In this document: in pieces, positions 1 to 64,000 of the stretch
How the letters are laid out: each line of letters starts with the position of its first letter
How positions within the stretch are numbered: the stretch's first letter is position 1
DNA from: Candidatus Pacearchaeota archaeon
GTDB lineage: Archaea; Nanobdellota; Nanobdellia; Pacearchaeales; GW2011-AR1
Length of the DNA: 64,000 bases
Direction of reading: 5' to 3'
NCBI GenBank assembly: GCA_016866975.1
Contig: VGKP01000002.1
Coordinates: 18,866 to 82,865 of the forward strand
Program-made: the position numbers and the translations under genes
Notes under the pieces: model-generated
Databases searched by the model: none
Told to the model about the DNA's origin: nothing
What the model saw: only the letters and a program-made list of their open reading frames with translations

Positions 1-650
1 TAGGCATTGTGACTCTGCCTTTCACCGTCGAAGGGCAAAAAAGAATTGAAAACGCCCAGTACGGGTTAGAAAAGATGGTTGCAGTCACTGACACACTCAT
101 AGTAATTCCAAATGACAAATTGTTAGAGATAGCCCCTGAGTTGCCAATACATACAGCTTTCAAGGTAGCAGATGAAATCCTTACAAACTCAGTCAAGGGC
201 ATTGCAGAGCTAGTCACAAAAGCAGGTTTGGTCAATTTGGATTTTGCAGATGTTAAGGCTGTCATGTCAGATGGAGGAGTTTCTCTTATAGGTATTGGAG
301 AATCAGACTCAAAGGACAGGGCAAGAGATGCTGTAGAAAAGGCAATAAATAATCCTCTTCTTGACGTAGACATATCTAATGCATCAGGTGCACTTGTGAA
401 TATCATTGGTGGCAATGATATGTCTCTAGATGAATACAGGCTTATTATGGAAGTCCTTGGAAGTAAGATCGCCCCAGATGCCAAGATAATCTCGGGGGCG
501 CAAATCTCAGCAGATATGGATCGTTCAATAAAAGTTCTTCTTATAGTTACTGGCGTGAAGAGTTCACAGATTCTTGGTGCAGGCATAGACTTGGATATAA
601 AGAAAGAAGATGCTCTAGAGGAAGAACTAGGGATTGATTATGTGAAATAA
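1..650 (+). CDS. ftsZ: Cell-division GTPase FtsZ, C-terminal part (5' end upstream of window)
   Basis: Frame open to window edge (..GIVTLPFTVEG). FtsZ signatures VTxPFxxEG, IVIPNDKL, GLVNLDFADV, GALVNIIGG. TAA stop at 648-650. Confidence 0.9.
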   Translation, partial: GIVTLPFTVEGQKRIENAQYGLEKMVAVTDTLIVIPNDKLLEIAPELPIHTAFKVADEILTNSVKGIAELVTKAGLVNLDFADVKAVMSDGGVSLIGIGESDSKDRARDAVEKAINNPLLDVDISNASGALVNIIGGNDMSLDEYRLIMEVLGSKIAPDAKIISGAQISADMDRSIKVLLIVTGVKSSQILGAGIDLDIKKEDALEEELGIDYVK

Positions 651-684
651 GAAGCTTTTTTAACCCTCTATTAATAAGAAATCC

Positions 685-1098
685 ATGAAAATAGGAATTA
701 TCGATAGGTTATTGTTTGATCAGGAATCAATTATACGCGCACTGCAGCAAGGTATTAAATACCGTCCGCCCACTGGCTATCTTAAGGATTTTTTAATAAA
801 AAAAGGAGCAGAGGTTATTTCGGCTGAAACAATTCAAGGGCTTGCAGAACATTCTACGCTTTCAAGCTATGATGCTTTTTTGATTCATCCCGGGAGGGAC
901 AAACAAAAAGAGACAATTGAGAGAGTACAAAGAGAGGCCCCCAATTCTTTGCTAGCGATAATTACCTTTAATTTAGATGATTACATTCCTCAGAACGGAG
1001 CGCCTGTATTTAGTTTGGATTCAAGAAATTATGATAAAGCATATGCTTTTTTAGAGAGTAGATTGCAAGAAAGAGTAAAAGGGTCAAATAGACATTAG
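685..1098 (+). CDS. Hypothetical protein (137 aa)
   Basis: Clean ATG ORF with a TTTTTTAA box about 25 nt upstream. No motif recognised. Sits between ftsZ and secE. Confidence 0.5.
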   Translation: MKIGIIDRLLFDQESIIRALQQGIKYRPPTGYLKDFLIKKGAEVISAETIQGLAEHSTLSSYDAFLIHPGRDKQKETIERVQREAPNSLLAIITFNLDDYIPQNGAPVFSLDSRNYDKAYAFLESRLQERVKGSNRH

Positions 1099-1108
1099 TT
1101 TTAAAAAC
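1097..1108 (+). promoter_or_regulatory. BRE/TATA-like box (AGTTTTAAAAAC) for secE
   Basis: Matches the recurrent RGTTTAAA motif seen about 25-30 nt upstream of many start codons and tRNA 5' ends in this window. The secE ATG is at 1129. Confidence 0.45.
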
Positions 1109-1128
1109 CACTTAATCCATTATATCGT

Positions 1129-1326
1129 ATGGATAACTTTCAAGGACCAAGTGTAGGGACAAGAATTAAATCATTTTTCATCCAGTGTACTCGTGTGTGG
1201 CAGCTTCTTAGAAAGCCGAGTATGGAGGAATTCAAGTCAATTTCAAAGATTTCTGCTCTAGGGTTGTTAGCAATAGGCTTAATAGGATTTCTTATTGCAG
1301 ATATAATGAAGTTCCTTAATCGTTAG
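1129..1326 (+). CDS. secE: Preprotein translocase subunit SecE / Sec61-gamma
   Basis: 65 aa. Basic N-terminal part (VWQLLRKPSMEEF) then a single C-terminal TM helix (ALGLLAIGLIGFLIADI). Conserved ftsZ-secE neighbourhood of archaea. Confidence 0.8.
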   Translation: MDNFQGPSVGTRIKSFFIQCTRVWQLLRKPSMEEFKSISKISALGLLAIGLIGFLIADIMKFLNR

Positions 1327-2362
1327 TTTTTTTGTAATCAGGATTGTAATATACTGCCCTACCAAATTCTTCTTTTGCTTCCTTTGGCTTTCCAAGCTCC
1401 TTTAGAACTTGGCTTAAGTTGTAATGATGATCAGCATTTTTCGGATTCAATTCAATTGCTCTCTGAAAACACTTGACAGCATTATCAAAATTTTTTTCAT
1501 GCACTTCTATTACTCCCAGAGCACTCCATGCAGATTCCCTTTCATCAAGTCTTATTGATTCAATCAATACTGGCCTTGCCTCAGATATCTTTCCTCTTTT
1601 CATTCCAATAAGTGCTATTTCGAGATAAGTAAGCCCGAAATTAGGATTCATCTGCAATGATTTTACTAGATGTTCTATCGCCTCGTCTAGTTTACCTATA
1701 GAATGATATTGTGAGCCGATCTGGTATTCTTGATAGAAGTCTCCTTTTATGTTCTTCAATTCAAGCTCTATGTACTTAGCAGTATGTTCTGGACTATGTG
1801 ACAGGGATCCAAAATGATGGATAGGGATGTCTGTTTCTTTTATTTTTCCGCCGATTCTCTGGATAGAAGGTATTACGGAATCATGGGCCACTCCCTCTGC
1901 TCTTATTTTAGGATTGTTCTTGAAAAGTCTTACCATCATCCTGGGGGCGTATCCATGAGCTACTTTGCTCTCCTCGTACTTGTCATCTTTGCAAGAAGTC
2001 CATGAAAGTGTACCTTTCTGATTAGTATAGTTTCTCTGTACAAGATAATATCCGTCATATTCTTGGCTTGAGACAAGTGCTTTTATTTTTTGAAGGTCTC
2101 TTAAGGCTATTGTCTCATCACTATCCAAGCTCAATATCCACGGTTGGGTCGCCTTGGAAAACGCCTCGTTTTTCGCATCACCATAATTGTCATTCCATTT
2201 GAAATCGTAAACATTGGCTCCAAGTGATTCTGCAATCTTTTTTGTTGAGTCACTTGATCCCGTATCTACAAATATAATCTCTTTTACTAAAGGTTTCGCA
2301 CTCTGTATGCAGGGCCCTATTGTTTTTTGATTATTTCTCCCTATAACGCACAAGCTTATCAT
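1316..2362 (-). CDS. Family 2 glycosyltransferase with C-terminal TPR repeats
   Basis: N-terminal GT2 pattern (ISLCVIGRN..IIFVDTGSSDST..LSLDSDE). C-terminal TPR-like repeats (GKLDEAIEHLVKSLQMNP, FDNAVKCFQRAIELNP, GKPKEAKEEFGRAVYYNP). Confidence 0.85.
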   Translation of the reverse strand: MISLCVIGRNNQKTIGPCIQSAKPLVKEIIFVDTGSSDSTKKIAESLGANVYDFKWNDNYGDAKNEAFSKATQPWILSLDSDETIALRDLQKIKALVSSQEYDGYYLVQRNYTNQKGTLSWTSCKDDKYEESKVAHGYAPRMMVRLFKNNPKIRAEGVAHDSVIPSIQRIGGKIKETDIPIHHFGSLSHSPEHTAKYIELELKNIKGDFYQEYQIGSQYHSIGKLDEAIEHLVKSLQMNPNFGLTYLEIALIGMKRGKISEARPVLIESIRLDERESAWSALGVIEVHEKNFDNAVKCFQRAIELNPKNADHHYNLSQVLKELGKPKEAKEEFGRAVYYNPDYKKTND

Positions 2363-2441
2363 TATGATAAAATAAAAATAGAGTATATAGAGATTGAGGT
2401 GCTTTAAATAAAGTTTAAAAATCCTTCTGAGATTTAGACTG

Positions 2442-2921
2442 ATGGAATCAAATATAAGGGCTATTGAAAATAAAGACCTGGACTCCTTAGCAAGGATTTA
2501 TGCAGAAACTTATGACTACTTTGATGTCGGCGAGATTTGGACACCCCAATCTGCAAAAGAGATGTTAAGATACTGGCTTAACAAGCAGCCAGATCTTTGT
2601 TTTCTTGCAGAAGAAATGGAGATTCAAGGAGCTTTTGTCATAGGCGTTAAACCTTGGTGGGATGGGAATCATCTTGTAGATGGGGAGATTTTTGTCCATC
2701 CAGATTATCAAAAAAAAGGTATTGGCACAGCATTATTGAGGCATGTATTTGCAGAAGCACGTAAAAAGTACAACGTAGTGCGCTGGGATACTTTCACAGT
2801 GAGGGATAAATATCCCCTTAATTGGTATAAATCAATAGGTTTTACAGAGATAAAGGAATGGGCTATGATATCTGCAGTTCCAAGAGAAGTGATGAATAAA
2901 CTTGATTCTAAAAAAAGATAG
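2442..2921 (+). CDS. GNAT family N-acetyltransferase
   Basis: Acetyl-CoA binding motif YQKKGIGTALLRHVFAEARKK. 159 aa. GTTTAAAAAT box at 2413-2422. Confidence 0.8.
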   Translation: MESNIRAIENKDLDSLARIYAETYDYFDVGEIWTPQSAKEMLRYWLNKQPDLCFLAEEMEIQGAFVIGVKPWWDGNHLVDGEIFVHPDYQKKGIGTALLRHVFAEARKKYNVVRWDTFTVRDKYPLNWYKSIGFTEIKEWAMISAVPREVMNKLDSKKR

Positions 2922-2951
2922 GTTTTTAAGACATTTTTAGTGTAGGTTTTT

Positions 2952-3335
2952 ATGAGATACATACAAGATTGTGTCGAGGATAAATTGCAAGGAGATGTAT
3001 ATACAGGCCACGGTTTTCGTCCAGGTTGGGACAGAATTCCTAGAATATATATCGGGATAGATGCAAAAATTAGGAATTGTTCTATTACAAGAAATAATGG
3101 AAAGGGAAAGATAATCCAACATCTTTTAAAAAATTTAGATAGACCTTTCGATAGAAAGACACTGGCAGGTATATCCAATCTCAATATTTCTACTATACCT
3201 AGTTACATGATAGATATAGCGAAAGGATTTAGTCAATCTTTATGGTATGAACTAGTCTACGACTTTGGGACTAAAACTTATGCTTTAAAAGAAAGGCAAA
3301 GATGGCCTTCTCATAGTCATTCATTCGAGATCTAA
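2952..3335 (+). CDS. Hypothetical protein (127 aa), possible winged-helix C-terminus
   Basis: Only sensible ORF in this interval; the overlapping minus-strand ORFs look spurious. No strong motif. Confidence 0.35.
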   Translation: MRYIQDCVEDKLQGDVYTGHGFRPGWDRIPRIYIGIDAKIRNCSITRNNGKGKIIQHLLKNLDRPFDRKTLAGISNLNISTIPSYMIDIAKGFSQSLWYELVYDFGTKTYALKERQRWPSHSHSFEI

Positions 3336-3436
3336 GAAAGGTTTAAAAACATCTCATTCTCACATAAAATGTCGCTCACTACATATTGATGTGTTCTTTT
3401 TCTGAACACAGCAATCATCCTGTAGGAGACATCAAA

Positions 3437-4054
3437 ATGGAACTGAAAGAAGCAATAGCAGCATTAAGAAAGGAAGAAAAGAAGAAATTCGATCAGAGCA
3501 TAGATCTAATCATAAACCTGAAAGGTATCGACGTCAAAAGAGATAATGTCTCGACAATAGTAAATATTCCTCACAAGATAAAGGAGAAGAAGGTCTGTGG
3601 TTTTCTCACCAAGAAGAGCGATTTAGTAAGGACAGTCACTCAGCCTGATTTTCAGAAATACAAAGAGAAGAAACCTTTGAAGATGCTAGTGAAGGAATAT
3701 GACTTTTTCATTGCAGCTGCTTCACTGATGCCGTCTGTAGCTACGACATTTGGTAAGGCTCTCGGTCCTTCAGGCAAGATGCCGTCTCCACAGTTAGGTG
3801 TATTGATGAAAGAGGATGAAGTTTTGATAAAACAGCTTCTTGAGAAGATTAGTACCGCAGTTAAAATTAGAGTGAAGGAACCAAGCGTAAAGGTCTCAGT
3901 TGGTAAAGAAAGCATGAAAGATGAGCATCTGATCGAGAACATTCAGGCGATATATCATGGCCTAGTCAATGCGTTGCCGACAAAAAAAGAGAATTTAAGG
4001 AATATTTTAATTAAAAAGACTATGGGCAAGCCGATTATGGTGGAGATGAAATAA
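3437..4054 (+). CDS. rpl1: 50S ribosomal protein L1 (uL1)
   Basis: MELKEAIAALRKE..FDQSIDLIINLKGID..GKALGPSGKMPSP is typical uL1. AGGAGA Shine-Dalgarno 8 nt upstream of the 3437 ATG. An in-frame upstream ATG at 3389 is less likely. Confidence 0.9.
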   Translation: MELKEAIAALRKEEKKKFDQSIDLIINLKGIDVKRDNVSTIVNIPHKIKEKKVCGFLTKKSDLVRTVTQPDFQKYKEKKPLKMLVKEYDFFIAAASLMPSVATTFGKALGPSGKMPSPQLGVLMKEDEVLIKQLLEKISTAVKIRVKEPSVKVSVGKESMKDEHLIENIQAIYHGLVNALPTKKENLRNILIKKTMGKPIMVEMK

Positions 4055-4911
4055 TGGCTGAGAAAAAAAATGCAAAATCCAATAAGGCTGTCAAAGTGGA
4101 TTCACATGCTCGTGTCAAGGCAGTTCCAGAATATAAGCTTAAGACTGTTTCAGAGCTCTCGAGAAAGATGAAAGAGAGCACGACTGTGCTGTTAGCATCT
4201 ACAAGAGGTCTTCCAAGTTCCCAGTTCCATGATATAAAGAAGAACCTTCGTGGGAAGGCAGATATCTGTGTTGCCAAGAAGTCATTAGTTGTGCGAGCAA
4301 TCTCAACTACTGAAAGAGGAGGGTTGCAGAATCTTAAATGTCATGTTGGTGCAGATGTGGCTTTGTTTTTCTCAAACTTAGATGCTTTCGAATTATCAGG
4401 ACTATTAAGCGATAATCAAAGCCCTACAAAAGCAAGGGCAGGCGACATTGCACCAGAAGATATTAATGTTGAACCTGGTCCAACAAGTCTAGTCCCAGGC
4501 CCAGCAATCTCAGAATTATCTGGAGTCGGCCTCAAAGTCGCAGTTGAAGGCGGCAAATTGGCAATAAAGCAGCCAGCGACTATAGTGCGTGCAGGAGAAG
4601 TAATTAAGGAAAATGTTGCAGGAGTCATGGCTAAGCTAGACATCAAGCCAATGAAAGTTGGTTTCGAACCAATTGCAGCATACGATTCAAAAAGCGATAA
4701 AGTCTATGCTGGAATAAAGATAGATAAAAAGAAAGCTCATGAGGAACTAAAACAGGCTATTGGAAAAGCTCTTGGATTTGCTGTATCTGTCAGATATTTA
4801 GTCAAAGAGACTCTCAGTTATTTCCTTGCTAAAGCGAATGCCGAAGAGAAAGCTGTTCAATCGATTATTGATAAATCTCAAACTCAAACAACTACAAAGG
4901 AGGGCAACTAA
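4054..4911 (+). CDS. rplP0: 50S ribosomal protein P0 / L10 (uL10)
   Basis: Archaeal P0 N-terminal pattern (VPEYKLKTVSELSRKMKESTTVLLASTRGLPSSQF). ATG overlaps the L1 stop. GGTGGAG SD upstream. Confidence 0.9.
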   Translation: MAEKKNAKSNKAVKVDSHARVKAVPEYKLKTVSELSRKMKESTTVLLASTRGLPSSQFHDIKKNLRGKADICVAKKSLVVRAISTTERGGLQNLKCHVGADVALFFSNLDAFELSGLLSDNQSPTKARAGDIAPEDINVEPGPTSLVPGPAISELSGVGLKVAVEGGKLAIKQPATIVRAGEVIKENVAGVMAKLDIKPMKVGFEPIAAYDSKSDKVYAGIKIDKKKAHEELKQAIGKALGFAVSVRYLVKETLSYFLAKANAEEKAVQSIIDKSQTQTTTKEGN

Positions 4912-5198
4912 TGGAATATATTTACGGAGCATTGCTCTTGCACAAGCTAGGCCAGGAAGTAACTGAATCTAGTCTGACAAAAGTTATTGCAGCTACCGGC
5001 GTACAGGTAGATGAGTCTAAAGTAAAGACGCTTATTGCAGCATTGCAGGGCGTTGATATCTCATCAGAGCTTGCAAACGCAAGCGCTGTAGCAACTGCAC
5101 CAGCATCTGGAAGCGCGGCTACACCAGCAAAGGAAGAGAAGAAGAAAGAAGAAGCTCCTTCAGAATCAGCGGCAGGATTGAGCGCACTATTCGGGTAA
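4911..5198 (+). CDS. rpl12: 50S ribosomal stalk protein P1 / L12
   Basis: MEYIYGALLLH.. start, Ala/Glu/Lys-rich linker and canonical C-terminal GLSALFG. ATG overlaps the P0 stop. Confidence 0.92.
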   Translation: MEYIYGALLLHKLGQEVTESSLTKVIAATGVQVDESKVKTLIAALQGVDISSELANASAVATAPASGSAATPAKEEKKKEEAPSESAAGLSALFG

Positions 5199-5270
5199 TT
5201 TTTCCATTTAGGAGCCCGAAATTGCACGCATACTTAGCGGTAGATTTTTGAATTAGTTCTTCGCAGAGTG

Positions 5271-5283
5271 AAAGCTTTATAAG
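5271..5283 (+). promoter_or_regulatory. BRE/TATA-like box (AAAGCTTTATAAG) for tRNA-Ser(UGA)
   Basis: TATA-like element about 27-30 nt upstream of the mature tRNA 5' end at 5308. Confidence 0.5.
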
Positions 5284-5307
5284 TCCTTTTCTTTAGTTTA
5301 CTTAGAA

Positions 5308-5389
5308 GCCCACGTGGCACAATGGTACTGCGCCGGTCTTGAGAACCGGTTCCCTCCGGGGTATCCCCGTTCGATTCGGGGCGTGGGCG
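5308..5389 (+). tRNA. tRNA-Ser (anticodon UGA), class II, no intron
   Basis: Acceptor GCCCACG/CGTGGGC. Anticodon arm CCGGT-CTTGAGA-ACCGG. Long variable arm TTCCCTCCGGGGTAT. T arm CCCCG-TTCGATT-CGGGG. Discriminator G. Confidence 0.9.
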
Positions 5390-5470
5390 TTTCATTATTC
5401 TATTTTTGGATTGAAATTTGCAGAAAAAATTAAAGAATAAGTTTAAGAATCTAGTTTAATTAGTTTAGAT

Positions 5471-5884
5471 ATGAAGTTTTACAGAGCATTGGGCATATCA
5501 CTATTAACTTATTTTTTCTCCATGGTATTAGGCATTATTGTGATGACTGTAATGGGGATATCAATAGCCTCTGGTGGAAATGATATACCTAAGGAAGCCT
5601 TAATAATAAATATAATTCTTACACTGATTTTATCCGGCATCTCGACAAATATTTATCTCAATGGAAAAGGAATAAAACCTGGAGTAAGAGAGGGATTTCT
5701 CTTCGGTATTGTCCTTGTAGTTTTAGGTACTATAATAGACATTATTTTCTTCAGCCTTTCTTCTATTGCAACTGGCACTCAACAGAGCATAATAGAATAC
5801 TATTCAAATCCTCTGTTCTGGACTGCATTGATTCTTTTCTTGGCGACTTGCATAATCACAGGATTCTTGAGAGAGAAAAGATGA
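5471..5884 (+). CDS. Hypothetical integral membrane protein (4 predicted TM helices)
   Basis: Highly hydrophobic 137 aa ORF. GTTTAAGAAT box 30 nt upstream. Confidence 0.6.
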   Translation: MKFYRALGISLLTYFFSMVLGIIVMTVMGISIASGGNDIPKEALIINIILTLILSGISTNIYLNGKGIKPGVREGFLFGIVLVVLGTIIDIIFFSLSSIATGTQQSIIEYYSNPLFWTALILFLATCIITGFLREKR

Positions 5885-5933
5885 AATCAGTTTTATCCAT
5901 AGGATTTAAAAATCTTATTACCGAAGATTGTTA

Positions 5934-6362
5934 ATGAGATATAATTATCTTCACTATCTCTTACTTTGTTTTATATTGCTCGAGATAATCCTGACAGCAA
6001 CTCTTAATTTCAATTCCGATTTAGGAGCATTCTGCCTTACTGGATCCGATTGTTCTTCAGTCCAGAATTCAGAATATGGTAAATTATTCGGAGTAAGTCT
6101 GAGTGTTTTTGGTTTTATCATGTTTTCACTATTGCTGATAATATATCTTTATGTTGAAAGACATCCAAAATACAGCCAATTTTTCCTTCTAGCTACAGGT
6201 TTAGGATTCTGCTTCGCAGTATACTTCCTTATCCTTCAGTTTTTTGTCCTGAAAAAAATATGTTCCAGTTGTGTGATAATAGATGGCCTTGCAATAGTAT
6301 TATTCATAATAGCTCTTTTTTGGTCAAATGCATTAAGAAGGGAATTACATAAGATTGCCTAG
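5934..6362 (+). CDS. VKOR (vitamin K epoxide reductase)-like membrane thiol oxidoreductase
   Basis: Loop cysteine pair (FCLTGSDCSSV) followed by S/G-rich segment, plus a CSSC (CxxC) motif at the start of the last TM helix. Multi-TM. Confidence 0.6.
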   Translation: MRYNYLHYLLLCFILLEIILTATLNFNSDLGAFCLTGSDCSSVQNSEYGKLFGVSLSVFGFIMFSLLLIIYLYVERHPKYSQFFLLATGLGFCFAVYFLILQFFVLKKICSSCVIIDGLAIVLFIIALFWSNALRRELHKIA

Positions 6363-7120
6363 TTCTTCGCAATTTCCCACAAACGATAAAAGAAGCGCCG
6401 ATGCGACTCTGCGATTTGTTTTGAAGTGATGATAATTGCGATCGGTTCATCACCGAAAGCCACTTCTAAAACATTATCGCCGAAGATGATAACACCAACG
6501 GGGGCAAAACCAGGCACGAATCGGTAGGAAGGCGGTTTCTTGTAGTTGTATTCCTTATATACTTTAAACTGCTGCTCAACCTGAGAGCGTGCGGATTCAT
6601 TCGCAATGAGCTTCATTTTATAACGCATGTCTGAGCGCATCTTGTGGAATCTGCCAAAGAATTCCTGCGTTTTTTCGGAGAATTGCTCTTCATAGCCTGC
6701 GGCAAATCCGATATATTCTGCTTCTTTAGGCAAAGTTTCAATGATAGTCATAAATGCGGCATACACTCCTTTCCATCCTATGAAGACACGTGCTTCTTGC
6801 TTGCTCTTTCCTTGCTTTTGCATCTCGAGTAAACTAGGAAGAGTACGCTCAAGCTGAGATCTTTTCGTATCAGCAATACGCAGCAGCTGTTGCGGCTCGA
6901 CAGCGGAGAAATACTTGCGCTTGCCTTTTAGTATGTAGGAAACAAGGCCTTGTTCAATAAGCTGGTGCAACGCATTGTAAACAACCGAGTTCTGCATCTT
7001 TGTCTTCTCAATGAGTGGCCCTGTTGTGCTTTGCCCAATCTGTAGGAGCTTCAGGTACACAACACTCTGCGCTCGTGTCAGACCGAGCTCTTCGAGCATT
7101 GCAGTGGTTTCAACAGGCAT
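6359..7120 (-). CDS. TrmB-family transcriptional regulator
   Basis: N-terminal winged helix typical of TrmB (LGLTRAQSVVYLKLLQIGQSTTGPLIEKT..VYNALHQLIEQGLVSY..KGKRKYFSA). Confidence 0.8.
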   Translation of the reverse strand: MPVETTAMLEELGLTRAQSVVYLKLLQIGQSTTGPLIEKTKMQNSVVYNALHQLIEQGLVSYILKGKRKYFSAVEPQQLLRIADTKRSQLERTLPSLLEMQKQGKSKQEARVFIGWKGVYAAFMTIIETLPKEAEYIGFAAGYEEQFSEKTQEFFGRFHKMRSDMRYKMKLIANESARSQVEQQFKVYKEYNYKKPPSYRFVPGFAPVGVIIFGDNVLEVAFGDEPIAIIITSKQIAESHRRFFYRLWEIAKN

Positions 7121-7207
7121 GCCTCTCTCACGTTTCTCTGCTTATTAAATCTTTCTCCTTTTTAGGAGAATAAAGTTTTAAATAGGATTCATTTAGAAAG
7201 TAATAAC

Positions 7208-8029
7208 GTGAAACAGATAATTAGGGAAATGCGGAAAGAAGCAAGAGGTTTTGCAGTTGCAGCCTTGCTTACTGCCTCTACAGTTTCTGAAAAAGCAGAA
7301 GACTTCCTCATCGGCACACGAGGGCCTACGCCGCTGCAGTTCGACCATGGAGTCAATTACATCAGAAAGGAAACGCAGAGCGGAGCGAGCGACAATTTCA
7401 TCCAGAGCAATGTCGTGAAGTATTGGACAGGCAAAGAGCTTGGTTTTTTTGCCATCGGAGCATTGCCTTACAAATTCCTTAAATCAAGAGATACTGAAAG
7501 CTCCGGCTTCGGCGATTTGACGCTCAAACTCGGACCTCGAGGCACTATCGATTTGCACAACTTCGGCAGCTTCCATTGGATTGCTGCTGCAGGCACCGCA
7601 ATTCCACTAGGAGATACAGATACGAAGCCAGCGCTTGGCACAGGAAGATATGATTTTAAGGGCGGGTTCACCACTACATATCTTTCTCATGATAAGAAAG
7701 ATGAGATGACAACTGCATTTGAATATAACAAACCATTGACACTTCACAATGGAAAGCCAGCATCTGACGAGATAAATGCTGGATTCATAGTTGGAAAGAA
7801 ATTGAATGATAACTGGAGGATTGGAGCCGGTCTCAGGGGGACTTACAAAATCAGGGAAAAAGATGATGGAGATTATATTACTAAGGCAAGAATATTGGCG
7901 AGATATACATTTTCTAAAAATCCTATGTGGCACATTGAGATTATAGGGGATAAGAGCATAAAAACAAAGTATATGCCAGACGAGACAATGGGATCTATTT
8001 TAATTAGGTATAATTTTGGTAAGAAATAA
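7208..8029 (+). CDS. Secreted beta-rich protein resembling bacterial MetA/phenol-degradation-type outer-membrane barrel proteins
   Basis: Signal-like N-terminus. Alternating beta-strand pattern, SSGFGDLTLKLGPRG and GTGRYDFKGGFTTTYL motifs, aromatic C-terminal strand (ILIRYNFGKK). Family assignment is from memory. Confidence 0.5.
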   Translation: MKQIIREMRKEARGFAVAALLTASTVSEKAEDFLIGTRGPTPLQFDHGVNYIRKETQSGASDNFIQSNVVKYWTGKELGFFAIGALPYKFLKSRDTESSGFGDLTLKLGPRGTIDLHNFGSFHWIAAAGTAIPLGDTDTKPALGTGRYDFKGGFTTTYLSHDKKDEMTTAFEYNKPLTLHNGKPASDEINAGFIVGKKLNDNWRIGAGLRGTYKIREKDDGDYITKARILARYTFSKNPMWHIEIIGDKSIKTKYMPDETMGSILIRYNFGKK

Positions 8030-8065
8030 CATTAGTTTTATTAATCCAATTGTTCATATTTTCTA

Positions 8066-8839
8066 ATGCCAATCATCTTTGGTCCAGCTGGTCTCGGCCC
8101 TGTCAAGACAGCCATACAAACTCTTGAAAAATATCATGAGATGGGATTGCGAGCATGCGAAATTGCATTTACATATAGTGTCTACATCAAGCCATCAGAA
8201 TGTCCACTTATTAGGGAAAAAGCAAAGGAATTAGGTATAGATTTGAGTATTCATGCTCAATACTGGGTGAATCTTAATGCAAAAGAGAAAGAGAAAAGAG
8301 AAGCAACAAAGCAAAGAATATTGCAATGCTGCGAGATTGGTGAGCTTCTTGGTGCAAAAATAGTTGTTTTTCATCCAGGATACTATGGAGAAGACAAGGA
8401 TAAATCTTTTGAAACTATCAGACAAGGAATTATGGAAATCGTGGCTGAAATAAAGAAAAAAGGTTGGAAGATAAAGGTAGCTCCCGAGACGATGGGTAAG
8501 GTTAATGTCTTTGGAAGTGTCGAGGAGATATCTAAGCTGGTAAAAGAAACTGGGTGCTCTTTCTGCATTGACTTTGCCCATATCCTAGCCAGAGATAAAT
8601 CAGTAGATTATAAGCGCATTATAGATGCATTCCCTCAGAAAGACTGGCACGTTCACTTTTCAGGTATTGTTTACGGGGATAAAGGTGAGAAACATCACAT
8701 TTCTACAGAAAAAAAGCTCTGGAAAGAGCTTCTTATAAATCTTCCAAAAGATAAAGCAATCAGAATCATTAATGAGTCTCCTACCATGATCGAGGATAGT
8801 GTACAAGGCATGCAGCTGGAGCAGAAACTAATACGTTAA
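8066..8839 (+). CDS. Xylose-isomerase-like TIM-barrel protein, AP endonuclease family 2 (endonuclease IV-like)
   Basis: Pattern GLRACEIAF..LSIHAQYWVNL..GAKIVVFHPGYYG..FCIDFAHI..HVHFSG fits the metal-binding His/Glu/Asp ladder of Endo IV-like enzymes. Confidence 0.7.
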   Translation: MPIIFGPAGLGPVKTAIQTLEKYHEMGLRACEIAFTYSVYIKPSECPLIREKAKELGIDLSIHAQYWVNLNAKEKEKREATKQRILQCCEIGELLGAKIVVFHPGYYGEDKDKSFETIRQGIMEIVAEIKKKGWKIKVAPETMGKVNVFGSVEEISKLVKETGCSFCIDFAHILARDKSVDYKRIIDAFPQKDWHVHFSGIVYGDKGEKHHISTEKKLWKELLINLPKDKAIRIINESPTMIEDSVQGMQLEQKLIR

Positions 8840-9286
8840 ATTTTCAAGAATCTGCGTCTTGTAACCTTGTTCAGAAATTTTTTCAAGGGCAGCGTCCAGG
8901 CAGATACCTACTGTTCCTCCTCCGACTCTGACAACAGAAACATCTCCCAGTGCAGCAAAAAGGATTTGCCAACCTTGAGAAGGATTAGGATATCCTATAT
9001 AAGTTGGAATGAATTGCGTTAGACCTTTTTTTCTCCATCGGGTGACGATATCTCTTGTTATATCTATCAAAGGCTCTTCTTCCAAAACAATGACATCTGA
9101 AGTGTCGTGTTCTAGGAATGATTTCAGGGGGGAGAGATATCTACAACGCGGGTTGTAATCAGATTGAATGAGCTGCTCAAAGAAGACTTGTGCAGAAAAA
9201 GGATGGACTATGACTGTTGCTTCTGCAGTAATCTTATCCACATACTTCATATCTTGTTCATACACTTCAAGTTTTTTCATATTCAA
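8828..9286 (-). CDS. Hypothetical protein (152 aa)
   Basis: Clean ORF. C-terminal VVRVGGGTVGICLDAALEKISEQGY is faintly isochorismatase/cysteine-hydrolase-like. Not assigned. Confidence 0.5.
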   Translation of the reverse strand: MNMKKLEVYEQDMKYVDKITAEATVIVHPFSAQVFFEQLIQSDYNPRCRYLSPLKSFLEHDTSDVIVLEEEPLIDITRDIVTRWRKKGLTQFIPTYIGYPNPSQGWQILFAALGDVSVVRVGGGTVGICLDAALEKISEQGYKTQILENLTY

Positions 9287-9451
9287 GACCTTACATGCTC
9301 TCTATCGATCCACATATGACATTTTAGATAACTCTCATCGAATGCTTCTTCTGCACTTTGATTTCTAATTCGATTCATATCATTCGAGCTTTAAAACTGT
9401 TTAAAAAACTTTGGTATACATTCTTCCTCTCTTTTCTTCCAAAGGCGCTTT

Positions 9452-9730
9452 TTATTTACGCAGGGAGAACTTGGTACGCTCAGGTAATTTTGACTGCTGA
9501 TATTCTTCATCTTTTTCAGGAGAGTTTTCTTCTTCATCGATCATGCTCCTCTTCCTGTCCTTATCTATCAAAAGTAATTTTTGTCTTGCCTGTTCAGGAT
9601 TCATCCTGCAGGCATTTAAGACGCTTAGGATTTTCTCCATTATCTCTTCATAACTTTCTCGACGGTAAGAGCGCAAGTTTTCGAGGCGTTCCTTCGTCTT
9701 TTTTGATATTTTTATTGTTGTGACGTCCAT
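9452..9730 (-). CDS. Small ribbon-helix-helix (CopG/antitoxin-like) DNA-binding protein
   Basis: N-terminal TIKISKKTKERLENLR..ESYEEIMEKIL is a typical RHH pattern. Preferred over the overlapping plus-strand ORF 9358-9723 (Leu/Ser/Phe-rich, low complexity). Confidence 0.5.
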   Translation of the reverse strand: MDVTTIKISKKTKERLENLRSYRRESYEEIMEKILSVLNACRMNPEQARQKLLLIDKDRKRSMIDEEENSPEKDEEYQQSKLPERTKFSLRK

Positions 9731-9856
9731 AACTGTTATACCAAGGTATACTATTTAAGCTTTTTCATCACTCTAAAATGGTCTTGATTATGTTGTCACC
9801 ATAAAGTTTATATAGGTAGGCAAAATCTTACTTTTAACTAAATTTATACCTAGACC

Positions 9857-11074
9857 ATGAAGTCCAATAAAATTTTGGTTTCACTTGTCGCAGCATTCAC
9901 ATTGCTTATCGTAATGGCAAGCGGTGTTAATGCTTTCGCGCAAATTTCGAGTATAGAGGTAAACAACGCTGAAGCAGTCGTTTTCGGCCAAATCAACGTT
10001 GCAGCCACTGCTGGCGAGTCATTGCCAGTTCGTGTACTCTTTGTAGCTCGTCAAAATGCGTCAGATGTGCGAATAAAAGCTGAACTCTCTTCTAGGGGTA
10101 AGGATTACTCTACGGAAACTGAGCGATTCGATGTTATTGCTGGTGGAATATATAGCAAGACGTTGAAAGTTCAGATGCCATTGAATCTCAATCCAAGCGA
10201 GAAATTGCATCTCAATGTTGAGATCAAGAACTCTGCATTTGGAACAGCAGATCAGAAGACCATCCCTATCAATGCGCAGCGTGAATCCTATCAATTAGAG
10301 ATTCTCGATGCAGAAATGGACACCAAGGTAAATGCAGGAGCAGTACTTCCTATAACTGTTGTTATTAAGAACAGAGGAAGTCACTTTGCAGAAGACACTT
10401 TTGTCACTGTAAGAATTCCAGCATTGGGCATCCAAGAAAGAGCCTACTTTGGAGATCTATCAGCAAGAGACCAAGCAGAACCAGATAAGGAAGATGCAGT
10501 TGAGCGAATGCTCTCTGTCCGCATCCCTGATAATGCAAAGGCTGGCATCTATGCTGTCGAGATAGAAGCTACAAATGATGATTCAACTGTAGCCCTCAGC
10601 AAGAGAGTCGCCATCAGCGATAACGGTGGAGAAAGCATGGTAGTGACTTCCTCAAATAGCAAGACATTTGCTGTTGGAGAAGAATCTACTTATCGCATGA
10701 CCATCCTAAATTCTGGAAACAAGGCAAGAGTCTACACACTAGCAGTCGAAACACTGAGCGAAAATCTCAATGTAGAATTGGCTGACTCAGTTGTAGTCAT
10801 CCCAGCAGGAAGCAGCAGGGCCCTAGACATTGATGTAACTGCATCAAAGGAAGGAGCTTATGCATTTGCCATATCGGTAATTTCCGATGGGAACCTTGTT
10901 AAGAAAGAGACATTCGCAGCAAAGGTAGAAGGAAAGGAAGCTTTTGAAGGAAATGCCACTGTCGTTTTGACAGTGATCCTTGCAATAGTTTTCATTGTTC
11001 TTCTTATCGTGCTGATAGTGTTGCTGACAAGAAAACCTGAAAAGACCAAAGAATTCGGAGAAAGCTACTACTAA
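9857..11074 (+). CDS. Cell-surface (S-layer-like/CARDB-type) protein with signal peptide and C-terminal TM anchor
   Basis: N-terminal signal (LVSLVAAFTLLIVMASGVNAFA). Repeated Ig-like/CARDB-like segments (LPITVVIKNRGSHFAEDTFVTVRIP). C-terminal hydrophobic anchor plus basic tail. Confidence 0.7.
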   Translation: MKSNKILVSLVAAFTLLIVMASGVNAFAQISSIEVNNAEAVVFGQINVAATAGESLPVRVLFVARQNASDVRIKAELSSRGKDYSTETERFDVIAGGIYSKTLKVQMPLNLNPSEKLHLNVEIKNSAFGTADQKTIPINAQRESYQLEILDAEMDTKVNAGAVLPITVVIKNRGSHFAEDTFVTVRIPALGIQERAYFGDLSARDQAEPDKEDAVERMLSVRIPDNAKAGIYAVEIEATNDDSTVALSKRVAISDNGGESMVVTSSNSKTFAVGEESTYRMTILNSGNKARVYTLAVETLSENLNVELADSVVVIPAGSSRALDIDVTASKEGAYAFAISVISDGNLVKKETFAAKVEGKEAFEGNATVVLTVILAIVFIVLLIVLIVLLTRKPEKTKEFGESYY

Positions 11075-11083
11075 GCTCAAACT

Positions 11084-11100
11084 TTATTTTATTTTTTTCT
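11084..11100 (+). terminator. Oligo-T archaeal terminator candidate
   Basis: TTATTTTATTTTTTT run directly after the 11074 stop. A 7-bp hairpin TAAGGCA/TGCCTTA follows at 11131-11147. Confidence 0.4.
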
Positions 11101-11200
11101 TAACTTAAAGTAGCCCCCGGATATTTTTCGTAAGGCAATTTGCCTTAGAAATTTTTTATTTTTTACTAATAAATAGCTTTATAAAGCCTGATTTTTATGA

Positions 11201-11533
11201 ATGAATCCAATGAGATATAGTATTTTTAAGGCAGGAAGTGAAGAAGATAATGGACTCTCGTTCTTAGCAGAGCTGGCGCAGGAAGCATTACTCTCAACTT
11301 GTCCTGTCCAGATGAATGATGCAATCACGGCCCTTAAAAGGTCTTATCACCCAAATGATGAGGTACAATTATGGACAGTAAGGCATTGCCAAGATGGAGT
11401 CATATCGGCAGATTTTATACACTACGTTAGCCCTGATGAGTGCAAGTCCTATAATGTGCGTCTTGGACAGGTAAGTGATGAATATAGCCATAAGATGGAT
11501 AGGGCGAGAGTCATTCAGGTAGGGACAATCTAA
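11201..11533 (+). CDS. Hypothetical protein (110 aa)
   Basis: Isolated ORF with reasonable composition. No motif recognised. Confidence 0.45.
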   Translation: MNPMRYSIFKAGSEEDNGLSFLAELAQEALLSTCPVQMNDAITALKRSYHPNDEVQLWTVRHCQDGVISADFIHYVSPDECKSYNVRLGQVSDEYSHKMDRARVIQVGTI

Positions 11534-11579
11534 CTAACATTGCAGGAATCCTTAAATAGCTCTTTCTCCACGAAGAAGA

Positions 11580-14573
11580 ATGGTGCATGTCAAGAAGATG
11601 GTGATGACGGGTTTTAAGTCATTTGCTAGAAGGACAGAGATTATATTTGATAAAGGGATAAATGTCATATTAGGTCCAAACGGCTCTGGAAAGTCTAATG
11701 TTGCAGATGCCCTATGTTTTGTCTTAGGCAGGCTATCTATAAAATCAATGAGGGCGGCAAAGGCAAGGAATCTTCTGTTCATGGGATCAAAATACATAAA
11801 GCCTGCAAAAGAAGCCAGTGTGGAGCTGGTATTTGACAATTCTGATAAGGCATTCGCTGTTGCCCAAGAGGAGGTTAATGTCACGAGAGTTGTTCGGCAT
11901 AACGGACAAAGCATTTATAAGATAAATGGAGAAGCCAAGACAAGGGCAGAAGTAATCGAACTTCTGGCCCAGGCAGGCATAGATCCATATGGATTCAACC
12001 TCATACTTCAAGGGCAAATACAATCAATAGTAAGGATGCATGGAGAGGAAAGAAGAAAAATAATAGAAGATGTTGCAGGTATATCTATTTATGAATCTAG
12101 GAAGGAAAAATCTCTCCATGAGTTGGCGAAAACAGAGGAGAAATTAAGGGAAATTTCAACAATCTTAAGAGAGCGCACAGCATATCTCAAGAATCTCGAT
12201 AGGGAAAGGTCGCAGGCACTGCGTTTCAAGGAACTAGAATTATCGGTGAGGAAATGTAAGATTTCTATCCTCAATAGGAAAAGCGAAGATAAGCAGAAAG
12301 AGATAGACTCATTAGATAAGTCTATTCAGGATAAGGGAAATCAAAAAGATAAAGTGAAGGAAAAAGCAAACAAGCTCCAAGGAGAGGTAGTAGCGCTTTC
12401 AGACGAGATACAACGGATTAATAAGAGTATACAACAAGCTACAGGTCTTGAACAAGAGACTCTTCATTCAAATGTAGCAAACTTAAAAGCAGAGCTTGAA
12501 GGACTGAGAGTCAGGAGAGAGAATCATGAACACAGGAAAACCGAGATAGAACGAAGGGTTGAAGAAATAAAGAAGACAATTCCAGACCTTGAAAAGGAGA
12601 TAAGGGATCTTAGACAAGAATCTCCTCTTCTTGCCAAGAAAGCTCTGGAATTGAAGAAGAAAAAAGATGAGTTCGCTAGTCTAGAGGAGGAGAGAAGCAA
12701 ACTTCTGGCCACCAAGACCGAGTTGAATTCGGTCAAAGAGATTCTTAAGGATAAAGAGAGGCAGCTTGCGAGGGTGATTGTTGAATCTGAGGAAGTCCTA
12801 AAGCAACTTGAGATAATTTCTACAAGACTTATTTATTCTAGAGAAGATGAGTGTAATAAGGCCATATCTCTATTCAAGCAGAAGATAAACGAGTATGAAA
12901 AGGAAATGATAAAGATAAGGGAAGAAATGGTCTCACAGGAGAAACTTCTATCCGTTGCAGAGTCAAAAATAGCTCACGCAGAAAGGATAAAACGTCAGGT
13001 GGAGAAGATAGACATATGTCCCCTTTGCCAGAATAAAATAACTGTAAATCATATTGAACACGTTTTCAAAGAATCAGATACCCAGATATCTGAGTCTCAG
13101 GAAATTAGAAGAAATTCTCAAGAATTACTGTCTCAGCTACATTCAAGGATAAAGGAGATCGACCGGGAATTGCGTCAGTCAAAGGATTCTTTACAAAGTG
13201 CAGAATTAGAGTTGGGGCGCCACAGAAATATAAAAGACAAACACGAACAGATTAAGAAAGTTGTTGCTCATGAGAAGTTATTGAAGGAAGAGATTCAGCT
13301 CTTAGAGCAGAGAAGGACTGCCTTGGAGAGCAAGATTTCTAACCTGGCAACAGTACAGGAGAAATATGACTCAAAGATACTTGAGATTGAAGAAATATCT
13401 TCTAGGACAGCAGAAGATGCAGAGACTACTCTACTATACAAAGAAAGGGAACTGGAAGGGACACTAAATATAATAAAAAGGAGTGTCAAGGACCATGAGG
13501 AGATAGATAAAGACCTTAAGGAAATAATAGAAAGAGCGAAAAATAAGTCAAAGCTCCTTCAAGATTTTGAGGAAAAGGAAAGACAGCTAAATGAGAGGTT
13601 TAAGAAGATGTTCGAAGAGAGGGATGACCTTCAGAGAGGGTCTCAGGAAAAAGGGATGACTCTTTCAGAATTGCAATCTGAGATGAGACAGATTGATGAT
13701 CAGATAAACTATTTACGTCTGGGTAAGGCTAGGGCAGATGCAGAGAAAGAAGCTCTTACTATGGAGATGACAGAATTTGTTGGAGTAGAGATAATTTCTG
13801 GAAGCATAGCCTCACTCGAAGAGAGACTGAAGAAATCTCAAGAAGCACTGATGCAGATTGGATCTATAAACATGAGGGCTCTCGAGGTATACGATGATGT
13901 AAAGAAGGAATACGATATAGTATTCGAGAAAGTTACTGTCCTGGAAAAGGAAAAAATTGAGATAATGAAGATTGTAGAGGAAATAGATAGGAAAAAGATA
14001 CGTGCATTCATGAAGACATACAAGGCTATGAACGACTTATTCTCGCAGAACTTCTCCAAGCTATCTTCTAAAGGTGTCGCCTTCCTAGAAATTGAGAATG
14101 CGGAAGACATATTCGCTGGTGGTGTAAATATAGTTGTCAAGCTGGCAAAAGGTAAGTACTTTGATGTAACTTCACTCTCAGGGGGAGAACAGACCCTTGT
14201 GGCTCTTTCTTTGCTTTTCGCAATTCAGGAATACAAGCCATATCACTTCTATATATTTGATGAGATAGATGCAGCATTGGATAAGAGAAATTCTGAGCGT
14301 CTGGCAGCATTGCTACATCAATATATGAAAGCAGGGCAATATATAGTGATCACTCATAACGACTCAATCATTATGAGCTCAAACGTATTATACGGCGTCA
14401 GCATGCACGACGGTGTTTCAAAGGTTCTGAGTCTTAAGATAGATGGTAAAAATTCTCAACAATCTTCTCCTCCTAGTGAAAAAACAGATAGTGAAGAATT
14501 AGAGGAAAGAGCCACAATAGAAATCGAGGCAGAAGCGGCACGAGAACGGGAAGATGATAATATCAAAAGTTAA
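11580..14573 (+). CDS. smc: SMC-type ATPase with hinge replaced by a Rad50-like CxxC zinc hook
   Basis: SMC head motifs FKSF, GPNGSGKSNVADALCFVLG, QGQIQSIV, LSGGEQTLVALSLLFAI, FYIFDEIDAALD. Long heptad-rich arms. Midpoint motif ICPLCQNKITVNHIEHV (13017-13028) instead of a Gly-rich hinge domain. Confidence 0.85.
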   Translation: MVHVKKMVMTGFKSFARRTEIIFDKGINVILGPNGSGKSNVADALCFVLGRLSIKSMRAAKARNLLFMGSKYIKPAKEASVELVFDNSDKAFAVAQEEVNVTRVVRHNGQSIYKINGEAKTRAEVIELLAQAGIDPYGFNLILQGQIQSIVRMHGEERRKIIEDVAGISIYESRKEKSLHELAKTEEKLREISTILRERTAYLKNLDRERSQALRFKELELSVRKCKISILNRKSEDKQKEIDSLDKSIQDKGNQKDKVKEKANKLQGEVVALSDEIQRINKSIQQATGLEQETLHSNVANLKAELEGLRVRRENHEHRKTEIERRVEEIKKTIPDLEKEIRDLRQESPLLAKKALELKKKKDEFASLEEERSKLLATKTELNSVKEILKDKERQLARVIVESEEVLKQLEIISTRLIYSREDECNKAISLFKQKINEYEKEMIKIREEMVSQEKLLSVAESKIAHAERIKRQVEKIDICPLCQNKITVNHIEHVFKESDTQISESQEIRRNSQELLSQLHSRIKEIDRELRQSKDSLQSAELELGRHRNIKDKHEQIKKVVAHEKLLKEEIQLLEQRRTALESKISNLATVQEKYDSKILEIEEISSRTAEDAETTLLYKERELEGTLNIIKRSVKDHEEIDKDLKEIIERAKNKSKLLQDFEEKERQLNERFKKMFEERDDLQRGSQEKGMTLSELQSEMRQIDDQINYLRLGKARADAEKEALTMEMTEFVGVEIISGSIASLEERLKKSQEALMQIGSINMRALEVYDDVKKEYDIVFEKVTVLEKEKIEIMKIVEEIDRKKIRAFMKTYKAMNDLFSQNFSKLSSKGVAFLEIENAEDIFAGGVNIVVKLAKGKYFDVTSLSGGEQTLVALSLLFAIQEYKPYHFYIFDEIDAALDKRNSERLAALLHQYMKAGQYIVITHNDSIIMSSNVLYGVSMHDGVSKVLSLKIDGKNSQQSSPPSEKTDSEELEERATIEIEAEAAREREDDNIKS

Positions 14574-15238
14574 AAGCCTTCCAGAGTCTTTTGTTTGGCA
14601 TCAGGAAAAATCTGCTTCCAAGTTGCCCAAGTAGTCCTAAATATTCCAGTATCTTTAAGTCGCTTCCCATGTTTCTTCAGAAAAGCGATTGTATAAGGAT
14701 CAGATGGATAACCCGAGCCCATATCACCATATTCTTTTTGCAATTTCTCTATAGCTTCTTCTCGTGCAACTTTAGCTAAAATCGAAGCTGCTGAAACCGA
14801 GGGGTAATTTGCATCCGCCTTATGCTCGCAGTATATATCCAAATTTTCAGCTTTGGATATATACCCTATCAATGTCGCTTTCCAGGCTCTTGTGTTAGTG
14901 GATGGACAGTCAACAATTACTTTTATTTTTTCCTTTCCAGAATTCAATTTATTTATTATCTCTGCTGTTTTCATTGCCTCAAGAGTATTCAAATTTATTC
15001 CGTTATTTAGGGCATGGTCAATCTGGTCAGCAGATGTAGAAACAACATGCCATCCTTTGGCAGAATCTTTAATTATATCAGCAAGTTTCATCCTAACCAG
15101 ATGCGTCAACTTCTTCGAATCAGCAACTCCTTCTTCCTTAAGAATTCTCTCATCTCTTTCTTCAATAAGCACTCCTGCAAGCATCATCGGGCCAATTAAA
15201 GGCCCCCTTCCTGCGTCGTCTATTCCAAGTATTAACAT
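14570..15238 (-). CDS. rnhB: Ribonuclease HII
   Basis: MLILGIDDAGRGPLIGPM.. catalytic DxAGRGP motif, internal VDCPSTN and SAASILAKV motifs. Confidence 0.9.
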   Translation of the reverse strand: MLILGIDDAGRGPLIGPMMLAGVLIEERDERILKEEGVADSKKLTHLVRMKLADIIKDSAKGWHVVSTSADQIDHALNNGINLNTLEAMKTAEIINKLNSGKEKIKVIVDCPSTNTRAWKATLIGYISKAENLDIYCEHKADANYPSVSAASILAKVAREEAIEKLQKEYGDMGSGYPSDPYTIAFLKKHGKRLKDTGIFRTTWATWKQIFPDAKQKTLEGF

Positions 15239-15478
15239 TATTTTGACTAGGACAGAGTGTTTAAATTACTTTGTGCTCCAAAAACTTTATATATAATCGA
15301 TTAGAAAAACAAAAATGGCGAATGAAGGAATTGAGAATAAGGTAGGCGGAAATGTCCCAAATTTCGATATACAGGATGAAATAGGCCCTATAGAAATTAG
15401 TCTTAGGTTGAAACGTTTGTATAATCTTAGACCAAAAAAAAGATATTCCACATATTATAAAAAAAGGACATATGGAAA

Positions 15479-16206
15479 TTAAAGCTTCTCAATCGCAGGC
15501 AAAATATCCTCAAATTTTGACAAAATCATTAATGGCTTTCCTTTTTTAAGGCGCCCTTTATCATGAAATCCGAAATCAACAGCAATTGTACGTAAGCCAA
15601 CCTTACTCGCTTCAAAAATATCCCCCAGAGTATCTGTTACAAATATGCATTCATCAATCTTTAAATTGTGCTTTGAAAAAAGTATCCTAAATTTCTCTTC
15701 TTTAGATTTGTGCGTTTCAAATCCTAGAATTTCGCTGAATATGTGATTTATGTCAAGGAACTTGACTAAAACTCCAGCTTTTAAGCTGGAGTTGTTCCTT
15801 GAGCATCCAAAAAACGAGCGCCTGCATCAAACTGCGGCTTTTAAGCCGCAGTGGCGCATCGTTTTTTTGATTTTATTGTTCATAAAATAACTCTTAATTA
15901 TGATTTCTTTATTCGAAGTTATAATATACATTTTATATTTTTTGTTTATTTTAGACAGCTCCTCTTTTATTCTTTCCTCAATTTTCAATACCTTGAACTC
16001 CTCTTCCTGTAACTTAAAGAATTCATCAATTGGGCGTAGTTCCTTTGAAAGTAATAAATTGTCATATTCTTTAAATGCATTTCCGTTGAACATGTCCTTA
16101 TAACTATTTTTAGAAATTGAGGGTTTAATTTTTTATATATGCTGTATGCCAGATTAAAAGTGTCATGTATGACGCCATCAAAATCAAAGATAACCGACTT
16201 GATCAT
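15479..16206 (-). pseudogene. HAD-superfamily phosphatase, disrupted by a 1-nt frameshift and by repeat copy A
   Basis: Motif I MIKSVIFDFDGVIHDT (16206 down). Frame shift near 16120-16124 (CCC run). Motif II YIITSN. The ORF then reads into the repeat (..KKTMRHCGLKAAV stop). The C-terminal part FVTDTLGDIFEASKVGLRTIAVDFG continues in the same phase after the repeat and stops at 15479-15481. Confidence 0.8.
15748..15877 (+). mobile_element. Nested-hairpin repeat, copy A (short form, about 130 nt), inserted in HAD gene
   Basis: TTATGTC-CAAGGAAC-ttgactaaaa-CTCCAGC-ttttaa-GCTGGAG-tt-GTTCCTTG ... GCGCC-tgcatcaaa-CTGCGGC-ttttaa-GCCGCAG-t-GGCGC-atcgTTTTTTTGATTTTATT. Identical to copy B. Confidence 0.8.
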
Positions 16207-16212
16207 ATTAAA

Positions 16213-16288
16213 TAGCGCGGGTGGGATTTGAACCGCACGACCTCGAGGTTATGGGCCTCGCGAGCACTCCAGGCTGCTCTACCGCGCT
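16213..16288 (-). tRNA. tRNA-Met (CAU), initiator-like (A1:U72), with atypical C33 and a bulged T-stem
   Basis: Reverse complement reads AGCGCGG-TA-GAGC-AGCCTGGAGT-GCTC-G-CGAGG-CCCATAA-CCTCG-AGGTC-GTG(C)GG-TTCAAAT-CCCAC-CCGCGCT-A. Confidence 0.7.
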
Positions 16289-16338
16289 GATGATACAGCG
16301 GAGCAAGACCTTTTAAAGGTTGCTACCTTTAAAGTACG

Positions 16339-16920
16339 ATGAAGAAGAGTCAGAAGAGCAAAAGGGAGAACATCTGGAATATTCCTAATACTCTGACCTT
16401 TATCAGGGTAGTAATAACTTTCGCGATTATATACTTGATTTTTGCAAGATTTAGTCTTGTCACCGTGGCAATATTTTTTATAATAGGTATGCTTACTGAT
16501 TTTCTAGATGGCCAGATTGCCAGGCGTACAAAGACAGTGACTGAGTTTGGAAGGCAATTTGACATGATCGCAGACAGATTTTTGATGACCATGACTGCCA
16601 TTGCCTTAATTATCGATTTCAGCATACAGGGAGTATTGACCAGATCTCACATGTTCCAGGTTTTCCTCATCCTTTCAAGGGAAATTGTCAGTTTTCCTTT
16701 CGCCATAGTTGCATTCGTCTGGAGGAAGCCAGTGCCAGATGCAAGATTTATTGGCAAACTGACCACATTCATGCAAGGCGTGACTCTTCCCGCAATACTC
16801 TTGAGTACTAAAAATGAAGTGTTCTCATTTTCATTATATCTAGCAATAGCCACATGCATAATAGGTATATTTTCTGCATTAACTTACGTTAAGGACTTAC
16901 AGAATGAGGGATTATCATAA
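16339..16920 (+). CDS. CDP-alcohol phosphatidyltransferase (archaetidyl-serine/inositol-phosphate synthase type)
   Basis: Motif DFLDGQIARRTKTVTEFGRQFDMIADR = D(x)2DG(x)2AR(x)8G(x)3D(x)3D. Multi-TM. Confidence 0.85.
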   Translation: MKKSQKSKRENIWNIPNTLTFIRVVITFAIIYLIFARFSLVTVAIFFIIGMLTDFLDGQIARRTKTVTEFGRQFDMIADRFLMTMTAIALIIDFSIQGVLTRSHMFQVFLILSREIVSFPFAIVAFVWRKPVPDARFIGKLTTFMQGVTLPAILLSTKNEVFSFSLYLAIATCIIGIFSALTYVKDLQNEGLS

Positions 16921-17216
16921 TGGCAAAAAAGAATCGTTTCAAGACTATCCAAATTATTGAGAAGGAATTACACGATCACGTCATAGAATGGTTGGCCACA
17001 TTATTGACACTCATAGGAGCGATTTTGAATGCAGGATTGATAAAATTAAGTGTGCTCGACGGCTATACACTCTCATTCTATATTTGGTCAATTTCTAATA
17101 TTCTTTGGATAACCTTCGCTCTCAAGCACAAACACTGGAGTGTTTTCATAACATTTGCAGCACTTCTTTTAGTCAACATACTTTCAATTATTACAAACAA
17201 ACTTTGGTTATGGTGA
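16920..17216 (+). CDS. Hypothetical small membrane protein (98 aa)
   Basis: ATG overlaps the upstream stop. Three hydrophobic helices. Confidence 0.5.
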   Translation: MAKKNRFKTIQIIEKELHDHVIEWLATLLTLIGAILNAGLIKLSVLDGYTLSFYIWSISNILWITFALKHKHWSVFITFAALLLVNILSIITNKLWLW

Positions 17217-17233
17217 TGTTCCCTTAGCAAAAA

Positions 17234-17244
17234 CGTTTAAAAGC
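17234..17244 (+). promoter_or_regulatory. BRE/TATA-like box (CGTTTAAAAGC) for tRNA-Ser(GCU)
   Basis: About 30 nt upstream of the tRNA 5' end at 17267. Same motif class as other promoters in the window. Confidence 0.45.
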
Positions 17245-17266
17245 ATTTGATTCTAACCCCAAGTAT

Positions 17267-17415
17267 GCCCGGATGGCCCAGCGGTTACGGCGCGAGATTG
17301 CTACCTAAGGAAACCAATGTTTCCTTGTGGGTCAACCTTCTTTAAGGAAGGAAGACGCAAATGGCAAATATCTCGTTTCCGAAAGGATTCCCAGGTTCAA
17401 ATCCTGGTCCGGGCG
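17267..17415 (+). tRNA. tRNA-Ser (anticodon GCU), class II, with 66-nt intron at canonical 37/38 position (17304-17369)
   Basis: Acceptor GCCCGGA/TCCGGGC. Anticodon stem CGAGA/TCTCG, loop TTGCTA|intron|A. Long variable arm TTTCCGAAAGGATT. T arm CCAGG-TTCAAAT-CCTGG. A relaxed bulge-helix-bulge can be drawn (TGCT/GGCA helix flanked by 3-nt bulges). Confidence 0.85.
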
Positions 17416-17470
17416 TATTACCTTCTTGTGATTTTTGAGAGACTCCGAATCTCTAGAGTTTGCCTATAAT

Positions 17471-17524
17471 TTGTATTACAAAACCCAAACAAGGCTTAAT
17501 TAAAAATAAGCCTCGGTAATACAA
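17471..17524 (+). other. Nested hairpin with the same architecture as the repeat unit, abutting the integrase-fragment ATG
   Basis: Outer stem TTGTATTAC/GTAATACAA (9 bp), 5'-side A-rich bulge aaaacccaaaca, inner stem AGGCTTA/TAAGCCT (7 bp), loop attaaaaa, 2-nt 3' bulge. Confidence 0.4.
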
Positions 17525-17787
17525 TGAAGATAGATCCCTACAAACACAAGGAAAGGTACTTAGCCTGGAAAGAAGAAGCCATGAAAGGCATTTCATGCGT
17601 TTCTAAGGCTAATTTTGAGATAATAATGAGATTCCTTACAGATATGGAAGTAGGAGCAAATATAGCGAAAGGAAGCACAAAGGGGGCGAGAAGCTACATC
17701 CGCCTTAATACGCTCAGAGGAAAGCTTTGCTTCTTTGCTAAGAAATTTAACGGGGGCAAGCATGGATTATTATGTCAAGGAACTTGA
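17524..17787 (+). pseudogene. Tyrosine recombinase/integrase, N-terminal fragment truncated by repeat copy B
   Basis: MKIDPYKHKERYLAWKEE..NFEIIMRFLTDMEVGANIAKGSTKGARSYIRLNTLRGKLCFFAKKF resembles the N-terminal SAM-like domain of archaeal integrases (from memory). No catalytic R..HxxR..Y region. The last 6 codons lie in the repeat. Adjacent to a tRNA. Confidence 0.45.
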
Positions 17788-17899
17788 CTAAAACTCCAGC
17801 TTTTAAGCTGGAGTTGTTCCTTGAGCATCCAAAAAACGAGCGCCTGCATCAAACTGCGGCTTTTAAGCCGCAGTGGCGCATCGTTTTTTTGATTTTATT
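17770..17899 (+). repeat. Nested-hairpin repeat, copy B (short form)
   Basis: Identical to copy A over about 130 nt, including the TTATGTC left junction and the TTTTTTTGATTTTATT right end. Confidence 0.85.
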
Positions 17900-18028
17900 T
17901 TGATCTTGTGTCTGTGTTTTTTCCACCAATTTAGGACTAGAATCATTTTGTATATTGATCGAGAATAGGAAAACAGCTAAAATTACAAGTAATAAGCTCA
18001 ATCCAATAATGTAAAAGGTCTTTTTCAT
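17849..18028 (-). CDS. Possible small signal/TM peptide (59 aa) whose C-terminus is encoded by repeat copy B
   Basis: MKKTFYIIGLSLLLVILAVFLFS.. then ..NKIKKTMRHCGLKAAV, the same repeat-encoded tail as the HAD pseudo-ORF. Below the ORF-track cutoff. Uncertain. Confidence 0.3.
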   Translation of the reverse strand: MKKTFYIIGLSLLLVILAVFLFSINIQNDSSPKLVEKTQTQDQNKIKKTMRHCGLKAAV

Positions 18029-18406
18029 AAGAAATAGTAAACAATATCTATTATAAACTTGTCGGAATTCAAATATATGTTAATTTCATAATATCTTGCT
18101 CAATCTGAGATTATTGTGCCGCAAATTGTGTGATTACCTCTAAGTTTGTTGTTTAAAGGATTCGCTGAAAATACTATTAAAGCCGAAATAGTAATAACTA
18201 GGTAAAAAGTGTATATACAAGCCAAAGATTTTCAATTGTTCAAATTATCTATTTTATTTAGAAATATCTAAAGTAAGGTATATTTTTTATTAGTCAAGAG
18301 CTATTACCGTTTTTTAAAGAATCAATATCATTAAGAAATTATCTTCTGCTATCTATAACATTAAATACTGCTCTTACAAATTCCTCTTTTACACAAAGAG
18401 GGAAAT

Positions 18407-20212
18407 ATGGAACCAGAAATTATAATTCGAGAGTCATTTTCGGATGAAAGTGACGAGTTTTTTGATAAGATAGAGAAGAAAAACTTTGATTCCAAGGAGA
18501 TAATGGAACTTAAGATTGAAGCAGAGGAAGTATCTCAGGACAATGAGATTAAGGAGCTTTTGTCTTATGAGTCTATAAAGAAATCTCTTGAATATGACCT
18601 TCCTCATCAAAGGGAAGGCGCTCTTAAGATATTGAGAGATCTTAACGGCTCAGGCTTGCTTGCTGACGAAGTAGGTCTTGGAAAGACAGTGACGGCCGGC
18701 ATCGCATTGAGGGAATGTATAGAACGCGGACTAGTGAAGAACACTCTTATCCTGACTCCTCCCTCATTAGTAGATCAATGGGTTGCAGAGCTTAAGGAAA
18801 AATTTAATCTTGACTTCAAAATCATTGAAAAAGAAGAAGACTGGGGCACTTCACCATTTGTCATTGCTTCTCTTGATAGGGTGAAGATACAATACAAAGA
18901 TACTCAGATTTTCAAACATGACCGGGCACATAATATCTCCTGGGACCTGTTGATTGTGGATGAGGCTCACAAATTGAAGGATAAGAATACAGTAAGATGG
19001 GAGTTTGTCGATAAATTGAAGAAAAAGAGGTTTCTGATACTTACAGCTACACCTTTTCAGAATGACTTGTTCGAGTTGTACAATCTTCTAAACCTTCTGA
19101 AGAGGGGCCATCTTGGAACTATCCAGGAATTTAAGAAGCAATTCCTTCATAGAGGAAATAAAAGGCACCCTCTTAACCCCAATGACCTTAAGAGAAGACT
19201 TGACGAGGTAATGGTGAGAAGGAGAAGAGATCAAACAAAAGTAAGTTACAGGAAAAGAATACCTAAGATAGTACCTGTAGAACTTTCTCAGGAAGAGTAT
19301 AGGATATATGATTCCATCTGCGATCTTCTCAAGACAAAGTATCTCTCTGCAAATGGAAATGAGATAAATGGGAGACTGGTGATTTTTGCTATCTTGCCAA
19401 AAATAACTAGCTCATCTCGATCAGCAATGGAGTCGCTTAAGAAGATAGTGGATGATCAGAAATACCATCAGACAACAAGAGAGATAGCATCAAGAATACT
19501 CTCTGATTATAGAATGGTGAAGAAAGATTCAAAGATAGAGAAACTGGTTGAATTGGTTGGGAATATCCTTAAAGAAGAGAAAGATGCCAAGATGTTGATA
19601 TATACAAAACACCCCACTACATTAAGGTATATAGTTGAGAAACTTCAGCCTTTCAATTTAAAGATAGTTGAGTATCTTGGCGGGCTTGATAGAGAGGAGA
19701 AGTCAGAGATTGTAAAGAAGTTCAAAGAAGAGGCTCAGATAATGTTAAGCACAGAGACAGGCTCAGAAGGTCTAAATTTCCAGTTCTGCCATATCCTTAT
19801 CAATTATGATCTTCCATGGAATCCAATGGCTGTAGAGCAGAGGATTGGTCGTTTGGACAGGATTGGGCAGAAAAGCGATATGCAGATATACAGTCTCGCT
19901 ACAAAAAAGACTATTGAGGAGCATGTGGTAGATCTTATAATAAACAAGATGTGTTGCATAGGTCTTGTCATAGGAGAATTACCAATCATATTATTCAATC
20001 TGGGCCTAGATGAGCGCGGGACCGGCGGTGTGAATAAGATAGAAGAGATGCTTATGAATGCCTTTATTGATTCGAAGAATAATCTTGATATTTTTGCATC
20101 CGAGGTCGAAAAAATTGCCGAAATGTTGGAGAAAGGCATGGAAGATTACAAAAAGGCTAAGACTGCCACAATGGAGGTATTGGACAAGAATGAAGGAACT
20201 GGCGGAGCTTAA
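18407..20212 (+). CDS. SNF2/Swi2 family ATPase (helicase core only, 601 aa)
   Basis: Motifs LLADEVGLGKTVTAG (I), LLIVDEAHKLK (II), LILTATPFQNDLFELYNLL (III), STETGSEGLNFQ, NPMAVEQRIGRLDRIGQ (VI). Confidence 0.9.
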   Translation: MEPEIIIRESFSDESDEFFDKIEKKNFDSKEIMELKIEAEEVSQDNEIKELLSYESIKKSLEYDLPHQREGALKILRDLNGSGLLADEVGLGKTVTAGIALRECIERGLVKNTLILTPPSLVDQWVAELKEKFNLDFKIIEKEEDWGTSPFVIASLDRVKIQYKDTQIFKHDRAHNISWDLLIVDEAHKLKDKNTVRWEFVDKLKKKRFLILTATPFQNDLFELYNLLNLLKRGHLGTIQEFKKQFLHRGNKRHPLNPNDLKRRLDEVMVRRRRDQTKVSYRKRIPKIVPVELSQEEYRIYDSICDLLKTKYLSANGNEINGRLVIFAILPKITSSSRSAMESLKKIVDDQKYHQTTREIASRILSDYRMVKKDSKIEKLVELVGNILKEEKDAKMLIYTKHPTTLRYIVEKLQPFNLKIVEYLGGLDREEKSEIVKKFKEEAQIMLSTETGSEGLNFQFCHILINYDLPWNPMAVEQRIGRLDRIGQKSDMQIYSLATKKTIEEHVVDLIINKMCCIGLVIGELPIILFNLGLDERGTGGVNKIEEMLMNAFIDSKNNLDIFASEVEKIAEMLEKGMEDYKKAKTATMEVLDKNEGTGGA

Positions 20213-21461
20213 GGAATTCACGGCGAATTTTTTCAAGAATCTCGGCGCAAAGACTATATGGGAAGGGCAGATGCTCAGGGTAGATAAGGTACCAAAGGAT
20301 TTCGAGGATTTTTTCGGGAAGAAATCTCCTCTGAAGTTGGTCTTCGATAGGTCTGAGGAAGGTAAGGACACAGAACTTATCGCTAAGGGAAGCTTTTTGC
20401 TTAAGGCAATAGCTCTTTATCTCGAGAATAAAGGGCAAACGACTCTACTGAAATTAAGGGTTATGGATCCAAAAGAGCTTCTTAAGCACAAGGTTGTTTT
20501 CAATGATTGCGATATTTTTTCATTTGAAAAGAAACACAGCTATAAGACTATGGTCAGGTTCACTTTCCTTACTACATTCCAGTATCTTAATGAGAAAGAA
20601 CAGAAGATGATATCGATATATCTAGAGGAAGGTAAGCCAGTAACTTTCGATGAGAAAAGGTTCCAGTTTGAGGAAGGAAGAAAGGAAGATATAGAGATAT
20701 CTGGCATAAAGGAGAATTATTCAACATCTAAGGTTATTTTGAAAGAGCTTCTTAAGCCGCAGGTTGCAGATATAGGAACTAATTTGAAGTCTAAATTATC
20801 TAGGGAATTACAGAGGATAGATTCACACTATAAAAGACAAGAGGAGGAGATCGACAAACAAGTGCAATCATTAAACACGCAATTGAAAGAGCTTGAAGAT
20901 CCAAATAGCAAGGTCGACAAAAAGAATGCTGAGTTAAAATTAAAGAGAATCAATGAACAGTTGCAAAAAATAACTGAAGAAGATAAAAAGTCCAAGTTGA
21001 AAAAGGAAAAAGATTTCCTTCTTAATGATGAGGTCCAGAAGCACGGGCTCAATATGGATACCAAGCTTTTGAATACTACGGTGATATATTATCCAGTTTA
21101 CGAATGCAGGATGCTATTGAAAAATAACGAGGTCATTGGGAAGCCCTTAGATTTTTTATACGACTCAAAGGAGAGTAGCTTTACCTCTATAAATTGCGAA
21201 TCATGCAAGGAGTCTCTCTCTTCTCTGAAATTATGTTCATCCGGACATGTAATCTGCAAATCTTGCATTCTTCCATGCAAGGGTTGTACACAGGGATCCT
21301 GCAAGATATGCCAGTTCAGGAGATGTAATAGATGCGAGAGAGAATATTGCAAAAGATGTACTAAGAAGTGCAGCCGGTGCTTCAAGGAGTTCTGTAAGAC
21401 CCACGTCATTCCAACGAGCCCAACTAAGGTTTTATGTTTGGGATGCTCAGGGAATTTTTAA
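20190..21461 (+). CDS. SNF2-associated protein: YqhG-like N-terminal domain, coiled coil, C-terminal multi-CxxC zinc-ribbon cluster
   Basis: Start moved to the ATG at 20190 (MKELAELKEF..), overlapping the SNF2 stop by 23 nt. Lys/Glu-rich coiled coil (res about 210-300). C-terminal CESC..CSSGHVICKSC..CKGC..CKIC..CNRCEREYCKRC..CSRC..CLGC. Confidence 0.7.
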   Translation: MKELAELKEFTANFFKNLGAKTIWEGQMLRVDKVPKDFEDFFGKKSPLKLVFDRSEEGKDTELIAKGSFLLKAIALYLENKGQTTLLKLRVMDPKELLKHKVVFNDCDIFSFEKKHSYKTMVRFTFLTTFQYLNEKEQKMISIYLEEGKPVTFDEKRFQFEEGRKEDIEISGIKENYSTSKVILKELLKPQVADIGTNLKSKLSRELQRIDSHYKRQEEEIDKQVQSLNTQLKELEDPNSKVDKKNAELKLKRINEQLQKITEEDKKSKLKKEKDFLLNDEVQKHGLNMDTKLLNTTVIYYPVYECRMLLKNNEVIGKPLDFLYDSKESSFTSINCESCKESLSSLKLCSSGHVICKSCILPCKGCTQGSCKICQFRRCNRCEREYCKRCTKKCSRCFKEFCKTHVIPTSPTKVLCLGCSGNF

Positions 21462-21466
21462 AGTCT

Positions 21467-21811
21467 TTATGTCAAGGAACTTGACTAAAACTCCAGCTTT
21501 TAAGCTGGAGTTGTTCCTTGAGCATCCAAACCTCAAGAATCGAAGATTCTTGATGGCATCCAAGAACAATGTTCTTGGTGAAACGAGCGCCTGCATCAAA
21601 CTGCGGCTCATCAGGAATCTAAGATTCTTGAATGCCATCGAGGATTAACATCCTCGAGGTTTAAGCCGCAGTGGCGCATCGTTTTTTTGATATTATTTCG
21701 GGAACCGAAGAAAACCAAACCTCCTCAGGAATCTAAGATTCTTGAATGCCATCGAGGATTAACATCCTCGAGGTTTAAGTCGCAGTGGCGGATTGTTTTT
21801 TTGATTGTAAT
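21467..21811 (+). repeat. Nested-hairpin repeat, copy C (composite: long form 21467-21697 plus partial second unit 21698-21811, carrying three inserted double-hairpin modules)
   Basis: Same ends as A/B. 50-nt module at 21531-21580 between the two hairpins. 52-nt module at 21608-21659 inside the loop of hairpin 2. Near-identical 52-nt module again at 21722-21773. Confidence 0.85.
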
Positions 21812-21856
21812 AATTTAACTAGAAATATTTTTAAATGTCATTCAAAGGCAAAAACC

Positions 21857-22720
21857 ATGGATAACACTAGTACAGAAAATCCTGTGAAAATAATCAATCA
21901 GATAATTACAAACACAGATATTTTCGTCTTTAGTTACAATCCTCAAACAAAACTCTATACATATTCTCGCCCATTCACACTCCAAGAAGCCACATTACTG
22001 GCAACAGACACAAATACATTCATCAAAAATAACTATGCCTCTGCTAAGGGTCTTCAAGGAAGCCTCGATGTAGATCCAGTCACAGCAGAGATTTATAATA
22101 TTAGTACACTCAAAGGCATTTTAGTAAATCAAGTATTAACGGACAAAACGAAAGAAACCAACAATCCTCAAAGACTTCCAACAATTCAGGAAGGAATTCA
22201 GCATTATAATGCAGGCCTACTGAATGCAAACGCACTGTGTAAAGATATTCTAGTCGACCACGGCATTGCCGTCTACAGTGATGACAATCCAGATCAAGAA
22301 GTTGCACAAGCACTAATAGAGACTTCGAGAACTGCTGTCCTCAACAGTGCAGAACAAGAAATAAACGTCTTGCCTTTAGTGGCATCATTTTCTTCTCTAG
22401 GATTGCGCCCAGGTGGAAAGTGTTATGGAGTACTTCCAGTTATAGTTTCCTCTAAAGGATTGATTTACGGAGAGAAAGCGCAAGATTTCTTAAACGATAA
22501 TAACTTCATTCAGGATATTAATGGCGTTCACGGGGTGGTCTGGGACTACTACGACAGTTGGTGCGCCAGCTGGGACGATAACTTGAACATTTTCTACAGT
22601 AATTGCAGGTTGGGGAGACTTATTGCCGAAGGCAGCGCAGAAATATTAGAAGATGAAATACGCAGTATTTTTGCTCCCACTCGTTGGAGCCTTGATGCAA
22701 TTCTCCTAGCAAGGGAATAA
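21857..22720 (+). CDS. Hypothetical protein (287 aa)
   Basis: Start moved to the first ATG outside repeat C (MDNTSTENP..). No motif recognised. By eye less AT-rich than its neighbours. Confidence 0.55.
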   Translation: MDNTSTENPVKIINQIITNTDIFVFSYNPQTKLYTYSRPFTLQEATLLATDTNTFIKNNYASAKGLQGSLDVDPVTAEIYNISTLKGILVNQVLTDKTKETNNPQRLPTIQEGIQHYNAGLLNANALCKDILVDHGIAVYSDDNPDQEVAQALIETSRTAVLNSAEQEINVLPLVASFSSLGLRPGGKCYGVLPVIVSSKGLIYGEKAQDFLNDNNFIQDINGVHGVVWDYYDSWCASWDDNLNIFYSNCRLGRLIAEGSAEILEDEIRSIFAPTRWSLDAILLARE

Positions 22721-22927
22721 CTATAATTTCGCAGGATTCAAGAATTGGTATCACTTCATTTTGCTTCGATAACGCGATATTATAAAAATGAGAAGAAAAA
22801 TAGAGCAATTTGTTCATAGTAAAATTTAGTATCGAGGTATGATAATGCGTTTCCAGGATCGCAGTTATTAAGAGCTCGCTCATGAGAAATATAACAAATC
22901 AAAATAACTAAGGAAAACTTGTTTTAG

Positions 22928-23134
22928 TTATTTCTTCTTCTCTTCACTTTGAGTCGGTATCTTTACGCCAAGGGCTTCTAATTCCTTTATATGCGCTCCA
23001 ATAAGGCTCTCAGTTATTTGGACAATCCTGAAGAGCTCATTTCTTTCAGCGACAAGGGTGTTCAATGCACCTTTGTGAAAGCCGATAAGTTCATCTTTTG
23101 ATGGTTCAGGTTGTGTTTGTGCTTGTTCTGCCAT
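22928..23134 (-). CDS. Hypothetical small coiled-coil protein (68 aa)
   Basis: Clean ORF, helical heptad pattern, Lys-rich tail. A 10-bp hairpin AAATAACTAA/TTAGTTATTT (22902-22933) spans its stop. Confidence 0.5.
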   Translation of the reverse strand: MAEQAQTQPEPSKDELIGFHKGALNTLVAERNELFRIVQITESLIGAHIKELEALGVKIPTQSEEKKK

Positions 23135-23183
23135 ATAATTGCATGGAAGAAGCTTATTTAAAGCTTCTTTTCCGTGCTTGTTA

Positions 23184-23429
23184 ATGTCTGAAATAACTGT
23201 TTATGTCAAGTCAGGTTGTCCATTTTGTATAAAGCTTAAGGACCTCTTGAGAAAGAATAAGATTTCTTTTACCGAGATAAATGTCTTAGAAGACGAAGAA
23301 GGAGCAAAAGGGGCAGTGCAGAAGGACGGCAGGATACCCGTGCCTCAAGTAGACATAAAAGGAAGGGTTATATACGATTACTCTACAGAGGAAAATCTTG
23401 TCAAAGAGATGAAAGGCCTTTTAGACTGA
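23184..23429 (+). CDS. Glutaredoxin/NrdH-like thiol-disulfide oxidoreductase
   Basis: ITVYVKSGCPFCIKLKDLL (CPFC active site), later PVPQV..G motif. 81 aa from the ATG at 23184. Confidence 0.8.
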   Translation: MSEITVYVKSGCPFCIKLKDLLRKNKISFTEINVLEDEEGAKGAVQKDGRIPVPQVDIKGRVIYDYSTEENLVKEMKGLLD

Positions 23430-23867
23430 TTACTTTCTACCTTTAAGGAATAATGCAAAAGAAACAAGCATTCCTATAAATGTTACAGATTGCAGAATTA
23501 TTATCTCGTTAAGTGCAAATAAATACCAGCTTGATGGCTTGAATATTATTGACAGGCTCCAGGATATGGATATTCCGAGGACAATGAAATTTATCCAAGA
23601 TGCATATGTGATGAGTTGGTTTCTTTTACCATGATTATTGAAATGTTTGATTGCCATAAATAGATAGATAGCGCTAAGGACAAACAAGAATGGAATTAGA
23701 AGTGCGCCTATGTTGAAAATAACTTCATTCCCCTGACTTATACCTTTGAATATTGATGACAATGTATTTGAGAATCCCATTACCGAATATACTCCTATCA
23801 TCACATATAATGAAAGAAGTGCGATGAGCGATATCGAGGCTATATTGACCTTTTCAGGAAGTTCCAT
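23430..23867 (-). CDS. Hypothetical integral membrane protein
   Basis: Four hydrophobic helices. Start set at MELPEKVN (23867) rather than the upstream in-frame ATG. Confidence 0.55.
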   Translation of the reverse strand: MELPEKVNIASISLIALLSLYVMIGVYSVMGFSNTLSSIFKGISQGNEVIFNIGALLIPFLFVLSAIYLFMAIKHFNNHGKRNQLITYASWINFIVLGISISWSLSIIFKPSSWYLFALNEIIILQSVTFIGMLVSFALFLKGRK

Positions 23868-23948
23868 ATAACAATAACCTAAAAGAAATATAAAAACCTT
23901 CTCATGCAGATGCAAAAAGCTTATGTACCTCATTTTACAATCATTGAT

Positions 23949-24227
23949 ATGAATATCGGCGAGATACAGCAGAATATGTCTCAACTTAAGAACTGGGCAT
24001 TAGAAGGCAGCTCAATAGTGAAAGATTATTCATTTAATGATTTCAAGCAAGCCCTTAATTTTGTCAACAAGGTAGGAGATATAGCTGAGAAGAACAATCA
24101 TCATCCATCTATAATCTTAGACTATAACTTCGTGCACATTACTCTTTCTACACATTCAGAGCATACACTGACAGATAAAGATTTCATTGTTGCAAAGGAG
24201 ATAGATATTTTAGATGGAACTTCTTAA
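23949..24227 (+). CDS. Pterin-4-alpha-carbinolamine dehydratase (PCD/DCoH family)
   Basis: W..EG..I.K.Y.F.DF..AL.FVNKVGDIAEKNNHHPSI...YN.V.I.LSTH....LTDKDF..A motif set. Confidence 0.8.
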   Translation: MNIGEIQQNMSQLKNWALEGSSIVKDYSFNDFKQALNFVNKVGDIAEKNNHHPSIILDYNFVHITLSTHSEHTLTDKDFIVAKEIDILDGTS

Positions 24228-24486
24228 TGTATTTCTCTCTATTTTTTTATTGCTTCTATCAGCCCCAATAGGATTTATTATAGCGTGGCTCGCCCGTGAT
24301 GAACTCATTATAGGAAGAAAGTGGTTTATTGCAATCATACTTACTTCAATTTTATCTACAATCATTTTCCTCTTTTTTGATATGGTCGCGTCACTTTCAT
24401 CTTTTTTTATCTTCATCGTATCATTGATCTCATGGATCAAGAGTTTTGACAAGAGATGGACTAAGAAAAGCATAACAAGAACGTAG
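24214..24486 (+). CDS. Hypothetical small membrane protein (90 aa)
   Basis: Three hydrophobic helices. Overlaps the PCD stop by 14 nt. Confidence 0.45.
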   Translation: MELLNVFLSIFLLLLSAPIGFIIAWLARDELIIGRKWFIAIILTSILSTIIFLFFDMVASLSSFFIFIVSLISWIKSFDKRWTKKSITRT

Positions 24487-24500
24487 TTTCTGACATCCCA

Positions 24501-24512
24501 AAGTTTAAATAA
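24501..24512 (+). promoter_or_regulatory. BRE/TATA-like box (AAGTTTAAATAA) upstream of an 18-codon Ile-rich mini-ORF
   Basis: Consensus box 29 nt upstream of the ATG at 24533. See the finding on the mini-ORF 24533-24589. Confidence 0.4.
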
Positions 24513-24694
24513 TTGGTTTATTCTATTGTATCATGGCAATGCAAAAGAACTCGAAAGGTACTTTTTCTAGCATAGCCATTACCATTTAATAACTCGTCTT
24601 ATCCTAGACGTATCAATTTTCAACATGACTTACAAAAAAATAACTTTCTTTATGCAGACTAAAAATATAAAAGCAGATATTGCGGGTAGTGGAT

Positions 24695-27493
24695 ATGCTT
24701 AACTCCAAAAGCACAGAGAAAGAAGTACTTGAATTCTGGAATAAGAATGAGATATATGGTAAGAGTAAGGAGAAAAATAGGAAAGGCAAGAAATTCTACT
24801 TCATGGATGGTCCGCCTTATGCTAGTGGGAGCATACATCTCGGGACTGCCTTAAACAAGGTCTTAAAGGATATCGCGATGCGTTCCCAGAGATTGCAGGG
24901 AAAAGATGTCTTCGACAGGCCTGGATATGATACTCACGGAGTACCGATTGAATTCAAAGTGGAGAAAGAGCTTGGGACAAAAACAAAGCAGGATATCGAG
25001 GCATTCGGTATTGACAAGTTCATATCAAGGTGCAAGGAATTCGCTACGAAGTATATAAGTGAAATGAACAATGAGTTCTCCAATCTGGGTATCTGGATGG
25101 ATTGGAGTGATCCCTATGTCACTCTGTCTCCAGGTTATATCGAGGCAATATGGCACGCTTTCAAGAAAGCTGAAGAGAAAGGCCTTCTTTATCTTGGAAA
25201 ATACTCTGTTCATGTCTGTACAAGATGCGCAACAGCCGTTGCATATAACGAGATAGAATACGGAAAGCAGAAAGACACTTCTGTTTTTGTTAAATTCCCA
25301 GTTGTTGGGAAGAAGAATACATTTCTTGTGATATGGACTACTACTCCTTGGACATTACCTGCAAATACAGGGGTGATGGTCCATCCAGATATAACTTACC
25401 AGGAGATATCTACTTCTGAAGGTGAACACTGGATAATGGCCAAAGATCGTATCGCTCCAGTAATGTCTATGCTTGAAAGGGGATTTACTTTGGTGAGAGA
25501 ATTCAAGGGAAAAGTAATGGAAGGGTGGAAGTATGAGAATCCTATTGCTCGCCATACAAAAATTAAAGTGAAGGATGGATACAGAGTCGTATTGACTCCA
25601 AGATATGTGACTACAGAAGAGGGCACAGGATTGGTGCACTGCGCGCCAGGCCATGGCAAGGAAGACTATGAGGTTGGCAGAGATGAAGGTCTTGATATGT
25701 TATGCCCAGTTAATATAAATGGAATAATGACTGAAGAGGCAGGCAAATACGCAGGAAAGAATGCAAGAGTAGTTGACACGGAGATAATTGAAGACCTAGA
25801 AAGGGATGGATTTCTTGTTCACAAACTTGTTTATGAGCATGATTATCCTCTTTGCTGGAGAGACAAGACTCCTCTTCTCATGCTTTCTCTTCCTCAGTGG
25901 TTTCTAAAGATTTCAGGCATTCAGAAGAAGTTACTCAAGGATAATGATAAAATTGAATGGGTCCCTTCATGGGTAAAGCTTCGTATGAAGGCTTGGCTAG
26001 AAGGGATAGGTGATTGGCCAGTCTCAAGGGCGAGATACTGGGGGACCCCTCTTCCAATATGGTATAACGAAGAGACAGGTGAGAGGGTTGTTGTAGGGAG
26101 CATCGCAGAATTGGAGAAGCTTTCAGGGATGAAAGTCAAGGACCCTCACAAGCCAATGATTGACGAAATAGTGATTCCCGGTAAGAAAGGGAAGCCTCTT
26201 AGAAGAGTCAAGGAAGTCCTGGATGTATGGTTTGATTCAGGTGTTTCGAGCTGGGCAGCACTGGGTTACCCTGCAAAAAAAGAGGACTTTGATCAATTCT
26301 GGCCAGCTGATCTTAATATAGAAGGCAAGGACCAGATAAGAGGATGGTGGAACTCTCAGATGATTCTATCTGAGATAACATTTGGGAAGAAGCCTTTCAA
26401 GTCGGTTGCCATGCATGGAATGGTCTTGGACATCAGTAAGCGTAAGATGTCTAAATCAGAAGGCAATAATACCACTCCCGCTGAAGTGATTGAGAAGTTT
26501 GGAAGGGACGCATTAAGATATATGTTTGCCAAACTATCTAAGGGAGAGGATTTCTCTTATAGCGATAATGAGATGAAAGACATTCAGAGGATATTCATGA
26601 TGATGGGCAACATAAATAATTTCGTTCGCCAGCTATCGCCTTCAAAAGGAAAAACCAAGTTATCTCCTGAAGATCATTGGATACTCTCACAATATAACTC
26701 GCTTATAAGAGATGTGACAGAGGCATACAATAGTTATAGGTTTACCGATGTTGTAAATCGTTTTGAACAGTTCTTAGTCTTTGATCTTAGCAGGACATAC
26801 ATTCAGATGATCAGAGATAGGGCAGATGAAGTGGCCCCACTTATGCGAGAAATAAGGGACGGCCTTCTTTTGCTTATTTCTCCAATAACCCCATTCTTAT
26901 GTGAAAAAATGTGGCAGGAATTAAGGAAAGACAGATTGGTGGATGAAGAATCGATACATCTAAGCTCGTTTCCAAGGGCAGATACGAAGAAGATTGATGG
27001 AGATTTAGATTTATCATTCAAGAACTTGGCCAGAATAATTGAGTTTGGTATGGCTGAGAGGGACAAGGCCAAAATTGGACTGCGCTGGCCTCTTGCTCTG
27101 GCTACGGTTACTTCAAAAATACCTGTAAAAAAGGAGTTGCAATCAATAATAAAAAGACAGTTGAACGTGAAAGATGTGAAGATTGTAAAGGGAGATACTG
27201 TAAAAGTTGAGCTTGATACTTTATTGACCCCTGAACTTGAGGCAGAAGGTCTAGCAAGGGAGCTTGCGCGCAAGATACAGGCAGAGAGGAAGAATGCTGG
27301 TCTTGTGAAGACACAAGAAATAGTATTGAAATTGACTTTGGATACTGAAACCAGAAAAATTTTGATGCCATTTATTCACTTCGTGTCAGAGAGAACAAAT
27401 GCAAATGATATACAATTTATCGAAGATAAAAATCATGTAAAGCCAGTGTCATTCGAAGTGAAAGATAAAAAGATTCTTTTCTCATTTTCGTAA
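24695..27493 (+). CDS. ileS: Isoleucyl-tRNA synthetase
   Basis: PPYASGSIHLGTALNKVLKD (HIGH-type), GYDTHGVPIE, WTTTPWTLPAN, EGKDQIRGWWNS, KMSKS. Start at the ATG 24695 (MLNSKSTEKEVLEFWNKN). AAATATAAAA box about 28 nt upstream. Confidence 0.9.
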   Translation: MLNSKSTEKEVLEFWNKNEIYGKSKEKNRKGKKFYFMDGPPYASGSIHLGTALNKVLKDIAMRSQRLQGKDVFDRPGYDTHGVPIEFKVEKELGTKTKQDIEAFGIDKFISRCKEFATKYISEMNNEFSNLGIWMDWSDPYVTLSPGYIEAIWHAFKKAEEKGLLYLGKYSVHVCTRCATAVAYNEIEYGKQKDTSVFVKFPVVGKKNTFLVIWTTTPWTLPANTGVMVHPDITYQEISTSEGEHWIMAKDRIAPVMSMLERGFTLVREFKGKVMEGWKYENPIARHTKIKVKDGYRVVLTPRYVTTEEGTGLVHCAPGHGKEDYEVGRDEGLDMLCPVNINGIMTEEAGKYAGKNARVVDTEIIEDLERDGFLVHKLVYEHDYPLCWRDKTPLLMLSLPQWFLKISGIQKKLLKDNDKIEWVPSWVKLRMKAWLEGIGDWPVSRARYWGTPLPIWYNEETGERVVVGSIAELEKLSGMKVKDPHKPMIDEIVIPGKKGKPLRRVKEVLDVWFDSGVSSWAALGYPAKKEDFDQFWPADLNIEGKDQIRGWWNSQMILSEITFGKKPFKSVAMHGMVLDISKRKMSKSEGNNTTPAEVIEKFGRDALRYMFAKLSKGEDFSYSDNEMKDIQRIFMMMGNINNFVRQLSPSKGKTKLSPEDHWILSQYNSLIRDVTEAYNSYRFTDVVNRFEQFLVFDLSRTYIQMIRDRADEVAPLMREIRDGLLLLISPITPFLCEKMWQELRKDRLVDEESIHLSSFPRADTKKIDGDLDLSFKNLARIIEFGMAERDKAKIGLRWPLALATVTSKIPVKKELQSIIKRQLNVKDVKIVKGDTVKVELDTLLTPELEAEGLARELARKIQAERKNAGLVKTQEIVLKLTLDTETRKILMPFIHFVSERTNANDIQFIEDKNHVKPVSFEVKDKKILFSFS

Positions 27494-27568
27494 TTTTAAA
27501 GGAATACATGAGGAAAGGTTTAAATACCAAAACCCTTTCATTTAAGGAAGAGAGTGCCAAATTTACAT

Positions 27569-28399
27569 ATGATAATAAAGGAAGAATTTTTAAGCAGATT
27601 ACGGAAAATTTTTGATCTTAACTTATATGAGGCTAAAGTTTGGACAGCACTCCTTTCCAGAGGTGTTTCTACAGCAGGAGAATTAAGCAACATATCGGAT
27701 GTTCCAAGAAGCAGGACTTATGACATATTGGAATCTCTTGAGAAGAAGGGATTTATTGTGATGAAGATTGGTAAGCCTATCAAGTTTGTTGCTTTGAAGC
27801 CTGAAGAGGTTGTTGAGAGAGTTAAGAAGAATCTTATAGTTAATGCCCAGGAGAAAAGTAGGAGACTTGAGAAATTGCGTGGAGATGAGGTCCTTGATGA
27901 ATTGAATTCTCTATTTACAAATGGCATAAAGTTTGTCGAGCCATCAGATCTCTCAGGTAGTCTTCGTGGTCGCCAGAACATGTACAATCATCTTGACATG
28001 ATGATTCGTGGCGCTGAGAAGAATATAACTCTTGTTACAACAGCTGAGGGTATAAATAGGAAGCTCGAAGCTCTTATGCCTGCTCTTGAGAAAGCAAAGA
28101 AGCGCGGCGTCTCAATTAAGATTGCTGCACCAATCACTCAAGATAACATCAAGGTGGCAAAAGATCTTTCAAAGGTAGCAGAGATCAGGGATGTTTCTAA
28201 CCATAACCTTAATGCAAGATTTGCCGTAGTAGACAATGAGCAATTGATGTTCATGCTTCTTGATGATAAGTCCGTGCATCCAAACTATGATGTAGCTGTC
28301 TGGTTATCTTCAGAATTCTTTGCAAGGGCCCTTGATCAATTGTTCAATTCTGCATGGGATCAGTTCCCCCAATTAGGGAAGCTTAATGGAAAGAAATAG
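27569..28399 (+). CDS. TrmB-family transcriptional regulator (wHTH plus C-terminal effector-like domain)
   Basis: LYEAKVWTALLSRGVSTAGELSNISDVPRSRTYDILESLEKKGFIVMKIGKPIKFVA. An alternative GTG start at 27554 is possible. Confidence 0.8.
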   Translation: MIIKEEFLSRLRKIFDLNLYEAKVWTALLSRGVSTAGELSNISDVPRSRTYDILESLEKKGFIVMKIGKPIKFVALKPEEVVERVKKNLIVNAQEKSRRLEKLRGDEVLDELNSLFTNGIKFVEPSDLSGSLRGRQNMYNHLDMMIRGAEKNITLVTTAEGINRKLEALMPALEKAKKRGVSIKIAAPITQDNIKVAKDLSKVAEIRDVSNHNLNARFAVVDNEQLMFMLLDDKSVHPNYDVAVWLSSEFFARALDQLFNSAWDQFPQLGKLNGKK

Positions 28400-28445
28400 T
28401 TACTGATTTAGAAAACGTTTTAAACTACTAAATTTTCTTTGTCAT

Positions 28446-28865
28446 ATGGATCATTCATATTTTGCTCCGAGATATAGTTATTTAGGTCCTCCTATAAGTG
28501 ATTCTTTAGAGCCTGTCCCATATAAGGATCCTAGAACCTTAAGAGAGAAGATGAGTGATGTTTCTTCTTCTCGTTCAATGGACCTTACAGGAAGTATAAA
28601 CCTTATGGAGACTTGCGCCATTATTTTTGAGAGAGCGAGGGAGCTCCCTCGCCTTAAAGGAAAAATCTATGTCATAAATATCGAGAATCCCGATAAACCT
28701 AAACTAGAAAGTGTTGATGAAAGTACTATTCTACCTGATAATTATCTTACTCGAGAGAAAGTTCAATCTCAGATAGAATCTTCCAAGCCAGTAGCTACAG
28801 ATTCAAGGTCTAAAAGAAGAGGATGGAAAGGTAATAGTTTTTTTTACAAGAGAGATACTCAATGA
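28446..28865 (+). CDS. Hypothetical protein (139 aa)
   Basis: ORF overlapping the tatD start by 4 nt (coupled). No motif. Confidence 0.45.
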   Translation: MDHSYFAPRYSYLGPPISDSLEPVPYKDPRTLREKMSDVSSSRSMDLTGSINLMETCAIIFERARELPRLKGKIYVINIENPDKPKLESVDESTILPDNYLTREKVQSQIESSKPVATDSRSKRRGWKGNSFFYKRDTQ

Positions 28866-29608
28866 CTTACATAGACATACATTGCCATCTAGACCTTCTT
28901 GAAAATATCTCTCAAGTTATAGAAAATGCAAATAATTCAGGAGTTGAAATAATTCTTACTCAAGGGATTAATGCTGAGACAAACAGGAAAGCACTTGCTT
29001 TGGCAAAAGAGTATAAAGAAGTAAAAGCTTGTCTTGGAATATACCCTATTGATGCATTAAAAATGACTGACAAGGAAATAGATTCAGAAATAGCATTCAT
29101 AAAAGCTAATAAAAAATATATTGTGGCAATAGGGGAGGTAGGCATGGACTTCAAAGAAGACGATATAGATCATGAACGCCAAAAAAAGATTTTCACAAAG
29201 TTCATTGCTCTCTCAATAGAGCTCGATATGCCAATAATAATTCACTCTAGAAAAGCTGAAAAGGAATGTATAGAGCTCTTAGAAAAATGCAATGCAATGA
29301 AAGTGATAATGCACTGCTTTTGTGGCAAGTGGAAACTTGTGGAAAGGATACAAAAGAATGGCTGGTTCTTAACAGTCCCCACATCTGTAACAAAATCAGA
29401 GCAATTTCAGGCAATTGCTCAGGAAGTACCTCTGGCTCAGTTATTCTGCGAGACAGATTCTCCTTACCTGCATCCAGATAAAATATGGCCAAACGAGCCC
29501 GCAAATATAGTAAGAAGTTATTTGGAATTAGCCAGACTGAGAAAGATATCAGTTGAAGATGGGAGAGAGATTATTAGGAATAACTATCTAAAATTATTCA
29601 AAAAGTAA
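28862..29608 (+). CDS. tatD: TatD-family metal-dependent hydrolase/DNase
   Basis: YIDIHCHL (HxH), AIGEVGMDF, IIHSR, VIMHCF, ETDSPYL motif series. Confidence 0.85.
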   Translation: MTYIDIHCHLDLLENISQVIENANNSGVEIILTQGINAETNRKALALAKEYKEVKACLGIYPIDALKMTDKEIDSEIAFIKANKKYIVAIGEVGMDFKEDDIDHERQKKIFTKFIALSIELDMPIIIHSRKAEKECIELLEKCNAMKVIMHCFCGKWKLVERIQKNGWFLTVPTSVTKSEQFQAIAQEVPLAQLFCETDSPYLHPDKIWPNEPANIVRSYLELARLRKISVEDGREIIRNNYLKLFKK

Positions 29609-29640
29609 AGTTTTTAAAAGACTTTTATGCGGGAGATATA

Positions 29641-30309
29641 ATGGGACAGTCTTTGATATTAAGGCTTAAGGGAGTACAAGAGATTATAGATTTATCTCAC
29701 AGAGACTTGTTGCGTAAGAGGATGAGTGGAGTCAAATTACCTGGATGGATACCTTACGACAATCAAAAACCAGACTATTCTTATCTGATATGTGATATTA
29801 TCCAAAGAGGCCTTGATAATAGTATTTCTTTAGAGCTTGGGTGTGGAGATGGCCCTTGGGCTCTTCTTGCTTCAGCAGCAGGATTAAGGTCATTTGGTAT
29901 CGATGCAGATTCTGGACTTGTTTCAAGAGCACGTATAAATTATTTTAGTGCATTGTTAGGAGGATATATTAAAGGTAATTGTAGATTCGCAGTAGGCAAT
30001 ATTCATCATAGTTATAATGAAGAGCAATATCTTATAGATGCTGAAAGATCGAAAGTCATGAGGACTGAATTCTTGGATAATCCTTATGAAGAACTAGGCA
30101 TTAATATAGGTTGCGCGGATATTATCAACGGCTATCTCTGGCCAGAACACATGTCTTCTTTGCTTAGTCTTTTGAATGAACACGCAAGATCGAATGCCTT
30201 ATTTATCTTACCGTTTTATGAGCACAGGAAGCATCATCAACTGCTCGATCTCAAGCCGGTAGGAATTGCGCCTAGAGGTACTGCATTATACAGAAGAGCT
30301 AGAGTGTAA
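29641..30309 (+). CDS. Putative SAM-dependent methyltransferase-like protein
   Basis: Motif I-like LELGCGDGPWALL followed by FGIDAD (motif II-like). Weak overall. Confidence 0.45.
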   Translation: MGQSLILRLKGVQEIIDLSHRDLLRKRMSGVKLPGWIPYDNQKPDYSYLICDIIQRGLDNSISLELGCGDGPWALLASAAGLRSFGIDADSGLVSRARINYFSALLGGYIKGNCRFAVGNIHHSYNEEQYLIDAERSKVMRTEFLDNPYEELGINIGCADIINGYLWPEHMSSLLSLLNEHARSNALFILPFYEHRKHHQLLDLKPVGIAPRGTALYRRARV

Positions 30310-30356
30310 TCTTATCTACCCTCAATGCTTAAATAGCTTTGAATTTAGTATATTCA

Positions 30357-30653
30357 ATGGCAAGGAACAGAAAGACCAAGGTAATCAAAATCCTCCTTGC
30401 ATTATTATTTTTTACAGTATTATTGGCTGTGTTCTTGTCTTCAAACAAGTCTGCGCCTACTCTAGATTCTTGTGAAAAAGATTCAGATTGTGTTCCTTCT
30501 TCATGTTGCCATCCTGCATCATGCGTTTTAAAGAATCAGGCTCCAGAATGTAAGGGTGTTATTTGCAGCCAGGAATGCAAACCAGGCACTCTGGATTGTG
30601 GTCAGGCAAGCTGCAGCTGTCAAAATAAGAGGTGTGTTGTGAAAAGACAATGA
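30357..30653 (+). CDS. Small secreted cysteine-rich protein (98 aa, 12 Cys in the mature 60 aa)
   Basis: MARNRKTKV + TM/signal helix, then CEKDSDCVPSSCCHPASCV..CKGVICSQECKPGTLDCGQASCSCQNKRC. Stop overlaps the subtilase ATG (ATGA). Confidence 0.55.
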   Translation: MARNRKTKVIKILLALLFFTVLLAVFLSSNKSAPTLDSCEKDSDCVPSSCCHPASCVLKNQAPECKGVICSQECKPGTLDCGQASCSCQNKRCVVKRQ

Positions 30654-33600
30654 GAAAAAAGATAATCATAGTTTTAAGCCTGTTTTTTGTAATTCTAGGA
30701 AGCCATTTTCTTGATGCAGATGACTCTCCTTCAAAAGTCACAGACGACGTGTATAAACATCTTGGAAACAATGATACTGTAGATGTAGTGATAAAAACTA
30801 AACCTAGTAAGAATATTGTATTAAAATCTTCTACTTTTTCTCTTTCTCAATATCAGGCAAAAGCCACTAGGGTAAAGGACGATTTAATTATCGTCAAAGT
30901 TACTCCATCTGAATTGAAAAATCTTGAATTAAATCCAAATGTAGAAAAGATAGAGTTTGCCTACAAAATTAAAGCCTTCTTACAAAACTCTAGGGCGATT
31001 GTAAATTCAACAGCAAGTGCATCGCTTGGTATAAATAATGTAAACTTGACTGGAGTTGGAGAAACAGTTTGCGTCATAGATACTGGAATAAACTTTACTC
31101 ATTCAGACCTAATTGGAAAGAACAAAACTGCTTGTATTGTGGATTGTTTAAATAAAAACTGCGCAGAAAACTGTACTTTAATAGATGATAACGGTCATGG
31201 GACTCATGTCGCAGGAATTGTAGCCGCAAACGGGACATTAAAGGGCGTGGCACCGGATGCAAACCTTATAGGTGTAAGAGTTCTAAATGCAAGTGGAGAA
31301 GGTCATCATTCAAATGCTGTAGATGATTTGACTAATGCAATAAATTGGTGTAAAGATAATAGGAATAATTACAGTATAAGCGTAATAACTATGAGTCTCG
31401 GTACTTCAGATTTATTTCAGAATTATTGCGATGCTGATCTGGCGACTTCATGGACAAGAGCAATTAATAACGCTACAGCACACAATATCTCAGTGATTGC
31501 GGCGACAGGCAATAGTGGAAATAATACTGCTATTTCAGCTCCAGCATGTATTCAAAATGCGACTTCAGTATCATCTGTATCCAAAGTAGATTCAATTGCA
31601 AGTTATAGTAATTACAACAATCTCACTGATTTATTTGCTCCTGGCGGCTTATCAACGAATTCTGCCACATTAATTAACTCTACTTGTATATCATCAGAAT
31701 CTTCTAATGGCTATTGTGGAAAGCAAGGTACAAGCATGGCAACACCTCACGTCGCAGGAGCCGTAGCCTTAATCAAGCAATTTTATCGTTCTCAAACCAA
31801 TGGAGGCAATGCTACGCGGGCAATTATTGAAAACGCTCTAAAAATCTATGGTAAAAACATAACTGTCCCAGCAGGATATAATATCTCTCGTATCGATATA
31901 TACTCTGCAATCATATCTTTAGATGCATTCTCCCCGAATGTCACTCTCGTCTCCCCTTCTAATGCGACTGCTTCGCTCATTATCAATCAAACATTTCTCT
32001 GCAACGCTACGGATCTTGCTATTAAAAACGGCACATTTTACCTCTGGAATTCAACTTCTTCCATCTACAATCAAACATCAATGAATTTGAATGGAAGTGC
32101 GGCAGTGCTTCAAATTAACGTCACAAATATTTCTAGTGGAACCTATGTCTGGAATTGCTTATTTACAGATGAGAACAATAACAAGACGTTTGCAAGTCTC
32201 AATAATACCCTTACAATTTCAGGTTCTATTATTGATCTCGTATCTCCTGCTGGAGATCTTTTTACTAACACAAATCAAACATATGTCTGTAATGTTAGTT
32301 CAAGTCTTAACATATCAAATGTAACATTCTATCTCTGGAACGTTACCAGCTCAGAGATTAATGTCAGCTTTACAAACATATCTGGCACGAGCTCATCCAA
32401 AAACTTCTCAATTAACTTCACCTCAGAAGGAGTTTATTCCTGGAACTGTCTCTTCAAAGATACTTCAAATAATGGGACATTTGCGACATCAAATAAGACC
32501 ATAACCTACGATATTACAAAGCCCGTGATAAATATCACTCTTCCATTAAATGGCAGCTACTATAATGCTGGAAGGTTCAACATAACTTTGAATGAGAATT
32601 CATCTTGTCTTTATTCTCTTGATCATGGTACTAAAAACTATTCCATGAGTTCAATAAATAATAGAACATTCAATGCCACTAACTTGACTCTCGTGCATGA
32701 CCGGAACTATAATGTGACGTATTACTGTAATGATACTGCAGGTAATTCCAACAGCACATTTGCAGGCAATTTCACTATAGACCTTTCAACACCAAATGTT
32801 ACTCTATTAAGTCCTGTTGATTCATATGCTGAGACGGCCTCATCTACGACTCTTAATCTTATCTTCAATGTCACTGACAATCTTAATCTCTCAAGTTGTT
32901 CTCTTATAATCGGCGGTTCTGTGAATTCTACAAACAGCACTTTCATAAATCAGACATTGAATCAGTCATTTCAGATAACTTTCGGGGCAGGAAGTTATAC
33001 ATGGAATGTTAACTGCACAGATATTGCCCAGAACACGGGAAATTCAAACTCTAGGACAATCACAATCTCGGCACCAGTTTCAAGTTCTTCTGGCGGCGGT
33101 GGGGGCGGTGGAGGTGGAGACGGTGGAGGTACAGGAGCAAGCACGTTCAGCCCAAGCCAGGATCAAGTCTCAAGGGGATTTACTCAGGAGGTTAAGAAGG
33201 AGGACAAGATAAAGTTCAATATATTTGATGAGAAGGCCGTGCAACATACTCTTATTGTCGAGACAGTCTCAGATAAATATGTAAATATCACTATAAGGAG
33301 TGAGCCAATCAACTTTCTTCTTGGGGCGGGCCAGAGTATAAAACTCAATTTGACATCTCCTTCTTTCTATAATCTCTACATAAAGGTAGAGAACATAACA
33401 AATGGCAAGGCATCGTTGACAGTGCAGACTATAAATGAGCCTATAGCTGTCCCAAAGGTGGAGGAGAAGACTAATAGTTCTCCAATCACGGAAGTAAGCA
33501 TACCACAAGAGACAAATCAGACAGCACCTCCTTCGGTCACACAATCAACAGGCATATCTGGATGGACTCTTTTCTGGGGGATATTCATAAGCGCGATAAT

Positions 33601-33655
33601 AGCAAGCCTTATAGTCTATCTTATAGACCACAGGAAGAAGACAAAGTCGTTATAG
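30650..33655 (+). CDS. Subtilisin-like (S8) serine protease with tandem sequon-rich Ig-like domains, poly-Gly linker and C-terminal TM anchor
   Basis: Catalytic triad contexts VCVIDTGIN (D), HGTHVAGIV (H), GTSMATPHVAG (S). Signal peptide. Repeated FYLWN(S/V)TSS...(Y)(V/S)WNCLF(T/K)D..NN.TFA units. GGGGGGGGDGGG. C-terminal TM helix. Confidence 0.9.
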   Translation: MRKKIIIVLSLFFVILGSHFLDADDSPSKVTDDVYKHLGNNDTVDVVIKTKPSKNIVLKSSTFSLSQYQAKATRVKDDLIIVKVTPSELKNLELNPNVEKIEFAYKIKAFLQNSRAIVNSTASASLGINNVNLTGVGETVCVIDTGINFTHSDLIGKNKTACIVDCLNKNCAENCTLIDDNGHGTHVAGIVAANGTLKGVAPDANLIGVRVLNASGEGHHSNAVDDLTNAINWCKDNRNNYSISVITMSLGTSDLFQNYCDADLATSWTRAINNATAHNISVIAATGNSGNNTAISAPACIQNATSVSSVSKVDSIASYSNYNNLTDLFAPGGLSTNSATLINSTCISSESSNGYCGKQGTSMATPHVAGAVALIKQFYRSQTNGGNATRAIIENALKIYGKNITVPAGYNISRIDIYSAIISLDAFSPNVTLVSPSNATASLIINQTFLCNATDLAIKNGTFYLWNSTSSIYNQTSMNLNGSAAVLQINVTNISSGTYVWNCLFTDENNNKTFASLNNTLTISGSIIDLVSPAGDLFTNTNQTYVCNVSSSLNISNVTFYLWNVTSSEINVSFTNISGTSSSKNFSINFTSEGVYSWNCLFKDTSNNGTFATSNKTITYDITKPVINITLPLNGSYYNAGRFNITLNENSSCLYSLDHGTKNYSMSSINNRTFNATNLTLVHDRNYNVTYYCNDTAGNSNSTFAGNFTIDLSTPNVTLLSPVDSYAETASSTTLNLIFNVTDNLNLSSCSLIIGGSVNSTNSTFINQTLNQSFQITFGAGSYTWNVNCTDIAQNTGNSNSRTITISAPVSSSSGGGGGGGGGDGGGTGASTFSPSQDQVSRGFTQEVKKEDKIKFNIFDEKAVQHTLIVETVSDKYVNITIRSEPINFLLGAGQSIKLNLTSPSFYNLYIKVENITNGKASLTVQTINEPIAVPKVEEKTNSSPITEVSIPQETNQTAPPSVTQSTGISGWTLFWGIFISAIIASLIVYLIDHRKKTKSL

Positions 33656-33683
33656 TTATAAAGCCCTTTTTATTATTCTATTA

Positions 33684-34946
33684 ATGTTAGAGGAGTTCGT
33701 ACAGTCCATCGCAGCTACAAATCTTAAATATATCCTAGTTTTCTTAGTAGCTCTCGCAGAGTCTATAATCTTCTTAAATCCCATAGTGCCCGGGCAGACT
33801 ATTGTGGTGCTTGCAGGTATAGGTGCTCAACAAGGAATATTTAATCTTGGTTTGCTTATTGCAACTATCTTGATAGCGGTTGTTCTTGGAGATTGCATTA
33901 CTTATTATATAGGCAGGAGATATGGCATGAATCTTCTTAAAAGATACGGGGGATTTTTTTTCTTCAAAAAAGAATATCTTAACAAGACGCGGGCTCTGAT
34001 GAGAGACCACCTTGGGAAGTCCATCCTGTTAGGCCACATGCACGGATTTACGAGGGCATTGGTGCCATTTATTTCAGGAGCGCATAGGTCTTCTTTCAAG
34101 AGATTCTTATTCTTTACATTTTTCGGAGCCCTTATCTGGACCCTATTCTCAGTTTTATTAGGATATTTTCTTGGGGAAAGCTATCATTATATAGAAAGGT
34201 ATGCAGGTATAATAGTCCTTTTGATAATAATAAGCGCTTTGTCTTGGTACTACATAGCTTCATCTGTAAGTAAGAAGAATGCAATGTCTAATGAGAGCAA
34301 GATACTATGGATTTTGGGGATAGCAGGAATATTTTTCTTCTGGAGTATATTGAGGAATGTATCTCGAAAAGGATTTTGGATTACTCTAGACCAGTCTCTT
34401 TCATCAGCGGTCCAGAGACTGAACGACGAATTTTTGACATATGTAGCTAGATTTATTGAGGTCATCTTCGACGTGCAGGTTTTGATGGTTGTCTCAATAG
34501 TTATATTTTTCTGGTATATATTCAATAAGAAACATAGGGAAGCGACTTTCTTTGGAGCAGCAATGCTGGCAGGGGCATTGATTCTTTACGGAATAAAAGA
34601 ATGGATTCACAGGGCAAGGCCAGATTCAATAATAACATTGTCAGAAGGATTCTCTTTCCCAAGCGGTCATGCTACAATAGCAACATTGTTCATAGGACTC
34701 TTGCTTTACGCATTTTGGAAGACTTCAATTTCAAGGAAGTATAAGATGTACTTGACAATATTTTCCATATTTCTTGTTGTGATGATAGGTGCAAGCAGGA
34801 TTTACCTTAATGCTCACTGGCTCTCTGACGTGATAGCTGGATTTACATTGGGAGCAAGCATCCTGGTGTTTGCAAGGCTCTGTTATAATGCCTGGGATAG
34901 GATGTTCAAGAACAATAGGCTAAAGTTCCACACGTATAAGAAGTGA
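33684..34946 (+). CDS. DedA (SNARE-associated) membrane domain fused to PAP2 phosphatase domain
   Basis: DedA motif GDCITYYIGRRYG in the N-terminal half. PAP2 motifs KEWIHRARPD, SFPSGHA, SRIYLNAHWLSDVIAG in the C-terminal half. Confidence 0.8.
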   Translation: MLEEFVQSIAATNLKYILVFLVALAESIIFLNPIVPGQTIVVLAGIGAQQGIFNLGLLIATILIAVVLGDCITYYIGRRYGMNLLKRYGGFFFFKKEYLNKTRALMRDHLGKSILLGHMHGFTRALVPFISGAHRSSFKRFLFFTFFGALIWTLFSVLLGYFLGESYHYIERYAGIIVLLIIISALSWYYIASSVSKKNAMSNESKILWILGIAGIFFFWSILRNVSRKGFWITLDQSLSSAVQRLNDEFLTYVARFIEVIFDVQVLMVVSIVIFFWYIFNKKHREATFFGAAMLAGALILYGIKEWIHRARPDSIITLSEGFSFPSGHATIATLFIGLLLYAFWKTSISRKYKMYLTIFSIFLVVMIGASRIYLNAHWLSDVIAGFTLGASILVFARLCYNAWDRMFKNNRLKFHTYKK

Positions 34947-34997
34947 GCCTGTCGCGCCGCGTGCGACAGGCCCTTCACCTCAGCCATGTGAGGTGAA
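34947..34997 (+). terminator. GC-rich tandem double hairpin at a convergent gene junction
   Basis: GCCTGTCGC-gccgcgt-GCGACAGGC then TTCACCTCA-gccatg-TGAGGTGAA (9-bp stems), starting 1 nt after the 34946 stop. Confidence 0.45.
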
Positions 34998-35041
34998 CAT
35001 GATATTGATCTGAAAAAAGCTTATCTTTTAAAACTTTGTTA

Positions 35042-35758
35042 TTAGAATTTCCTTTGTGGAGTAAACAATGATCCTAGTGTCCCAATAGGGTCGGCATCGT
35101 ACCAATAAATAACATGATTTCTAATAACCCCTAAATCTCGAGAGAGGTAATCTGGGTGGGTGACTCCTTTATCTGAGAGTTTTTTTCTAAATATTGCAGC
35201 TCTAGGAGATTTACCTTCGGAAAGTTGTACTGCCAAATAAACAATCTCTTCTAGAGCATCAAATTCTTTATCTAGCAAGGAACGAAAATCGTGCTTCCAT
35301 TTCATCCAGTCCTTTTTTCTATTTGGATCTTGGCTCATTGCAACTGGTCTTTGCCGTAATGCATTGTGCATCTGCACAGAATTCTCTAGGAGAGCATTAA
35401 TGCGTTGGGCAGGACTTATCGATTTATCTCTCAAAGAAAATTCTTTATGTAGACCAAAAATATTCGCTAATAAAGAATCTTGGCTAGCATTATACTTCTC
35501 TCTTAATTCATCAAGGTTTTCACCTATAAAGATATTTTGGCAACGATCCCTTACATATTGCAGAGCTAAATTATTTTTTAACTTTGAAGAAAGAGTCATT
35601 AAATCAGGACTATACCCTACAGAGACAGTAGAATATTTAAGAGGTTGAACATACCATGTATGGCTATAATCAAATTTAAAATCAGAGGCAGAGAGACTAT
35701 AAAAAAGCGGTGCAACTGCAATAAATGGCAGGACTTTTCTCATTACGAAACTATGCAA
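35042..35758 (-). CDS. Hypothetical secreted protein (238 aa)
   Basis: N-terminal signal-like helix (VLPFIAVAPLFYSLSA). No catalytic motif recognised. Confidence 0.55.
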   Translation of the reverse strand: MHSFVMRKVLPFIAVAPLFYSLSASDFKFDYSHTWYVQPLKYSTVSVGYSPDLMTLSSKLKNNLALQYVRDRCQNIFIGENLDELREKYNASQDSLLANIFGLHKEFSLRDKSISPAQRINALLENSVQMHNALRQRPVAMSQDPNRKKDWMKWKHDFRSLLDKEFDALEEIVYLAVQLSEGKSPRAAIFRKKLSDKGVTHPDYLSRDLGVIRNHVIYWYDADPIGTLGSLFTPQRKF

Positions 35759-35861
35759 TAAAGATTTATAATCTTATCTAGTATTGGAAGATAAGAGATA
35801 AGCATTATACTTTCATAATGTACTCGGATAGATATAAAAACACTCTCAACTTTATCAAAAT

Positions 35862-37562
35862 ATGGCTCAAGAGGTGTTATGGTCTTTAAGTATTATTCTT
35901 GGTATTGTAGCAATAACCACAGTTATAGCAAGGATGATAAAGCAGCCTCCAATAATCGCATACCTAATTGCAGGGATAATTGTAGGCCCCTTGTTTCTAA
36001 AATTTCTTAGCCCCATCAGTCCATCTGCAGAGATTATTCAAATATTTTCCCATATTGGTGTGGCATTTCTTCTTTTTATAGTAGGTCTATCTCTTGATTT
36101 TAGGGTATTGAAGGAGATAGGAGGCGTTGCAAGCGCGGCAGGGTTTGCAGAAATTCTCTTGACGGGAGTTATAGGGGGATTTATCGCTATAGGTATAGGT
36201 TTCTCTTCATTGACAGCACTTTATATTGGTGCAGCCCTTGCCTTTTCATCTACAGTTGTCGTAGTCAAGATACTCTCAGACAAGAAAGAAATAGATACTC
36301 TCCATGGCCGCATCGCTCTGGGTATACTCATAGTTGAAGATTTTATTGCCAGCATAGCACTGATGTTGGTCCCTCTTTTAAATGAGGGTGGCGGATTGTA
36401 CTCTATTTTGTATAAGGTAGTGATTGTGGTGGCCCTCATAGGAGTAGTTTTCTTGGGAGCCACATTTGTATTAGGCAGATTTATGAATTATCTCTCTAGG
36501 AACCAGGAAGTGCTTTTCTTGTTCGGCATAGCTTGGGCATTGCTTCTTGCATCACTTTTTGATTATCTTGGATTTTCTCTTGAGATAGGGGCATTGATTG
36601 CAGGCATGTCTCTCGCTTCAAGTAAATATACTATGGATCTTGGAAGCAAGATGAAGCCATTAAGGGATTTCTTTGTAGTGTTATTCTTTGTATTCTTCGG
36701 AAGTCAGCTTGCAGGTACCATTTCCTGGAATCTCGTCCAGAATGCAGCCCTTCTTTCATTGTTCATTATAATAGGTAAGCCAGTTATAGTGATGAGTATC
36801 TTGAGGATTTTTGGATATAAGAAAAGGACAAATTTTCTTGCAGGTTCAAGTCTTGCCCAGATAAGCGAGTTCTCACTTATCCTTATACTGTTGGGCTTTA
36901 CTCTAGGTCATGTACCGCAGGAGATTATGAACTTGGCAATTTTGGTAGCGATAATAACTATAGGGATAAGCAGTTATGGGATGTATTATGCACATTCGAT
37001 ATTCAATAAGATAAGCCACATGCTCAATGTATTTGAAGGCAAGAGCCCTCACTCAATTAAGAATGTAGAGAACAATTACGACGTGGTGCTTATAGGCTAT
37101 CATAGGATGGGATACAAGATACTTGGTTCTTTGAAGAAAATAAAATCTCCATTTATAGTGGTCGACCATAATCCCAAAGTCATTCTTTCACTTTCAAAAT
37201 GGGGAGTGAACTGCATCTATGGAGATGCAAGCGATAAAGATTTCTTGAGGCAGCTTGAGTTGCACAAGGTAAAACTGATAATATCCACAATTCCTGAACC
37301 AGAGCCAAACAGAGCAATACAAGAATATCTAAATGAGAATGGAATAAAGTCCGCATTCATAGCGACTGCAGAACAGCCCAGGGAAGCTTTCAGCTTATAT
37401 GATCAAGGAGTTGATTATGTCCTTATTCCTCATCATCTCGGAGGCGAGTATGCTGCCCACATACTTGAGAAATTCAAGACTAACAAGAATCTTTACAAGC
37501 AGCTTGGGAAAAGGCATAGTGAACAGCTTAAGAAAGGCAAGGATCACTCAGAGTATCTTTAA
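35862..37562 (+). CDS. Cation:proton antiporter (CPA2/Kef-type) with C-terminal RCK/TrkA-N domain
   Basis: About 12 TM helices with Na_H-exchanger-like GLSLDF/ALIAGMSLA segments. C-terminal Rossmann VVLIGYHRMGYKIL..DASD. Confidence 0.85.
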   Translation: MAQEVLWSLSIILGIVAITTVIARMIKQPPIIAYLIAGIIVGPLFLKFLSPISPSAEIIQIFSHIGVAFLLFIVGLSLDFRVLKEIGGVASAAGFAEILLTGVIGGFIAIGIGFSSLTALYIGAALAFSSTVVVVKILSDKKEIDTLHGRIALGILIVEDFIASIALMLVPLLNEGGGLYSILYKVVIVVALIGVVFLGATFVLGRFMNYLSRNQEVLFLFGIAWALLLASLFDYLGFSLEIGALIAGMSLASSKYTMDLGSKMKPLRDFFVVLFFVFFGSQLAGTISWNLVQNAALLSLFIIIGKPVIVMSILRIFGYKKRTNFLAGSSLAQISEFSLILILLGFTLGHVPQEIMNLAILVAIITIGISSYGMYYAHSIFNKISHMLNVFEGKSPHSIKNVENNYDVVLIGYHRMGYKILGSLKKIKSPFIVVDHNPKVILSLSKWGVNCIYGDASDKDFLRQLELHKVKLIISTIPEPEPNRAIQEYLNENGIKSAFIATAEQPREAFSLYDQGVDYVLIPHHLGGEYAAHILEKFKTNKNLYKQLGKRHSEQLKKGKDHSEYL

Positions 37563-37572
37563 TAAGGGCTCT

Positions 37573-37796
37573 AGGGAACCTCGGCATCTTAAAGGGAGTT
37601 GACCCACAAGACGTCAGGAATAAAAGATTCCTGAGCGCGCTCAAGGACTTCGTCCTTGACGACCGTAGGTTTCTTAAAGGGAGTTGACCCACAAGAACCG
37701 TAGGTTCTTAGGAAGTTGACCCAAAAGGCCTCAAGAATCTGCCGATTCTTGACGGTCATCAGGGATTATAAATCCCTGAGAGAAACTTGGTTCCCT
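37573..37796 (+). repeat. Expanded composite member (H) of the hairpin-repeat family
   Basis: Closed by AGGGAACC/GGTTCCCT. Contains three tandem units CTTAAAGGGAGTTGACCCACAAGA (37588-37611, 37673-37696, degenerate 37707-37727) and two double-hairpin modules (37614-37659, 37731-37779). Confidence 0.7.
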
Positions 37797-37797
37797 T

Positions 37798-37810
37798 AGG
37801 TTTAAATATC
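37798..37810 (+). promoter_or_regulatory. BRE/TATA-like box (AGGTTTAAATATC) for serS
   Basis: TATA about 29 nt upstream of the serS ATG (37830), implying a leaderless or near-leaderless mRNA. Confidence 0.5.
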
Positions 37811-37829
37811 AGAGATTGCTAGTCGGACA

Positions 37830-39092
37830 ATGCTCGATATCAGGCTGTTCCGTGAAAATCCTCAGATAATCAAAGAGAGTCAAAAGAAAAGAGGAATGCC
37901 TACTGAAGAAGTAGATCTTGTGATGAAGTTGGACAATGAATGGAGGGCGCTCAAAGCAGAAGTTGACCACTTAAGAAATAAGCGCAATCAGGTTTCTAAG
38001 GAAATTAGCGAATTGAAGAAGAAAAGAAAGAAGGCAGACACGTTACTCAAAGAAGCAAAAAAGATTCCGAAGATGCTTATAGAGAAGGAGAACAAGATGA
38101 AGGAGCTTAATGAGAAACGCGACAATATTCTCAAAGAAATACCTAATATCATCGATCAATCTGTTCCACTCGGAGACGCTTCTCATAAAAAAGTCATCCT
38201 CGAGCATGGTAAGAATAAGTCAACATTCACTCATAAAGATCATGCAGATATTCTTGAAGCGCTCGATATGCTCGACACGCAAAAAGCATCTAATGTTGCA
38301 GGATCGCGCTTCTACTACTTGAAAGGTGACCTTGTGAAGCTCAATCTGGCCATTATGAGTTTTGCCTTAGATATCTTGCAGAAGAAAAGATTCACACTGG
38401 TGCAGCCACCGTATATGCTCCGCAAAGCAGCTCTTGAAGCAGCGCTGCCCCTCAAGGCATTTGAGGAAATGATTTATAAAATTGAAGGGGAGGACTTGTA
38501 CTTAATAGGCACTGCGGAGCATGCGCTCAATGCATATGGCATTAATACCACATTCTCACCTGCAGAGCTTCCGCTTCGCCTTGCAGGGATTTCTCCTTGT
38601 TTTAGGAAGGAAGCGGGCTCGCACGGCAAGGACACGAAAGGCATATTTAGGATCCATCAGTTTGAGAAGATCGAACAGTTTATTTTCTGCAAGCCTGAAG
38701 ATTCATGGAGAGAGTTTGATCTCATCCTCAAAAATTCAGAGGAAATTCTCAAGGCTCTTGAAATCCCCTTCCGGTTTGTCATCCTCTCATCTCAAGACAT
38801 GGGGCGCGTTCCTACTAAAACGGTGGACTTTGAAGGTTGGTTCCCAAGCCAGAATGCTTACCGCGAACTGGGGTCATGCTCAAATTGTTTAGACTATCAG
38901 GCGCGGAGGAGCAACACCAAGTATCAGGACAATAATGAATTCACATTCGTGCACACTCTTAATAACACAGCCATTGCAACTGAGCGCATGATGGCTTGCA
39001 TTATAGATAATAACCAGCAGAAAGACGGCACAATAAAGATTCCAGAAGTCCTTCAGCCCTACATGAACGGCAAGAAAGTGATAGGAAATTAA
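37830..39092 (+). CDS. serS: Seryl-tRNA synthetase
   Basis: N-terminal coiled-coil arm (MLDIRLFRENP..), class II motifs (FRKEAGSHGKDTKGIFRIHQFEKIEQF, GSCSNCLDYQARR, TLNNTAIATERMMACIIDN). Confidence 0.92.
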   Translation: MLDIRLFRENPQIIKESQKKRGMPTEEVDLVMKLDNEWRALKAEVDHLRNKRNQVSKEISELKKKRKKADTLLKEAKKIPKMLIEKENKMKELNEKRDNILKEIPNIIDQSVPLGDASHKKVILEHGKNKSTFTHKDHADILEALDMLDTQKASNVAGSRFYYLKGDLVKLNLAIMSFALDILQKKRFTLVQPPYMLRKAALEAALPLKAFEEMIYKIEGEDLYLIGTAEHALNAYGINTTFSPAELPLRLAGISPCFRKEAGSHGKDTKGIFRIHQFEKIEQFIFCKPEDSWREFDLILKNSEEILKALEIPFRFVILSSQDMGRVPTKTVDFEGWFPSQNAYRELGSCSNCLDYQARRSNTKYQDNNEFTFVHTLNNTAIATERMMACIIDNNQQKDGTIKIPEVLQPYMNGKKVIGN

Positions 39093-39139
39093 GAAGAGAA
39101 AACAATTATCTTTAAAAGTGGGCATTCATCTTCTTTGAG

Positions 39140-40576
39140 ATGAATTTTAATTGGATTTTTAATCGTGATGAAAAAGTACCGCTCAATAATGATTCTTCGG
39201 AGAGAGTGGAAGGATTTGAGCACGAGTATGCGATTGAATTTGATGAGATCGCTGATAAAGATGAAAGAGACAACTATATTGTGCAGAAATTACGGGGAGC
39301 GGAGGGCGTTAATGCCCCCAATGTTTATGGTATGCCTGCGCGGCACCGTTTTAATGGAGGAAGAGTGCACATTGATATGAAACATCTTGAAGGGTGTACA
39401 CCAGAAGTTACGAATACATTGGATTTACTGAAATACGATCGAGAGTTAGACCTGTTTGTTCTTGATCTCTTTGGCCCAGCATACAAACCACGAATTTACA
39501 AAATGAGTAGGGACGCTCGCGATACATTTGGCGGACTTCACAGAAACATCATGACTAGGCTTAAACCCGATGTTCGGGACAGAGAATCACTCTTACTTTG
39601 GGCAGTAGTGGAGAAAGTTCTCAATGGAACAGGTTACCAGAATCCTGATGGCCAATACGAACTGCTTCAACGTCGCACATACATAGGAGATGCTCTATCA
39701 GACAACTCTACAGGGGGCAAAGGATCTCGGCCACTTCTTAATCTTAGGGAAGAGAGACACTGTAAGGTAGATGGATGGTACCGTTTTCATGATATTGCAG
39801 GCGATGGTAACATGAATCAGGTAGCACTTGCTCTTAGCCAGGTGCTCTGGAAATGTGTTCTACAGCTAGCAGAAGAAGATAAGCTGCCAAGAATCCCATA
39901 TTATTCAGGAAAGCATTCAAATGAAGCCGTACGCGATATGGATAGCATTTGCTGCCGCCACAGTGACTGGACTCTCAAAGGAACACCTCTTGAATTTAGA
40001 TCTCTCACTTCTGTCTATCGCGAATTCTACAAAGTCATTAGAGGAGAGCTCTATGGTCAGAATACATTTACTGACAAAATAATTGATGTATTTGGAGACA
40101 CAATTCCTGCTCTAGATAATATCAATAATGATCCCTATGCTCTTGCAGGAAGGCTCGATTGGGTGGGAAAGAAATTCATGATTGAATATTTTATGGGTGC
40201 AACAGGAAGAGGTCCTGAAAGCAATGAAGTACAGAGCCTTAATGTAGATTATCACCGTATTGACGAAGGAGGTTTGTTCCATCTTACACGTTTAAACGAT
40301 GGGTGGATTGAGAACGAGGTTTCGGATAAAGAGGCGCGCACCGCCAGAAATACTCCTCCATTGACACGGGCGCATGCACGAGGAGAAATTGCACAAGCAT
40401 TCTCAGAGATTGCCATGAAGAATGGATTATCCATTCTTGTTGACTGGGAATCAATTGCTCTTTACAATAAAAGTACATCTCCTGTCTGGACGTGCAATTT
40501 TCCCAGACCAGCACACACTTATGTTGAATGCGTGAGTGAATTCAAAAGTTTCATCAGTAATTGTTCCAAGGCATAA
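39140..40576 (+). CDS. Pup-ligase/deamidase (PafA/Dop) family protein, divergent paralogue (active-site HENY replaced by HRNI)
   Basis: GFEHEYAIEF, NGGRVHIDMKHLEGCTPE, FGGLHRNI, GSRPLLNLREERH, RFHDIAGDGNM, RLDWVGKKFMIEY, LNVDYHRI, TPPLTRAHARGE, VDWESI. Collinear with PafA motifs as I remember them. Confidence 0.75.
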   Translation: MNFNWIFNRDEKVPLNNDSSERVEGFEHEYAIEFDEIADKDERDNYIVQKLRGAEGVNAPNVYGMPARHRFNGGRVHIDMKHLEGCTPEVTNTLDLLKYDRELDLFVLDLFGPAYKPRIYKMSRDARDTFGGLHRNIMTRLKPDVRDRESLLLWAVVEKVLNGTGYQNPDGQYELLQRRTYIGDALSDNSTGGKGSRPLLNLREERHCKVDGWYRFHDIAGDGNMNQVALALSQVLWKCVLQLAEEDKLPRIPYYSGKHSNEAVRDMDSICCRHSDWTLKGTPLEFRSLTSVYREFYKVIRGELYGQNTFTDKIIDVFGDTIPALDNINNDPYALAGRLDWVGKKFMIEYFMGATGRGPESNEVQSLNVDYHRIDEGGLFHLTRLNDGWIENEVSDKEARTARNTPPLTRAHARGEIAQAFSEIAMKNGLSILVDWESIALYNKSTSPVWTCNFPRPAHTYVECVSEFKSFISNCSKA

Positions 40577-40710
40577 ATTATTACTTTAAAATTCGTGGGG
40601 CCGTGGGTCAGTTTAGCAAAGCTTAAACCTTCGGGAGGTATGCACCTCATACACCAAATAAGCAATATAAACATATAAAATATTAAAAAGGGTTTATATT
40701 TGCCAAATTG

Positions 40711-42177
40711 ATGAAAGACAGGATTACACCTCGCGAAGCATTGGAAAGAAAAGCTGCCCCTCTCGTGTTTTTTGACCATATTCCTCAATATAACCGGAAT
40801 CGAATAATCTCGAGTGAACAGGAGAATGGGCAGAAATTAAGGAAAAAAGTGCATAAGGATTACGAAAAGAAAAGTGGTTGGGAGACCGAATTTACAGCAT
40901 ACTTGTCTGGATTTCTGCCAGATGTGGTGAGTCTTGGGGGAAGGATATATGCAGATGCAAACCATGTAGAGTTTGCACGGGCGGAATGCTCAAGCCCTCT
41001 GGAAGCAGTTGTTCACGAGGATGCTTTTGACAGGTTCGGTTTTAATCTTCTCACAGGCACCTTGAGACTTGTTCGTAAGCTCTATAAGAACAGTATAGAT
41101 TTTGGCAATCCGAAAAGGAATTCTCCTCCTGTAAGCTTCGGCTTCCACGAAAATTACAGCACAAAAATAATGTTTGGCCAAAGCAATCCTTCAGGTTTGT
41201 TGGCATTGGTTCCTCACCTAATATCTCGTACAATCTTTGGGGGTGCAGGATCATTACATAAGGCAAATAAATTTTTAAGGGCCCAGCGCTCTCTCTTTGT
41301 TAATAAATTGTGGAGCTTTAATGCTATCAAGGACGAAAGAGGGATAATCTGCACTCGCGTACAGCCACACACAGAGATTTCTGGTCTTCAGAGGCTACAA
41401 CTTACTTGTGGAGACGCCCTTATATCTCCAGTAAATCGCTTCCTTCTTTATGGCACAACAGCAACGGTAGTTGACCTAATAGAAGATAGGATAATTCCAT
41501 TATGTGATTATGACACAAGCTACGCAGTTGAAGATTTTCATGGAATAACTTATGACCCTGAGAACTATATATTAAGAGGGTTCCCATCTAAGAATTGGAC
41601 TGCTCTGGATGTACAAAGGAGGATTCTTGATAGTGCAATTAAGTCTTACTCGCATAGGGATCCTCAGACAAATGCCATTCTGTTTCTATGGGAAGATACT
41701 CTTAATAAGTTGGAATATGATCCATTTCAGCTTGTTGGAAGGCTAGATGCAATTACCAAGAAAGCATTATATACTTGTCTTGATGAGAGATTTCCAGATG
41801 TCCCTGAAGATTCTTTTTGGCAGATGAGGGGCATAGACATGAATTATCACGATATTAATCCAAACTATAGTATTTTTCAGGTAATGCGTTCCGAGGGGAT
41901 TATGGAGGATTTATATTCCAATAAATTATTTTCATGGTATATGCAAAATCCGCCTCCAAAAACCAGGGCGCATTTTAGGGGCAATCTTGCAAAAATTCTA
42001 ATTAGGGCAAAAGAGGATTTAGCAGTCCTTGATGGAGATGAATGGGATAAATGCGTTCCATTATCAGATATCTACAATATTTATCCGAATCTATGGGATT
42101 TAGATCTTTCTATAGATGACCCGTTTAATTCTTACAATGATCGTCTCACAGAGATAAAGGGAATTTTATCTCATTAA
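40711..42177 (+). CDS. Pup-ligase/deamidase (PafA/Dop) family protein, motifs intact
   Basis: GWETEF, GGRIYADANHVEFARAECSSP, FGFHENYS, SRTIFGGAG, AQRSLFV, RGIICTRVQPH, RLQLTCGDALISP, RLDAITKKALY, IDMNYHDI, PPPKTRAHFRGN. Confidence 0.8.
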   Translation: MKDRITPREALERKAAPLVFFDHIPQYNRNRIISSEQENGQKLRKKVHKDYEKKSGWETEFTAYLSGFLPDVVSLGGRIYADANHVEFARAECSSPLEAVVHEDAFDRFGFNLLTGTLRLVRKLYKNSIDFGNPKRNSPPVSFGFHENYSTKIMFGQSNPSGLLALVPHLISRTIFGGAGSLHKANKFLRAQRSLFVNKLWSFNAIKDERGIICTRVQPHTEISGLQRLQLTCGDALISPVNRFLLYGTTATVVDLIEDRIIPLCDYDTSYAVEDFHGITYDPENYILRGFPSKNWTALDVQRRILDSAIKSYSHRDPQTNAILFLWEDTLNKLEYDPFQLVGRLDAITKKALYTCLDERFPDVPEDSFWQMRGIDMNYHDINPNYSIFQVMRSEGIMEDLYSNKLFSWYMQNPPPKTRAHFRGNLAKILIRAKEDLAVLDGDEWDKCVPLSDIYNIYPNLWDLDLSIDDPFNSYNDRLTEIKGILSH

Positions 42178-42192
42178 CTTAAACGAGCCTAA

Positions 42193-42319
42193 TTATGTCG
42201 GGAACCGATGAAAATCACACCTTTCAAGGTATGGTGGTTCCCGAGCATCTCCAAAAACGAGCGCCTGCAACAAACCTCGGCTTTTAAGCCGAGGTGGCGC
42301 ATCGTTTTTGTGATATTTA
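42193..42319 (+). repeat. Nested-hairpin repeat, copy E (variant stems)
   Basis: TTATGTC-CGGGAACC-gatgaaaatc-..-GGTTCCCG-agcatctcc-AAAAACGAGCGCC-tgcaacaaa-CCTCGGC-ttttaa-GCCGAGG-t-GGCGC-atcgTTTTTG. Inner stem changed on both arms relative to A/B. Confidence 0.8.
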
Positions 42320-42849
42320 TATATACATAGAAGAAATTGATGATGGAAATAGATATAATTCAGGTAATGAGTGATTAAGATGGAAAATGTTCTCTTGAAA
42401 ATCAGGCAGAACTTAAACAAGTTACAATTAGGAGAATTTATTATTGCAGAGATCTGTTAAGGTTCTTAGATGAAAGTAACAGGACAAATGTCTATATTCT
42501 TGATGGATTTTTTATCTTTCAAGGAAGGTCCAGATTACGGGCCAGATTTTGTTACAGAGACAGCAACTGAAACCATAAAGGGGAGAGATGCATCCCCATT
42601 TATTCTCCGGTGCGCAAACTCACCTCAAGAGAAAAAAGCAAGAGAATTTGGCGTGAAATTTTTATAAGAGGTTTTCACAATAATGGAAAAGTTTTGCAGA
42701 GAGTTCAGCAACTTCTTCAAAATGCCAATAAAAACCAAAATTCAAGGAAAAATCACTTCAGCATCCAGCATTTATGCCTAGAAAAGGCAAAGACTCCAAT
42801 CAACAGCTGTCTTTATTTTAAATAAATTAAAAAGTAAGGAAATGTGTTT

Positions 42850-43074
42850 TTATTCAGTTATTTTATCGATGATTGCAAGCACAGCTCCCACTATTGTAAG
42901 GACTACAACAATCCATCCTGCGACTTGAGTTGTGGTCTCTAATTCAGGTATATACAATACTCCCTCGATCATTCCAAATCCTACAGCAAGTGATACCAAT
43001 ATTCCAGTTATCCAGAGTATTACGCCTAGAAGGATAGTAAGTGCCCGATTAGATCCTCTTCCATTTTTTGCCAT
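42850..43074 (-). CDS. Hypothetical small membrane protein (74 aa, two TM helices)
   Basis: Clean ORF, GGAGG-like SD (aggaggtg) upstream, strongly hydrophobic. Confidence 0.6.
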   Translation of the reverse strand: MAKNGRGSNRALTILLGVILWITGILVSLAVGFGMIEGVLYIPELETTTQVAGWIVVVLTIVGAVLAIIDKITE

Positions 43075-43198
43075 TATTCACCTCCTCAATATTAAGTAAT
43101 GTTCTAAATATATAAGGGTTCCTATTGCTATCGTCAACGCTCGTAGAAATCCTCTACCTATAGGTAGAGGTTAAAATTGGAATGATTTTCTCTGGAGA

Positions 43199-43258
43199 CA
43201 CAAAACCTCAAGCAAGTCCAGGCATTTAAGCCGAGGTTAAAACCCGAAGGGTTTTGTG
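43199..43258 (+). repeat. Degenerate fragment (G) related to hairpin 2 of the repeat family
   Basis: CACAAAACC..GGTTTTGTG outer stem enclosing CCTC[aagcaagtccag]GCATTTAAGCCGAGG (compare copy E CCTCGGCTTTTAAGCCGAGG). Confidence 0.35.
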
Positions 43259-43437
43259 ACTTTCAAAAAGCAGGCTGGCTATAAACTCCAAACTATTTAG
43301 AATAACATTAATTATCAAAATCCATTTTGTGATTTGTTAGATAGAAAATAGTGTGAGAAAATTACGGAAATTAAAGTTTTTTTCGTATAATTTGAAGTCA
43401 TAAAAGGTTTTATAAAATAAATTAAACTAAATAAAAT

Positions 43438-43953
43438 ATGAATGAATTTTTCAAAATAACAAAAGGAAAGCTAATCGCTTTTGGAGTTTTATTACTATTA
43501 GCTATCTATTTATGGGTGCCTGCCCCATATGCAGGGAACATTGTACAATTTCTAGGAGTATTTGGTGAAATATTAGGTAAAATTTCAATAATGATAAATT
43601 TCCCAATAGTCTTCCTATATGGGATTTTTTATAAATATAATCTTGTATTTTTTCTCTTGACACTAATTTATAACTATGTTATTATATGTTTAGTTGCAAA
43701 AATATTCAAAAAATATAATCCAGATTTACGTCTATTCCTAATAATTTTTGTAATATTGGAAATTTTAGCTTATGTTATTGGTTCATTTTACACTTGGAGA
43801 GCCGAATGCTTACCTTGTCGTATTGGCCATGAATGCCCGCCATGTCCATCTGGTAACTATGCTAATTTCTTCTTATTGGCAGGCATGATTCCAAATCTAA
43901 TACTTTCTTTTGTTATATCTACTCTTATTAAAAAATATAAAAAGAGAAAATAG
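43438..43953 (+). CDS. Hypothetical integral membrane protein with CxxC pair (CLPCRIGHECPPC)
   Basis: Very AT-rich, 5 hydrophobic helices. No family recognised. Confidence 0.5.
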   Translation: MNEFFKITKGKLIAFGVLLLLAIYLWVPAPYAGNIVQFLGVFGEILGKISIMINFPIVFLYGIFYKYNLVFFLLTLIYNYVIICLVAKIFKKYNPDLRLFLIIFVILEILAYVIGSFYTWRAECLPCRIGHECPPCPSGNYANFFLLAGMIPNLILSFVISTLIKKYKKRK

Positions 43954-44050
43954 GAAAGGACTCTTCAATTATCTCAATCACTTGCCTACTCGAGATTTTT
44001 CCCTTAGGCAATGTTTGCACTAAGATTTCATCCAAATTTCGCTCCATCTC

Positions 44051-46108
44051 TCAAAATCCTCCAGCCATATGGAGTGGATTTTTTGCTTTGACCTGAAGGC
44101 CTCTTACAGCATCCAAAACTCTGGAATCAGGAGATAATACAAAGACATGGTCATCTTTTGAGCGCAATGCTCTATATATTCTTTGAAGGAATTCTCTTCT
44201 TGCCTTATCCCTGTAGAAATCCCAAAAATATTTCTCATGTGTCTTCTGTAATATCTTCCAGAAAACGCCATTGACATTAGGATTGGGATATTTTGTGAAT
44301 ACGACTGAATTGCAGATGTCTCCTGGAAAATCTACTCCTCTCGAGCATTTTGTCGTGAATAATATAGAAGATTTTCTTTCTTTGAATTCTGAGACCATTT
44401 TCCCAGTCTTGTCTTCTGTTTGCAGGGCCATCAGCCTTTCTCTGGACATCAGATTGTCTAAGCGAAGGATGTGTAATTCCTGCTCTGTAGGGAGATCTTC
44501 AAACGCATTGACATGTACCAAAGTAGGTCTCTTTGCTTTGTCTATGCATAGTGATAATGTTTTGAGATATTCATCTCTGGAATGTTTGCCTGAACTGAAA
44601 TTTGAATACCTGCAATCAAATTCTTTTCCTGTCCTATGAATCTCTATATTGCCTTGCGGCATCGTCTCAGCTTCCACTATCTCAAAGTCATCTATCCCGA
44701 ATATTTCTTTAAGGACAATTGAGGAATGAAGAGTCCCAGACATCATGACTAAAGACTTGTTTTTCTTTACAATCTCTTGAAATTTCTTAGAAAGGTTCGT
44801 CGTGACAAGATTGACAAAGATATCTTTATCGACTCTTTTGTATGTGATGTATGTATCTTCAATAAAGTCTATGAAATTCTTCGCCACTTCTATGGCTTTA
44901 TTGGCATAATGCATCTCGTCTATGGCAATCTCGGCCTCTATTTCTGGATGTTTTAGAAACATCTTGAGTATCTTTTCCCATTGAGTTTCTTTTATAGGGT
45001 AAATCTTGTTCTCGTTTATGCCCAACGCCTGCTTGTTTTTTTCTTCAAGTCCGAGCAGGTTCTCAATTGATTCCACAAGAACGCGCGCTTCTGGATGTTC
45101 AGGAGTTATTGAAGAAAGGGATGAAGAAAGGCGAGTTAGATTCAATGAATCCTGCATAGAGAAATTATCCAGGAATTCGTCAGCTTCATCTATTATTTCC
45201 ACTTCTGTTTCAGGCTTCCTGTCAAGCGCAACTTCTATCTTATATTTTGCCGCATTGAATATAAGGACATCCGCTTGCATATAAGCAAGGTATTGATCGT
45301 AATAAGAGCAACCTTCTTTTCTATGGTAAAATGTGAACTGCTTACCCTCAAGCCCATTGTAAGTCTTTTTTTTAGCATCCTTTATAGCGGCAATTTCTAT
45401 TTCTGCTGGTAATATTGGGCTCCAATAAGGATTGGCGGGGGCTATTGCTATCCTCCTAAGATCTTTTATCTCTGGCATATCTTTGTTCCTTATATAAGGG
45501 TTCTGTTTATAATATTCTTCTAGTTTCTCTAAGTTTTTATCAGTTAACTTTATAGTGTCAGGAAGAGAAGGGTCGGCACACGAGACTCCTGGAAACAAAA
45601 CAGAATCATGGTTTTCCCTCCCAGTTATCATTGCTATCTTCATCTTCTTACCCCCTTTCTTTAGGACATATTTTTTTGAAGTATAGTCCTCTTCATATTG
45701 CCTTTGCAGGTTTTTTACAGGCACAACTATAGATGCCCTGCCCAAAAGTCTAGCAATATTCAAGGCTATTGCTGATTTTCCAGTACCGCATACGCCGTGA
45801 AGAAATACTAACTTCTTGCCATTATTTATATGTCCTGCAATTTCTTTGGCTATGGCTTCCTGACTCTTTCCATTTGAGAATCTTAGGGGTTCTAATTTTT
45901 TACCTTCAGAGTAAAGACTCCACGTCTCACTATCAACGACATTGCTTATTGTCTCTTCTTTTAGGAATGATAGTGCATCAGATGTCCTTAGATTTGTGCC
46001 CAATAGCTCATCTTCATCCTCAATATCTCTGCGGTTGTTTCCAAAATTCACAGCCTTATTGTCAACACTAAATAATTTTCCATTTGCATCAAACTGCATC
46101 CTCTTCAT
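44051..46108 (-). CDS. Superfamily-2 DNA helicase, XPD/Rad3/DinG-like (DEAD_2 / helicase C_2 type)
   Basis: Walker A HGVCGTGKSAIAL, DEAD-type IIDEADEF, MMSGTL, C-terminal TKCSRGVDFPGD and QRIYRALRSKDD motifs. No obvious 4-Cys FeS cluster seen. Confidence 0.75.
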   Translation of the reverse strand: MKRMQFDANGKLFSVDNKAVNFGNNRRDIEDEDELLGTNLRTSDALSFLKEETISNVVDSETWSLYSEGKKLEPLRFSNGKSQEAIAKEIAGHINNGKKLVFLHGVCGTGKSAIALNIARLLGRASIVVPVKNLQRQYEEDYTSKKYVLKKGGKKMKIAMITGRENHDSVLFPGVSCADPSLPDTIKLTDKNLEKLEEYYKQNPYIRNKDMPEIKDLRRIAIAPANPYWSPILPAEIEIAAIKDAKKKTYNGLEGKQFTFYHRKEGCSYYDQYLAYMQADVLIFNAAKYKIEVALDRKPETEVEIIDEADEFLDNFSMQDSLNLTRLSSSLSSITPEHPEARVLVESIENLLGLEEKNKQALGINENKIYPIKETQWEKILKMFLKHPEIEAEIAIDEMHYANKAIEVAKNFIDFIEDTYITYKRVDKDIFVNLVTTNLSKKFQEIVKKNKSLVMMSGTLHSSIVLKEIFGIDDFEIVEAETMPQGNIEIHRTGKEFDCRYSNFSSGKHSRDEYLKTLSLCIDKAKRPTLVHVNAFEDLPTEQELHILRLDNLMSRERLMALQTEDKTGKMVSEFKERKSSILFTTKCSRGVDFPGDICNSVVFTKYPNPNVNGVFWKILQKTHEKYFWDFYRDKARREFLQRIYRALRSKDDHVFVLSPDSRVLDAVRGLQVKAKNPLHMAGGF

Positions 46109-46153
46109 CGGTTTAATTCACCAAGCCGCTTTAAAAGAATTTGTATTCAGGTA

Positions 46154-46519
46154 CTAATCTCTCTCGACTTCTATAGAGTTTTGAGATTCCCTGATGACTA
46201 TCTTGTTTTGGACTTCTCTTTTTATACCTGAATCCAGAGTCGCTATATACGCTCCCTTCTTGCCTATCGAGATAAGCCCTTTGTCCACAGCATCATTTCC
46301 AAGTGAAGTCTTCTTTATCTTTCTAGTGTTGAATAAATCAAATGCCATATCTATAGCTGCCCTGTCAGCCGACCTGACTTTTAGGCGAAGGTCTTTTAGC
46401 TCCTGAAATACTTCCTTTGGGAGCAATACCTTGAAACCCATCTCCTCTAATACAGATATAAAATCAATTTTCTTTTTGACACAAGAAATGATGAAACTGC
46501 TATCAAGAATTGCCTCCAT
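46154..46519 (-). CDS. PIN-domain protein, Fcf1/Utp24-like
   Basis: Start at MEAILDSSFII (46519). PIN acidic residues (LDSSF.., ..EL.., ATLDSG). The size and pattern resemble the archaeal Fcf1 homologue. Confidence 0.65.
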   Translation of the reverse strand: MEAILDSSFIISCVKKKIDFISVLEEMGFKVLLPKEVFQELKDLRLKVRSADRAAIDMAFDLFNTRKIKKTSLGNDAVDKGLISIGKKGAYIATLDSGIKREVQNKIVIRESQNSIEVERD

Positions 46520-46602
46520 GAGATAAAAAAGATATAGAACTTTATAAGTCTTTGTAGTTGAGCGCCTGTAATGTTTATATACATTCATTGCTTGATAAAT
46601 CA

Positions 46603-47163
46603 ATGGAAGAGGTGTCCCATATAATCCACGTTCTTGAAGATGCCAAGCAGGCACTTCTAAAGAAAGACGGCACGAAGTTGAGCCAGCTATCAAACCAAAC
46701 TATTCACTGTGCTTCTTCAGAGCAGGACGCAAGTAGCATTATGATTGCAGTGCTTGTCTATTCGATGAGCAAGATTGTTGAGAGGAAAGATCTCCATAGG
46801 ATTAGGAATTATGACCTTGTGGTTAAAAAGTTTATTGGATACCTGGATCTCGCGCTTCTAGCATTGAAGGAAGGGAATCTGGAGGCTTATGAAGGCCATC
46901 TGCAAAGAGCAAGGATTGCCTTGACAAGCACATCATTGAACATAAAACCATTTATTCAGGATGTGCTTAGGAAAGCTTCAATAAACAAGGCTTCAAAGAT
47001 ATATGAGCACGGCATTTCTATGGGCCGTACTGCAGCACTTTTGGGCGTTACTCAATGGGAGCTTTCGGAATATACTGGGCAAAAAGAAGTTCTGGAGAGG
47101 AATTATGTTTCCACCCAAGATGTCCGTTCACGTGCAGAAATGGCCCTGAGGTTCTTCTCATGA
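46603..47163 (+). CDS. Hypothetical protein with C-terminal XRE-like helix-turn-helix
   Basis: GISMGRTAALLGVTQWELSEYTG near the C-terminus. Stop overlaps the next ATG (ATGA). Confidence 0.55.
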   Translation: MEEVSHIIHVLEDAKQALLKKDGTKLSQLSNQTIHCASSEQDASSIMIAVLVYSMSKIVERKDLHRIRNYDLVVKKFIGYLDLALLALKEGNLEAYEGHLQRARIALTSTSLNIKPFIQDVLRKASINKASKIYEHGISMGRTAALLGVTQWELSEYTGQKEVLERNYVSTQDVRSRAEMALRFFS

Positions 47164-47594
47164 ATAATCTGAAAGTGCAATCAGTACCAAAAAAAGATTA
47201 TGATAATGTGACTTCTTTTGCTCTGAAAACATGGACAAAATATAATGAAGAGAATAATTATTTTTATAAGGAAAAAGAGTTCAGATGGGCGGCTTATATT
47301 AAAGGCAAAATTGTAGGGTATATCTATGGCAATACTAACGGAGGAGTAGCATATTTAGATGACATAATTGTTGATATTAAATTTAGAAATATTGGAATTG
47401 GAAAGATACTCTTAAAGAAATTTGAAGAAATTGCTAAGAAAAACCATTGTCATGTCTGTTTATTAGCTACCACAGATAAGCATGCTAAGGCAATAGCTTT
47501 TTACAAAAGAAATGGATACGTCATAGAGGCAAAGCTTGCAAATATGTATTGGAATGTAAATGAATATTATATGGTAAAGAGGTTAGGAAAATGA
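47160..47594 (+). CDS. GNAT family N-acetyltransferase
   Basis: FRNIGIGKILLKKFEEIAKKN acetyl-CoA motif, ..AIAFYKRNGY. Translationally coupled on both sides. Confidence 0.8.
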   Translation: MNNLKVQSVPKKDYDNVTSFALKTWTKYNEENNYFYKEKEFRWAAYIKGKIVGYIYGNTNGGVAYLDDIIVDIKFRNIGIGKILLKKFEEIAKKNHCHVCLLATTDKHAKAIAFYKRNGYVIEAKLANMYWNVNEYYMVKRLGK

Positions 47595-48265
47595 AAGCTC
47601 TTATTTTCGACTCTGGAACATTGATAAATCTCTCGATGAATGGCCTATTATATGTCTTGGAGAAATTAAAGAAAAATTGCGACTGTTATTTTCTTATAAC
47701 TTCTGCTGTCAAACACGAGATCATTGACAGGCCTCTAAGTATCCAAAGATTTGAACTTGGCGCATTGAACATACAGGCGCTTATGGATTCAGGAGTCCTG
47801 AATCTTCCATCAGTATTGGGCATCAAGGAAGAAGATATCGACAAGGACACTCGTGACATCATGGATATGGCAAATCATTATATCCAGGTTAATGGCAAGT
47901 GGGTTTCTATAGTTAGCGAAGCTGAAATCTCCTGTCTTGCGCTGAACGACATCTTGTCCAAGAGAGGGTTTGAGACTCTTATAGCCATCGATGAGCGCAC
48001 AACAAGGATGTTGTGTGAGAGCCCAGAGAGCCTTGAGAGAGTCATGTCAGAGAAGATACATCAGAAGGTAGACCTTATTGCGCAGAACTTCAAGATATTT
48101 CATAAATATAGGTTTGTAAGGTCATCAGAGCTCGTGTATGTAGTTTACAAGAAAGGTCTAATAAATCTTAAAGGCAATAAAGTCTTGGAAGCTCTTTTAT
48201 ATGCTACAAAATTCCATGGGGCAGCAATCTCTTTCGAGGAGATAGATATTCTGAAGAAACTTTGA
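47591..48265 (+). CDS. PIN-like domain protein (predicted nuclease), 224 aa
   Basis: MKALIFDSGTLINL (first acidic residue), SEAEISCLAL, AIDERT. This is the spacing of a PIN-like fold. Assignment is tentative. Confidence 0.45.
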   Translation: MKALIFDSGTLINLSMNGLLYVLEKLKKNCDCYFLITSAVKHEIIDRPLSIQRFELGALNIQALMDSGVLNLPSVLGIKEEDIDKDTRDIMDMANHYIQVNGKWVSIVSEAEISCLALNDILSKRGFETLIAIDERTTRMLCESPESLERVMSEKIHQKVDLIAQNFKIFHKYRFVRSSELVYVVYKKGLINLKGNKVLEALLYATKFHGAAISFEEIDILKKL

Positions 48266-48327
48266 TGTAATTGATTGTTGTAATCATTAACATCAATATT
48301 TAAGAAACTATTTATTTTTTAATCATC

Positions 48328-48870
48328 ATGAATTTGATGGAAGAAGCATTTCCAGATAAGGATCCTGCAGCTCTAAGAAGACTATGGAATGATGAAAGCA
48401 TTCGCCACCTTCTTCTCGAGAGTATAGGGAAAGTATTGTACAATTCTTCACAGAAAATTTATACTGAAGACGCAAACAATCAGTTTATTGCTCTTCTTTC
48501 ACAAGCACAATTTAAGCACAATCCACAAGAATGCGTAGATGTTGCAGGACTGATGCTGCAGACTATTCGCCCAAACCAAACTGAAATACTCCCTCACGCA
48601 TATTTGTATTTAAAACAACTTGAGACTCTACACGGCGGCCCAACATCTAGAAAGAGACAGGGAGACAGCATTAGAAGTAGGTTTGGAGGGGAATGTCTTG
48701 TATCACTAGCACTGTTTACCAGAGCCTTAAAGGCACGGGAGCGCGCAGGTTATCCTTCTCCTTCTTGGTATCGTGCACAAGGTAAGAATGCTCTCTATCA
48801 TGCAAGGATGGAAGATGTCACTCACAATTTTGAGAGATGGGAAAATTATTTGAGCGAGAACTTTAATTAG
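48328..48870 (+). CDS. Hypothetical protein (180 aa)
   Basis: Clean ORF, no motif recognised. Confidence 0.5.
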   Translation: MNLMEEAFPDKDPAALRRLWNDESIRHLLLESIGKVLYNSSQKIYTEDANNQFIALLSQAQFKHNPQECVDVAGLMLQTIRPNQTEILPHAYLYLKQLETLHGGPTSRKRQGDSIRSRFGGECLVSLALFTRALKARERAGYPSPSWYRAQGKNALYHARMEDVTHNFERWENYLSENFN

Positions 48871-48875
48871 TAGGA

Positions 48876-48960
48876 TGGGCCCAGGAGGAATCGAACCCCC
48901 GACTTTCGGTTGCTCCAAATAGCTCTGGAGCCGAAAATTATACCATTTAACTATGGACCC
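48876..48960 (-). tRNA. tRNA-Trp (anticodon CCA) with a 14-nt intron after position 37
   Basis: Reverse complement: GGGTCCA-TA-GTTA-AATGGTA-TAAT-T-TTCGG-CTCCAG[agctatttggagca]A-CCGAA-AGTC-GGGGG-TTCGATT-CCTCC-TGGGCCC-A. Intron TGGAG pairs with CTCCA of the anticodon loop. Confidence 0.8.
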
Positions 48961-49087
48961 TTGTAAATCCAAGTAAAATCGGCATTTTAAGCTTTGCCTT
49001 TAATTAATTTAAGAGTTTGATTTTGGATAATGCCCAACTCTCCTCGAGGTCGAAAACATTTATAAACAATAAGATGCTCTTCAAACA

Positions 49088-49534
49088 ATGCCTGGAAAAA
49101 GAGTAACTGTTGATTCTATGGAACATCTGAAGGAAGCAAAAAAGCAGGTAGAGCAGGTAAAGGAGATATCAAAATTGCAGGAAGAATTACAGCACAAGCT
49201 TATTGAGAACATAGTCATACTGCAGAAGGTCCAGACTGACATGGCGGAGAAGTTCAGCAAGCTATCAGACCAGATTTCTAACCTCTTAGTTTTGTTTGAG
49301 ATGGCTGCAAGGAACTTTGCGGGAACCCCTGCAAATCAAACAAACGAGAAGGATAAAGAATTCCTTGATAAGATAGACAAGCTGCTCGATCAGAACAAAG
49401 TCCTTGCGAAGGGACTTACTATGATGGAAGAAAGATTGAGGGAGAAGGTATATGGGGCATCAAGACCATTGCCTATGGGTTCTACTGATGATCTGCAACC
49501 ATCAGCAATGACTAAACCTTTGCCGAGGGTCTAA
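49088..49534 (+). CDS. Hypothetical coiled-coil protein (148 aa)
   Basis: Heptad-rich sequence. The stop is 1 nt before the next ATG. Confidence 0.5.
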   Translation: MPGKRVTVDSMEHLKEAKKQVEQVKEISKLQEELQHKLIENIVILQKVQTDMAEKFSKLSDQISNLLVLFEMAARNFAGTPANQTNEKDKEFLDKIDKLLDQNKVLAKGLTMMEERLREKVYGASRPLPMGSTDDLQPSAMTKPLPRV

Positions 49535-49535
49535 T

Positions 49536-50441
49536 ATGGCCCAGGAACAAAGGGATATAGGCCAGGCATTTCTTGAAGCTTTCTTTATTCAGATTATCTC
49601 AAATTTTAGCGGTAAGATGCCTACTATCTTCTTGGATAAGGAGAAAATATCAAAGGCAGTAAGGATGATTGAGAGAGAGACTTTTGAGAAATCAAAACCT
49701 CTAGAACCTATAGAGTTGGATCTTTCCGAATTTGAGGAAGATGCCCCTCCAATGTCTGAGTATACTGCAGGCACAGAACCATTGCCTTCACTTTCAAAGA
49801 AAATAACTCCTCCGCCAGAAAGAAAAATTACACCTCTTAAATTTTCTCCGCACCCCGTAAATCTGCCTCAAAGAAAGCCAGTGGAAGATTCCCCATCAAG
49901 AAAATCATTAAGGGAACTGCTGTCCCATACGGATAGAAAATCGATGTTGGACGTTAATCTTCCAAAGTTTAATAAGGCTATAATGATCCATCGTAGGCTT
50001 CCCAGGCCAGCACCAACAAATCTGAAAATGAAGATACCCCATCTTCAGCCGCCAAAACCTTCAGTCAAGCCAGAACCAAAGAAAGAGGAGCTGAAAAAGA
50101 GTAAGGAGATACATCCTTCTCCGCCAACTTTGATAACTGTCGAGGCGCTTAATAAGCTGAACAATCTTATGTTGGATCCGACAGTCCAGACTATAGAATG
50201 CCCTGGGCCTGGCAAGCAGATCACAGTCTATAGGTCAGGATTTATACAGAACACAAACATCTTCCTGACGACAGATGAGATAAGGAAGATTATGTCAGAA
50301 ATATCAGAGATAACTAAAATACCCATAATCCCTGGAGTTTTCAAGGCAGCTCTTGGGAACTTTGTAATAACTTCCGTAGTGTCAGAATTTGTAGGCACAC
50401 GTTTCATTATCCAGAAAAAAGAGCCTTCAAAGCTTGATTGA
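49536..50441 (+). CDS. Hypothetical protein: Pro-rich linker plus C-terminal domain resembling the N-terminal domain of type II/IV secretion (FlaI/GspE-like) ATPases, no ATPase core
   Basis: LDPTVQTIECPGPGKQITVYRSGFIQNTNIFLTTDEIRKIMSEISEITKIPI..FKAALGNFVITSVV..GTRFIIQK resembles the T2SSE N-terminal domain (from memory). No Walker motifs. Confidence 0.45.
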   Translation: MAQEQRDIGQAFLEAFFIQIISNFSGKMPTIFLDKEKISKAVRMIERETFEKSKPLEPIELDLSEFEEDAPPMSEYTAGTEPLPSLSKKITPPPERKITPLKFSPHPVNLPQRKPVEDSPSRKSLRELLSHTDRKSMLDVNLPKFNKAIMIHRRLPRPAPTNLKMKIPHLQPPKPSVKPEPKKEELKKSKEIHPSPPTLITVEALNKLNNLMLDPTVQTIECPGPGKQITVYRSGFIQNTNIFLTTDEIRKIMSEISEITKIPIIPGVFKAALGNFVITSVVSEFVGTRFIIQKKEPSKLD

Positions 50442-50474
50442 AAGATATTTATATTGATTTTATATTATTGACAA

Positions 50475-51083
50475 ATGTCGAGACAACTAATAGAAACTTA
50501 TCGCGTCCACGAGCAGACTATCAAGAATAAATTGGACGAATTCAGGAAATTGCCTGATAATTTATTTTTTAGAGAATTTCAATTTTGTCTTCTGACGCCT
50601 CAAAGCAATGCTCATAGGTGTTGGGAAGCAGTGCAAGAGATAAGCAAGCTCAAGAGTCCTAAAATAGATGAATTGAGAAATATACTACGGACAAGGACGA
50701 GGTTCCACAATAATAAGGCAAAGTATCTCATGGAGGCTTTTAAGACCTGGCCAAAAATTTCTGCACAGCTCAATAATGAGGACCGAGTTCTCCTCAGGAA
50801 TAATCTAGCTAAAGAAGTAAAAGGATATGGGATGAAAGAAGCAGGCCATTTTTTAAGAAATATCGGGAAGTCAGATAATAAAATTGCAATCTTGGACAGA
50901 CATATCTTAAGAAACCTTAAAGAACTCGGAGTGATAAGTGAGAATGATTTAAGAATAAGAAATTCAAGGCATTATCACGAGATAGAAGAGAAATTTCTTG
51001 GATTTTCATCAAAGATATCCATTCCAATTGATCATCTCGACCTCTTGTTTTGGAGCAATGAGACAGGGAATGTTTTCAAGTGA
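50475..51083 (+). CDS. ogg: N-glycosylase/DNA lyase, Ogg2-type 8-oxoguanine DNA glycosylase
   Basis: FQFCLLTPQSNA, HNNKAKYL, VKGYGMKEAGHFLRNIG, IAILDRHILRNL (HhH-GPD with catalytic Lys/Asp context). Confidence 0.8.
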   Translation: MSRQLIETYRVHEQTIKNKLDEFRKLPDNLFFREFQFCLLTPQSNAHRCWEAVQEISKLKSPKIDELRNILRTRTRFHNNKAKYLMEAFKTWPKISAQLNNEDRVLLRNNLAKEVKGYGMKEAGHFLRNIGKSDNKIAILDRHILRNLKELGVISENDLRIRNSRHYHEIEEKFLGFSSKISIPIDHLDLLFWSNETGNVFK

Positions 51084-51183
51084 TCGTACTCAAGGAAATT
51101 AATTCCAAAGCAAGTATGATTTAAGAATAAGAAATGAAGTGAACCGCAAAGGATATTTAAATGCGTTTTTCCTTGATACTCCA

Positions 51184-51870
51184 ATGAAAAAGGTGTTAGT
51201 GATAAGTCTAGGGGGATCAGTGATAGTGCCTGATAAAATAGATTTCGTTTTTCTGGATAAATTCAAGAAGCTTCTTGAGAAGCATTCAAGAAAGTTTAAG
51301 TTTGTCATTGTATGCGGAGGAGGAAGTATAGCAAGAAAATATATTGATGCTCTTGTCAAAGAAGGTGCAGACGCAGAAAATATATCTGAGGCAGGCATGA
51401 GGGCTACAAGGATGAACGCTCTATTCTTGATGCAATTCTTTGGCAAACGCGCAAATTCACATCTACCAAAAGATATGATTGATGTAAGGAACAATCTATT
51501 TAAGAACGATTTTGTCCTCTGTGGCGCGTTAAGGTATTCACCAGATGAGACATCAGATGGCACTGCTGCAAAATTAGCCCATTTCCTCAAGACTGATTTT
51601 ATCAACATAACCAATGTAGATGGTCTATATACAAAGGATCCAAAAGTTTTCAAAGATGCAAAATTTATACCTTCTGAGTCATGGAGTGACTTTAAGGCAA
51701 GGATATCTAAAATGAAGTTTAAAGCAGGGCAACATTTTGTTCTTGACCAGCAAGCGGCTACAATAATAATGAACTATAGGATAAAGACGATTATCGTAGA
51801 CAAGGATATTGAGAATCTTGGCAGGTTACTTGCCCAAAAACCATTTAAGGGAACGATACTTGCAGGTTGA
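51184..51870 (+). CDS. pyrH: Uridylate (UMP) kinase, archaeal type
   Basis: VLVISLGGSVIVP, VIVCGGGSIARKYI, TSDGTAAKLAHFLKTDFINITNVDGLYTKDPK. Start at MKKVLV (51184). Confidence 0.85.
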   Translation: MKKVLVISLGGSVIVPDKIDFVFLDKFKKLLEKHSRKFKFVIVCGGGSIARKYIDALVKEGADAENISEAGMRATRMNALFLMQFFGKRANSHLPKDMIDVRNNLFKNDFVLCGALRYSPDETSDGTAAKLAHFLKTDFINITNVDGLYTKDPKVFKDAKFIPSESWSDFKARISKMKFKAGQHFVLDQQAATIIMNYRIKTIIVDKDIENLGRLLAQKPFKGTILAG

Positions 51871-52305
51871 ATGATAGATACATCTGACTTTGATAAGGCG
51901 CGAAAAATGTTGATGAAAGAAAGCTCTCCAGTAATTGTTAAAGCATCAGGAGACCAGTTCAATAGGAAGATAATCGAGTATGGAAAATTCGATATTCTTC
52001 TCTCTCCGGAGAAGGGAGAAAGAAAAGGATCATTGAGGAGTATAGATTCAGGGTTTAACGAAGTCCTAGCAAGGATATCAGCAAAAAATGGTATTTCTAT
52101 AGGTATTGACATTCAAGAATTGCGTTCCTTACCTAAAAAGGAAAAAGCGACAAGGTTATCAAAGATTAAGCAGAATATCAGGCTATGCAGGAAGGCTGGA
52201 GTAAGGATATCACTCTTAGGTGGAAGAGACCAGAGAGATGCCACACAATTACTAATGGCTTTGGGAGCTTCCACAATGCAAATAAAGCGAGCTATTTTTC
52301 TCTAA
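51871..52305 (+). CDS. rnp3: RNase P protein component 3 (Rpp30-like), short form
   Basis: ISAKNGISIGIDIQEL..KIKQNIRLCRKAGVRISLLGG..DATQLLMALGAS resembles the C-terminal half of archaeal Rpp30. ATG abuts the pyrH stop. Confidence 0.5.
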   Translation: MIDTSDFDKARKMLMKESSPVIVKASGDQFNRKIIEYGKFDILLSPEKGERKGSLRSIDSGFNEVLARISAKNGISIGIDIQELRSLPKKEKATRLSKIKQNIRLCRKAGVRISLLGGRDQRDATQLLMALGASTMQIKRAIFL

Positions 52306-52307
52306 CA

Positions 52308-53000
52308 ATGCTATTTCAAAAAGAAATATTTAGAATTGCGCAAGAATTTGGTCTCCAATATCGGGGAAGAAGGTATCCTTACTTAAAAACATCTTCACGC
52401 AATATTATTATGAGATGTATTTTGGGAGGGTGTCCCGATCCTCTCTACAAAAAATTCGGAAACACACTAGTTAAAAATCGCCCCAAGGCACTCATAAAAT
52501 ATCTTTCCTCTCCTTATTTTAAAAAAGAGTTGCATGGAAGACATGGATGTGTAATCTCTAAGGAAGAACTTAATACAGAACTAAAATTGGTGGCTCATAT
52601 CTCAGATTTAAGAATTCGCAAAGAGATGCAAGCTTTTTACGATAGAGTCCTACAAAAAATAGGTAAAAATAAAAGACTTACTATAATCTGGACTCCTAGG
52701 GATAATGAACAAAATCATTTCAAGGAAATTCTATTGCATGAATTTATTCACGAATTGATTGATGATAATTGTCTCAGGCCAGACTCATGGAAATGGAATG
52801 AAGGGCTTGTCACTTATATTACACGTTATGCTCTAAGAACCCACAAGGTCTTTGAGAAGAAGCCTTCATTAGGCAAGGATAAAATGACTAATATTTACAT
52901 GCAATATACCCATAAATGGGCACTTCTTTTTAAGAAAACTCATAATTCGTTAGAAAGACGCAAGTGCATAGAAAATTTACTTAGAAGTTTAAAGAAATAA
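52308..53000 (+). CDS. Hypothetical protein with HExxH metallopeptidase-like motif
   Basis: ILLHEFIHELID (HEFIH). Start at MLFQKEIF (52308) rather than the upstream ATG overlapping rnp3. Confidence 0.5.
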   Translation: MLFQKEIFRIAQEFGLQYRGRRYPYLKTSSRNIIMRCILGGCPDPLYKKFGNTLVKNRPKALIKYLSSPYFKKELHGRHGCVISKEELNTELKLVAHISDLRIRKEMQAFYDRVLQKIGKNKRLTIIWTPRDNEQNHFKEILLHEFIHELIDDNCLRPDSWKWNEGLVTYITRYALRTHKVFEKKPSLGKDKMTNIYMQYTHKWALLFKKTHNSLERRKCIENLLRSLKK

Positions 53001-53047
53001 AGATTTGTGAAACAAATCTTTATAATCCCTTCTTGCCTTAAGCCTAT

Positions 53048-54580
53048 ATGGAAAAGAAGCCTTCATCAGACTTGGAAAAGATTACAGATATGCTTTCTCC
53101 TATGGAAAGGAAGGTTGTACCTTATCTGAAATATTCAATTGAGGAGATAGAGAAAAAATCAGGGCTTGATAATGTTTCAGTGATGAGGGCCCTTAGGTTC
53201 ATGGAAAATAAGGGATTGGTCAAAATAAAGGCTACCGAGCAGGCAGTCATAGATTTAGGCACTAATGGGATATATTATAAAAAACATCATCTCCCGGAAA
53301 GGCAGCTTCTAACTTTGTTGGAGTCTCATGGAAACCTTAGTCTGGAAGAGACTAAGAAATTATCGAAACTTTCAGATAATGAGTTCAAAGTTGCCCTCGG
53401 AGTATTGAAGAACAAGGCTCTTCTATCCATATCAAATGGAAGACTTTTATTGAATGCTTCAAAAGAAGAGTTGATGAAAAAATCTCTAGAAGAACAGTTT
53501 ATTGAAATCTTGCCTATCGAGCAATCAAAGCTGTCTCCAGAATACTTACACGCTCTTGAACAATTGAAGAAGCGAAAGGACATTGTGCAGGTCAATGTAG
53601 TAAATTTAGTTTCGTTTTCTCTTACTTCTTTAGGCCATGAAATTGCAGGCAAAGATCTTGCATATGCATCTAATCTTATAGAAGAGGTTTCTCCAGAAGT
53701 AATCAGAGCTTGGTCAAAGGGAAAAAAGTTTAGGAAATATGACATCCAAGCTGCAGTCCCAAAGATTTCTGGTGGAAAGAGACATTTTGTCAACATCTCC
53801 ATAAATAGGGCTAAAAGGATATGGATGGATCTCGGTTTTCAGGAGATGCAGGGCCCTCTTGTAGATTCATCCTTTTGGGTATTTGACGCGTTGTTTACTC
53901 CGCAGGATCATCCTGCCAGAGAAATGCAGGATACTTTTTTCATCAAAGGTGAGAAAGGAAAACTGCCCAGCAGCGATGTGGTAAAGGATGTCAAAAAGGC
54001 CCACGAGTCAGGAGTCTCAGGAAGCAAAGGTTGGAGATATTCATGGAAGGAAGAAGAAGCCAGGAAAGTCCTTTTAAGGACACATACTACTTGCTTATCT
54101 GCCAGGACACTAGCATCATTGAGAGGAATAAAAAATAAGACTGGAAAATATTTCTCAGTAGGAAAATGTTTTAGGAATGAGACTCTTGATTGGTCACACG
54201 GTTTTGAATTTAATCAGACAGATGGCATAGTAGTTTCAAAAGATACTAACTTTAGGAATCTCCTGGGATATTTAAAGGAATTTTTCACAAAGATGGGATT
54301 TGCAGAAATAAAGTTCATTCCATCTTTTTTTGCATATACTGAGCCAAGTGTAGAGATATACGGTTTTCACAAAGGCAATAAGAAGTGGATAGAGATTGGA
54401 GGAGCAGGCATATTTAGGCCAGAGGTTGTAGTCCCGTTGCTTGGAGAATATGTGCCTGTCCTTGCATGGGGACCAGGATTTGATAGAGTGATAATGGATA
54501 GATATGGTATCACTGACCTCCGAGAGATGTATGAGAACGATATTCAGAGATTAAGAGAAAAGAAGGAGGCCTTAGACTGA
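53048..54580 (+). CDS. pheS: Phenylalanyl-tRNA synthetase alpha subunit (archaeal/eukaryotic type)
   Basis: N-terminal winged-helix repeats. Class II core FDALFTPQDHPAREMQDTFF, LLRTHTT, FSVGKCFRNE, GAGIFRPEV. CTTTATAAT box about 25 nt upstream. Confidence 0.92.
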   Translation: MEKKPSSDLEKITDMLSPMERKVVPYLKYSIEEIEKKSGLDNVSVMRALRFMENKGLVKIKATEQAVIDLGTNGIYYKKHHLPERQLLTLLESHGNLSLEETKKLSKLSDNEFKVALGVLKNKALLSISNGRLLLNASKEELMKKSLEEQFIEILPIEQSKLSPEYLHALEQLKKRKDIVQVNVVNLVSFSLTSLGHEIAGKDLAYASNLIEEVSPEVIRAWSKGKKFRKYDIQAAVPKISGGKRHFVNISINRAKRIWMDLGFQEMQGPLVDSSFWVFDALFTPQDHPAREMQDTFFIKGEKGKLPSSDVVKDVKKAHESGVSGSKGWRYSWKEEEARKVLLRTHTTCLSARTLASLRGIKNKTGKYFSVGKCFRNETLDWSHGFEFNQTDGIVVSKDTNFRNLLGYLKEFFTKMGFAEIKFIPSFFAYTEPSVEIYGFHKGNKKWIEIGGAGIFRPEVVVPLLGEYVPVLAWGPGFDRVIMDRYGITDLREMYENDIQRLREKKEALD

Positions 54581-56199
54581 TGGCTTCAGTAAAATTTCCG
54601 AGGAAAGAGTTTGAGAAAAATATCAAGCTGACCAAAGAGATAGAAGACAAGATTAATCTTTTTGGTACTCATGTTGAGTCATTGACCGACTCAGAGATAG
54701 AGATAGAAGTCTTGCCTAACCGTCCGGATCTTTTTTCTATGCAGGGTTACGTAAGGGCAATTTCTGCATTTATTGGTAAGAGTCCTGGCCTGAAAAAATA
54801 CACTGTCTCATCTTCAGGAGAAAAATTGATTGTCAAAAAACCCCTTCCAAAGAATTGGGTATATGCATATGCTTGTATAGTTAAAGGTGTCAAGTTTGAT
54901 AATGAGAGGATAAAAGAAGTCATCCAAATCCAGGAGAAGTTAGGAGCAACTCTTCTGAGGAATAGAAAAAAAGGAGGTATTGGATTATATCCTCTTGACA
55001 AAATAAGTTTCCCAATAACTTTCAAGGGAATGAACCCAGATGAGATTATGTTTAGGCCACTCGAATATCCAGAGATTATCACTGGAAGACAAGTGCTGGC
55101 CAGGCATCCAACTGGAAGAGAGTATGCGCATCTGGTATCAGACTGGGATGTTTTTCCAGTATTTGTTGATTCTAAAGGAGTGATTATGTCAATGCCTCCT
55201 ATAATAAACGCACATGAAGTAGGCAAGATTGATGAGAATACCAAAAATGTATTTGTAGAATGTACAGGAACAGATCCTAATGTCATAAAAAAGGCCCTGA
55301 TTATTCTATTGACAGCATTAGCAGAGATGGGGGGCAAAATACATTCGATAGAATGCACTCAACAGGACGGTGAGAAAGAATCATTTCCAGACTTGAGCCC
55401 TGAAAAGATGAAATTATCTCTAGATAATGCAAATAAACTTATAGGGTTGGATTTGAAAGAGAATGAGGTTGAGAGATTTCTTGCTAAGATGGGTCATGAT
55501 TATAAGAAAGGTACTGTCTCAGTAGCTCCATGGAGGACAGATGTATTACACGAGGTTGACCTCATTGAAGATATTGCAATTGCTTATGGTTATGATAAGA
55601 TACAGCCTGAAATACCTAAAGTCTCTACGATAGGAGGAGAATCGAGAGCTAGTCAAATAAAATCAAAGATAGCAGAAGCCCTGATAGGGCTAGGATTTTT
55701 GGAGATTTCTTCTTATCATCTGGTTAAAGAAGACGAGATCAAAAGAAATAAAGGCTTGGAGAAGATAGAAGTTGAAGATTCAAAGACTGAATATAAGTAC
55801 CTTCGCCCATCACTTCTTGTCCCTGCGCTGAGGATATTTTCAGAGAATAAGGACAATGAATACCCTCAGAAGATCTTCGAGATTGGTACTGTTTTTCTGA
55901 AGGACAACAAGATAGAGACAGGTATCGGAGAATCGAGTCATCTTATAGTTGCGTCTTCCCCTGCCAATTTTACTGAGTTGAAGCAAGTTCTGGAGTACTT
56001 ATTCAGATCTTTCGGTATCAAGTGCAGTCTTAAGGAGTCAGTCAAAGACGGATTTATAGAAGGCAGAGTAGGAGAAGTCATATCAAATGGCAAGTCCATC
56101 GGAGTCATAGGGGAAATGCACCCAGAGACCTTAAGGGAATGGGGGATAAAGATGCCAATAGCATTTCTTGAGATAAATCTAGATCCATTTCTCGCATAA
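54580..56199 (+). CDS. pheT: Phenylalanyl-tRNA synthetase beta subunit (archaeal type)
   Basis: B3/4 and B5 domain patterns (EIEVLPNRPDLFSMQGYVRA, PWRTDVLHEVDLIEDIAIAYGYD). ATG overlaps the pheS stop. Confidence 0.9.
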   Translation: MASVKFPRKEFEKNIKLTKEIEDKINLFGTHVESLTDSEIEIEVLPNRPDLFSMQGYVRAISAFIGKSPGLKKYTVSSSGEKLIVKKPLPKNWVYAYACIVKGVKFDNERIKEVIQIQEKLGATLLRNRKKGGIGLYPLDKISFPITFKGMNPDEIMFRPLEYPEIITGRQVLARHPTGREYAHLVSDWDVFPVFVDSKGVIMSMPPIINAHEVGKIDENTKNVFVECTGTDPNVIKKALIILLTALAEMGGKIHSIECTQQDGEKESFPDLSPEKMKLSLDNANKLIGLDLKENEVERFLAKMGHDYKKGTVSVAPWRTDVLHEVDLIEDIAIAYGYDKIQPEIPKVSTIGGESRASQIKSKIAEALIGLGFLEISSYHLVKEDEIKRNKGLEKIEVEDSKTEYKYLRPSLLVPALRIFSENKDNEYPQKIFEIGTVFLKDNKIETGIGESSHLIVASSPANFTELKQVLEYLFRSFGIKCSLKESVKDGFIEGRVGEVISNGKSIGVIGEMHPETLREWGIKMPIAFLEINLDPFLA

Positions 56200-56200
56200 G

Positions 56201-56497
56201 ATGTCCAAAGATATCACTTCTCACTATTATGAAAAGCTCTGTAAGACATTTGATAAATGGAGGTTAGGTGGAGAACAGACACATATTATTTGCTTTCATT
56301 TAAGTGAACTTGCCGAATTCTCTTCAAAGTATAAGAGGATTATTGATGATATCATCAAGCAACCAACTAAAAAGATGTTTCTTAAAAAATTGGAGTATTT
56401 TCACGGAGTATTAATGGAGAGACATGAAGTGAATTATCACCTTATTCCCGCAGATAATTTTTTAAGCGCTTGGTTCAAGAAGCTCGAAGATCTTTAA
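56201..56497 (+). CDS. Hypothetical protein (98 aa)
   Basis: Starts 2 nt after the pheT stop. No motif. Confidence 0.45.
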   Translation: MSKDITSHYYEKLCKTFDKWRLGGEQTHIICFHLSELAEFSSKYKRIIDDIIKQPTKKMFLKKLEYFHGVLMERHEVNYHLIPADNFLSAWFKKLEDL

Positions 56498-56538
56498 TTC
56501 TATTCCAAAACCCTCCTATTTAAATAAAGGTTATTAAA

Positions 56539-57006
56539 TCAACCGAAGTAATTTCTCTCTTTTTTTGTCGATGTGGAAGGTGGTATTCTTATTGTATCTA
56601 TGACTTGTATTAATGAGGGTTTCACGCTTTTCCATACAGAATAGATTTCTTTTATCGCATCGCATTCTTTCTTCTCGTTTGAGTCTATCTCGAGACTTAG
56701 TGATGTGAGGCTTAATGCACCAAGCTGGTCGTAAATCTTGATAAGGTTCTCCTTGTCTTTCATACTCATTGTCCTGAAATAGGGCTGGTATATTCTGGGC
56801 GCGTTCATCTGGTTGATAAGCATATCTAGCCAGGAAACGGAATTAAGGATTTTATCCATCATGATTTTTCGGATATTCTTTGCAAGAAGTTCAGTGTCAT
56901 CGTCTATCTTCTCTATGTCAAATGAAGAATTTAGTTCTGAGAATGTAGACAACTTGTATTTCTTTTCCAGTACAGCATATTCATTTTTCAATTTTTCAAT
57001 GTCCAT
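56539..57006 (-). CDS. Hypothetical protein (155 aa)
   Basis: Clean ORF. The antisense ORF 56813-57010 looks spurious. Confidence 0.5.
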   Translation of the reverse strand: MDIEKLKNEYAVLEKKYKLSTFSELNSSFDIEKIDDDTELLAKNIRKIMMDKILNSVSWLDMLINQMNAPRIYQPYFRTMSMKDKENLIKIYDQLGALSLTSLSLEIDSNEKKECDAIKEIYSVWKSVKPSLIQVIDTIRIPPSTSTKKERNYFG

Positions 57007-57119
57007 CTAATCTTAAGAAATTTTGGGTTTTTATATATGGTGGTGGACTGAAGTATTTTACCGCCACCATATTCGCGGGATATAAGTGGATAACTAAAAA
57101 TTTACGTCCCGCGCTATAT

Positions 57120-57440
57120 TCACTTGGGAGTACCTGTACCTCTTAGGCTGCTTAGAGATATCGTTGGAAAATTTAATCTTCTCCCGCTAGATTCAGCTTG
57201 ATTATAATCTCCCCTAATCATCTGAGGCGCTTTGTAACCTCTGGCTCCAGCAATTGCAGCAATGTAGCTCTGTGCATCCATTCCTCCCGCTCTTAGGCCT
57301 CCAGAATAATTTGATCTTGATGAGAATACAGGCACTCGAGGAAGGACATAAGTGTCTTCAGGCAATGGCCTCTCATAACTCCCTGTTCTGGGAGCCTCAT
57401 TGAAATCATGCAATCTTTGATTTGAAGGGATGTAATTCAT
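57120..57440 (-). CDS. Hypothetical Gly/Ser/Arg-rich protein (106 aa)
   Basis: Low-complexity but uninterrupted ORF. Uncertain. Confidence 0.4.
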   Translation of the reverse strand: MNYIPSNQRLHDFNEAPRTGSYERPLPEDTYVLPRVPVFSSRSNYSGGLRAGGMDAQSYIAAIAGARGYKAPQMIRGDYNQAESSGRRLNFPTISLSSLRGTGTPK

Positions 57441-57572
57441 ATAAAATCAACTTATGCTGGATTTTTAAATTTTTCTAAATGCGATCGACTCCTATCTAAT
57501 CTATCGATAGACAGTTCGGTTATGTCGCGAATTAGGTTGAAAACTACATTCTTTAGGGCGCAGATGAATTCG

Positions 57573-57649
57573 CGAGCATGTCTAAAAACGAGCGCTGCAA
57601 CAAACAATACCCTTTAAGGTATGGTGCGCATTGTTTTTATGATCTTCAA
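57573..57649 (+). repeat. Nested-hairpin repeat, copy F (solo second-hairpin unit, variant stems)
   Basis: CGAGCATgtctAAAAACGAGCGC-tgcaacaaaca-ATACC-ctttaa-GGTAT-g-GTGCGC-attgTTTTTATGATCTTC. Overlaps the 3' end of the cdd pseudogene. Confidence 0.7.
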
Positions 57650-58029
57650 AAAGCTTCTTTCCAAGGGAAAGGAAAAAGTTCTTTAAGTTTTACTTTCTGC
57701 TTCTTTGATACAATTACTCAAGTATTTTCTAGATTTTTCTCGCTCATATCATACATAATTTCTCTGCAAATCCCGCACGGAGGGATAACTTTATCTTTGT
57801 AAACTGCCACAATAGTTTTTATCTCTCTTTCATCAGGCATCATTTTAAAAAAGGCAGTTCTTTCTGCACAAATTCCAGTTTGGATATCTTCCATACTCAT
57901 TCCCTAGAAAATATTTCCTTTACTTGTTAATACAATAGCAGATACAGAATGTTTTTTTGAAACATATTTATTCTTTCCAAGATTTTCTGCTTTTTGAATT
58001 AATTCTTTATCCTCTTTTGTTAATTTCAT
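57646..58029 (-). pseudogene. cdd: Cytidine deaminase with two in-frame stop codons (TAG at 57904-57906, TGA at 57718-57720)
   Basis: One frame reads MKLTKEDKELIQKAENL..SAIVLTSKGNIF-TAG-GMSMEDIQTGICAERTAFFKM..PPCGICREIMYDMSEKNLENT-TGA-VIVSKKQKVKLKELFPFPWKEAF-stop. CAE and PCxxC zinc motifs and the LLPxxF-like tail are all present. Confidence 0.75.
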
Positions 58030-58351
58030 CTTTCAATAAAGAATTAATGATTTATAATTTTATCTTTCAACAATTACACTACTAAATCAACTGAGCCAAA
58101 GGTGAAGACTATCTCTTTTCTCTCAGAAAGAACCGTACGTGCCTCCCAGTTTTAACTCAAAGTACCTAAGAAAAGACAATAAACTACTCCTATTTTTTTC
58201 ACAGAAAAGGCTTTTAAAGGGCGGAGAATAGAAATATGTATGGAATTAAAGTGCCAACCTACAGGAAGGAATTCAATCACCTTTAGTTGGTACTTCCATA
58301 TGGCATAAGAGAGTATCTCTATACCAAATTAAACTTTTCTGATACCCTCTT

Positions 58352-58672
58352 ATGAAATCAACTTCTAAATTTAGTTCTGCATCTGAATGCTCTTCGGTGA
58401 CATCGTGTTTTTTGGCTATTGCCAGCCGAAAGTTAAACCGTAGAGAAAAATTAGTCTTAGGTCTAATTGCTTCTTCTGAGGAGAAGAGGACAGCAACCAA
58501 GACGGCTCAATCTCTAGCTGAGCAGCTGCAATGCGCAGAGTCTACTATCTGGGCGACTCTCAGGTCTTTGCGTTCCCTAGGCCTTGTAGTCTGCGAGCAG
58601 GAACAAGAAGCACTTACTCTCTCAAGGACAGCCAAGATTTTCATAAAGAGTAATGGGGTGCAACATGCTTGA
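58352..58672 (+). CDS. Small HTH protein (LuxR/sigma-70 region-4-like or MarR-like)
   Basis: LNRREKLVLGLIASSEEKRTATKTAQSLAEQLQCAESTIWATLRSLRSLGLV. By eye more GC-rich than its surroundings. Start uncertain. Confidence 0.45.
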   Translation: MKSTSKFSSASECSSVTSCFLAIASRKLNRREKLVLGLIASSEEKRTATKTAQSLAEQLQCAESTIWATLRSLRSLGLVVCEQEQEALTLSRTAKIFIKSNGVQHA

Positions 58673-58855
58673 CCTCAATCTAGTTGAAAGAGTAGCAGGG
58701 CTTATCTCAAGAAATGCCCTAAAAATGGGGATTTCAAAAATCCTCTACTGAGACGACAACGGAAAATGGTGGTGAGCGGCGAAAACACTTAAATTTGTTA
58801 CTTAATAAAGGCAACATATGGAAAGATTTAAATAACAAATAAAAAACGATAAAGT

Positions 58856-59494
58856 ATGAATGATGTAGTTTACCACGCATCACCAAAGCAAGGACTTGGT
58901 GTAATCAATCCTCTTTCAGACAATAAGAATGGTAGAAAAGTAGTATGTGCTTCAAAGGACGAAGTTATTGCATCATTATTTCTTGGAAGAACTGGTGGAG
59001 ATTATACTTGCTGTTTAGGAAGAGAAATAATTTTTAATATTCCTTATTTAGTTGAAAGATTCCCTGGGGCTTTCAGATTGAAATATAATATTCCAGCATC
59101 ATTGTATGAACTTCCATCATCAACTTTTTTTAATGATGGCTCAACTTGGGATGATGAAGTTATTTCACATGAGCCAGTAAAACCTGTCAGAGAAAATAAA
59201 ATTGTTAATGCTGGAGAACATCTATTGCATCTAGAAACACAAGGCAAGTTACATATTTACCTATATCTCCATAGAATAGCAGCAATTCCGGATGATGATT
59301 CAGATTTAGTTGAAAAATCTTTAATGTGGGCAAAATCTAAAGGGTTAGATGAAGTGTTAAAACAAGTAAGAAGATTTCATCCAGGGCTTGTTGATAGAAT
59401 TAAACAAGAATGGATTGCATTAAAAAAAATTAAACTATTCTCTTTAAAACCAGGTTTCTTACACAAAAATAAAAAAGCCTCCGCCGAGAATTGA
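58856..59494 (+). CDS. Hypothetical protein (212 aa)
   Basis: Clean ORF with a GATTTAAATAA box upstream. The last 19 nt overlap tRNA-Thr on the opposite strand. Confidence 0.5.
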   Translation: MNDVVYHASPKQGLGVINPLSDNKNGRKVVCASKDEVIASLFLGRTGGDYTCCLGREIIFNIPYLVERFPGAFRLKYNIPASLYELPSSTFFNDGSTWDDEVISHEPVKPVRENKIVNAGEHLLHLETQGKLHIYLYLHRIAAIPDDDSDLVEKSLMWAKSKGLDEVLKQVRRFHPGLVDRIKQEWIALKKIKLFSLKPGFLHKNKKASAEN

Positions 59495-59548
59495 ACTCGG
59501 GACCCCCACCTTACCAAGGTGGTACTCTACCGGCTGAGCTACGGAGGC
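59476..59548 (-). tRNA. tRNA-Thr (anticodon GGU)
   Basis: Reverse complement: GCCTCCG-TA-GCTC-AGCCGGTA-GAGT-A-CCACC-TTGGTAA-GGTGG-GGGTC-CCGAG-TTCAATT-CTCGG-CGGAGGC-T. Confidence 0.9.
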
Positions 59549-59587
59549 ATATGGACAATGTAAAAATCAAGATATAAAAAGTCTCTG

Positions 59588-59785
59588 TTAAGGCAGCCAA
59601 TCAAGCTTTAGCGCATTTCCTGTAATTGTGGCTGCCTGTGAGACAAGCTTAATGATCCAAAGACTATATTTCTCTATGAAGACATTTCTTTCATCTGTTT
59701 TTTGCACATGTAATCCTTCATTACTTATTATAAAGAAACCTCCCAGGAGAAGAAATGTTATCAGTAGAAGCGAGACTAATCTCAT
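59588..59785 (-). CDS. Hypothetical small membrane protein (65 aa)
   Basis: N-terminal TM helix. The start overlaps the stop of the upstream gene by 4 nt. Confidence 0.4.
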   Translation of the reverse strand: MRLVSLLLITFLLLGGFFIISNEGLHVQKTDERNVFIEKYSLWIIKLVSQAATITGNALKLDWLP

Positions 59786-60111
59786 GATTCTATCACTGTC
59801 TCATTGCTTTGATCCCGAGGTATTGCTTGCCAGTCTTGCTGTACGGCATAAGAAGACACTTTACCAAGATTTGAGAATATTGTGCCGATCCATTTGAAAT
59901 AAAGTTGACCTGCCTCTGCAATCCCATCAAAAGAAGTCAAGTCAACATCATTGTTAAAATAAACTACTACTGCCGAACCCACAAGAAGAAGCAGAAATAT
60001 CGCTATAATCATATGGGTGGCTCTATGTCTTACTTCTCTGAATCTTAAGAAGACAAATACTATGAGTGCCGCAACAATTATCAATGTCCAGTTCATTTTC
60101 ACCTCATTCAA
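59782..60111 (-). CDS. Hypothetical membrane protein (109 aa, two TM helices)
   Basis: Hydrophobic N-terminal half. Coupled to the downstream small ORF. Confidence 0.5.
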   Translation of the reverse strand: MNEVKMNWTLIIVAALIVFVFLRFREVRHRATHMIIAIFLLLLVGSAVVVYFNNDVDLTSFDGIAEAGQLYFKWIGTIFSNLGKVSSYAVQQDWQAIPRDQSNETVIES

Positions 60112-60180
60112 TTAAGGAGTGACTAATTATATAAAAATCTTTCTTTACCTGTAAATTATTCACATAAATGCTTTTAAGTC

Positions 60181-60432
60181 ATGGTTTCCTTAAAAGTATG
60201 GATGGGAGTCACAGGAAATCCGCTAAATTTGGGAGTTCTAGAGAAAAGAGTCAAAGACATGGTTGTTGGAGAGAAAGGATTTATCGAGTATAGGGCAATC
60301 TGTTTTATTGAAGGCCAGGTACATTGTCTGAATTTATGTGCAAATGTATATCCAAATTTTAGACAAAAGAAGGGCATGCCTATAGAAAGGATTGGAAAGA
60401 GAAAAATTGATTATGTCAAGGAACTTGACTAA
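60181..60432 (+). CDS. Hypothetical ORF whose last 7 codons lie in repeat D (possibly the 5' half of a gene split by the repeat)
   Basis: The ORF ends ..KIDYVKELD with the stop inside the repeat. See the finding on frame arithmetic. Confidence 0.35.
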   Translation: MVSLKVWMGVTGNPLNLGVLEKRVKDMVVGEKGFIEYRAICFIEGQVHCLNLCANVYPNFRQKKGMPIERIGKRKIDYVKELD

Positions 60433-60590
60433 AACTCCAGCTTTTAAGCTGGAGTTGTTCCTTGAGCATCCAAACCTCAAGAATATTCTATTCTTGATGG
60501 CATCCAAGAACAATGTTCTTGGTGAAACGAGCGCCTGCATCAAACTGCGGCTTTTAAGCCTCAGTGGCGCATCGTTTTTTTGATGATATT
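60411..60590 (+). repeat. Nested-hairpin repeat, copy D (long form with one double-hairpin module at 60475-60524)
   Basis: Same as A/B plus a 50-nt module CCTCAAGAATattctATTCTTGAtggcaTCCAAGAACaatGTTCTTGGTG. One mismatch in the inner stem of hairpin 2 (GCCTCAG). Confidence 0.85.
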
Positions 60591-60818
60591 GATCTCAGGC
60601 TCGCCAAGCATACATGGTCTATCTGTGAGTATCCTTTTGGAGACCATGACTGGGACATTAATCCTGATATTGTGCGTCTCAGATATAATGGTGAATGTAA
60701 GAAGAGAAAGCACAGGACATTGCAACAACAGCTCTCCAGTGCAGTCAGAAATGAAAACTACGAGAAGGCGGCTGTTATAAGGGACAGAATAAATGCAAGA
60801 TCTAAAAATAAGGATTAG
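60564..60818 (+). CDS. UVR-domain protein fragment (only start codon lies inside repeat D)
   Basis: C-terminal LQQQLSSAVRNENYEKAAVIRDRINA is a UvrB/UvrC-type UVR motif. No ATG outside the repeat. Confidence 0.4.
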   Translation: MAHRFFDDIDLRLAKHTWSICEYPFGDHDWDINPDIVRLRYNGECKKRKHRTLQQQLSSAVRNENYEKAAVIRDRINARSKNKD

Positions 60819-60833
60819 AAAGTTTTAAAACAC
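60819..60833 (+). promoter_or_regulatory. BRE/TATA-like box (AAAGTTTTAAAACAC) for tRNA-Gln
   Basis: About 30 nt upstream of the tRNA 5' end at 60855. Confidence 0.45.
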
Positions 60834-60854
60834 ATGTTCTCTTTCGAGGCTTAT

Positions 60855-60927
60855 AGCCCCGTCGTATAGCGGTCAAGTATCCGGGACTCTGGCTCCCGGG
60901 ACCCAGGTTCGAATCCTGGCGGGGCTA
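60855..60927 (+). tRNA. tRNA-Gln (anticodon CUG)
   Basis: AGCCCCG-TC-GTAT-AGCGGTCAA-GTAT-C-CGGGA-CTCTGGC-TCCCG-GGAC-CCAGG-TTCGAAT-CCTGG-CGGGGCT-A. The A1:U72-type archaeal Gln pattern. Confidence 0.88.
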
Positions 60928-60939
60928 TATTAAAAAAGC

Positions 60940-61500
60940 ATGGCAGGACTTTCAGATATTTTCAAGTTTAGGTATCCAAAGCTGACTCTATTGGCTTTTT
61001 CAGCACTGCTTGCTTATTACATCTTTACCTATGCAATTAATCAGGATTCTATCCAAGGCATTAATTCATTAGGCTATCTTGGAGCATTTGCGGCAGGAGT
61101 CCTATTCTCATTTGGATTTACCACTCCATTTGCCATAGGTATATTCATAACGATAGGCTATGACAATATTTTTCTCACTGCAATCGTAGGAGGAGCAGGG
61201 GCATTGCTGTCAGATTTGCTTATATTCAGGATTATAAAGGTGTCTTTTATGGATGAGTTTAAGCAACTAAGCAAATCACCTCCTTTTAAGGTCATTTCAA
61301 ACCTAATTGAAAAGGATCTTTCTAAAAAGATCAAAATCTATCTTCTTTATGCTATGGCAGGGATAATAATCGCATCGCCTCTTCCTGATGAGGTGGGAGT
61401 GAGCTTGCTTGCAGGATTAACAACAATAAGAATAGAGAAACTGGCAATCATAAGCTTCCTCATGAACACTTTAGGGATATTTATCCTCTTGATGATATAA
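60940..61500 (+). CDS. Hypothetical integral membrane protein (186 aa)
   Basis: Five hydrophobic helices. No family recognised. Confidence 0.6.
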   Translation: MAGLSDIFKFRYPKLTLLAFSALLAYYIFTYAINQDSIQGINSLGYLGAFAAGVLFSFGFTTPFAIGIFITIGYDNIFLTAIVGGAGALLSDLLIFRIIKVSFMDEFKQLSKSPPFKVISNLIEKDLSKKIKIYLLYAMAGIIIASPLPDEVGVSLLAGLTTIRIEKLAIISFLMNTLGIFILLMI

Positions 61501-61584
61501 AGAAGAAGGCAATATCATTGCTTGAATAAGCTGAAGAATACTAAAGAGTAACTCTTTTAAACCATCTTCTCTCTGTCCATATAT

Positions 61585-61773
61585 GCCCTTGTAGTCTAGC
61601 AGTCAAGGACGAGGCCCTCTCGCATCGCCGAAGTTTAAGTCGTCGAGACAATAACTTCAGTCCATCTTCGGACAGGCACTGTATTTGTTGAAGCCCACAA
61701 GGTTTCGCGCCAGTGTCTCATATAGAGACAGTGGAGAACGGCCTAAACCCGGGTGCGAATCCCGGCAGGGGCA
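61585..61773 (+). tRNA. tRNA-Glu (anticodon CUC) with 116-nt intron (61623-61738) and atypical T-loop TGCGAAT
   Basis: GCCCTTG-TA-GTCT-AGCAGTCAA-GGAC-G-AGGCC-CTCTCG[intron]C-GGCCT-AAAC-CCGGG-TGCGAAT-CCCGG-CAGGGGC-A. CTTTTAAACC box about 30 nt upstream. Confidence 0.75.
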
Positions 61774-61944
61774 TTCTTGTTTTGAATGAAACGAAAAACA
61801 GGTGCAACTGACGGCACTAAGAATTCACTCAATACCTTTTCGAATAGGGTCTTTTTTACAATGGTATCCGTACGGTTCAGACAAATTGTCTTAAACGCCC
61901 TTCTCTAAAGAAAGGTTTATAAGAATAATATTTAGTGATTTCTC

Positions 61945-62316
61945 ATGGAAGTTAAAGGTTTAGAACGGACATATAAAGAGAAAGTTGCCCACATAGAGGG
62001 AGCCAGAAAAGACTCCTTACCTGCATTGATAGGAAGGGACGATAGAGAAGGAATAGTAAATTATTTTCTACCTAATGTAGTCATGATAGCAAACAAATAC
62101 CGAGAAGATGTACCTGGAATCGATGTTATGGACATAATTGGAGGTAGATCATCAGCCATCTTTGACGTTGACGACATTCACGAATTTATAGAAAAATGTG
62201 AAAAGCAAAGTGTCCAGATCGTAATTAGACCAGTAAAACAGTTTTGGGGTAGTTGGAATGCAGTGATTGCTGATCCAGATGGAAACGAGTTCATCATAGA
62301 TCAAGAGGAAGCATAA
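61945..62316 (+). CDS. VOC (glyoxalase/bleomycin-resistance fold)-like protein
   Basis: C-terminal ..RPVKQFWGSWNAVIADPDGNEFIID matches the terminal beta-alpha-beta-beta-beta module of VOC proteins. The N-terminus is atypical. Confidence 0.5.
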   Translation: MEVKGLERTYKEKVAHIEGARKDSLPALIGRDDREGIVNYFLPNVVMIANKYREDVPGIDVMDIIGGRSSAIFDVDDIHEFIEKCEKQSVQIVIRPVKQFWGSWNAVIADPDGNEFIIDQEEA

Positions 62317-62317
62317 G

Positions 62318-62974
62318 ATGTTTAAATCAAAAAAGAGGCAGATAAACATTCCGCAATCAGAGCATGTAAAAATTGCTGCGACCATTGCATTGCTTTGGGG
62401 AAACGAATCTTTCCAGAAACCGAACATTCCAACTCATTCATTTGTTAAAGGGGTCTTGTTTCATGATAGAGGATATAAAGATTATGATAACTTCCCTGTT
62501 GGATCGCTAACAAAAAAACAGCGTAGAGATACACTCAAGAAAGGAATCTTAAAAGATAGTGGGGATATTATAGCAGATATTGTATCGCTACACCACATAA
62601 ATAGACTTATCCCTGAAGACATGAGCGATATTAGACAAATTCTAGAGAAATTTTTATCGAATAAGATGAAAAAAGTAGTTATTTCTCCGAAAGAGTTCCT
62701 CTTTGCTGATCGAATCACTGATTTCGCAGATGAAATTGCATTCTATTTTTCTTTTGAGGAAGATACTCGTGGAAGTTCAGAAGTTCTATCGAATCATAGT
62801 TCAAATAAAATTGAGAAGATTGAGTTCAACATAAAAGATAATTGCATAACGATGAGTCCATGGCCATTGTCAGTTGATTATCATGAGGGGTTTATCGTAG
62901 GGTACCAAAGAAAAGGATATCCGAAGAAACTCTCGCCTGAAATAATTCCTTTTATTTTAAAGAAAGCAAAGTAA
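62318..62974 (+). CDS. Hypothetical protein with His-rich motifs (possible HD-like metal-dependent hydrolase)
   Basis: SEHVKIAATIALLWG, VLFHDRGYKDYD, IVSLHHINR. Starts 2 nt after the upstream stop. Confidence 0.45.
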   Translation: MFKSKKRQINIPQSEHVKIAATIALLWGNESFQKPNIPTHSFVKGVLFHDRGYKDYDNFPVGSLTKKQRRDTLKKGILKDSGDIIADIVSLHHINRLIPEDMSDIRQILEKFLSNKMKKVVISPKEFLFADRITDFADEIAFYFSFEEDTRGSSEVLSNHSSNKIEKIEFNIKDNCITMSPWPLSVDYHEGFIVGYQRKGYPKKLSPEIIPFILKKAK

Positions 62975-62990
62975 TTATTAGAGATTTTCC

Positions 62991-63391
62991 TCACTTTTGA
63001 AGCATCTCTATTTTTTCTAATTCGGTGCTTGTTGGAAAATGTCCTAATTTATCTACTACTCTCTTCATTTCAGGAGAATAGTTCTTCCAATCCCTCCAAT
63101 ATCCGTTTTTAATCCTTACGATTTCTTCGCCCAATTTTTGTCTAACTTCTATATTTCCGTCTATGCTTGGCAATACCAACTTGATAGACCGATATAATCA
63201 ACGAAGTGAAAATGTTTGTGAAGTATGAGTTCAGGTATCTTGGTTAAATCTATTTTTAAAGGAACTTTTTGCTGGATACATCTATCTAAGAACCTGTCTT
63301 GAGCTCTCCCATCGTTAAATCTTGTTTTTGTTTCTTCCATATTAAATACTGCAGCCCTCAGGCTTTTTATAAAACCTTCCATACACCTCAT
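62991..63391 (-). pseudogene. Possible frameshifted gene (two overlapping ORFs 63161-63391 and 62991-63179)
   Basis: The two ORFs overlap by 19 nt in different frames. The downstream part NGYWRDWKNYSPEMKRVVDKLGHFPTSTEL resembles homing-endonuclease-associated repeats (from memory). Confidence 0.3.
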
Positions 63392-63541
63392 TTATCATGT
63401 TGTCTAAATGGGCATTGGACATACTCTTCAGAGAGCTAAAATTCATAACATAATATTTAACATATCAATCTTTATCTTGTAATTGCTTGTTATTTGCGCT
63501 TATACAGATAGAAAGGAAAAATGCAGGGATTGCAAGGTAAA

Positions 63542-63976
63542 TTATTCCTTATCTATCTTCATGTCGGGAGTTATGCAATACAGTTGAGGAGTAAGTACGA
63601 CTTGTGTTTTTTCTTTATTTGGAATAGAGTTTTTAAGCCACATCTTTACGCCCACAAGAGGAACATATTTTGGATTTCCGTATGTGATTGCGCTGTCAAT
63701 CAGATTTTCCCCCGCCTTCATCCACATATGCCCCATTCCGTTTGTAGCCACTTCATGATATGCAATGCCAGTTATAAGCTCCAAGTAAGCAGGAGCATTA
63801 GTTGAGTTCTTCATTATCTTGAGTGCTACTGCAGTAGAGGTGACTGCATGAGCTTTACAGTCAATATCATTGAAACCAAAATCCTTATGTAAAAGGTTTA
63901 TGTACGTCTCGTTATCTAGGAGTTGCTCAGTCAGTTTTATTATGCGTTGGACTGGATTGCTGTTCCTTGATTCCAA
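63542..63976 (-). CDS. Hypothetical protein (144 aa), possible papain/transglutaminase-like Cys-His fold
   Basis: DCKAHAVTSTAVALKI ... GHMWMKAG spacing resembles a Cys...His catalytic pair. Tentative. Confidence 0.45.
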   Translation of the reverse strand: MESRNSNPVQRIIKLTEQLLDNETYINLLHKDFGFNDIDCKAHAVTSTAVALKIMKNSTNAPAYLELITGIAYHEVATNGMGHMWMKAGENLIDSAITYGNPKYVPLVGVKMWLKNSIPNKEKTQVVLTPQLYCITPDMKIDKE

Positions 63977-64000
63977 TGAGAGAGTATCGCTTATTTCTGT

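What the first reader, a model, noticed from the sequence alone, without database searches (positions are those of the whole stretch)
11580..14573. SMC head domains joined by coiled coils to a Rad50-type zinc hook instead of a hinge
The N- and C-terminal head halves are unmistakably SMC-type: FKSF, GPNGSGKSNVADALCFVLG, QGQIQSIV, LSGGEQTLVALSLLFAI, FYIFDEIDAALDKRN.
The protein is only 997 aa and has no Gly-rich hinge domain.
At residue about 481 of 997, the geometric apex of the coiled coil, lies ICPLCQNKITVNHIEHV (nt 13017-13028 encode CPLC). This closely parallels the Rad50 hook as I recall it, CPVCGRELTDEH.
No Mre11, ScpA or ScpB gene is adjacent. The downstream neighbour is convergent rnhB.
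I do not know of a described SMC-headed, hook-dimerising protein. If this is the sole SMC of the organism, it implies a different dimerisation geometry for chromosome organisation.
Basis: partly seen in the sequence, partly recalled or inferred. Interest (0 to 1): 0.7.

Follow-up and report, generated by a model that had tools for sequence, protein, structure and literature searches.

The report
Archaeal SMC with a zinc hook
This gene encodes a genuine chromosome-organising SMC protein in which the universal "hinge" dimerisation domain is replaced by the small zinc-hook motif of the DNA-repair protein Rad50, a swap previously found only as a laboratory construct and conserved here across whole lineages of tiny DPANN archaea.

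Summary
ORF 11580-14573 (+) encodes a 997-aa protein (NCBI MBM3232723.1, Candidatus Pacearchaeota).

- **SMC identity.** The ATPase head and arms are canonical SMC: Pyrococcus Smc 1e-97 against Rad50 4.5e-12. No hinge domain is detected.
- **Hook motif.** C480-P-L-C483 sits at the apex of the coiled coil. CPxC is present in all 151 hook-type relatives examined, and it never co-occurs with a hinge.
- **Rad50 similarity.** A profile of the apex region hits only Rad50 zinc hooks in the PDB (E 1.8e-9). A confident AlphaFold model (pLDDT 96) superposes best on the P. furiosus Rad50 hook (TM 0.82).
- **Phylogeny.** In a head-domain tree the hook-type proteins form one clade (99/100), nested among hinge-bearing Woesearchaeota SMCs and sharing neighbouring genes with them. 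This is therefore an SMC orthologue, not a Rad50.
- **Second clade.** Iainarchaeota, Diapherotrites and Micrarchaeota carry a separate hook-bearing SMC clade.

Zinc-mediated dimerisation is inferred, not shown. The kleisin partner was not found, and sole-SMC status was not tested on whole genomes. I found no paper describing a natural hook-bearing SMC; only the engineered B. subtilis Smc(Zh) chimera is reported. Verdict: new variant of a known kind, interest about 0.7.

The parts
11580..14573 (+). smc gene, hook type (997 aa, identical to MBM3232723.1, annotated 'chromosome segregation protein SMC', Candidatus Pacearchaeota)
   Evidence: ORF. Identical database protein P0001. SMC_N 2.4e-56. 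SMC_prok_A 508 bits.
11580..12083 (+). N-terminal half of the ABC ATPase head (residues 1-168). Includes Walker A G32-S39 (nt 11673-11696), arginine R58 and Q-loop Q144.
   Evidence: Aligns to the Pyrococcus Smc head (5XEI) over residues 2-309. The motif residues are invariant in A1. Strand and helix pattern in the AF2 model.
12081..13001 (+). Ascending coiled-coil arm (residues 168-474, about 307 aa, about 45 nm). Predicted interruptions at 332-333, 346-351 and 416-421.
   Evidence: AF2 DSSP helices 168-331, 334-345, 352-415 and 422-474. Colinear with TIGR02169 profile positions 1-476.
13002..13043 (+). Zinc-hook loop at the apex (residues 475-488, KIDICPLCQNKITV), with a two-residue beta bridge between 479 and 486.
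   Evidence: AF2 full-length and apex models, apex pLDDT 96.1. Foldseek top hits are the Rad50 Zn hook 1L8D and 6ZFF, TM 0.81-0.83. Profile A2 against the PDB gives 6ZFF 1.8e-9.
13017..13028 (+). CPLC (C480-C483), the inferred zinc ligands, two per protomer.
   Evidence: Translation. C480, P481 and C483 are invariant in A1 and A2. CPxC is present in 151/151 hook-type relatives.
13044..14063 (+). Descending coiled-coil arm (residues 489-828). Includes H491 and H494, which are conserved only in the close subclade. A strongly conserved discontinuity lies around residues 602-615 (EIEEISSR), and a joint-like break at 731-742.
   Evidence: AF2 DSSP. Conservation profile. His variability in deeper branches.
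14064..14444 (+). C-terminal half of the ATPase head (residues 829-955). Includes signature LSGGE 866-870 (nt 14175-14189), Walker B F890-E895 (nt 14247-14264), the D-loop and H-loop H926.
   Evidence: Aligns to Pyrococcus Smc head residues 298-510. Invariant columns in A1.
14445..14573 (+). Acidic, poorly conserved, low-confidence C-terminal tail (residues 956-997) and the stop codon.
   Evidence: pLDDT below 50 for 956-997. Low conservation.
14570..15238 (-). Convergent neighbour rnhB (RNase HII), overlapping the smc stop by 4 nt. It is a conserved neighbour of both the hook-type and the Woesearchaeota hinge-type smc.
   Evidence: PF01351. The neighbour cluster is present in 40 loci.

Best explanation
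**What it is.** This is the SMC (condensin-type) ATPase of a Pacearchaeota (DPANN) archaeon. In its lineage the central hinge domain of about 160-200 aa was replaced by a Rad50-type zinc hook.

**How it most likely works.**
- Each polypeptide folds back on itself. The N- and C-terminal halves form one ABC ATPase head.
- The two long helices form an antiparallel coiled-coil arm of about 45 nm (shown by prediction).
- At the tip of the arm a 14-residue loop presents C480 and C483.
- Two protomers each contribute their Cys pair to one tetrahedrally bound Zn2+, as in Rad50. This gives a constitutive tail-to-tail homodimer whose heads engage and disengage with ATP (inferred from homology to the Rad50 hook).
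- The dimer is then expected to act as other prokaryotic SMCs do, organising and segregating the chromosome. A kleisin-type partner probably binds the strongly conserved head-proximal coiled coil (inferred; partner not identified).

**Origin.** Because profile similarity to archaeal Rad50 extends through the hook and its flanking helices, the hook was probably acquired by recombination with a Rad50-like gene (inferred).
For: **Head and arms are SMC.**
- PDB Smc head 1e-97 against Rad50 4.5e-12.
- SMC_prok_A 508 bits against at most 95 bits for Rad50 and 121 bits for ASRP.
- Foldseek of the full model hits condensin Smc4 and Pyrococcus Smc first.
- All catalytic motifs are invariant.

**The hinge is absent and the hook is present.**
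- No PF06470 in the protein or in the 120 best relatives. The same precomputed annotation does detect PF06470 in the Woesearchaeota orthologue.
- Hook and hinge are mutually exclusive: 151 hook, 100 hinge, 0 both.

**The hook is homologous to the Rad50 hook.**
- Profile A2 against the PDB gives 6ZFF 1.8e-9, 1L8D 1.9e-9, human RAD50 5GOX 9.9e-6 and 9Q9H 3.7e-4. Nothing else falls below 0.01.
- PF04423 matches 31/33 members.
- The apex AF2 model has pLDDT 96.1. Its three best PDB matches are the Pf Rad50 hook, TM 0.81-0.83 and rmsd 1.9-2.4 A.

**Only C, P and C are invariant across the whole clade.** This fits a site built from two Cys per protomer.

**Orthology with hinge-type SMC.**
- The head-domain NJ tree places the hook clade inside hinge-type SMCs, bootstrap 99/100 and 193/200.
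- Neighbours are shared with the Woesearchaeota hinge-type locus: RNase HII and a ~400-aa protein with Ig-like-fold Pfam hits.

**Functional feasibility.** B. subtilis Smc with its hinge replaced by the Pf Rad50 hook supports normal growth (PMC5344682). The hook and an SMC hinge are also interchangeable in yeast Rad50 (PMC6969161).
Against: - Zinc binding and dimerisation are not shown. Only monomer predictions were possible.
- The window protein by itself does not reach Pfam Rad50_zn_hook at E<=1. As a single sequence it hits 1L8D only at E=0.4.
- H491 and H494 are invariant among close relatives, so a within-chain Cys2His2 site cannot be excluded for this subclade.
- No ScpA or ScpB was found in the 64-kb window or within 10 kb of about 40 hook-type genes. 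In contrast, 13 of the hinge-type loci examined (Aenigmatarchaeota, Asgard-group lineages, one Nanoarchaeia, one Woesearchaeota) carry a scpA homologue near smc, usually directly downstream. A kleisin-dependent mechanism is therefore unverified.
- Relatives nested in the same clade have lost the CxxC altogether. The hook is therefore not indispensable to every member.
Confidence: 0.75

Rival explanations
1. The apex is a within-chain zinc knuckle (C480, C483, H491, H494; Cys2His2). It merely caps the coiled-coil hairpin. Dimerisation, if any, then occurs through arm-arm or head contacts rather than through a shared metal.
For: H491 is invariant and H494 is 99% conserved in the 111 closest relatives. 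There is a weak Pfam match to the C2H2-type zf-Di19 domain, E 0.0045-0.1. The two His residues lie three apart on the first turns of the descending helix.
Against: In deeper hook-type branches position 491 is Y, E or A and position 494 is freely variable, while CPxC stays invariant. The Iainarchaeota-type hooks have no His at all. P. furiosus Rad50 has a His at the position equivalent to H491, although, from my knowledge of Hopfner 2002, its zinc is bound by four Cys from two chains. The profile and fold matches are to the Rad50 hook, not to zinc fingers.
Confidence: 0.08
2. The protein has shifted function. With a Rad50-type hook and no kleisin, it works as a Rad50- or ClsN-like DNA tether or repair factor in a reduced genome, rather than as a ring-forming, loop-extruding condensin.
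For: No ScpA or ScpB lies near any hook-type gene or in the window. Named hits in a ScpA search come only from Woesearchaeota and Nanoarchaeia, never from Pacearchaeota or Diapherotrites. Known hook-bearing relatives, Rad50 and ASRP/ClsN, act without ScpAB (PMC9389158). Neighbours include repair genes: AP endonuclease, RNase HII and, in other loci, an Ogg-type glycosylase.
Against: Head and arms remain canonical SMC in sequence, arm length (about 307 aa) and discontinuities. The head-proximal coiled coil, where kleisin binds in Smc-ScpAB, is among the most conserved parts at 0.87 mean identity. Many hinge-type Woesearchaeota loci also lack an adjacent scpA, so adjacency is a weak criterion. 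No Mre11 is adjacent. The ScpA search listed only 120 of 414 hits, and its word index limits sensitivity.
Confidence: 0.12
3. It is simply an ordinary Rad50 or SbcC, or an ASRP, that has been mis-annotated as SMC.
For: It has a CxxC at the coiled-coil apex and no hinge. Rad50 and ASRP models are matched at low scores.
Against: Rad50 models score 45-95 bits against cut-offs of 700-1087. ASRP scores 121 bits against a cut-off of 300. SMC_prok_A scores 508 bits. PDB Smc scores 1e-97 against 4.5e-12 for Rad50. The protein is 39% identical over head and arms to a hinge-bearing Woesearchaeota SMC and is nested within SMCs in the tree. No Mre11 is adjacent.
Confidence: 0.02
4. The CxxC is not a metal site. 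It would be a disulfide or only a structural turn, and its resemblance to Rad50 would be convergent or compositional.
For: Coiled-coil flanks can inflate profile scores. The Foldseek E-values are modest, 6e-3.
Against: C-P-x-C is strictly invariant in two large clades while the surrounding coiled coil drifts. In a PDB search of 177,635 sequences the only hits below 0.01 are Rad50 hooks, each with the Cys pairs aligned. From general knowledge, cytoplasmic disulfides are unlikely in these anaerobic-type organisms.
Confidence: 0.03

Closest known systems
Canonical prokaryotic Smc of Smc-ScpAB (TIGR02169 SMC_prok_A; Pyrococcus Smc, PDB 5XEI, 4I99)
   Same: The ABC head has all catalytic motifs. 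Head similarity is 1e-97. The intramolecular antiparallel arm is about 300 residues long with joint- and elbow-like breaks. The protein is 39% and 34% identical over head plus arms to a Woesearchaeota SMC. It sits in the same gene neighbourhood and is nested in the SMC tree.
   Different: It has no hinge domain (PF06470), which is the constitutive dimerisation and DNA-binding module. It therefore scores below the curated cut-off, 508 against 729 bits. A 14-residue CPxC loop takes the hinge's place. No ScpA or ScpB has been identified nearby.
Rad50/SbcC zinc hook (Pfam PF04423; P. furiosus Rad50 hook, PDB 1L8D and 6ZFF; human 5GOX)
   Same: It has a CP[VL]C loop at the apex of an antiparallel coiled coil. 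The aligned motif is CPLCQNKITVNH against CPVCGRELTDEH. Profile E-values are 1.8e-9 for the Pacearchaeota type and 1.3e-12 for the Iainarchaeota type. The predicted fold superposes at TM 0.82.
   Different: The head domains are not Rad50-like, scoring at most 95 bits against cut-offs of 700 or more. No Mre11 is adjacent. The arms are colinear with SMC arms.
Engineered B. subtilis Smc(Zh): Smc with its hinge replaced by the P. furiosus Rad50 zinc hook (Burmann et al. 2017, PMC5344682)
   Same: The architecture is the same: SMC head and arms with a Rad50 hook. The chimera supported normal growth and near-normal arm alignment, which shows the design can work.
   Different: That protein is a laboratory construct in a bacterium with ScpAB and ParB. 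This one is a natural, ancient and vertically inherited version found in whole archaeal clades.
ASRP family (archaea-specific SMC-related proteins: Sulfolobus ClsN/coalescin, Halobacterium Sph1/2; NF045487)
   Same: It is an archaeal SMC-superfamily ATPase with a zinc-hook motif at the coiled-coil apex and no hinge (PMC9389158).
   Different: ASRPs are about 600 aa and form a family separate from SMC. The window protein scores 121 bits against the ASRP cut-off of 300, but 508 bits on SMC. Its arms are of full SMC length.
Hinge-less SMC of marine Actinobacteria (Sussfeld et al. 2025, PMC12153180)
   Same: It is a natural SMC-clade protein lacking the hinge, and the authors argue it is not a paralogue.
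   Different: Those proteins are explicitly reported to lack the CXXC motif. They are bacterial and unrelated to the DPANN clades.

Membership tests
SMC (prokaryotic Smc, TIGR02169/TIGR02168) | ABC ATPase head with Walker A, Q-loop, signature LSGGE, Walker B DE and H-loop, closer to SMC than to other superfamily members | tested here: met
   All motifs are invariant. PDB Smc scores 1e-97 against Rad50 4.5e-12. SMC_prok_A scores 508 bits against Rad50 at most 95, ASRP 121 and RecN 41.
SMC (prokaryotic Smc, TIGR02169/TIGR02168) | Long intramolecular antiparallel coiled-coil arm (about 45-50 nm) | tested here: met
   AF2 gives helices 168-474 and 489-828 folding back on each other. They are colinear with profile positions 1-476.
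SMC (prokaryotic Smc, TIGR02169/TIGR02168) | Central hinge dimerisation domain (Pfam PF06470) | tested here: not met
   No PF06470 at E<=1. None in 120 relatives. A local hinge HMM finds it in 100 hinge-type homologues and in 0 of 151 hook-type homologues. No globular apex domain appears in the AF2 models.
SMC (prokaryotic Smc, TIGR02169/TIGR02168) | Score above the curated equivalog cut-off | tested here: not met
   508.4 bits against 729.4 for TIGR02169, and 491.1 against 567.35 for TIGR02168. The deficit corresponds to the missing hinge.
SMC (prokaryotic Smc, TIGR02169/TIGR02168) | Phylogenetic position inside the SMC clade and orthologous genomic position | tested here: met
   The NJ head tree nests the hook clade among hinge-type SMCs, 99/100 and 193/200. 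RNase HII and a ~400-aa neighbour with Ig-like-fold Pfam hits are shared with the Woesearchaeota hinge-type locus. The tree is distance-based and has no Rad50 outgroup.
SMC (prokaryotic Smc, TIGR02169/TIGR02168) | Works with the kleisin ScpA and with ScpB | tested here: inconclusive
   No PF02616 or PF04079 and no ScpA/ScpB HMM hit in the 64-kb window or within 10 kb of about 40 hook-type genes. Whole genomes could not be scanned. Adjacency is also missing in many hinge-type Woesearchaeota loci.
Rad50/SbcC | CxxC zinc hook at the apex of the coiled coil (Pfam PF04423) | tested here: met
   At family level PF04423 matches 31/33 members, best 1.8e-7. The profile against PDB Rad50 hooks gives 1.8e-9. 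The fold match has TM 0.82. The window protein alone is below E<=1 for PF04423. Zinc binding itself is not testable here.
Rad50/SbcC | Rad50-type ATPase head (curated Rad50 models) | tested here: not met
   The best Rad50 model, NF003034, scores 94.6 bits against a cut-off of 700. sbcc scores 28.7 against 478.5.
Rad50/SbcC | Mre11/SbcD nuclease partner, usually encoded next to it | tested here: not met
   No Mre11 or metallophosphatase gene was recorded among the genes with Pfam annotation in the window, which leave roughly 24.6-43 kb unannotated, or in related loci. Whole genomes were not scanned.
ASRP (ClsN/Sph; NF045487) | Match to the curated ASRP model, with length of about 600 aa | tested here: not met
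   121.4 bits against a cut-off of 300. The protein is 997 aa. SMC models score four times higher.

The most novel reading that the evidence does not exclude
**Convergent replacement.** The hinge-to-hook replacement happened at least twice independently in DPANN archaea, once in Pacearchaeota and once in Iainarchaeota/Micrarchaeota. In both clades some members then lost even the hook.

**Kleisin-free working.** These SMCs work without ScpAB. That would make them a natural minimal SMC motor, or an SMC/Rad50 functional hybrid, that needs neither a hinge nor a kleisin ring.
Probability: 0.2. Interest if true: 0.9.

Novelty: new variant of a known kind. Interest (0 to 1): 0.7.

Why it matters
**Why the hinge matters.** The hinge is treated as a defining part of every true SMC protein. 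It has been proposed as a DNA-binding site, a DNA entry gate and a head-contacting element in loop-extrusion models.

**What this finding adds.** Whole archaeal lineages have kept SMC heads and full-length arms but replaced the hinge with a 14-residue Rad50-type zinc hook. If that holds, evolution has confirmed the B. subtilis Smc(Zh) experiment: the hinge's only indispensable job is stable dimerisation.

**What it makes possible.**
- It offers a small, naturally optimised SMC for testing which loop-extrusion models need a hinge.
- It shows that modules move between the SMC and Rad50 branches of the superfamily.
- It shows that annotation pipelines label these proteins inconsistently, as "SMC" in Pacearchaeota and as "AAA family ATPase" in Diapherotrites.
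- It raises the question of whether DPANN archaea use a kleisin at all.

Tried and rejected
- **Single-sequence tests of the hook.** Pfam PF04423 was not reached at E<=1. phmmer against the PDB gave 1L8D only at E=0.4. Both became significant only with family profiles.
- **Foldseek of the full-length model.** It confirms only the SMC-like overall architecture. The rmsd values are meaningless for such an elongated model.
- **Search for a kleisin.**
  - Pfam on ten unannotated window ORFs and on ten neighbours in related loci found none.
  - Local ScpA and ScpB HMMs, built from DPANN and Asgard seeds, were run against all ORFs of 90 loci and found none near hook-type genes.
  - The conserved ORF upstream of the Iainarchaeota-type smc is a multi-pass membrane protein, not a kleisin.
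- **Look-up of window ORF 30632-33655.** It is not on record.
- **Intramolecular Cys2His2 site.** I considered it and down-weighted it because the His residues are not conserved outside the close subclade.
- **Assembly chimera.** Rejected: the identical protein occurs on 6 independent contigs, and there are thousands of colinear homologues.
- **Literature.** Six searches found no description of a natural hook-bearing SMC. The library is incomplete, so this is absence of evidence only.


Full report
**1. Observation**

The ORF at 11580-14573 (+) encodes a 997-aa protein. It is identical to NCBI MBM3232723.1, [quoted passage not shown]. It is found on six contigs from independent samples, so it is not an assembly artefact.

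Nucleotides 13017-13028 encode C480-P-L-C483, within QVEKIDICPLCQNKITVNHIEHVF.

Pfam reports SMC_N (2.4e-56) spanning residues 4-947 and no SMC_hinge at E<=1. NCBIfam SMC_prok_A aligns residues 3-474 to profile positions 1-476. It scores 508 bits, below the 729-bit cut-off. Rad50 models reach at most 95 bits and ASRP 121 bits.

Against the PDB, the Pyrococcus Smc head scores 1e-97 and the best Rad50 scores 4.5e-12. BLASTP against a hinge-bearing Woesearchaeota SMC (P0305, 1159 aa) aligns 1-394 to 1-419 at 39% identity and 557-954 to 752-1159 at 34%. What is missing is the hinge plus a few flanking turns.

The downstream neighbour is a convergent RNase HII gene. No ScpA, ScpB or Mre11 family was detected among the window genes examined; Pfam annotation did not cover roughly 24.6-43 kb.

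**2. Conservation**

All 120 closest database relatives are 58-81% identical and 946-1080 aa long; a few carry inteins. All lack PF06470 and have CP[LM]C at about residue 472-492.

In a 111-sequence alignment, C480, P481, C483, H491 and V495 are invariant. They lie in an island, V..ID.CPLCQSKIT..H..HV, within an otherwise weakly conserved coiled coil. All catalytic head motifs are also invariant.

An exhaustive HMMER search of 1.84 billion cluster representatives showed a clean dichotomy:
- Colinear proteins of about 950-1020 aa have CPxC, down to about 39% identity.
- Proteins of about 1070-1200 aa have a hinge, starting at about 40% identity.
- The counts are 151 hook, 100 hinge and none with both.

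In the deeper hook-type branches only C, P and C remain invariant. H491 becomes Y, E or A, and H494 varies freely.

**3. Nature of the apex**

The full-length AlphaFold2 model has mean pLDDT 74.5. It shows helix 422-474, a 14-residue loop 475-488 with a beta bridge between 479 and 486, and helix 489-586. There is no globular domain.

A model of the 100-residue apex alone has pLDDT 96.1 and the same topology. Its three best matches among 350,542 PDB chains are the P. furiosus Rad50 zinc hook: 1L8D_B and 1L8D_A at TM 0.81 and 0.82, rmsd 2.2-2.4 A, and 6ZFF_B at TM 0.83.

At the sequence level:
- The single window sequence hits 1L8D first, but not significantly (E 0.4). CPLCQNKITVNH aligns to CPVCGRELTDEH.
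- A profile of 33 diverse family apexes hits 6ZFF at 1.8e-9, 1L8D at 1.9e-9, the human RAD50 hook 5GOX at 9.9e-6 and full-length human RAD50 at 3.7e-4. Nothing else falls below 0.01.
- Pfam Rad50_zn_hook is matched by 31 of the 33 members. The window protein is one of the two that do not match.

The apex is therefore a Rad50-type hook by profile and by predicted fold.

**4. Evolutionary position**

I built a neighbour-joining tree of the concatenated head halves (128 sequences, 339 columns). All hook-type proteins, plus four short relatives, form one clade with 99/100 bootstrap support. This clade is nested among hinge-bearing SMCs, and the nearest labelled ones are Woesearchaeota.

The hook-type gene and the Woesearchaeota hinge-type gene share neighbours: RNase HII and a ~400-aa protein with faint Ig-like-fold Pfam hits. 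This fits orthologous replacement rather than a paralogue.

A scan of one genome per GTDB species returned about 36 species with the hook type, labelled Pacearchaeota, Woesearchaeota or Nanoarchaeota. No assembly appeared twice.

**5. A second clade**

Locus L055 (Candidatus Iainarchaeum) encodes an SMC with an intein in its Walker A and a CPVC hook.

Searching with its extein found a large set labelled Diapherotrites, Iainarchaeum, Micrarchaeota and GW2011_AR10 (AJF59989.1, on a 1.24-Mb contig). Of these, 105/120 have CPxC at about residue 488 and 0/120 have PF06470. Five already carry PF04423 in the precomputed Pfam annotation.

Their heads are again SMC: SMC_prok_A scores 520-540 bits with profile positions of about 490-700 skipped, and Rad50 scores at most 127 bits.

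Their hook profile matches the P. furiosus Rad50 hook even better, 1L8D at 1.3e-12. It matches the Pacearchaeota hook profile at 97.3% hhalign probability.

In a 170-sequence head tree the two hook clades are each strongly supported, 193/200 and 200/200. They never group together (0/200). This points to two replacements or to a transfer. It rests on a distance tree with long branches, so I treat it as tentative.

**6. Mechanism**

Shown by computation:
- An SMC head with intact catalytic motifs.
- A fold-back arm of about 307 residues.
- A Rad50-like hook loop presenting two invariant Cys.

Inferred:
- Two protomers share one Zn2+ through four Cys. From my knowledge of Hopfner et al. 2002, this is how the Rad50 hook works.
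- This gives the constitutive dimer that the hinge normally provides.
- ATP-driven head engagement then acts on DNA as in other SMCs.

Feasibility has experimental support. B. subtilis Smc carrying the P. furiosus Rad50 hook in place of the hinge supports normal growth and depends on correct arm length (PMC5344682). The converse swap works in yeast Rad50 (PMC6969161).

The head-proximal coiled coil is highly conserved (0.87). That is compatible with a retained kleisin-type partner, but none was found.
- ScpA and ScpB lie next to hinge-type smc, usually directly downstream, in Aenigmatarchaeota, several Asgard-group lineages, one Nanoarchaeia and one Woesearchaeota genome.
- They are absent within 10 kb of every hook-type gene and from the 64-kb window.
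- A database ScpA search returned named hits only from Woesearchaeota and Nanoarchaeia.

These negatives are weak. Adjacency is not universal, only 120 of 414 hits were listed, and whole genomes could not be scanned.

**7. Rivals**

- **Within-chain Cys2His2 site.** It is suggested by the invariant H491 and H494 in the close subclade. It is disfavoured because the His residues are lost in deeper branches and in the second clade.
- **Ordinary Rad50 or ASRP.** Excluded by the head scores and the tree.
- **Functional shift to a kleisin-free tether.** It remains open.

**8. Comparison with the literature**

Known hook-bearing members of the superfamily are Rad50/SbcC and the archaeal ASRPs, ClsN and Sph (PMC9389158).

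A hinge-less SMC clade in marine Actinobacteria was reported in 2025. It is explicitly without CXXC, and its authors called it a new kind of SMC biology (PMC12153180).

A broad SMC phylogeny placed DPANN sequences among "canonical archaeal SMC" using head blocks only; the passages retrieved made no remark about the hinge (PMC8665677).

Six full-text searches found no description of a natural SMC with a zinc hook. The searchable library is incomplete, so prior description elsewhere cannot be excluded.

**9. Verdict**

It is best classed as a new variant of a known kind: a canonical SMC orthologue with a Rad50-type zinc hook in place of the hinge. It is conserved across Pacearchaeota-type Nanoarchaeota and, apparently independently, across Iainarchaeota and Micrarchaeota.

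Still open are zinc-mediated dimerisation, the partner proteins, single-copy status and the number of origins.

Noticed in passing
L055:8198-12928; proteins P0309-P0428 (e.g. GW2011_AR10 AJF59989.1): A second large clade of SMCs has a CPxC hook at about residue 488 and no hinge. It occurs in Iainarchaeota, Diapherotrites and Micrarchaeota. Its hook profile matches the P. furiosus Rad50 hook at 1.3e-12. It does not group with the Pacearchaeota hook clade in the head tree (0/200 bootstraps).
   Followed up: yes
proteins P0139, P0140, P0143, P0148 (779-804 aa); P0341, P0342, P0344, P0355, P0360, P0364, P0370, P0374, P0387 (about 920-940 aa): SMC-headed proteins with neither a hinge nor any CxxC are nested inside both hook clades. 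The Pacearchaeota-labelled ones have arms about 150 residues shorter. It is unknown how, or whether, they dimerise at the apex.
   Followed up: partly
L015, L055, L090; proteins P0069, P0085, P0092, P0101, P0119, P0129, P0334: Many of these DPANN SMC genes carry a LAGLIDADG intein (PF14528/PF14890). In L055, where the junctions were read, it is inserted right after the Walker A lysine (GSNASGK|C...HN|SN).
   Followed up: partly
L064, L072, L074, L075, L076, L080, L081, L084, L085 (Aenigmatarchaeota and unclassified-archaeon labels): SMCs of about 800-860 aa, mostly Aenigmatarchaeota-labelled, keep the hinge but have arms about 150 residues shorter than usual. In L064, L075, L076, L080, L081, L084 and L085 scpA lies shortly downstream of smc, with scpB further downstream; no scpA or scpB was found in L072 or L074.
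   Followed up: partly
window 39140-40576 (+) and 40708-42177 (+): Two adjacent ORFs match the Pup-ligase family PF03136 (PafA/Dop type), at E 7e-42 and 5e-60. This is unexpected in a DPANN archaeon.
   Followed up: no
L060:2046-4967, L061:9950-12805 (Spirochaetes): These are bacterial SMC-like proteins of 950-970 aa, 25-26% identical to the query. They have neither a detectable hinge nor a CxxC.
   Followed up: no
L073, L079, L082; proteins P0257, P0268 (Thorarchaeota-labelled and unclassified, about 1460-1500 aa): These long SMC-like proteins are not recognised by the local hinge HMM. In L082 they are followed by ScpA-like and ScpB-like genes. They may be the SMC5/6-related archaeal type.
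   Followed up: no
L055:7214-8008, L090:9140-9940, L091:9177-9956: A conserved multi-pass membrane ORF of about 260 aa lies immediately upstream of the Iainarchaeota-type smc on the same strand. In L090 and L091 the Pfam-annotated genes downstream are Lon, ribosomal L10/L1/L11, Spt5, SecE and FtsZ. The upstream ORF is not a kleisin.
   Followed up: partly
window residues about 602-615 of the SMC (nt about 13383-13424), paired with residues 346-351: A nearly invariant EIEEISSR island coincides with a predicted break in the descending helix about 122 residues from the hook. A break lies at the matching distance on the ascending helix. This may be a conserved elbow- or joint-like discontinuity.
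   Followed up: no

Follow-up and report, generated by a model that had tools for sequence, protein, structure and literature searches.

What kind of element are the nested-hairpin repeats scattered through a 64,000-nucleotide stretch of the Candidatus Pacearchaeota archaeon genome (GCA_016866975.1 VGKP01000002.1:18866-82865; hereafter, the window)? An initial annotation listed eight loci, A to H, as copies of one folded repeat of an unrecognised element class. Our analysis demonstrates that the ~122-nt A/E-type repeats constitute a real family, whose members reach ~225 nt when optional modules are present. Their traits suggest a new family of non-autonomous transposons that move as single-strand DNA. 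More broadly, they are a new form of hairpin-type non-autonomous elements, and because elements of this type are already known, calling the class unrecognised was overstated.

Within the window, a 32-nt unit occurs 10 times, and the two units inside each element are direct repeats of each other. As annotated, copy B (17770-17899) matches copy A (15748-15877) at 100% identity across 130 nt, and every copy lies on the + strand. Copies C and D have 149 nt in common at 95% identity, and E and F are diverged family members. Other assignments changed on closer analysis (Table 1). Locus C, described as one composite copy, consists of two elements, C1 and C2. Locus F, thought to contain the second half only, is full length with a decayed unit 1. 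Locus G, taken for a degenerate copy, preserves only part of a variant whose terminal hairpin differs, and H, taken for an expanded copy, is instead a paralogue of a tRNA-Lys intron.

Table 1. Repeat copies and related features in the window
Feature	Position	Strand	Description
Copy A	15748..15871	+	A-type short form; TTAT target-like flank (15748-15751), then GTC start
Copy A, unit 1			Outer stem TCAAGGAAC/GTTCCTTGA; 5' bulge TTGACTAA; inner hairpin 15770-15793
Copy A, linker between units 1 and 2			GCATCCAAAAAA
Copy A, unit 2			Outer stem AACGAGCGCC/GGCGCATCGTT; bulge TGCATCAA; inner hairpin 15831-15852; then T7 and GAT end
tRNA-Ser(GCU)	17267..17415	+	68-nt intron at position 37/38
Copy B	17770..17893	+	Identical to A; 355 nt downstream of the intron-bearing tRNA-Ser
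Copy C1	21467..21691	+	A-type long form
Copy C1, linker module			50-nt double mini-hairpin at CCAAA^AAACG
Copy C1, loop-2 module			51-nt double mini-hairpin at CT^TTTAAG
Copy C2	21692..21805	+	Tandem to C1; internally deleted
Copy C2, build			E-type left arm and bulge joined to unit-2 inner hairpin (with loop modules) and right end
H	37573..37800	+	Distinct composite: three CTTAAAGGGAGTTGACCCACAAGA and four mini-hairpins within a GGGAACC/GGTTCCC stem
Copy E	42193..42314	+	E-type short form; starts 16 nt past the second Pup-ligase-like gene
Copy E, stems			Outer GGGAACC/GGTTCCC; inner stem 2 CCTCGGC/GCCGAGG; tail TTTTTGTGAT
G	43198..43260	+	Variant right-end fragment: unit-2-like hairpin, AAAACCC-GAA-GGGTTTT, GTGAC; basis includes the L014 9076 flank
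Copy F	57520..57643	+	Diverged, full length; 96.5 bits
Copy F, stems			Outer stem 1 GCGAATT/AATTCGC; inner stem 1 with one arm decayed; inner stem 2 CAATACC/GGTATGG
Copy D	60411..60584	+	A-type with linker double mini-hairpin only; between tRNA-Thr and tRNA-Gln
UVR-domain ORF at copy D			Reading frame open from within the right end of D

A covariance model recovered ~40 full copies from 285 kb of related contigs of DPANN archaea. Rfam returned only tRNAs at the gathering threshold and matched none of the elements at E <= 5. Copies that are at least 98% identical occupy more than 15 loci with unrelated flanks, Logan contigs break off inside the repeats, and near-identical element ends occur in genomes whose PafA orthologues are only 43-46% identical. 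Mobility of the A/E repeats is well supported, and the near-identical copies in unrelated flanks together with the Logan contig ends indicate that their proliferation is recent. All A/E copies are intergenic, many of them abutting gene ends; none was found inside a tRNA or interrupting a demonstrable gene. Some copies are mosaics (in L023, L029, L007, and L015) that reflect exchange among subfamilies, and deleted copies (C2 and one in L040) retain their ends and have lost hairpin pairing. These archaeal elements are also present on a 123-kb contig that is filed under a CPR bacterium.

The nested, bulged-hairpin fold proposed for the two units was borne out (-61.7 kcal/mol, z = -8.7), as were the compensatory stem changes. 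Among 35 distinct copies, 97.3% of cells pair, compared to 85% in shuffles and ~43% in slid controls. Double-sided changes affect 24 of the 44 pairs, and none of 500 shuffles attained the observed values. Even the pairing of the A-run with the T-run is compensated in a variant found in L025 and L023 (AAAGCACGAGTGCC...GGCACATCGTGCTTT). Because the T-run in L025 is broken down to T4 while its pairing is compensated, pairing rather than the T-run is what has been conserved. Constraint acts on structure and not on sequence alone. The top and bottom strands fold with equal strength, and the excess of G.U over A.C is weak (19 versus 9).

The element proper runs from a GTC start to a T(T/G)TGAT end. 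It carries subterminal imperfect hairpins at both ends, and the ends themselves (GTCAAGGAAC... and ...TTTTTTTGAT) are not inverted repeats. The annotated left junction, TTATGTC, is present at copies A through F, and a comparison of 47 distinct left flanks resolves the sequence preceding the element as a T-rich TNAT (T at -4 in 45, A at -2 in 45, and T at -1 in 46). Position -3 varies even where copies agree in all else, T is frequent at positions -9 to -5, and the flanks diverge past position -9 with no conserved upstream promoter. As had been suspected, the target is not duplicated: abutting repeats average 2.46 nt, versus 2.54 nt for shuffled partners. Tandem copies have inserted precisely behind the TGAT of another copy (L014 at 9012, L005, and C1/C2).

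Orientation is concordant in 22 of 23 within-contig comparisons; L037 has one + and one - copy. This uniformity on each contig is independent of gene direction, since the two neighbouring genes are same/same in 10 cases, opposite/same in 8, opposite/opposite in 8, and same/opposite in 4. The earlier impression that most copies sit 3' of + strand genes fails across 41 copies.

With a confidence that is only somewhat better than even, we favor the interpretation that the A/E repeats are PATE-like non-autonomous elements mobilised in trans as single-stranded DNA; we infer the mechanism, the enzyme identity, and the role of the bulges. A hairpin-recognising HUH transposase (Y1, IS200/IS605-type) supplied in trans would excise the element. 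The enzyme would then put it back on the 3' side of a T-rich TNAT, within a different single-stranded stretch and with no duplication of the target. The T-rich, TGAT-containing 3' end would make each resident copy a fresh target, and this would generate tandem copies. Likewise, T-runs behind genes (archaeal terminators and tRNA 3' ends) may serve as natural targets, which would place some copies right behind genes. The A-rich stretch directly 5' of each inner hairpin occupies the position of the IS200/IS605 guide sequence.

According to published rules (PMC5027513), IS200/IS605 elements have their hairpins on the top strand, insert on the 3' side of a tetra- or pentanucleotide, use the lagging-strand template, and carry a guide 5' of the hairpin foot; the features of our element appear to match these rules. 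For our element, a place on the lagging-strand template, with orientation following the direction of replication, is what the co-orientation of copies would suggest. Several features go against the model. The left hairpin begins directly at the putative cleavage point, where IS608 instead has a spacer of ~19 nt. Both strands fold equally well, deleted copies have lost hairpin pairing, and L037 carries copies in both orientations.

PATEs, or palindrome-associated transposable elements, are non-autonomous IS200/IS605 derivatives of haloarchaea and cyanobacteria. The resemblance that had been proposed holds for several traits: our elements are short, non-coding, dispersed, and constrained in structure, they have subterminal hairpins in place of terminal inverted repeats, they insert beside a fixed short motif without target duplication and with strand bias, and their host genomes have Y1 transposase genes. 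It does not extend to the ends, which mismatch those of the resident IS200 copies. Furthermore, unlike in PATEs, the bulged hairpin at each end is nested and closes at the very terminus, three fixed positions can hold 50-nt double mini-hairpin modules, and the hosts are DPANN archaea (Pacearchaeota/Woesearchaeota), for which we found no description of such elements. BOX, Correia, and ERIC-type repeats and classical MITEs are comparable in that they too are modular, lie between genes, and have the potential to fold strongly. A classical MITE was rejected after tests for terminal inverted repeats and for target duplication revealed neither.

As annotated, the window itself offers no enzyme, since none of the ~50 window ORFs compared with Pfam has a transposase or integrase domain. 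Elsewhere, fragments of an IS200/IS605 Y1 transposase (PF01797), both TnpA C-termini, lie on the element-bearing contigs L015 and L024 in the same orientation as the elements. We collected 79 TnpA homologues, nearly all with PF01797; a full-length copy in L042 scores 7e-28 against this family. IS200 copies on the same or related contigs have different ends, with hairpins of the form CCCCRNGG-TCTTG-CCNYGGGG and a right end that closes in AGSTTCAC, and therefore our element did not arise from that IS by deletion. The ~330 kb examined yielded neither an autonomous parent nor a cognate enzyme with shared ends, the element is absent from 46 kb of other IS200-bearing DPANN loci, and no empty site was seen for any A/E copy at the loci compared.

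An unlikely alternative, though the one that fares best, is that the repeats are REP-like functional RNAs or DNAs in a compact genome, whose hairpins are kept for a role at the RNA level, whether as small RNAs, stabilisers of 3' ends, or terminators in both directions, and which spread and homogenise mainly by recombination or gene conversion. This proposal is compatible with mobility. Fold covariation, the exchange between subfamilies, and the intergenic location, often at gene ends, are all in keeping with it, and unit 2 (an A-run, a GC-rich hairpin, and a T7 run) resembles a terminator in either direction. However, a simple scan for terminators passes over the copies, the L025 variant breaks its T-run, the copies lack a conserved upstream promoter, and their orientation, uniform per contig and independent of genes, is not what an RNA role predicts. 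The TNAT junction and the identical copies in distant genomes require an insertion mechanism regardless. REP/BIME elements with RAYT (TnpA_REP) in Proteobacteria are likewise high-copy extragenic imperfect palindromes that form modular composites of conserved structure, with likely Y1 HUH handling and possible terminator or stabiliser side-effects. Their palindromes are inverted whereas our two hairpins are direct, and our element lacks a GTAG-type 5' tetranucleotide. Moreover, we saw no RAYT gene flanked by the repeats, as the TnpA genes have their own unrelated hairpins. REP/BIME with RAYT was rejected for these direct units and unrelated hairpins. Because our copies are near-identical and common to distant genomes, recent mobility fits better than long domestication.

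It is less probable still that the element is moved by a different hairpin- or site-specific enzyme, such as a rolling-circle Y2 HUH transposase (IS91/Helitron-like), an IS110/IS1111-type enzyme, or a tyrosine recombinase whose substrates are folded single strands (attC/Xer-like). A fixed junction, single orientation, and subterminal hairpins without target duplication are known also in Y2 HUH, IS110, and Xer-like systems. In L005, a gene for a XerA-like tyrosine recombinase (Phage_integrase, 6e-46) lies 53 nt from a tandem copy, and outer stems ending ...GGAAC/GTTCC... vaguely recall the AAC/GTT core of attC. XerA is a housekeeping gene in archaea, and therefore this lone adjacency is weak evidence; no such enzyme lies beside other copies or in the window. 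The stems read RRGGAAC/GTTCCYY and not RYYYAAC/GTTRRRY, and the termini differ from TC...CTRR. An integron attC site was rejected based on these stems, on flanking genes that are housekeeping genes rather than cassettes, and on the lack of an integrase in the window.

Locus H connects the repeats to tRNA introns. It is ~90-97% identical over ~100 nt to a tRNA-Lys intron in L018, and its site is empty in two syntenic relatives. The H module also forms the 5' leader of another tRNA in L014, and a short form is present, reversed, in two other tRNA introns, including that of tRNA-Ser(GCU). H-type modules and double mini-hairpins are found outside tRNAs as well as inside their introns at position 37/38. 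With A/E elements, H has in common only the mini-hairpin modules and the GGGAACC/GGTTCCC stem; the double mini-hairpins are common to H, the tRNA-Lys intron, and long-form A/E copies. Archaeal bulge-helix-bulge tRNA introns have been proposed to transpose between tRNA genes, and these parallels would suit an origin of the modules from such introns, spreading between tRNA genes and into intergenic transcripts. We regard this as very improbable, because A/E copies never occur in tRNAs, their units form no bulge-helix-bulge (3-nt bulges around a 4-bp helix), their variable flanks supply no conserved splice helix, and the module occurs in either direction inside tRNA introns, as would be expected of an event at the DNA level. 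For the A/E copies, such an intron was rejected because all are intergenic, which leaves the shared modules as the only link.

A more speculative proposal, to which we give a low probability, is that DPANN archaea host an as yet undescribed set of hairpin blocks, in which a single mini-hairpin grammar (xTC-RRGRAY...RTYCYY-GAx') builds the mobile element, its modules, and large parts of tRNA introns and leaders. The mobile element may then be site- and strand-specific without a sequence-related autonomous partner, and optional modules may fill its loops and linker. Should all of these hairpin blocks be moved by a common single-strand-DNA machinery, gain and growth of tRNA introns would be a by-product of hairpin transposition, and the responsible enzyme could also be new.

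DPANN genomes are ~1 Mb and are thought to be strongly streamlined, and so a repeat that reaches about one copy per 8-10 kb and breaks assemblies is notable. The covariance model can be used to account for contig breaks in DPANN MAGs and to flag mis-binned contigs, such as the one filed under CPR. If the A/E repeats do move as single-stranded DNA, they would provide a natural marker of replication direction for uncultivated archaea. Their hairpins would also give a Y1/HUH enzyme a compact substrate, with end recognition unlike that of IS608 or ISDra2. Such movement would also offer a concrete lead on the sequence source of long tRNA introns in these lineages.

The repeat family described in the initial annotation is real: copies A and B of the window are completely identical across 130 nt, C and D show 95% identity along 149 shared nt, and a 32-nt unit occurs 10 times in the window. 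The family belongs to DPANN archaea, is under structural constraint, and is almost certainly mobile. The window, archaeal and from a DPANN genome, has a GC content of ~38%, carries archaeal-type genes for PheRS beta, SMC, and IleRS, and encodes a protein with 100% identity to FJZ18_01115, which is found on a 96.9-kb contig of a Candidatus Pacearchaeota archaeon MAG. Several loci had to be reassigned (see the table). Copy F, thought to contain the second half only, runs the full length of the element; C does have two parts, as its description as a composite implied, and these are more precisely a long-form copy plus a tandem copy; G, called degenerate, represents a variant; and H, listed as an expanded copy, is not the element at all.

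Coordinates and defining characteristics of the features discussed. L-numbers designate contigs or loci outside the window.
Feature	Location	Coordinates	Strand	Description
Copy C1	window	21467-21691	+	long form, followed in tandem by C2
Copy C2	window	21692-21805	+	internally deleted, directly after C1
Copy F	window	57520-57643	+	full-length, diverged
Inner stem 1 of F	window	57541-57566		altered 5' arm
Copy G	window			terminal hairpin AAAACCC-GAA-GGGTTTT; also in L014, L011
H (composite)	window	37573-37800		not a copy of the element
tRNA-Ser(GCU)	window	17267-17415		68-nt intron at position 37/38
Pup-ligase genes (PafA/Dop-like, PF03136)	window	39140-40576, 40708-42177		in tandem
Stretch between E and G	window	42320-43440		1.1 kb; no ORF of >=100 aa; ORFs of 55-74 aa on both strands
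UVR-domain ORF	window	60564-60818		open from GTG within copy D
tRNA-Lys(CTT) intron	L018	7858-8079	-	~90-97% identity to H over ~100 nt
tRNA 5' leader	L014	6548-6650	-	same as H module
Open element frames	L011; L014	49-660; 80-260		stop-free into long downstream ORF
Copies with inverted loops	L021; L036; L029	178-301; 423-1039; 539-619		stems unchanged
Partial IS200-type tnpA at contig ends	L015; L024; L041	14192-14374; 4654-4836; 1-192		contigs end at the identical nucleotide; different right flanks
Two distinct IS200-type tnpA	L046 (DPANN-like)	2815-3195, 3642-4079		450 nt apart; first split by in-frame stop
XerA-like tyrosine recombinase	L005	5905-6708		divergent; start 53 nt from left end of tandem pair
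123-kb contig	VGJV01000002.1 = Ga0194121_10000124			loci L004, L018, L031, L033
A-type				AAGGAAC / CTCCAGC / CTGCGGC; tail T7-GAT
E-type				GGGAACC / CCACACC / CCTCGGC; tail T5-GTGAT
Module sites				loop 1; linker CATCCAAA^; loop 2 after first loop base

There are two main subfamilies, A-type and E-type, and rarer variants are represented by copy F and by copies at L003, L005, and L025/L023. Mosaics also occur, in which the left half belongs to one subfamily and the right half to another, or even the two arms of a single stem differ in this way. Inner stem 1 of copy F has a 5' arm, CTACATTC, that departs from the expected pairing partner of GGGCGCAG by four G/C-to-A/T transitions, all confined to that arm. 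Separately, some copies carry reverse-complemented versions of all their hairpin loops (CTTTTAAG becomes CTTAAAAG, and TTTCAA becomes TTGAAA). This affects every loop in both Ga0194120 contigs and one copy elsewhere, and could reflect either template switching that inverted the loops or an artefact of the library. The ORF-poor stretch between copies E and G is unusual in so compact a genome.

The basic copy is predicted to fold into two bulged hairpins (-61.7 kcal/mol; z = -8.7 versus shuffles), and the opposite strand folds equally well. Standard pairs fill 97.3% of the cells among 35 distinct rows, compared with 85% for shuffled partners and ~43% for slid partners. Changes on both sides affect 24 of the 44 pairs, and no shuffle reached the observed values. 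The proposal of compensatory stem changes is borne out to this extent, although the number of independent events is modest (~10 variants) because the alignment follows the model and draws most of its rows from a few subfamilies. The excess of G.U over A.C is weak (19 versus 9). The outer stem of unit 2 reads GCACGAGTGCC/GGCACATCGTGC in place of AAACGAGCGCC/GGCGCATCGTTT in L025 (8645) and L023 (7006), a change that breaks the T-run with all pairs retained; thus, it is pairing to the very end that is kept, not the T-tract. Consistent with the earlier statement that the sequence matches nothing known, Rfam returned no match to the repeat at gathering or E-value thresholds. Likewise, a literature search centred on DPANN and MITEs, on Pacearchaeota and tRNA introns, and on the sequence itself found no description of such repeats.

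A comparison of 47 distinct left flanks places the left boundary at GTC, where identity among copies begins. Of the four bases leading up to GTC, the first is T in 45/47, the third A in 45/47, and the fourth T in 46/47, with any base (T 36, G 5, A 4, C 2) at the second; a T-rich stretch lies upstream. This TNAT acts like a target and not like a part of the element, since one of its positions differs among otherwise identical copies. The 3' end of the element, T(T/G)TGAT, is itself a TNAT after Ts. Tandem copies are also seen: in L014 a second element begins exactly 3' of the TGAT of the first (...GGGTTTTGTGAT|GTCGGG), and in L005 and the window pair C1/C2 it begins 3 nt after the preceding TGAT. 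Another copy starts 4 nt beyond the 3' end of a tRNA-Lys, inside its T-run. The fixed left flank and lack of clear target duplication noted previously were both recovered, with a mean abutting repeat of 2.46 nt versus 2.54 nt for shuffled partners. No empty site for element copies was found among the loci examined.

All copies in the window lie on the + strand, as first reported, and on other contigs with at least two copies these also occupy a single strand (3/3, 3/3, 3/3, 4/4, 3/3, and several 2/2). The sole exception is L037, so that 22 of 23 comparisons are concordant. The orientation of genes does not account for this: relative to the element, upstream/downstream neighbors are same/same in 10 cases, opposite/same in 8, opposite/opposite in 8, and same/opposite in 4. 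The impression that copies sit mostly 3' of + strand genes is instead due to the gene-strand bias of the window, where 83% of coding sequence is on the + strand, together with a preference for T-runs. GC skew in short loci tracks the coding strand and therefore is unusable for assigning the replication strand.

Searching beyond the window, as the initial annotation had suggested, revealed a wider distribution. A covariance model built on six diverse copies recovered ~40 full copies in 285 kb. In species-representative genomes, a single pattern scan detected it in a MAG of Woesearchaeota and in a 123-kb contig filed as "Candidatus Liptonbacteria bacterium" (CPR). The latter has only the repeats in common with the window, at 100% identity, and one of its tRNAs has an archaeal-type intron of roughly 150 nt; it therefore probably represents DPANN sequence that was mis-binned. 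Scanning metagenomes yielded 31 loci, of which ~25 are genuine and nearly all from one lake-sample series (Ga01941xx); six matches in high-GC DNA (L010, L026, L027, L032, L034, L035) were rejected as chance. Neither element end was found among the viral sequences of IMG/VR.

The window carries two tandem Pup-ligase genes in a DPANN archaeon, and single orthologues (43-46% identity) with the same Na/H-exchanger/SerRS/PafA synteny occur on the archaeal contigs L037 and L040. Both contigs also carry the element. L037 has a nearly identical A-type unit 1, and in L040 the left 29 nt (one mismatch) and an intact right 25 nt are joined via four mini-hairpins. Such near-identical ends in hosts this distant suggest recent invasion or transfer.

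No transposase or integrase domain was detected in the ~50 ORFs of the window, in agreement with the original reading. Y1 transposases do occur on element-bearing contigs. A tblastn search with an IS200 TnpA query, used as a lead only, matched the ends of L015 and L024, whose translation (...LWGGEFWSDGGYAGTVGEGVNADIILRYIQQQG...) is the C-terminus of a Y1 transposase. It has 79 homologues, nearly all with PF01797 (7e-28 for a full-length relative), and several are annotated [quoted passage not shown]. These genes share both contig and orientation with element copies, but their own ends differ (hairpins CCCCRNGG-TCTTG-CCNYGGGG, right end AGSTTCAC), and 46 kb of other IS200-bearing loci contain no element. 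Thus, the enzyme class is present in the host, and no cognate partner was found on these contigs. Three contigs from three assemblies terminate at one and the same nucleotide within an IS200-type tnpA and have different right flanks, which indicates that this population contains at least three IS copies that are near-identical upstream of the endpoint. In L046, each of the two tnpA genes has its own flanking hairpins. The adjacency of a XerA-like gene in L005 is probably coincidence.

The rules of IS200/IS605 transposition appear to fit the element better than any alternative considered. [quoted passage not shown] The guide-equivalent position, 5' of each inner hairpin, is occupied by an A-rich stretch (...CTAAAAC, ...ATCAAAC), and the ATCAAA of A-type copies complements the terminal TTTGAT. 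A guide function might be suggested on this basis, but weakly, because both sequences are of low complexity. The likeness to PATEs (non-autonomous, IS200/IS605-derived palindrome-associated elements) proposed initially holds for the hairpin architecture and the insertion site and not for the end sequences: those of an IS-derived PATE should match a known IS, whereas here they are not shared with the resident IS200. The element is therefore described as working like a PATE rather than as a proven PATE. Instead of an unrecognized class, it is a new variety of hairpin-type non-autonomous element.

An RNA-level role, as terminator or stabilizer, may exist alongside mobility, as it does in the comparable REPs. 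Such a role leaves the junction, the orientation rule, and the spread unexplained, and a scan for bacterial-type terminators did not call the copies. The possibility of a full-length element with cargo was rejected, as the unpaired left ends (L005b, L011 2594, L029 539, L009 931) are not IS ends but truncated or hybrid copies. A-type copies have a reading frame open from their own ATG to the element end; a coding function was rejected given the in-frame stop of E-type copies, a 1-nt linker indel, and stem changes that are compensatory, not synonymous. Frames in L011 and L014 continue from the element into downstream ORFs, and the UVR-domain ORF that is open from within copy D has a database homologue, FJZ18_01260, that is likewise 84 aa; gene callers may have extended genes into the repeat. 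That copy D splits a gene is unsupported: its flanking ORFs are in frame, yet no homologue spans the junction.

In long-form copies of the element, double mini-hairpins of 50 nt occupy three fixed places, which are the same in the organism of the window and in a second species (L003). One pattern, xTC-RRGRAY...RTYCYY-GAx', describes all of these mini-hairpins as well as the outer stem of unit 1, with compensated transitions; no solitary mini-hairpin of this pattern was found in the window. The double mini-hairpin also occurs within H and within the ~150-nt intron of tRNA-Lys(CTT), and H is, judged by sequence, a paralogue of that intron. In two syntenic relatives the site of H is empty, measuring 72 and 92 nt. 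Another tRNA has the H module as its 5' leader, and a short, reversed form occurs in the introns of the window tRNA-Ser and one other tRNA. In these archaea, the sequence of tRNA introns appears to consist of dispersed hairpin modules, and the link between the element and tRNA-intron sequence is worth following.

Follow-up and report, generated by a model that had tools for sequence, protein, structure and literature searches.

The window considered here is the whole stretch of 64,000 nucleotides analysed, taken from a contig of a Candidatus Pacearchaeota archaeon. On its minus strand, the motifs of a HAD-superfamily hydrolase are spread over separate reading frames, with a short repeat lying between them. 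The locus therefore raises two questions: are these pieces the remains of a single gene that was broken by a mobile element, and if so, what kind of element is it and how does it move?

Identity and interruption of the HAD gene

The minus strand holds two overlapping open reading frames upstream of the repeat. The first (16206-15985) begins MIKSVIFDFDGVIHDT, which is motif I, while the second (16093-15827) contains YIITSN, which is motif II, and then runs into the repeat, where it stops, its C-terminal tail ...NNKIKKTMRHCGLKAAV being encoded within the repeat. The sequence FVTDTLGDIFEASKVGLRTIAVDFG lies 3' of the repeat, in the same phase as the piece that contains motif II. Read along the minus strand, the locus thus runs MIKSVIFDFDGVIHDT...KKLNP, a change of frame, ...MFNGNAFKEY...KMYIITSNKEIIIKSYFMNNK, the repeat, and INHIFSEILGFETHKSK...FVTDTLGDIFEASKVGLRTIAVDFG...AIEKL followed by a stop codon. 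The ORFs and their translations place motifs I and II upstream of the repeat and motifs III/IV downstream, which is where the first-pass annotation had put them; its observations that the reading phase is the same on both sides and that the ORF enters the repeat and terminates there also hold. The features of the gene are as follows.

15482-16206, minus strand: HAD-superfamily (HAD_2) hydrolase pseudogene, full extent including the stop codon, assigned from Pfam HAD_2 and from identity with orthologues.
16120-16206, minus strand: piece 1, codons 1-29 (MIKSVIFDFDGV...KKLNP), with motif I (DxD).
16120-16123, minus strand: frameshift site, one base missing at or beside the CCC run (CCCT).
15872-16120, minus strand: piece 2, 83 codons in the -1 frame (SISKNSYKDMFNGN...YIITSN...YFMNNK), with motif II.
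15827-15829, minus strand: in-frame TGA within the element, which terminates the upstream HAD frame.
15748-15751, plus strand: TTAT tetranucleotide 5' of the repeat, itself part of the HAD gene, where the minus strand reads it as codons ATA A.., and needed for its frame and residue count.
15482-15751, minus strand: piece 3, 89 codons plus stop (INHIFSEILGFETHKSK...FVTDTLGD...AIEKL), with motifs III and IV.

When the repeat is removed, the read-through protein matches the Pfam HAD_2 profile (PF13419) over its whole length (positions 1-178 of 178, E 9e-18), with a score of 65.4 bits against a curated cut-off of 23.8. A six-frame search of 40 related genomes identified stop-free, full-length orthologues in three genomes of the same genus, with identities of 57, 54 and 51%. 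Each of them is a single continuous gene of 195-203 amino acids. The best orthologue (genome G008) is also syntenic: RNase HII and an SMC gene in convergent orientation come after it, as in the window. The residues D8, D10, T98/S99, D193 and D197 are invariant in the alignment with the orthologues, and we take them to be catalytic from what is known of the family (motif I DxD, motif II S/T, motif IV acidic GDxxxD). Scanning metagenome contigs returned a further 60 relatives, of which approximately 55 are full-length; all of these span 570-606 nt, which leaves no space for an insert.

The alignment with the three orthologues contains one gapless block of 40 columns that is filled by the window sequence alone. 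The insert is therefore exactly 120 nt long (15752-15871), and at the DNA level it is the 120 nt between ...AAC AAT AAA and ATA AAT CAC... in the HAD gene. This corrects the earlier estimate of 126 or 129 nt, and accounts for the equal phase on either side of the element, since 120 is 3 x 40. The repeat (copy A) is situated between motif II and motifs III/IV, 3' of TTAT. Removing precisely 120 nt restores the gene, the empty-site junction on the minus strand reading ...AATAAA/ATAAATCAC..., and there is no target duplication. There is an ambiguity of 2 nt in the placing of the junctions, because AT is present at both. Alignment with intact orthologues, which the first-pass annotation had suggested as the means of defining the boundaries and any duplication of the target site, yields exact boundaries and no duplication.

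The second lesion is independent of the repeat. Frame a follows the orthologues up to KKLNP, and frame b takes over at the tca at 16120 and has as many residues as the orthologues. As the two frames match without any change in length, a single base must have been lost in the CCC run at 16123-16121 or right next to it. A frameshift at this run had been suspected from the sequence, and it is present in an independent ENA assembly (L095), which is 99.9% identical over 2800 nt, with 3 mismatches and no gaps, and contains both the insert and the frameshift. A second independent assembly (a JGI contig) also spans the element inside the HAD gene. The independent assemblies compared have the same copies of the element, and they revealed no empty site that is polymorphic within the species. 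The gene as it stands is not an intact ORF, on account of both the 1-nt deletion (16123-16120) and the 120-nt insert with its in-frame TGA.

On the basis of these observations we consider it practically certain that a mobile repeat inserted into the HAD gene and inactivated it. Judged by sequence comparison, the two halves are one gene and the repeat is a lineage-specific insertion: the orthologues are undivided and lack the intervening segment, which excludes two independent genes as well as a conserved coding segment between them. The proposal that the repeat is or was mobile is borne out by the absence of the 40 codons from all orthologues, including the syntenic one beside RNase HII and SMC. 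The HAD gene is a recent pseudogene: outside these two lesions no codon is damaged, and its catalytic residues have been preserved.

The surroundings of the gene deserve brief mention. Its start codon is located 7 nt downstream of the 3' end of a tRNA-Met gene on the same strand (window 16206-16213), and the two may formerly have been co-transcribed. This tRNA-Met was identified by ARAGORN (16213-16288) and is absent from the Rfam list at the gathering threshold. Between the HAD stop and the start of RNase HII there is a spacer of 243 nt (window 15239-15481), compared to around 40 nt in the syntenic genome G008; it contains a plus-strand ORF of 55 amino acids that gene callers annotate.

Structure and distribution of the element

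The top strand of copy A is the plus strand of the window, and is thus antisense to the HAD gene. The element occurs a second time in the window, and its parts can be described as follows.

15752-15871, plus strand: repeat copy A, a 120-nt non-autonomous two-hairpin element (GTCAAGGAAC...CGTTTTTTTGAT), delimited by the orthologue gap and equal to the consensus of 22 copies of 120 nt.
15750-15806, plus strand: long hairpin of the left end, with lower stem CAAGGAAC/GTTCCTTG, 5' internal loop TTGACTAAA, upper stem and loop TTTTAA.
15809-15867, plus strand: long hairpin of the right end, with lower stem AAAAAACGAGCGCC/GGCGCATCGTTTTTT, internal loop TGCATCAAA and upper stem CTGCGGC/GCCGCAG, followed by the terminal TGAT.
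17774-17893, plus strand: repeat copy B, identical to copy A and preceded by TTAT at 17770-17773.

A minus-strand ORF (18028-17849) enters copy B and gains the tail KIKKTMRHCGLKAAV before its stop, in the same way as at copy A; that this small ORF shares its tail with the HAD frame had been noted previously, and the two do end alike. Without copy B this ORF would stop just 8 codons later. A plus-strand ORF of 87 amino acids (17524-17787) is also ended by copy B, and would read on in the absence of the element.

The predicted DNA fold that supports the left-end hairpin has an energy of -42 kcal/mol (z -10), and the single-strand z of the element is about -10 on either strand. Both hairpins are built in the same way, from a conserved lower stem, a conserved internal loop of 8-9 nt on the 5' side, an upper stem, and a TTTTAA loop. 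Between the two subfamilies described below, and in nine other genomes of the genus, the sequences of the upper stems have diverged almost entirely, with pairing retained throughout. Compensatory changes of this kind extend to the foot of the right hairpin, where an A-run faces a T-run. The element lacks terminal inverted repeats, the first 25 nt matching the reverse complement of the last 25 at 10 of 25 positions. A known RNA family was also considered for the element and rejected: at Rfam gathering thresholds the only matches are tRNAs, and those on the element itself are at chance level. One of the Rfam tRNA matches lies between copies A and B (window 17267-17415, plus strand, 149 nt, 40.7 bits); it is not in the ARAGORN output, and presumably has an intron.

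The genome (0.8 Mb in 31 contigs) was screened for the element using BLAST and nhmmer. This identified 63 loci, about 48 of which are two-ended elements. The two-ended elements fall into 22 of 120 nt, 19 of a subfamily of 118 nt, 2 of 121 nt and 5 mosaics of 169-221 nt, which hold extra hairpin modules. Copy A has the consensus sequence and 11 of the 22 copies of 120 nt share it in every base, which implies that the insertions are recent; the element is in a recent burst of transposition. Such numbers of copies, and the fold z given above, go far past what chance would produce. Many contigs of the genome terminate in the repeat.

The flanks of the copies are strikingly one-sided. On the left, T-N-A-T is found in 56 of 57 copies (TTAT in 44, TGAT in 4, TCAT in 3 and TAAT in 3). 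The right flank is T-rich, with neither conservation nor mirror symmetry, and the right end of the element itself is TGAT in 50 of 53 copies. No consistent target-site duplication of 2-9 nt was found among the flanks of 26 copies. The orientation of the copies is also biased: at 54 of 63 loci (Fisher p 4e-9) the top strand of the element coincides with whichever strand is richer in G locally, GC skew serving as a proxy for the direction of replication. Orientation is uniform on contig C3 (13/13) and on C2 (6/6, the opposite way to C3), and mixed on C1, which may contain a replication origin or terminus.

Proposed mode of transposition

On this evidence, the element is probably a non-autonomous, PATE-like relative of the IS200/IS605 type, moved by a Y1 mechanism; we put the probability of this reading at roughly 0.75. 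Insertion sequences of the IS200/IS605 family such as IS608 and ISDra2 insert 3' of a specific tetranucleotide, have subterminal imperfect hairpins and generate no duplication (He et al., 2013; PMC3597680). They also insert into the lagging-strand template, which gives rise to a bias in orientation (PMC3597680), and, if GC skew marks the replication strands in this archaeon, the bias seen here would correspond to such insertion.

The proposed course of events is as follows. A Y1 HUH transposase acting in trans would excise and insert the element as single-stranded DNA, recognising the two subterminal hairpins of the top strand. The enzyme would cut behind T-N-A-T in the left flank, and behind the TGAT with which the element ends on the right. 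In a peel-and-paste mechanism this predicts a circular intermediate with the junction ...TTTTTTTGAT/GTCAAGGAAC.... At the HAD locus, the gene-less 120-nt element entered a working gene 3' of TTAT, antisense and between codons, with no duplication of the target. The in-frame TGA truncates the HAD protein past motif II, and the separate 1-nt deletion near codon 29 also breaks the frame.

The hairpins provide a clue as to how the two cleavage sites could be recognised. One position upstream of the upper stems there are four bases, TAAA/GAAA on the left and TCAA/ACAA on the right. The left and right tetranucleotides differ from each other at the place where the cleavage sites differ (TTAT compared to TGAT), giving A:T in one case and C:G in the other. 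This is suggestive, being the pattern that recognition by guides would predict, and we regard these internal-loop tetranucleotides as putative guides to the cleavage sites.

Genes with the Y1_Tnp domain (PF01797) are present in the genome. There is an intact one, in an open frame, at C10:194-541 (77 bits), and others at the start of contig C6 (C6:1-153) and the end of C12 (C12:26760-26912). They represent two distinct families of the IS200 type. The second of these is found at two contig ends and has the right end ATGCCCCACGGTCTTGCCGTGGGGAGCTTCAC; as it ends contigs, it is a multi-copy IS. The first family (C10:194-541) terminates in ...GGATGTCAT, likewise T-N-A-T, which is a weak hint that it may share its cleavage-site preference with the small element. 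No TnpB was found in the genome.

The parent of the element was sought in several ways. No similarity to the element was found in the flanks of 12 Y1 loci from this genome, the genus and the order, which is a small sample. Nor were left and right ends of the element found 0.3-3 kb apart, as expected for an autonomous parent, in 17 genomes of the genus. A Y1 gene is present in 5 of 8 element-rich genomes of the genus and in 2 of 9 element-poor genomes, a difference that is not significant and is limited by the completeness of the metagenome-assembled genomes (MAGs). The three element-rich genomes where a Y1 gene was not detected (G005, G008 and G016) are MAGs that are 62-91% complete.

The closest published counterparts are the PATEs of Haloquadratum walsbyi and other haloarchaea, which are gene-less, and have near-terminal palindromes and no inverted terminal repeats (Dyall-Smith et al., 2011; PMC3119063). 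PATEs form homogeneous high-copy families, cause no target duplication, and have a targeting sequence of 4-5 nt on their 5' side (PMC3119063). Like them, the present element is too short to encode a transposase and has palindromes near both termini, and its boundaries are defined by lineage-specific insertions. It differs in its hairpins, which reach a length of 55-60 nt and combine a conserved internal loop on the 5' side with upper stems that are hypervariable and covary, and in its host, which is a DPANN archaeon with a genome of 0.8 Mb rather than a haloarchaeon. In addition, the palindromes of haloarchaeal PATEs resemble resident transposons of the IS605 type, whereas no such parent was found for this element. 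The lack of similarity to Y1 flanks weakens its membership of the PATEs by descent, but not by mechanism, and it is filed here as PATE-like on the basis of its behaviour rather than of demonstrated descent.

With IS200/IS605 the element shares the tetranucleotide target, the strand-specific ends, the lack of duplication, and the presence of a Y1 HUH TnpA in the genome, and its orientation bias is such as insertion into the lagging-strand template would give. Unlike these insertion sequences, the element has no tnpA, and the hairpins of the resident IS200 elements are unrelated to it. Only around 2 nt separate its left cleavage site from the base of the long hairpin, and the putative guide would be within the internal loop, which again sets it apart from IS200/IS605. 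No published description of this family was found in the literature searched.

Because no transposase with matching ends was found in 17 genomes, three element-rich genomes lack a detected Y1 gene, and the upper stems vary freely as long as they pair, a different route of spread has to be considered. The family could propagate with no cognate IS at all, the enzyme being either a Y1 transposase that reads structure and tolerates hairpins unrelated to its own, or else a nuclease of the host or of a virus that has so far escaped recognition. Some copies could then persist as in-frame peptide inserts in working proteins. We view this as a possible but distinctly less probable course. If true, a cognate-free family with a stop-poor design of 120 nt would be the archaeal counterpart of the palindromic elements of Rickettsia. 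Those elements, on which Ogata and co-workers reported in 2000, are said to be 100-150 nt long, to lie within protein-coding genes, and to be typically translated in functional proteins. The likeness is that of palindromic repeats found inside genes of a reduced genome, with some copies in frame and free of stops (see below); the difference is that the element in the HAD gene adds a stop, and the gene is dead.

The element could also be a classical MITE of 118 nt, moved by a DDE transposase and flanked by a 2-bp AT target duplication, in the manner of Stowaway or Correia elements with TA. The arithmetic fits, as every copy has AT at each of its two junctions and 120 is 118 + 2, and MITEs with terminal inverted repeats are numerous in some DPANN genomes, where they reach high densities (PMC11602168). 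We nevertheless think it unlikely. The element has no terminal inverted repeats, and its flank is conserved on one side only, with T at position -4 in 56 of 57 copies and no mirror-image A on the right. The right-hand AT is always part of the conserved TGAT. Furthermore, an orientation tied to GC skew is unexpected for double-strand cut-and-paste.

Other interrupted genes

To see how often the element has entered genes, copies were removed in silico, and an ORF of at least 40 codons was required on both sides of the junction. An ORF spans the reconstructed empty site in 11 of the 48 two-ended elements, all of them of the 120-nt type or long forms, and in 9 of the 22 copies of 120 nt. Three genes are confirmed as split, the HAD gene being one. 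The others are a NUDIX hydrolase (copy at G000 C25:5965-6084) and a gene resembling 5-hmdU DNA kinase (HMUDK_hel; copy at C1:116277-116396). In both, a single Pfam domain aligns over the junction, and the inserted copy is of the identical 120-nt sequence, in sense orientation. Genes for a MutS-domain protein, a UVR-motif protein and membrane proteins are likely to be split as well. The UVR case lies within the window, where a long form of 170 nt (60415-60584, corresponding to C2:79280-79449) probably splits an ORF of 155 amino acids with the motif at its C-terminal end, there being 79 + 77 codons across its reconstructed empty site.

Such insertions bear on the relationship of the element to bacterial REP and REPIN sequences. 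These are short, high-copy hairpin repeats with a mosaic make-up, which are thought to depend on Y1-type enzymes; they lie outside genes and go with a single domesticated RAYT gene, itself flanked by REPs. The archaeal repeats might likewise be maintained mainly because they serve the host, for instance in termination or in the stability of mRNA, with a domesticated single-copy RAYT acting on them, in which case the insertion into the HAD gene would be accidental. In favour of this, the hairpins are put together as mosaics from modules of several types, long forms included, the top strand has a T-run after the right hairpin, and the genome contains a gene of the Y1 family. However, the Y1 genes have the appearance of common IS200 copies; one of the families is multi-copy and breaks contigs, and none of the genes is flanked by these repeats. 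In contrast to REPs, the copies hit genes, with the frequencies given above, and the element is a two-ended, defined unit with a fixed 5' target. We consider this origin improbable, and marginally more so than that of a MITE.

Two copies of the element are stop-free and in frame with the ORF that they occupy. The copy at C8:6414-6538 adds 40 residues in the signal peptide of a protein of approximately 1077 residues, and that at C3:46637-46758 lengthens the product of a P-loop kinase-like gene by 40 residues, placed after codon 3. Both copies resemble the in-frame palindromic elements of Rickettsia. A repairing mutation that removed the TGA from the P-loop kinase copy was considered and rejected, as this copy has the right end of the other subfamily, with A rather than T at that position. 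Selection for insertion between codons was similarly rejected. TNAT sites in coding DNA are in phase 0 in 44% of cases, in phase 2 in 45% and in phase 1 in 11%; insertion in phase 2 gives a stop-free frame and therefore does not split the ORF, so that phase 0 is dominant among split genes by composition alone.

Copies of this kind invite the suggestion that the HAD gene still works, the 120 nt being either spliced out as a bulge-helix-bulge intron or tolerated as an in-frame peptide. Consistent with this, the insert has a length that is a multiple of 3 and lies between codons, and one frame on each strand of the element is stop-free or nearly so. We find it very hard to sustain: the frame that is read in the HAD gene contains a TGA, and the independent frameshift breaks the gene in any case. 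The junctions cannot form a bulge-helix-bulge, as each end pairs within its own hairpin, and an RNA signal is unlikely in an element that is antisense in the HAD gene and sense in other split genes. The length is not a property of the family either, since the sister subfamily is 118 nt long. Least credible of all is that the split is an assembly artefact, in which a copy of the repeat was collapsed into the gene and a homopolymer was misread. The assembler did struggle with the repeat, at which numerous contigs of the MAG terminate. The same junctions nevertheless occur in the ENA assembly (including the frameshift) and in the JGI contig, and both junctions are in phase with the gene.

Implications

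A small transposon that inactivates a dispensable gene is routine biology. The value of the HAD gene is that it supplies an empty site, something that alignments of the repeat cannot reach: it fixes the length of the element at 120 nt, assigns TTAT to the target, and establishes the absence of any duplication. With this, the family passes from a structured repeat of unknown nature to a mobile element of the single-strand type. There is also a practical consequence for annotation, as pipelines call the fragments of split genes as separate small proteins. Finally, a streamlined genome of 0.8 Mb, of the kind found in symbionts, is here seen in a recent burst of transposition, which bears on how such genomes decay.
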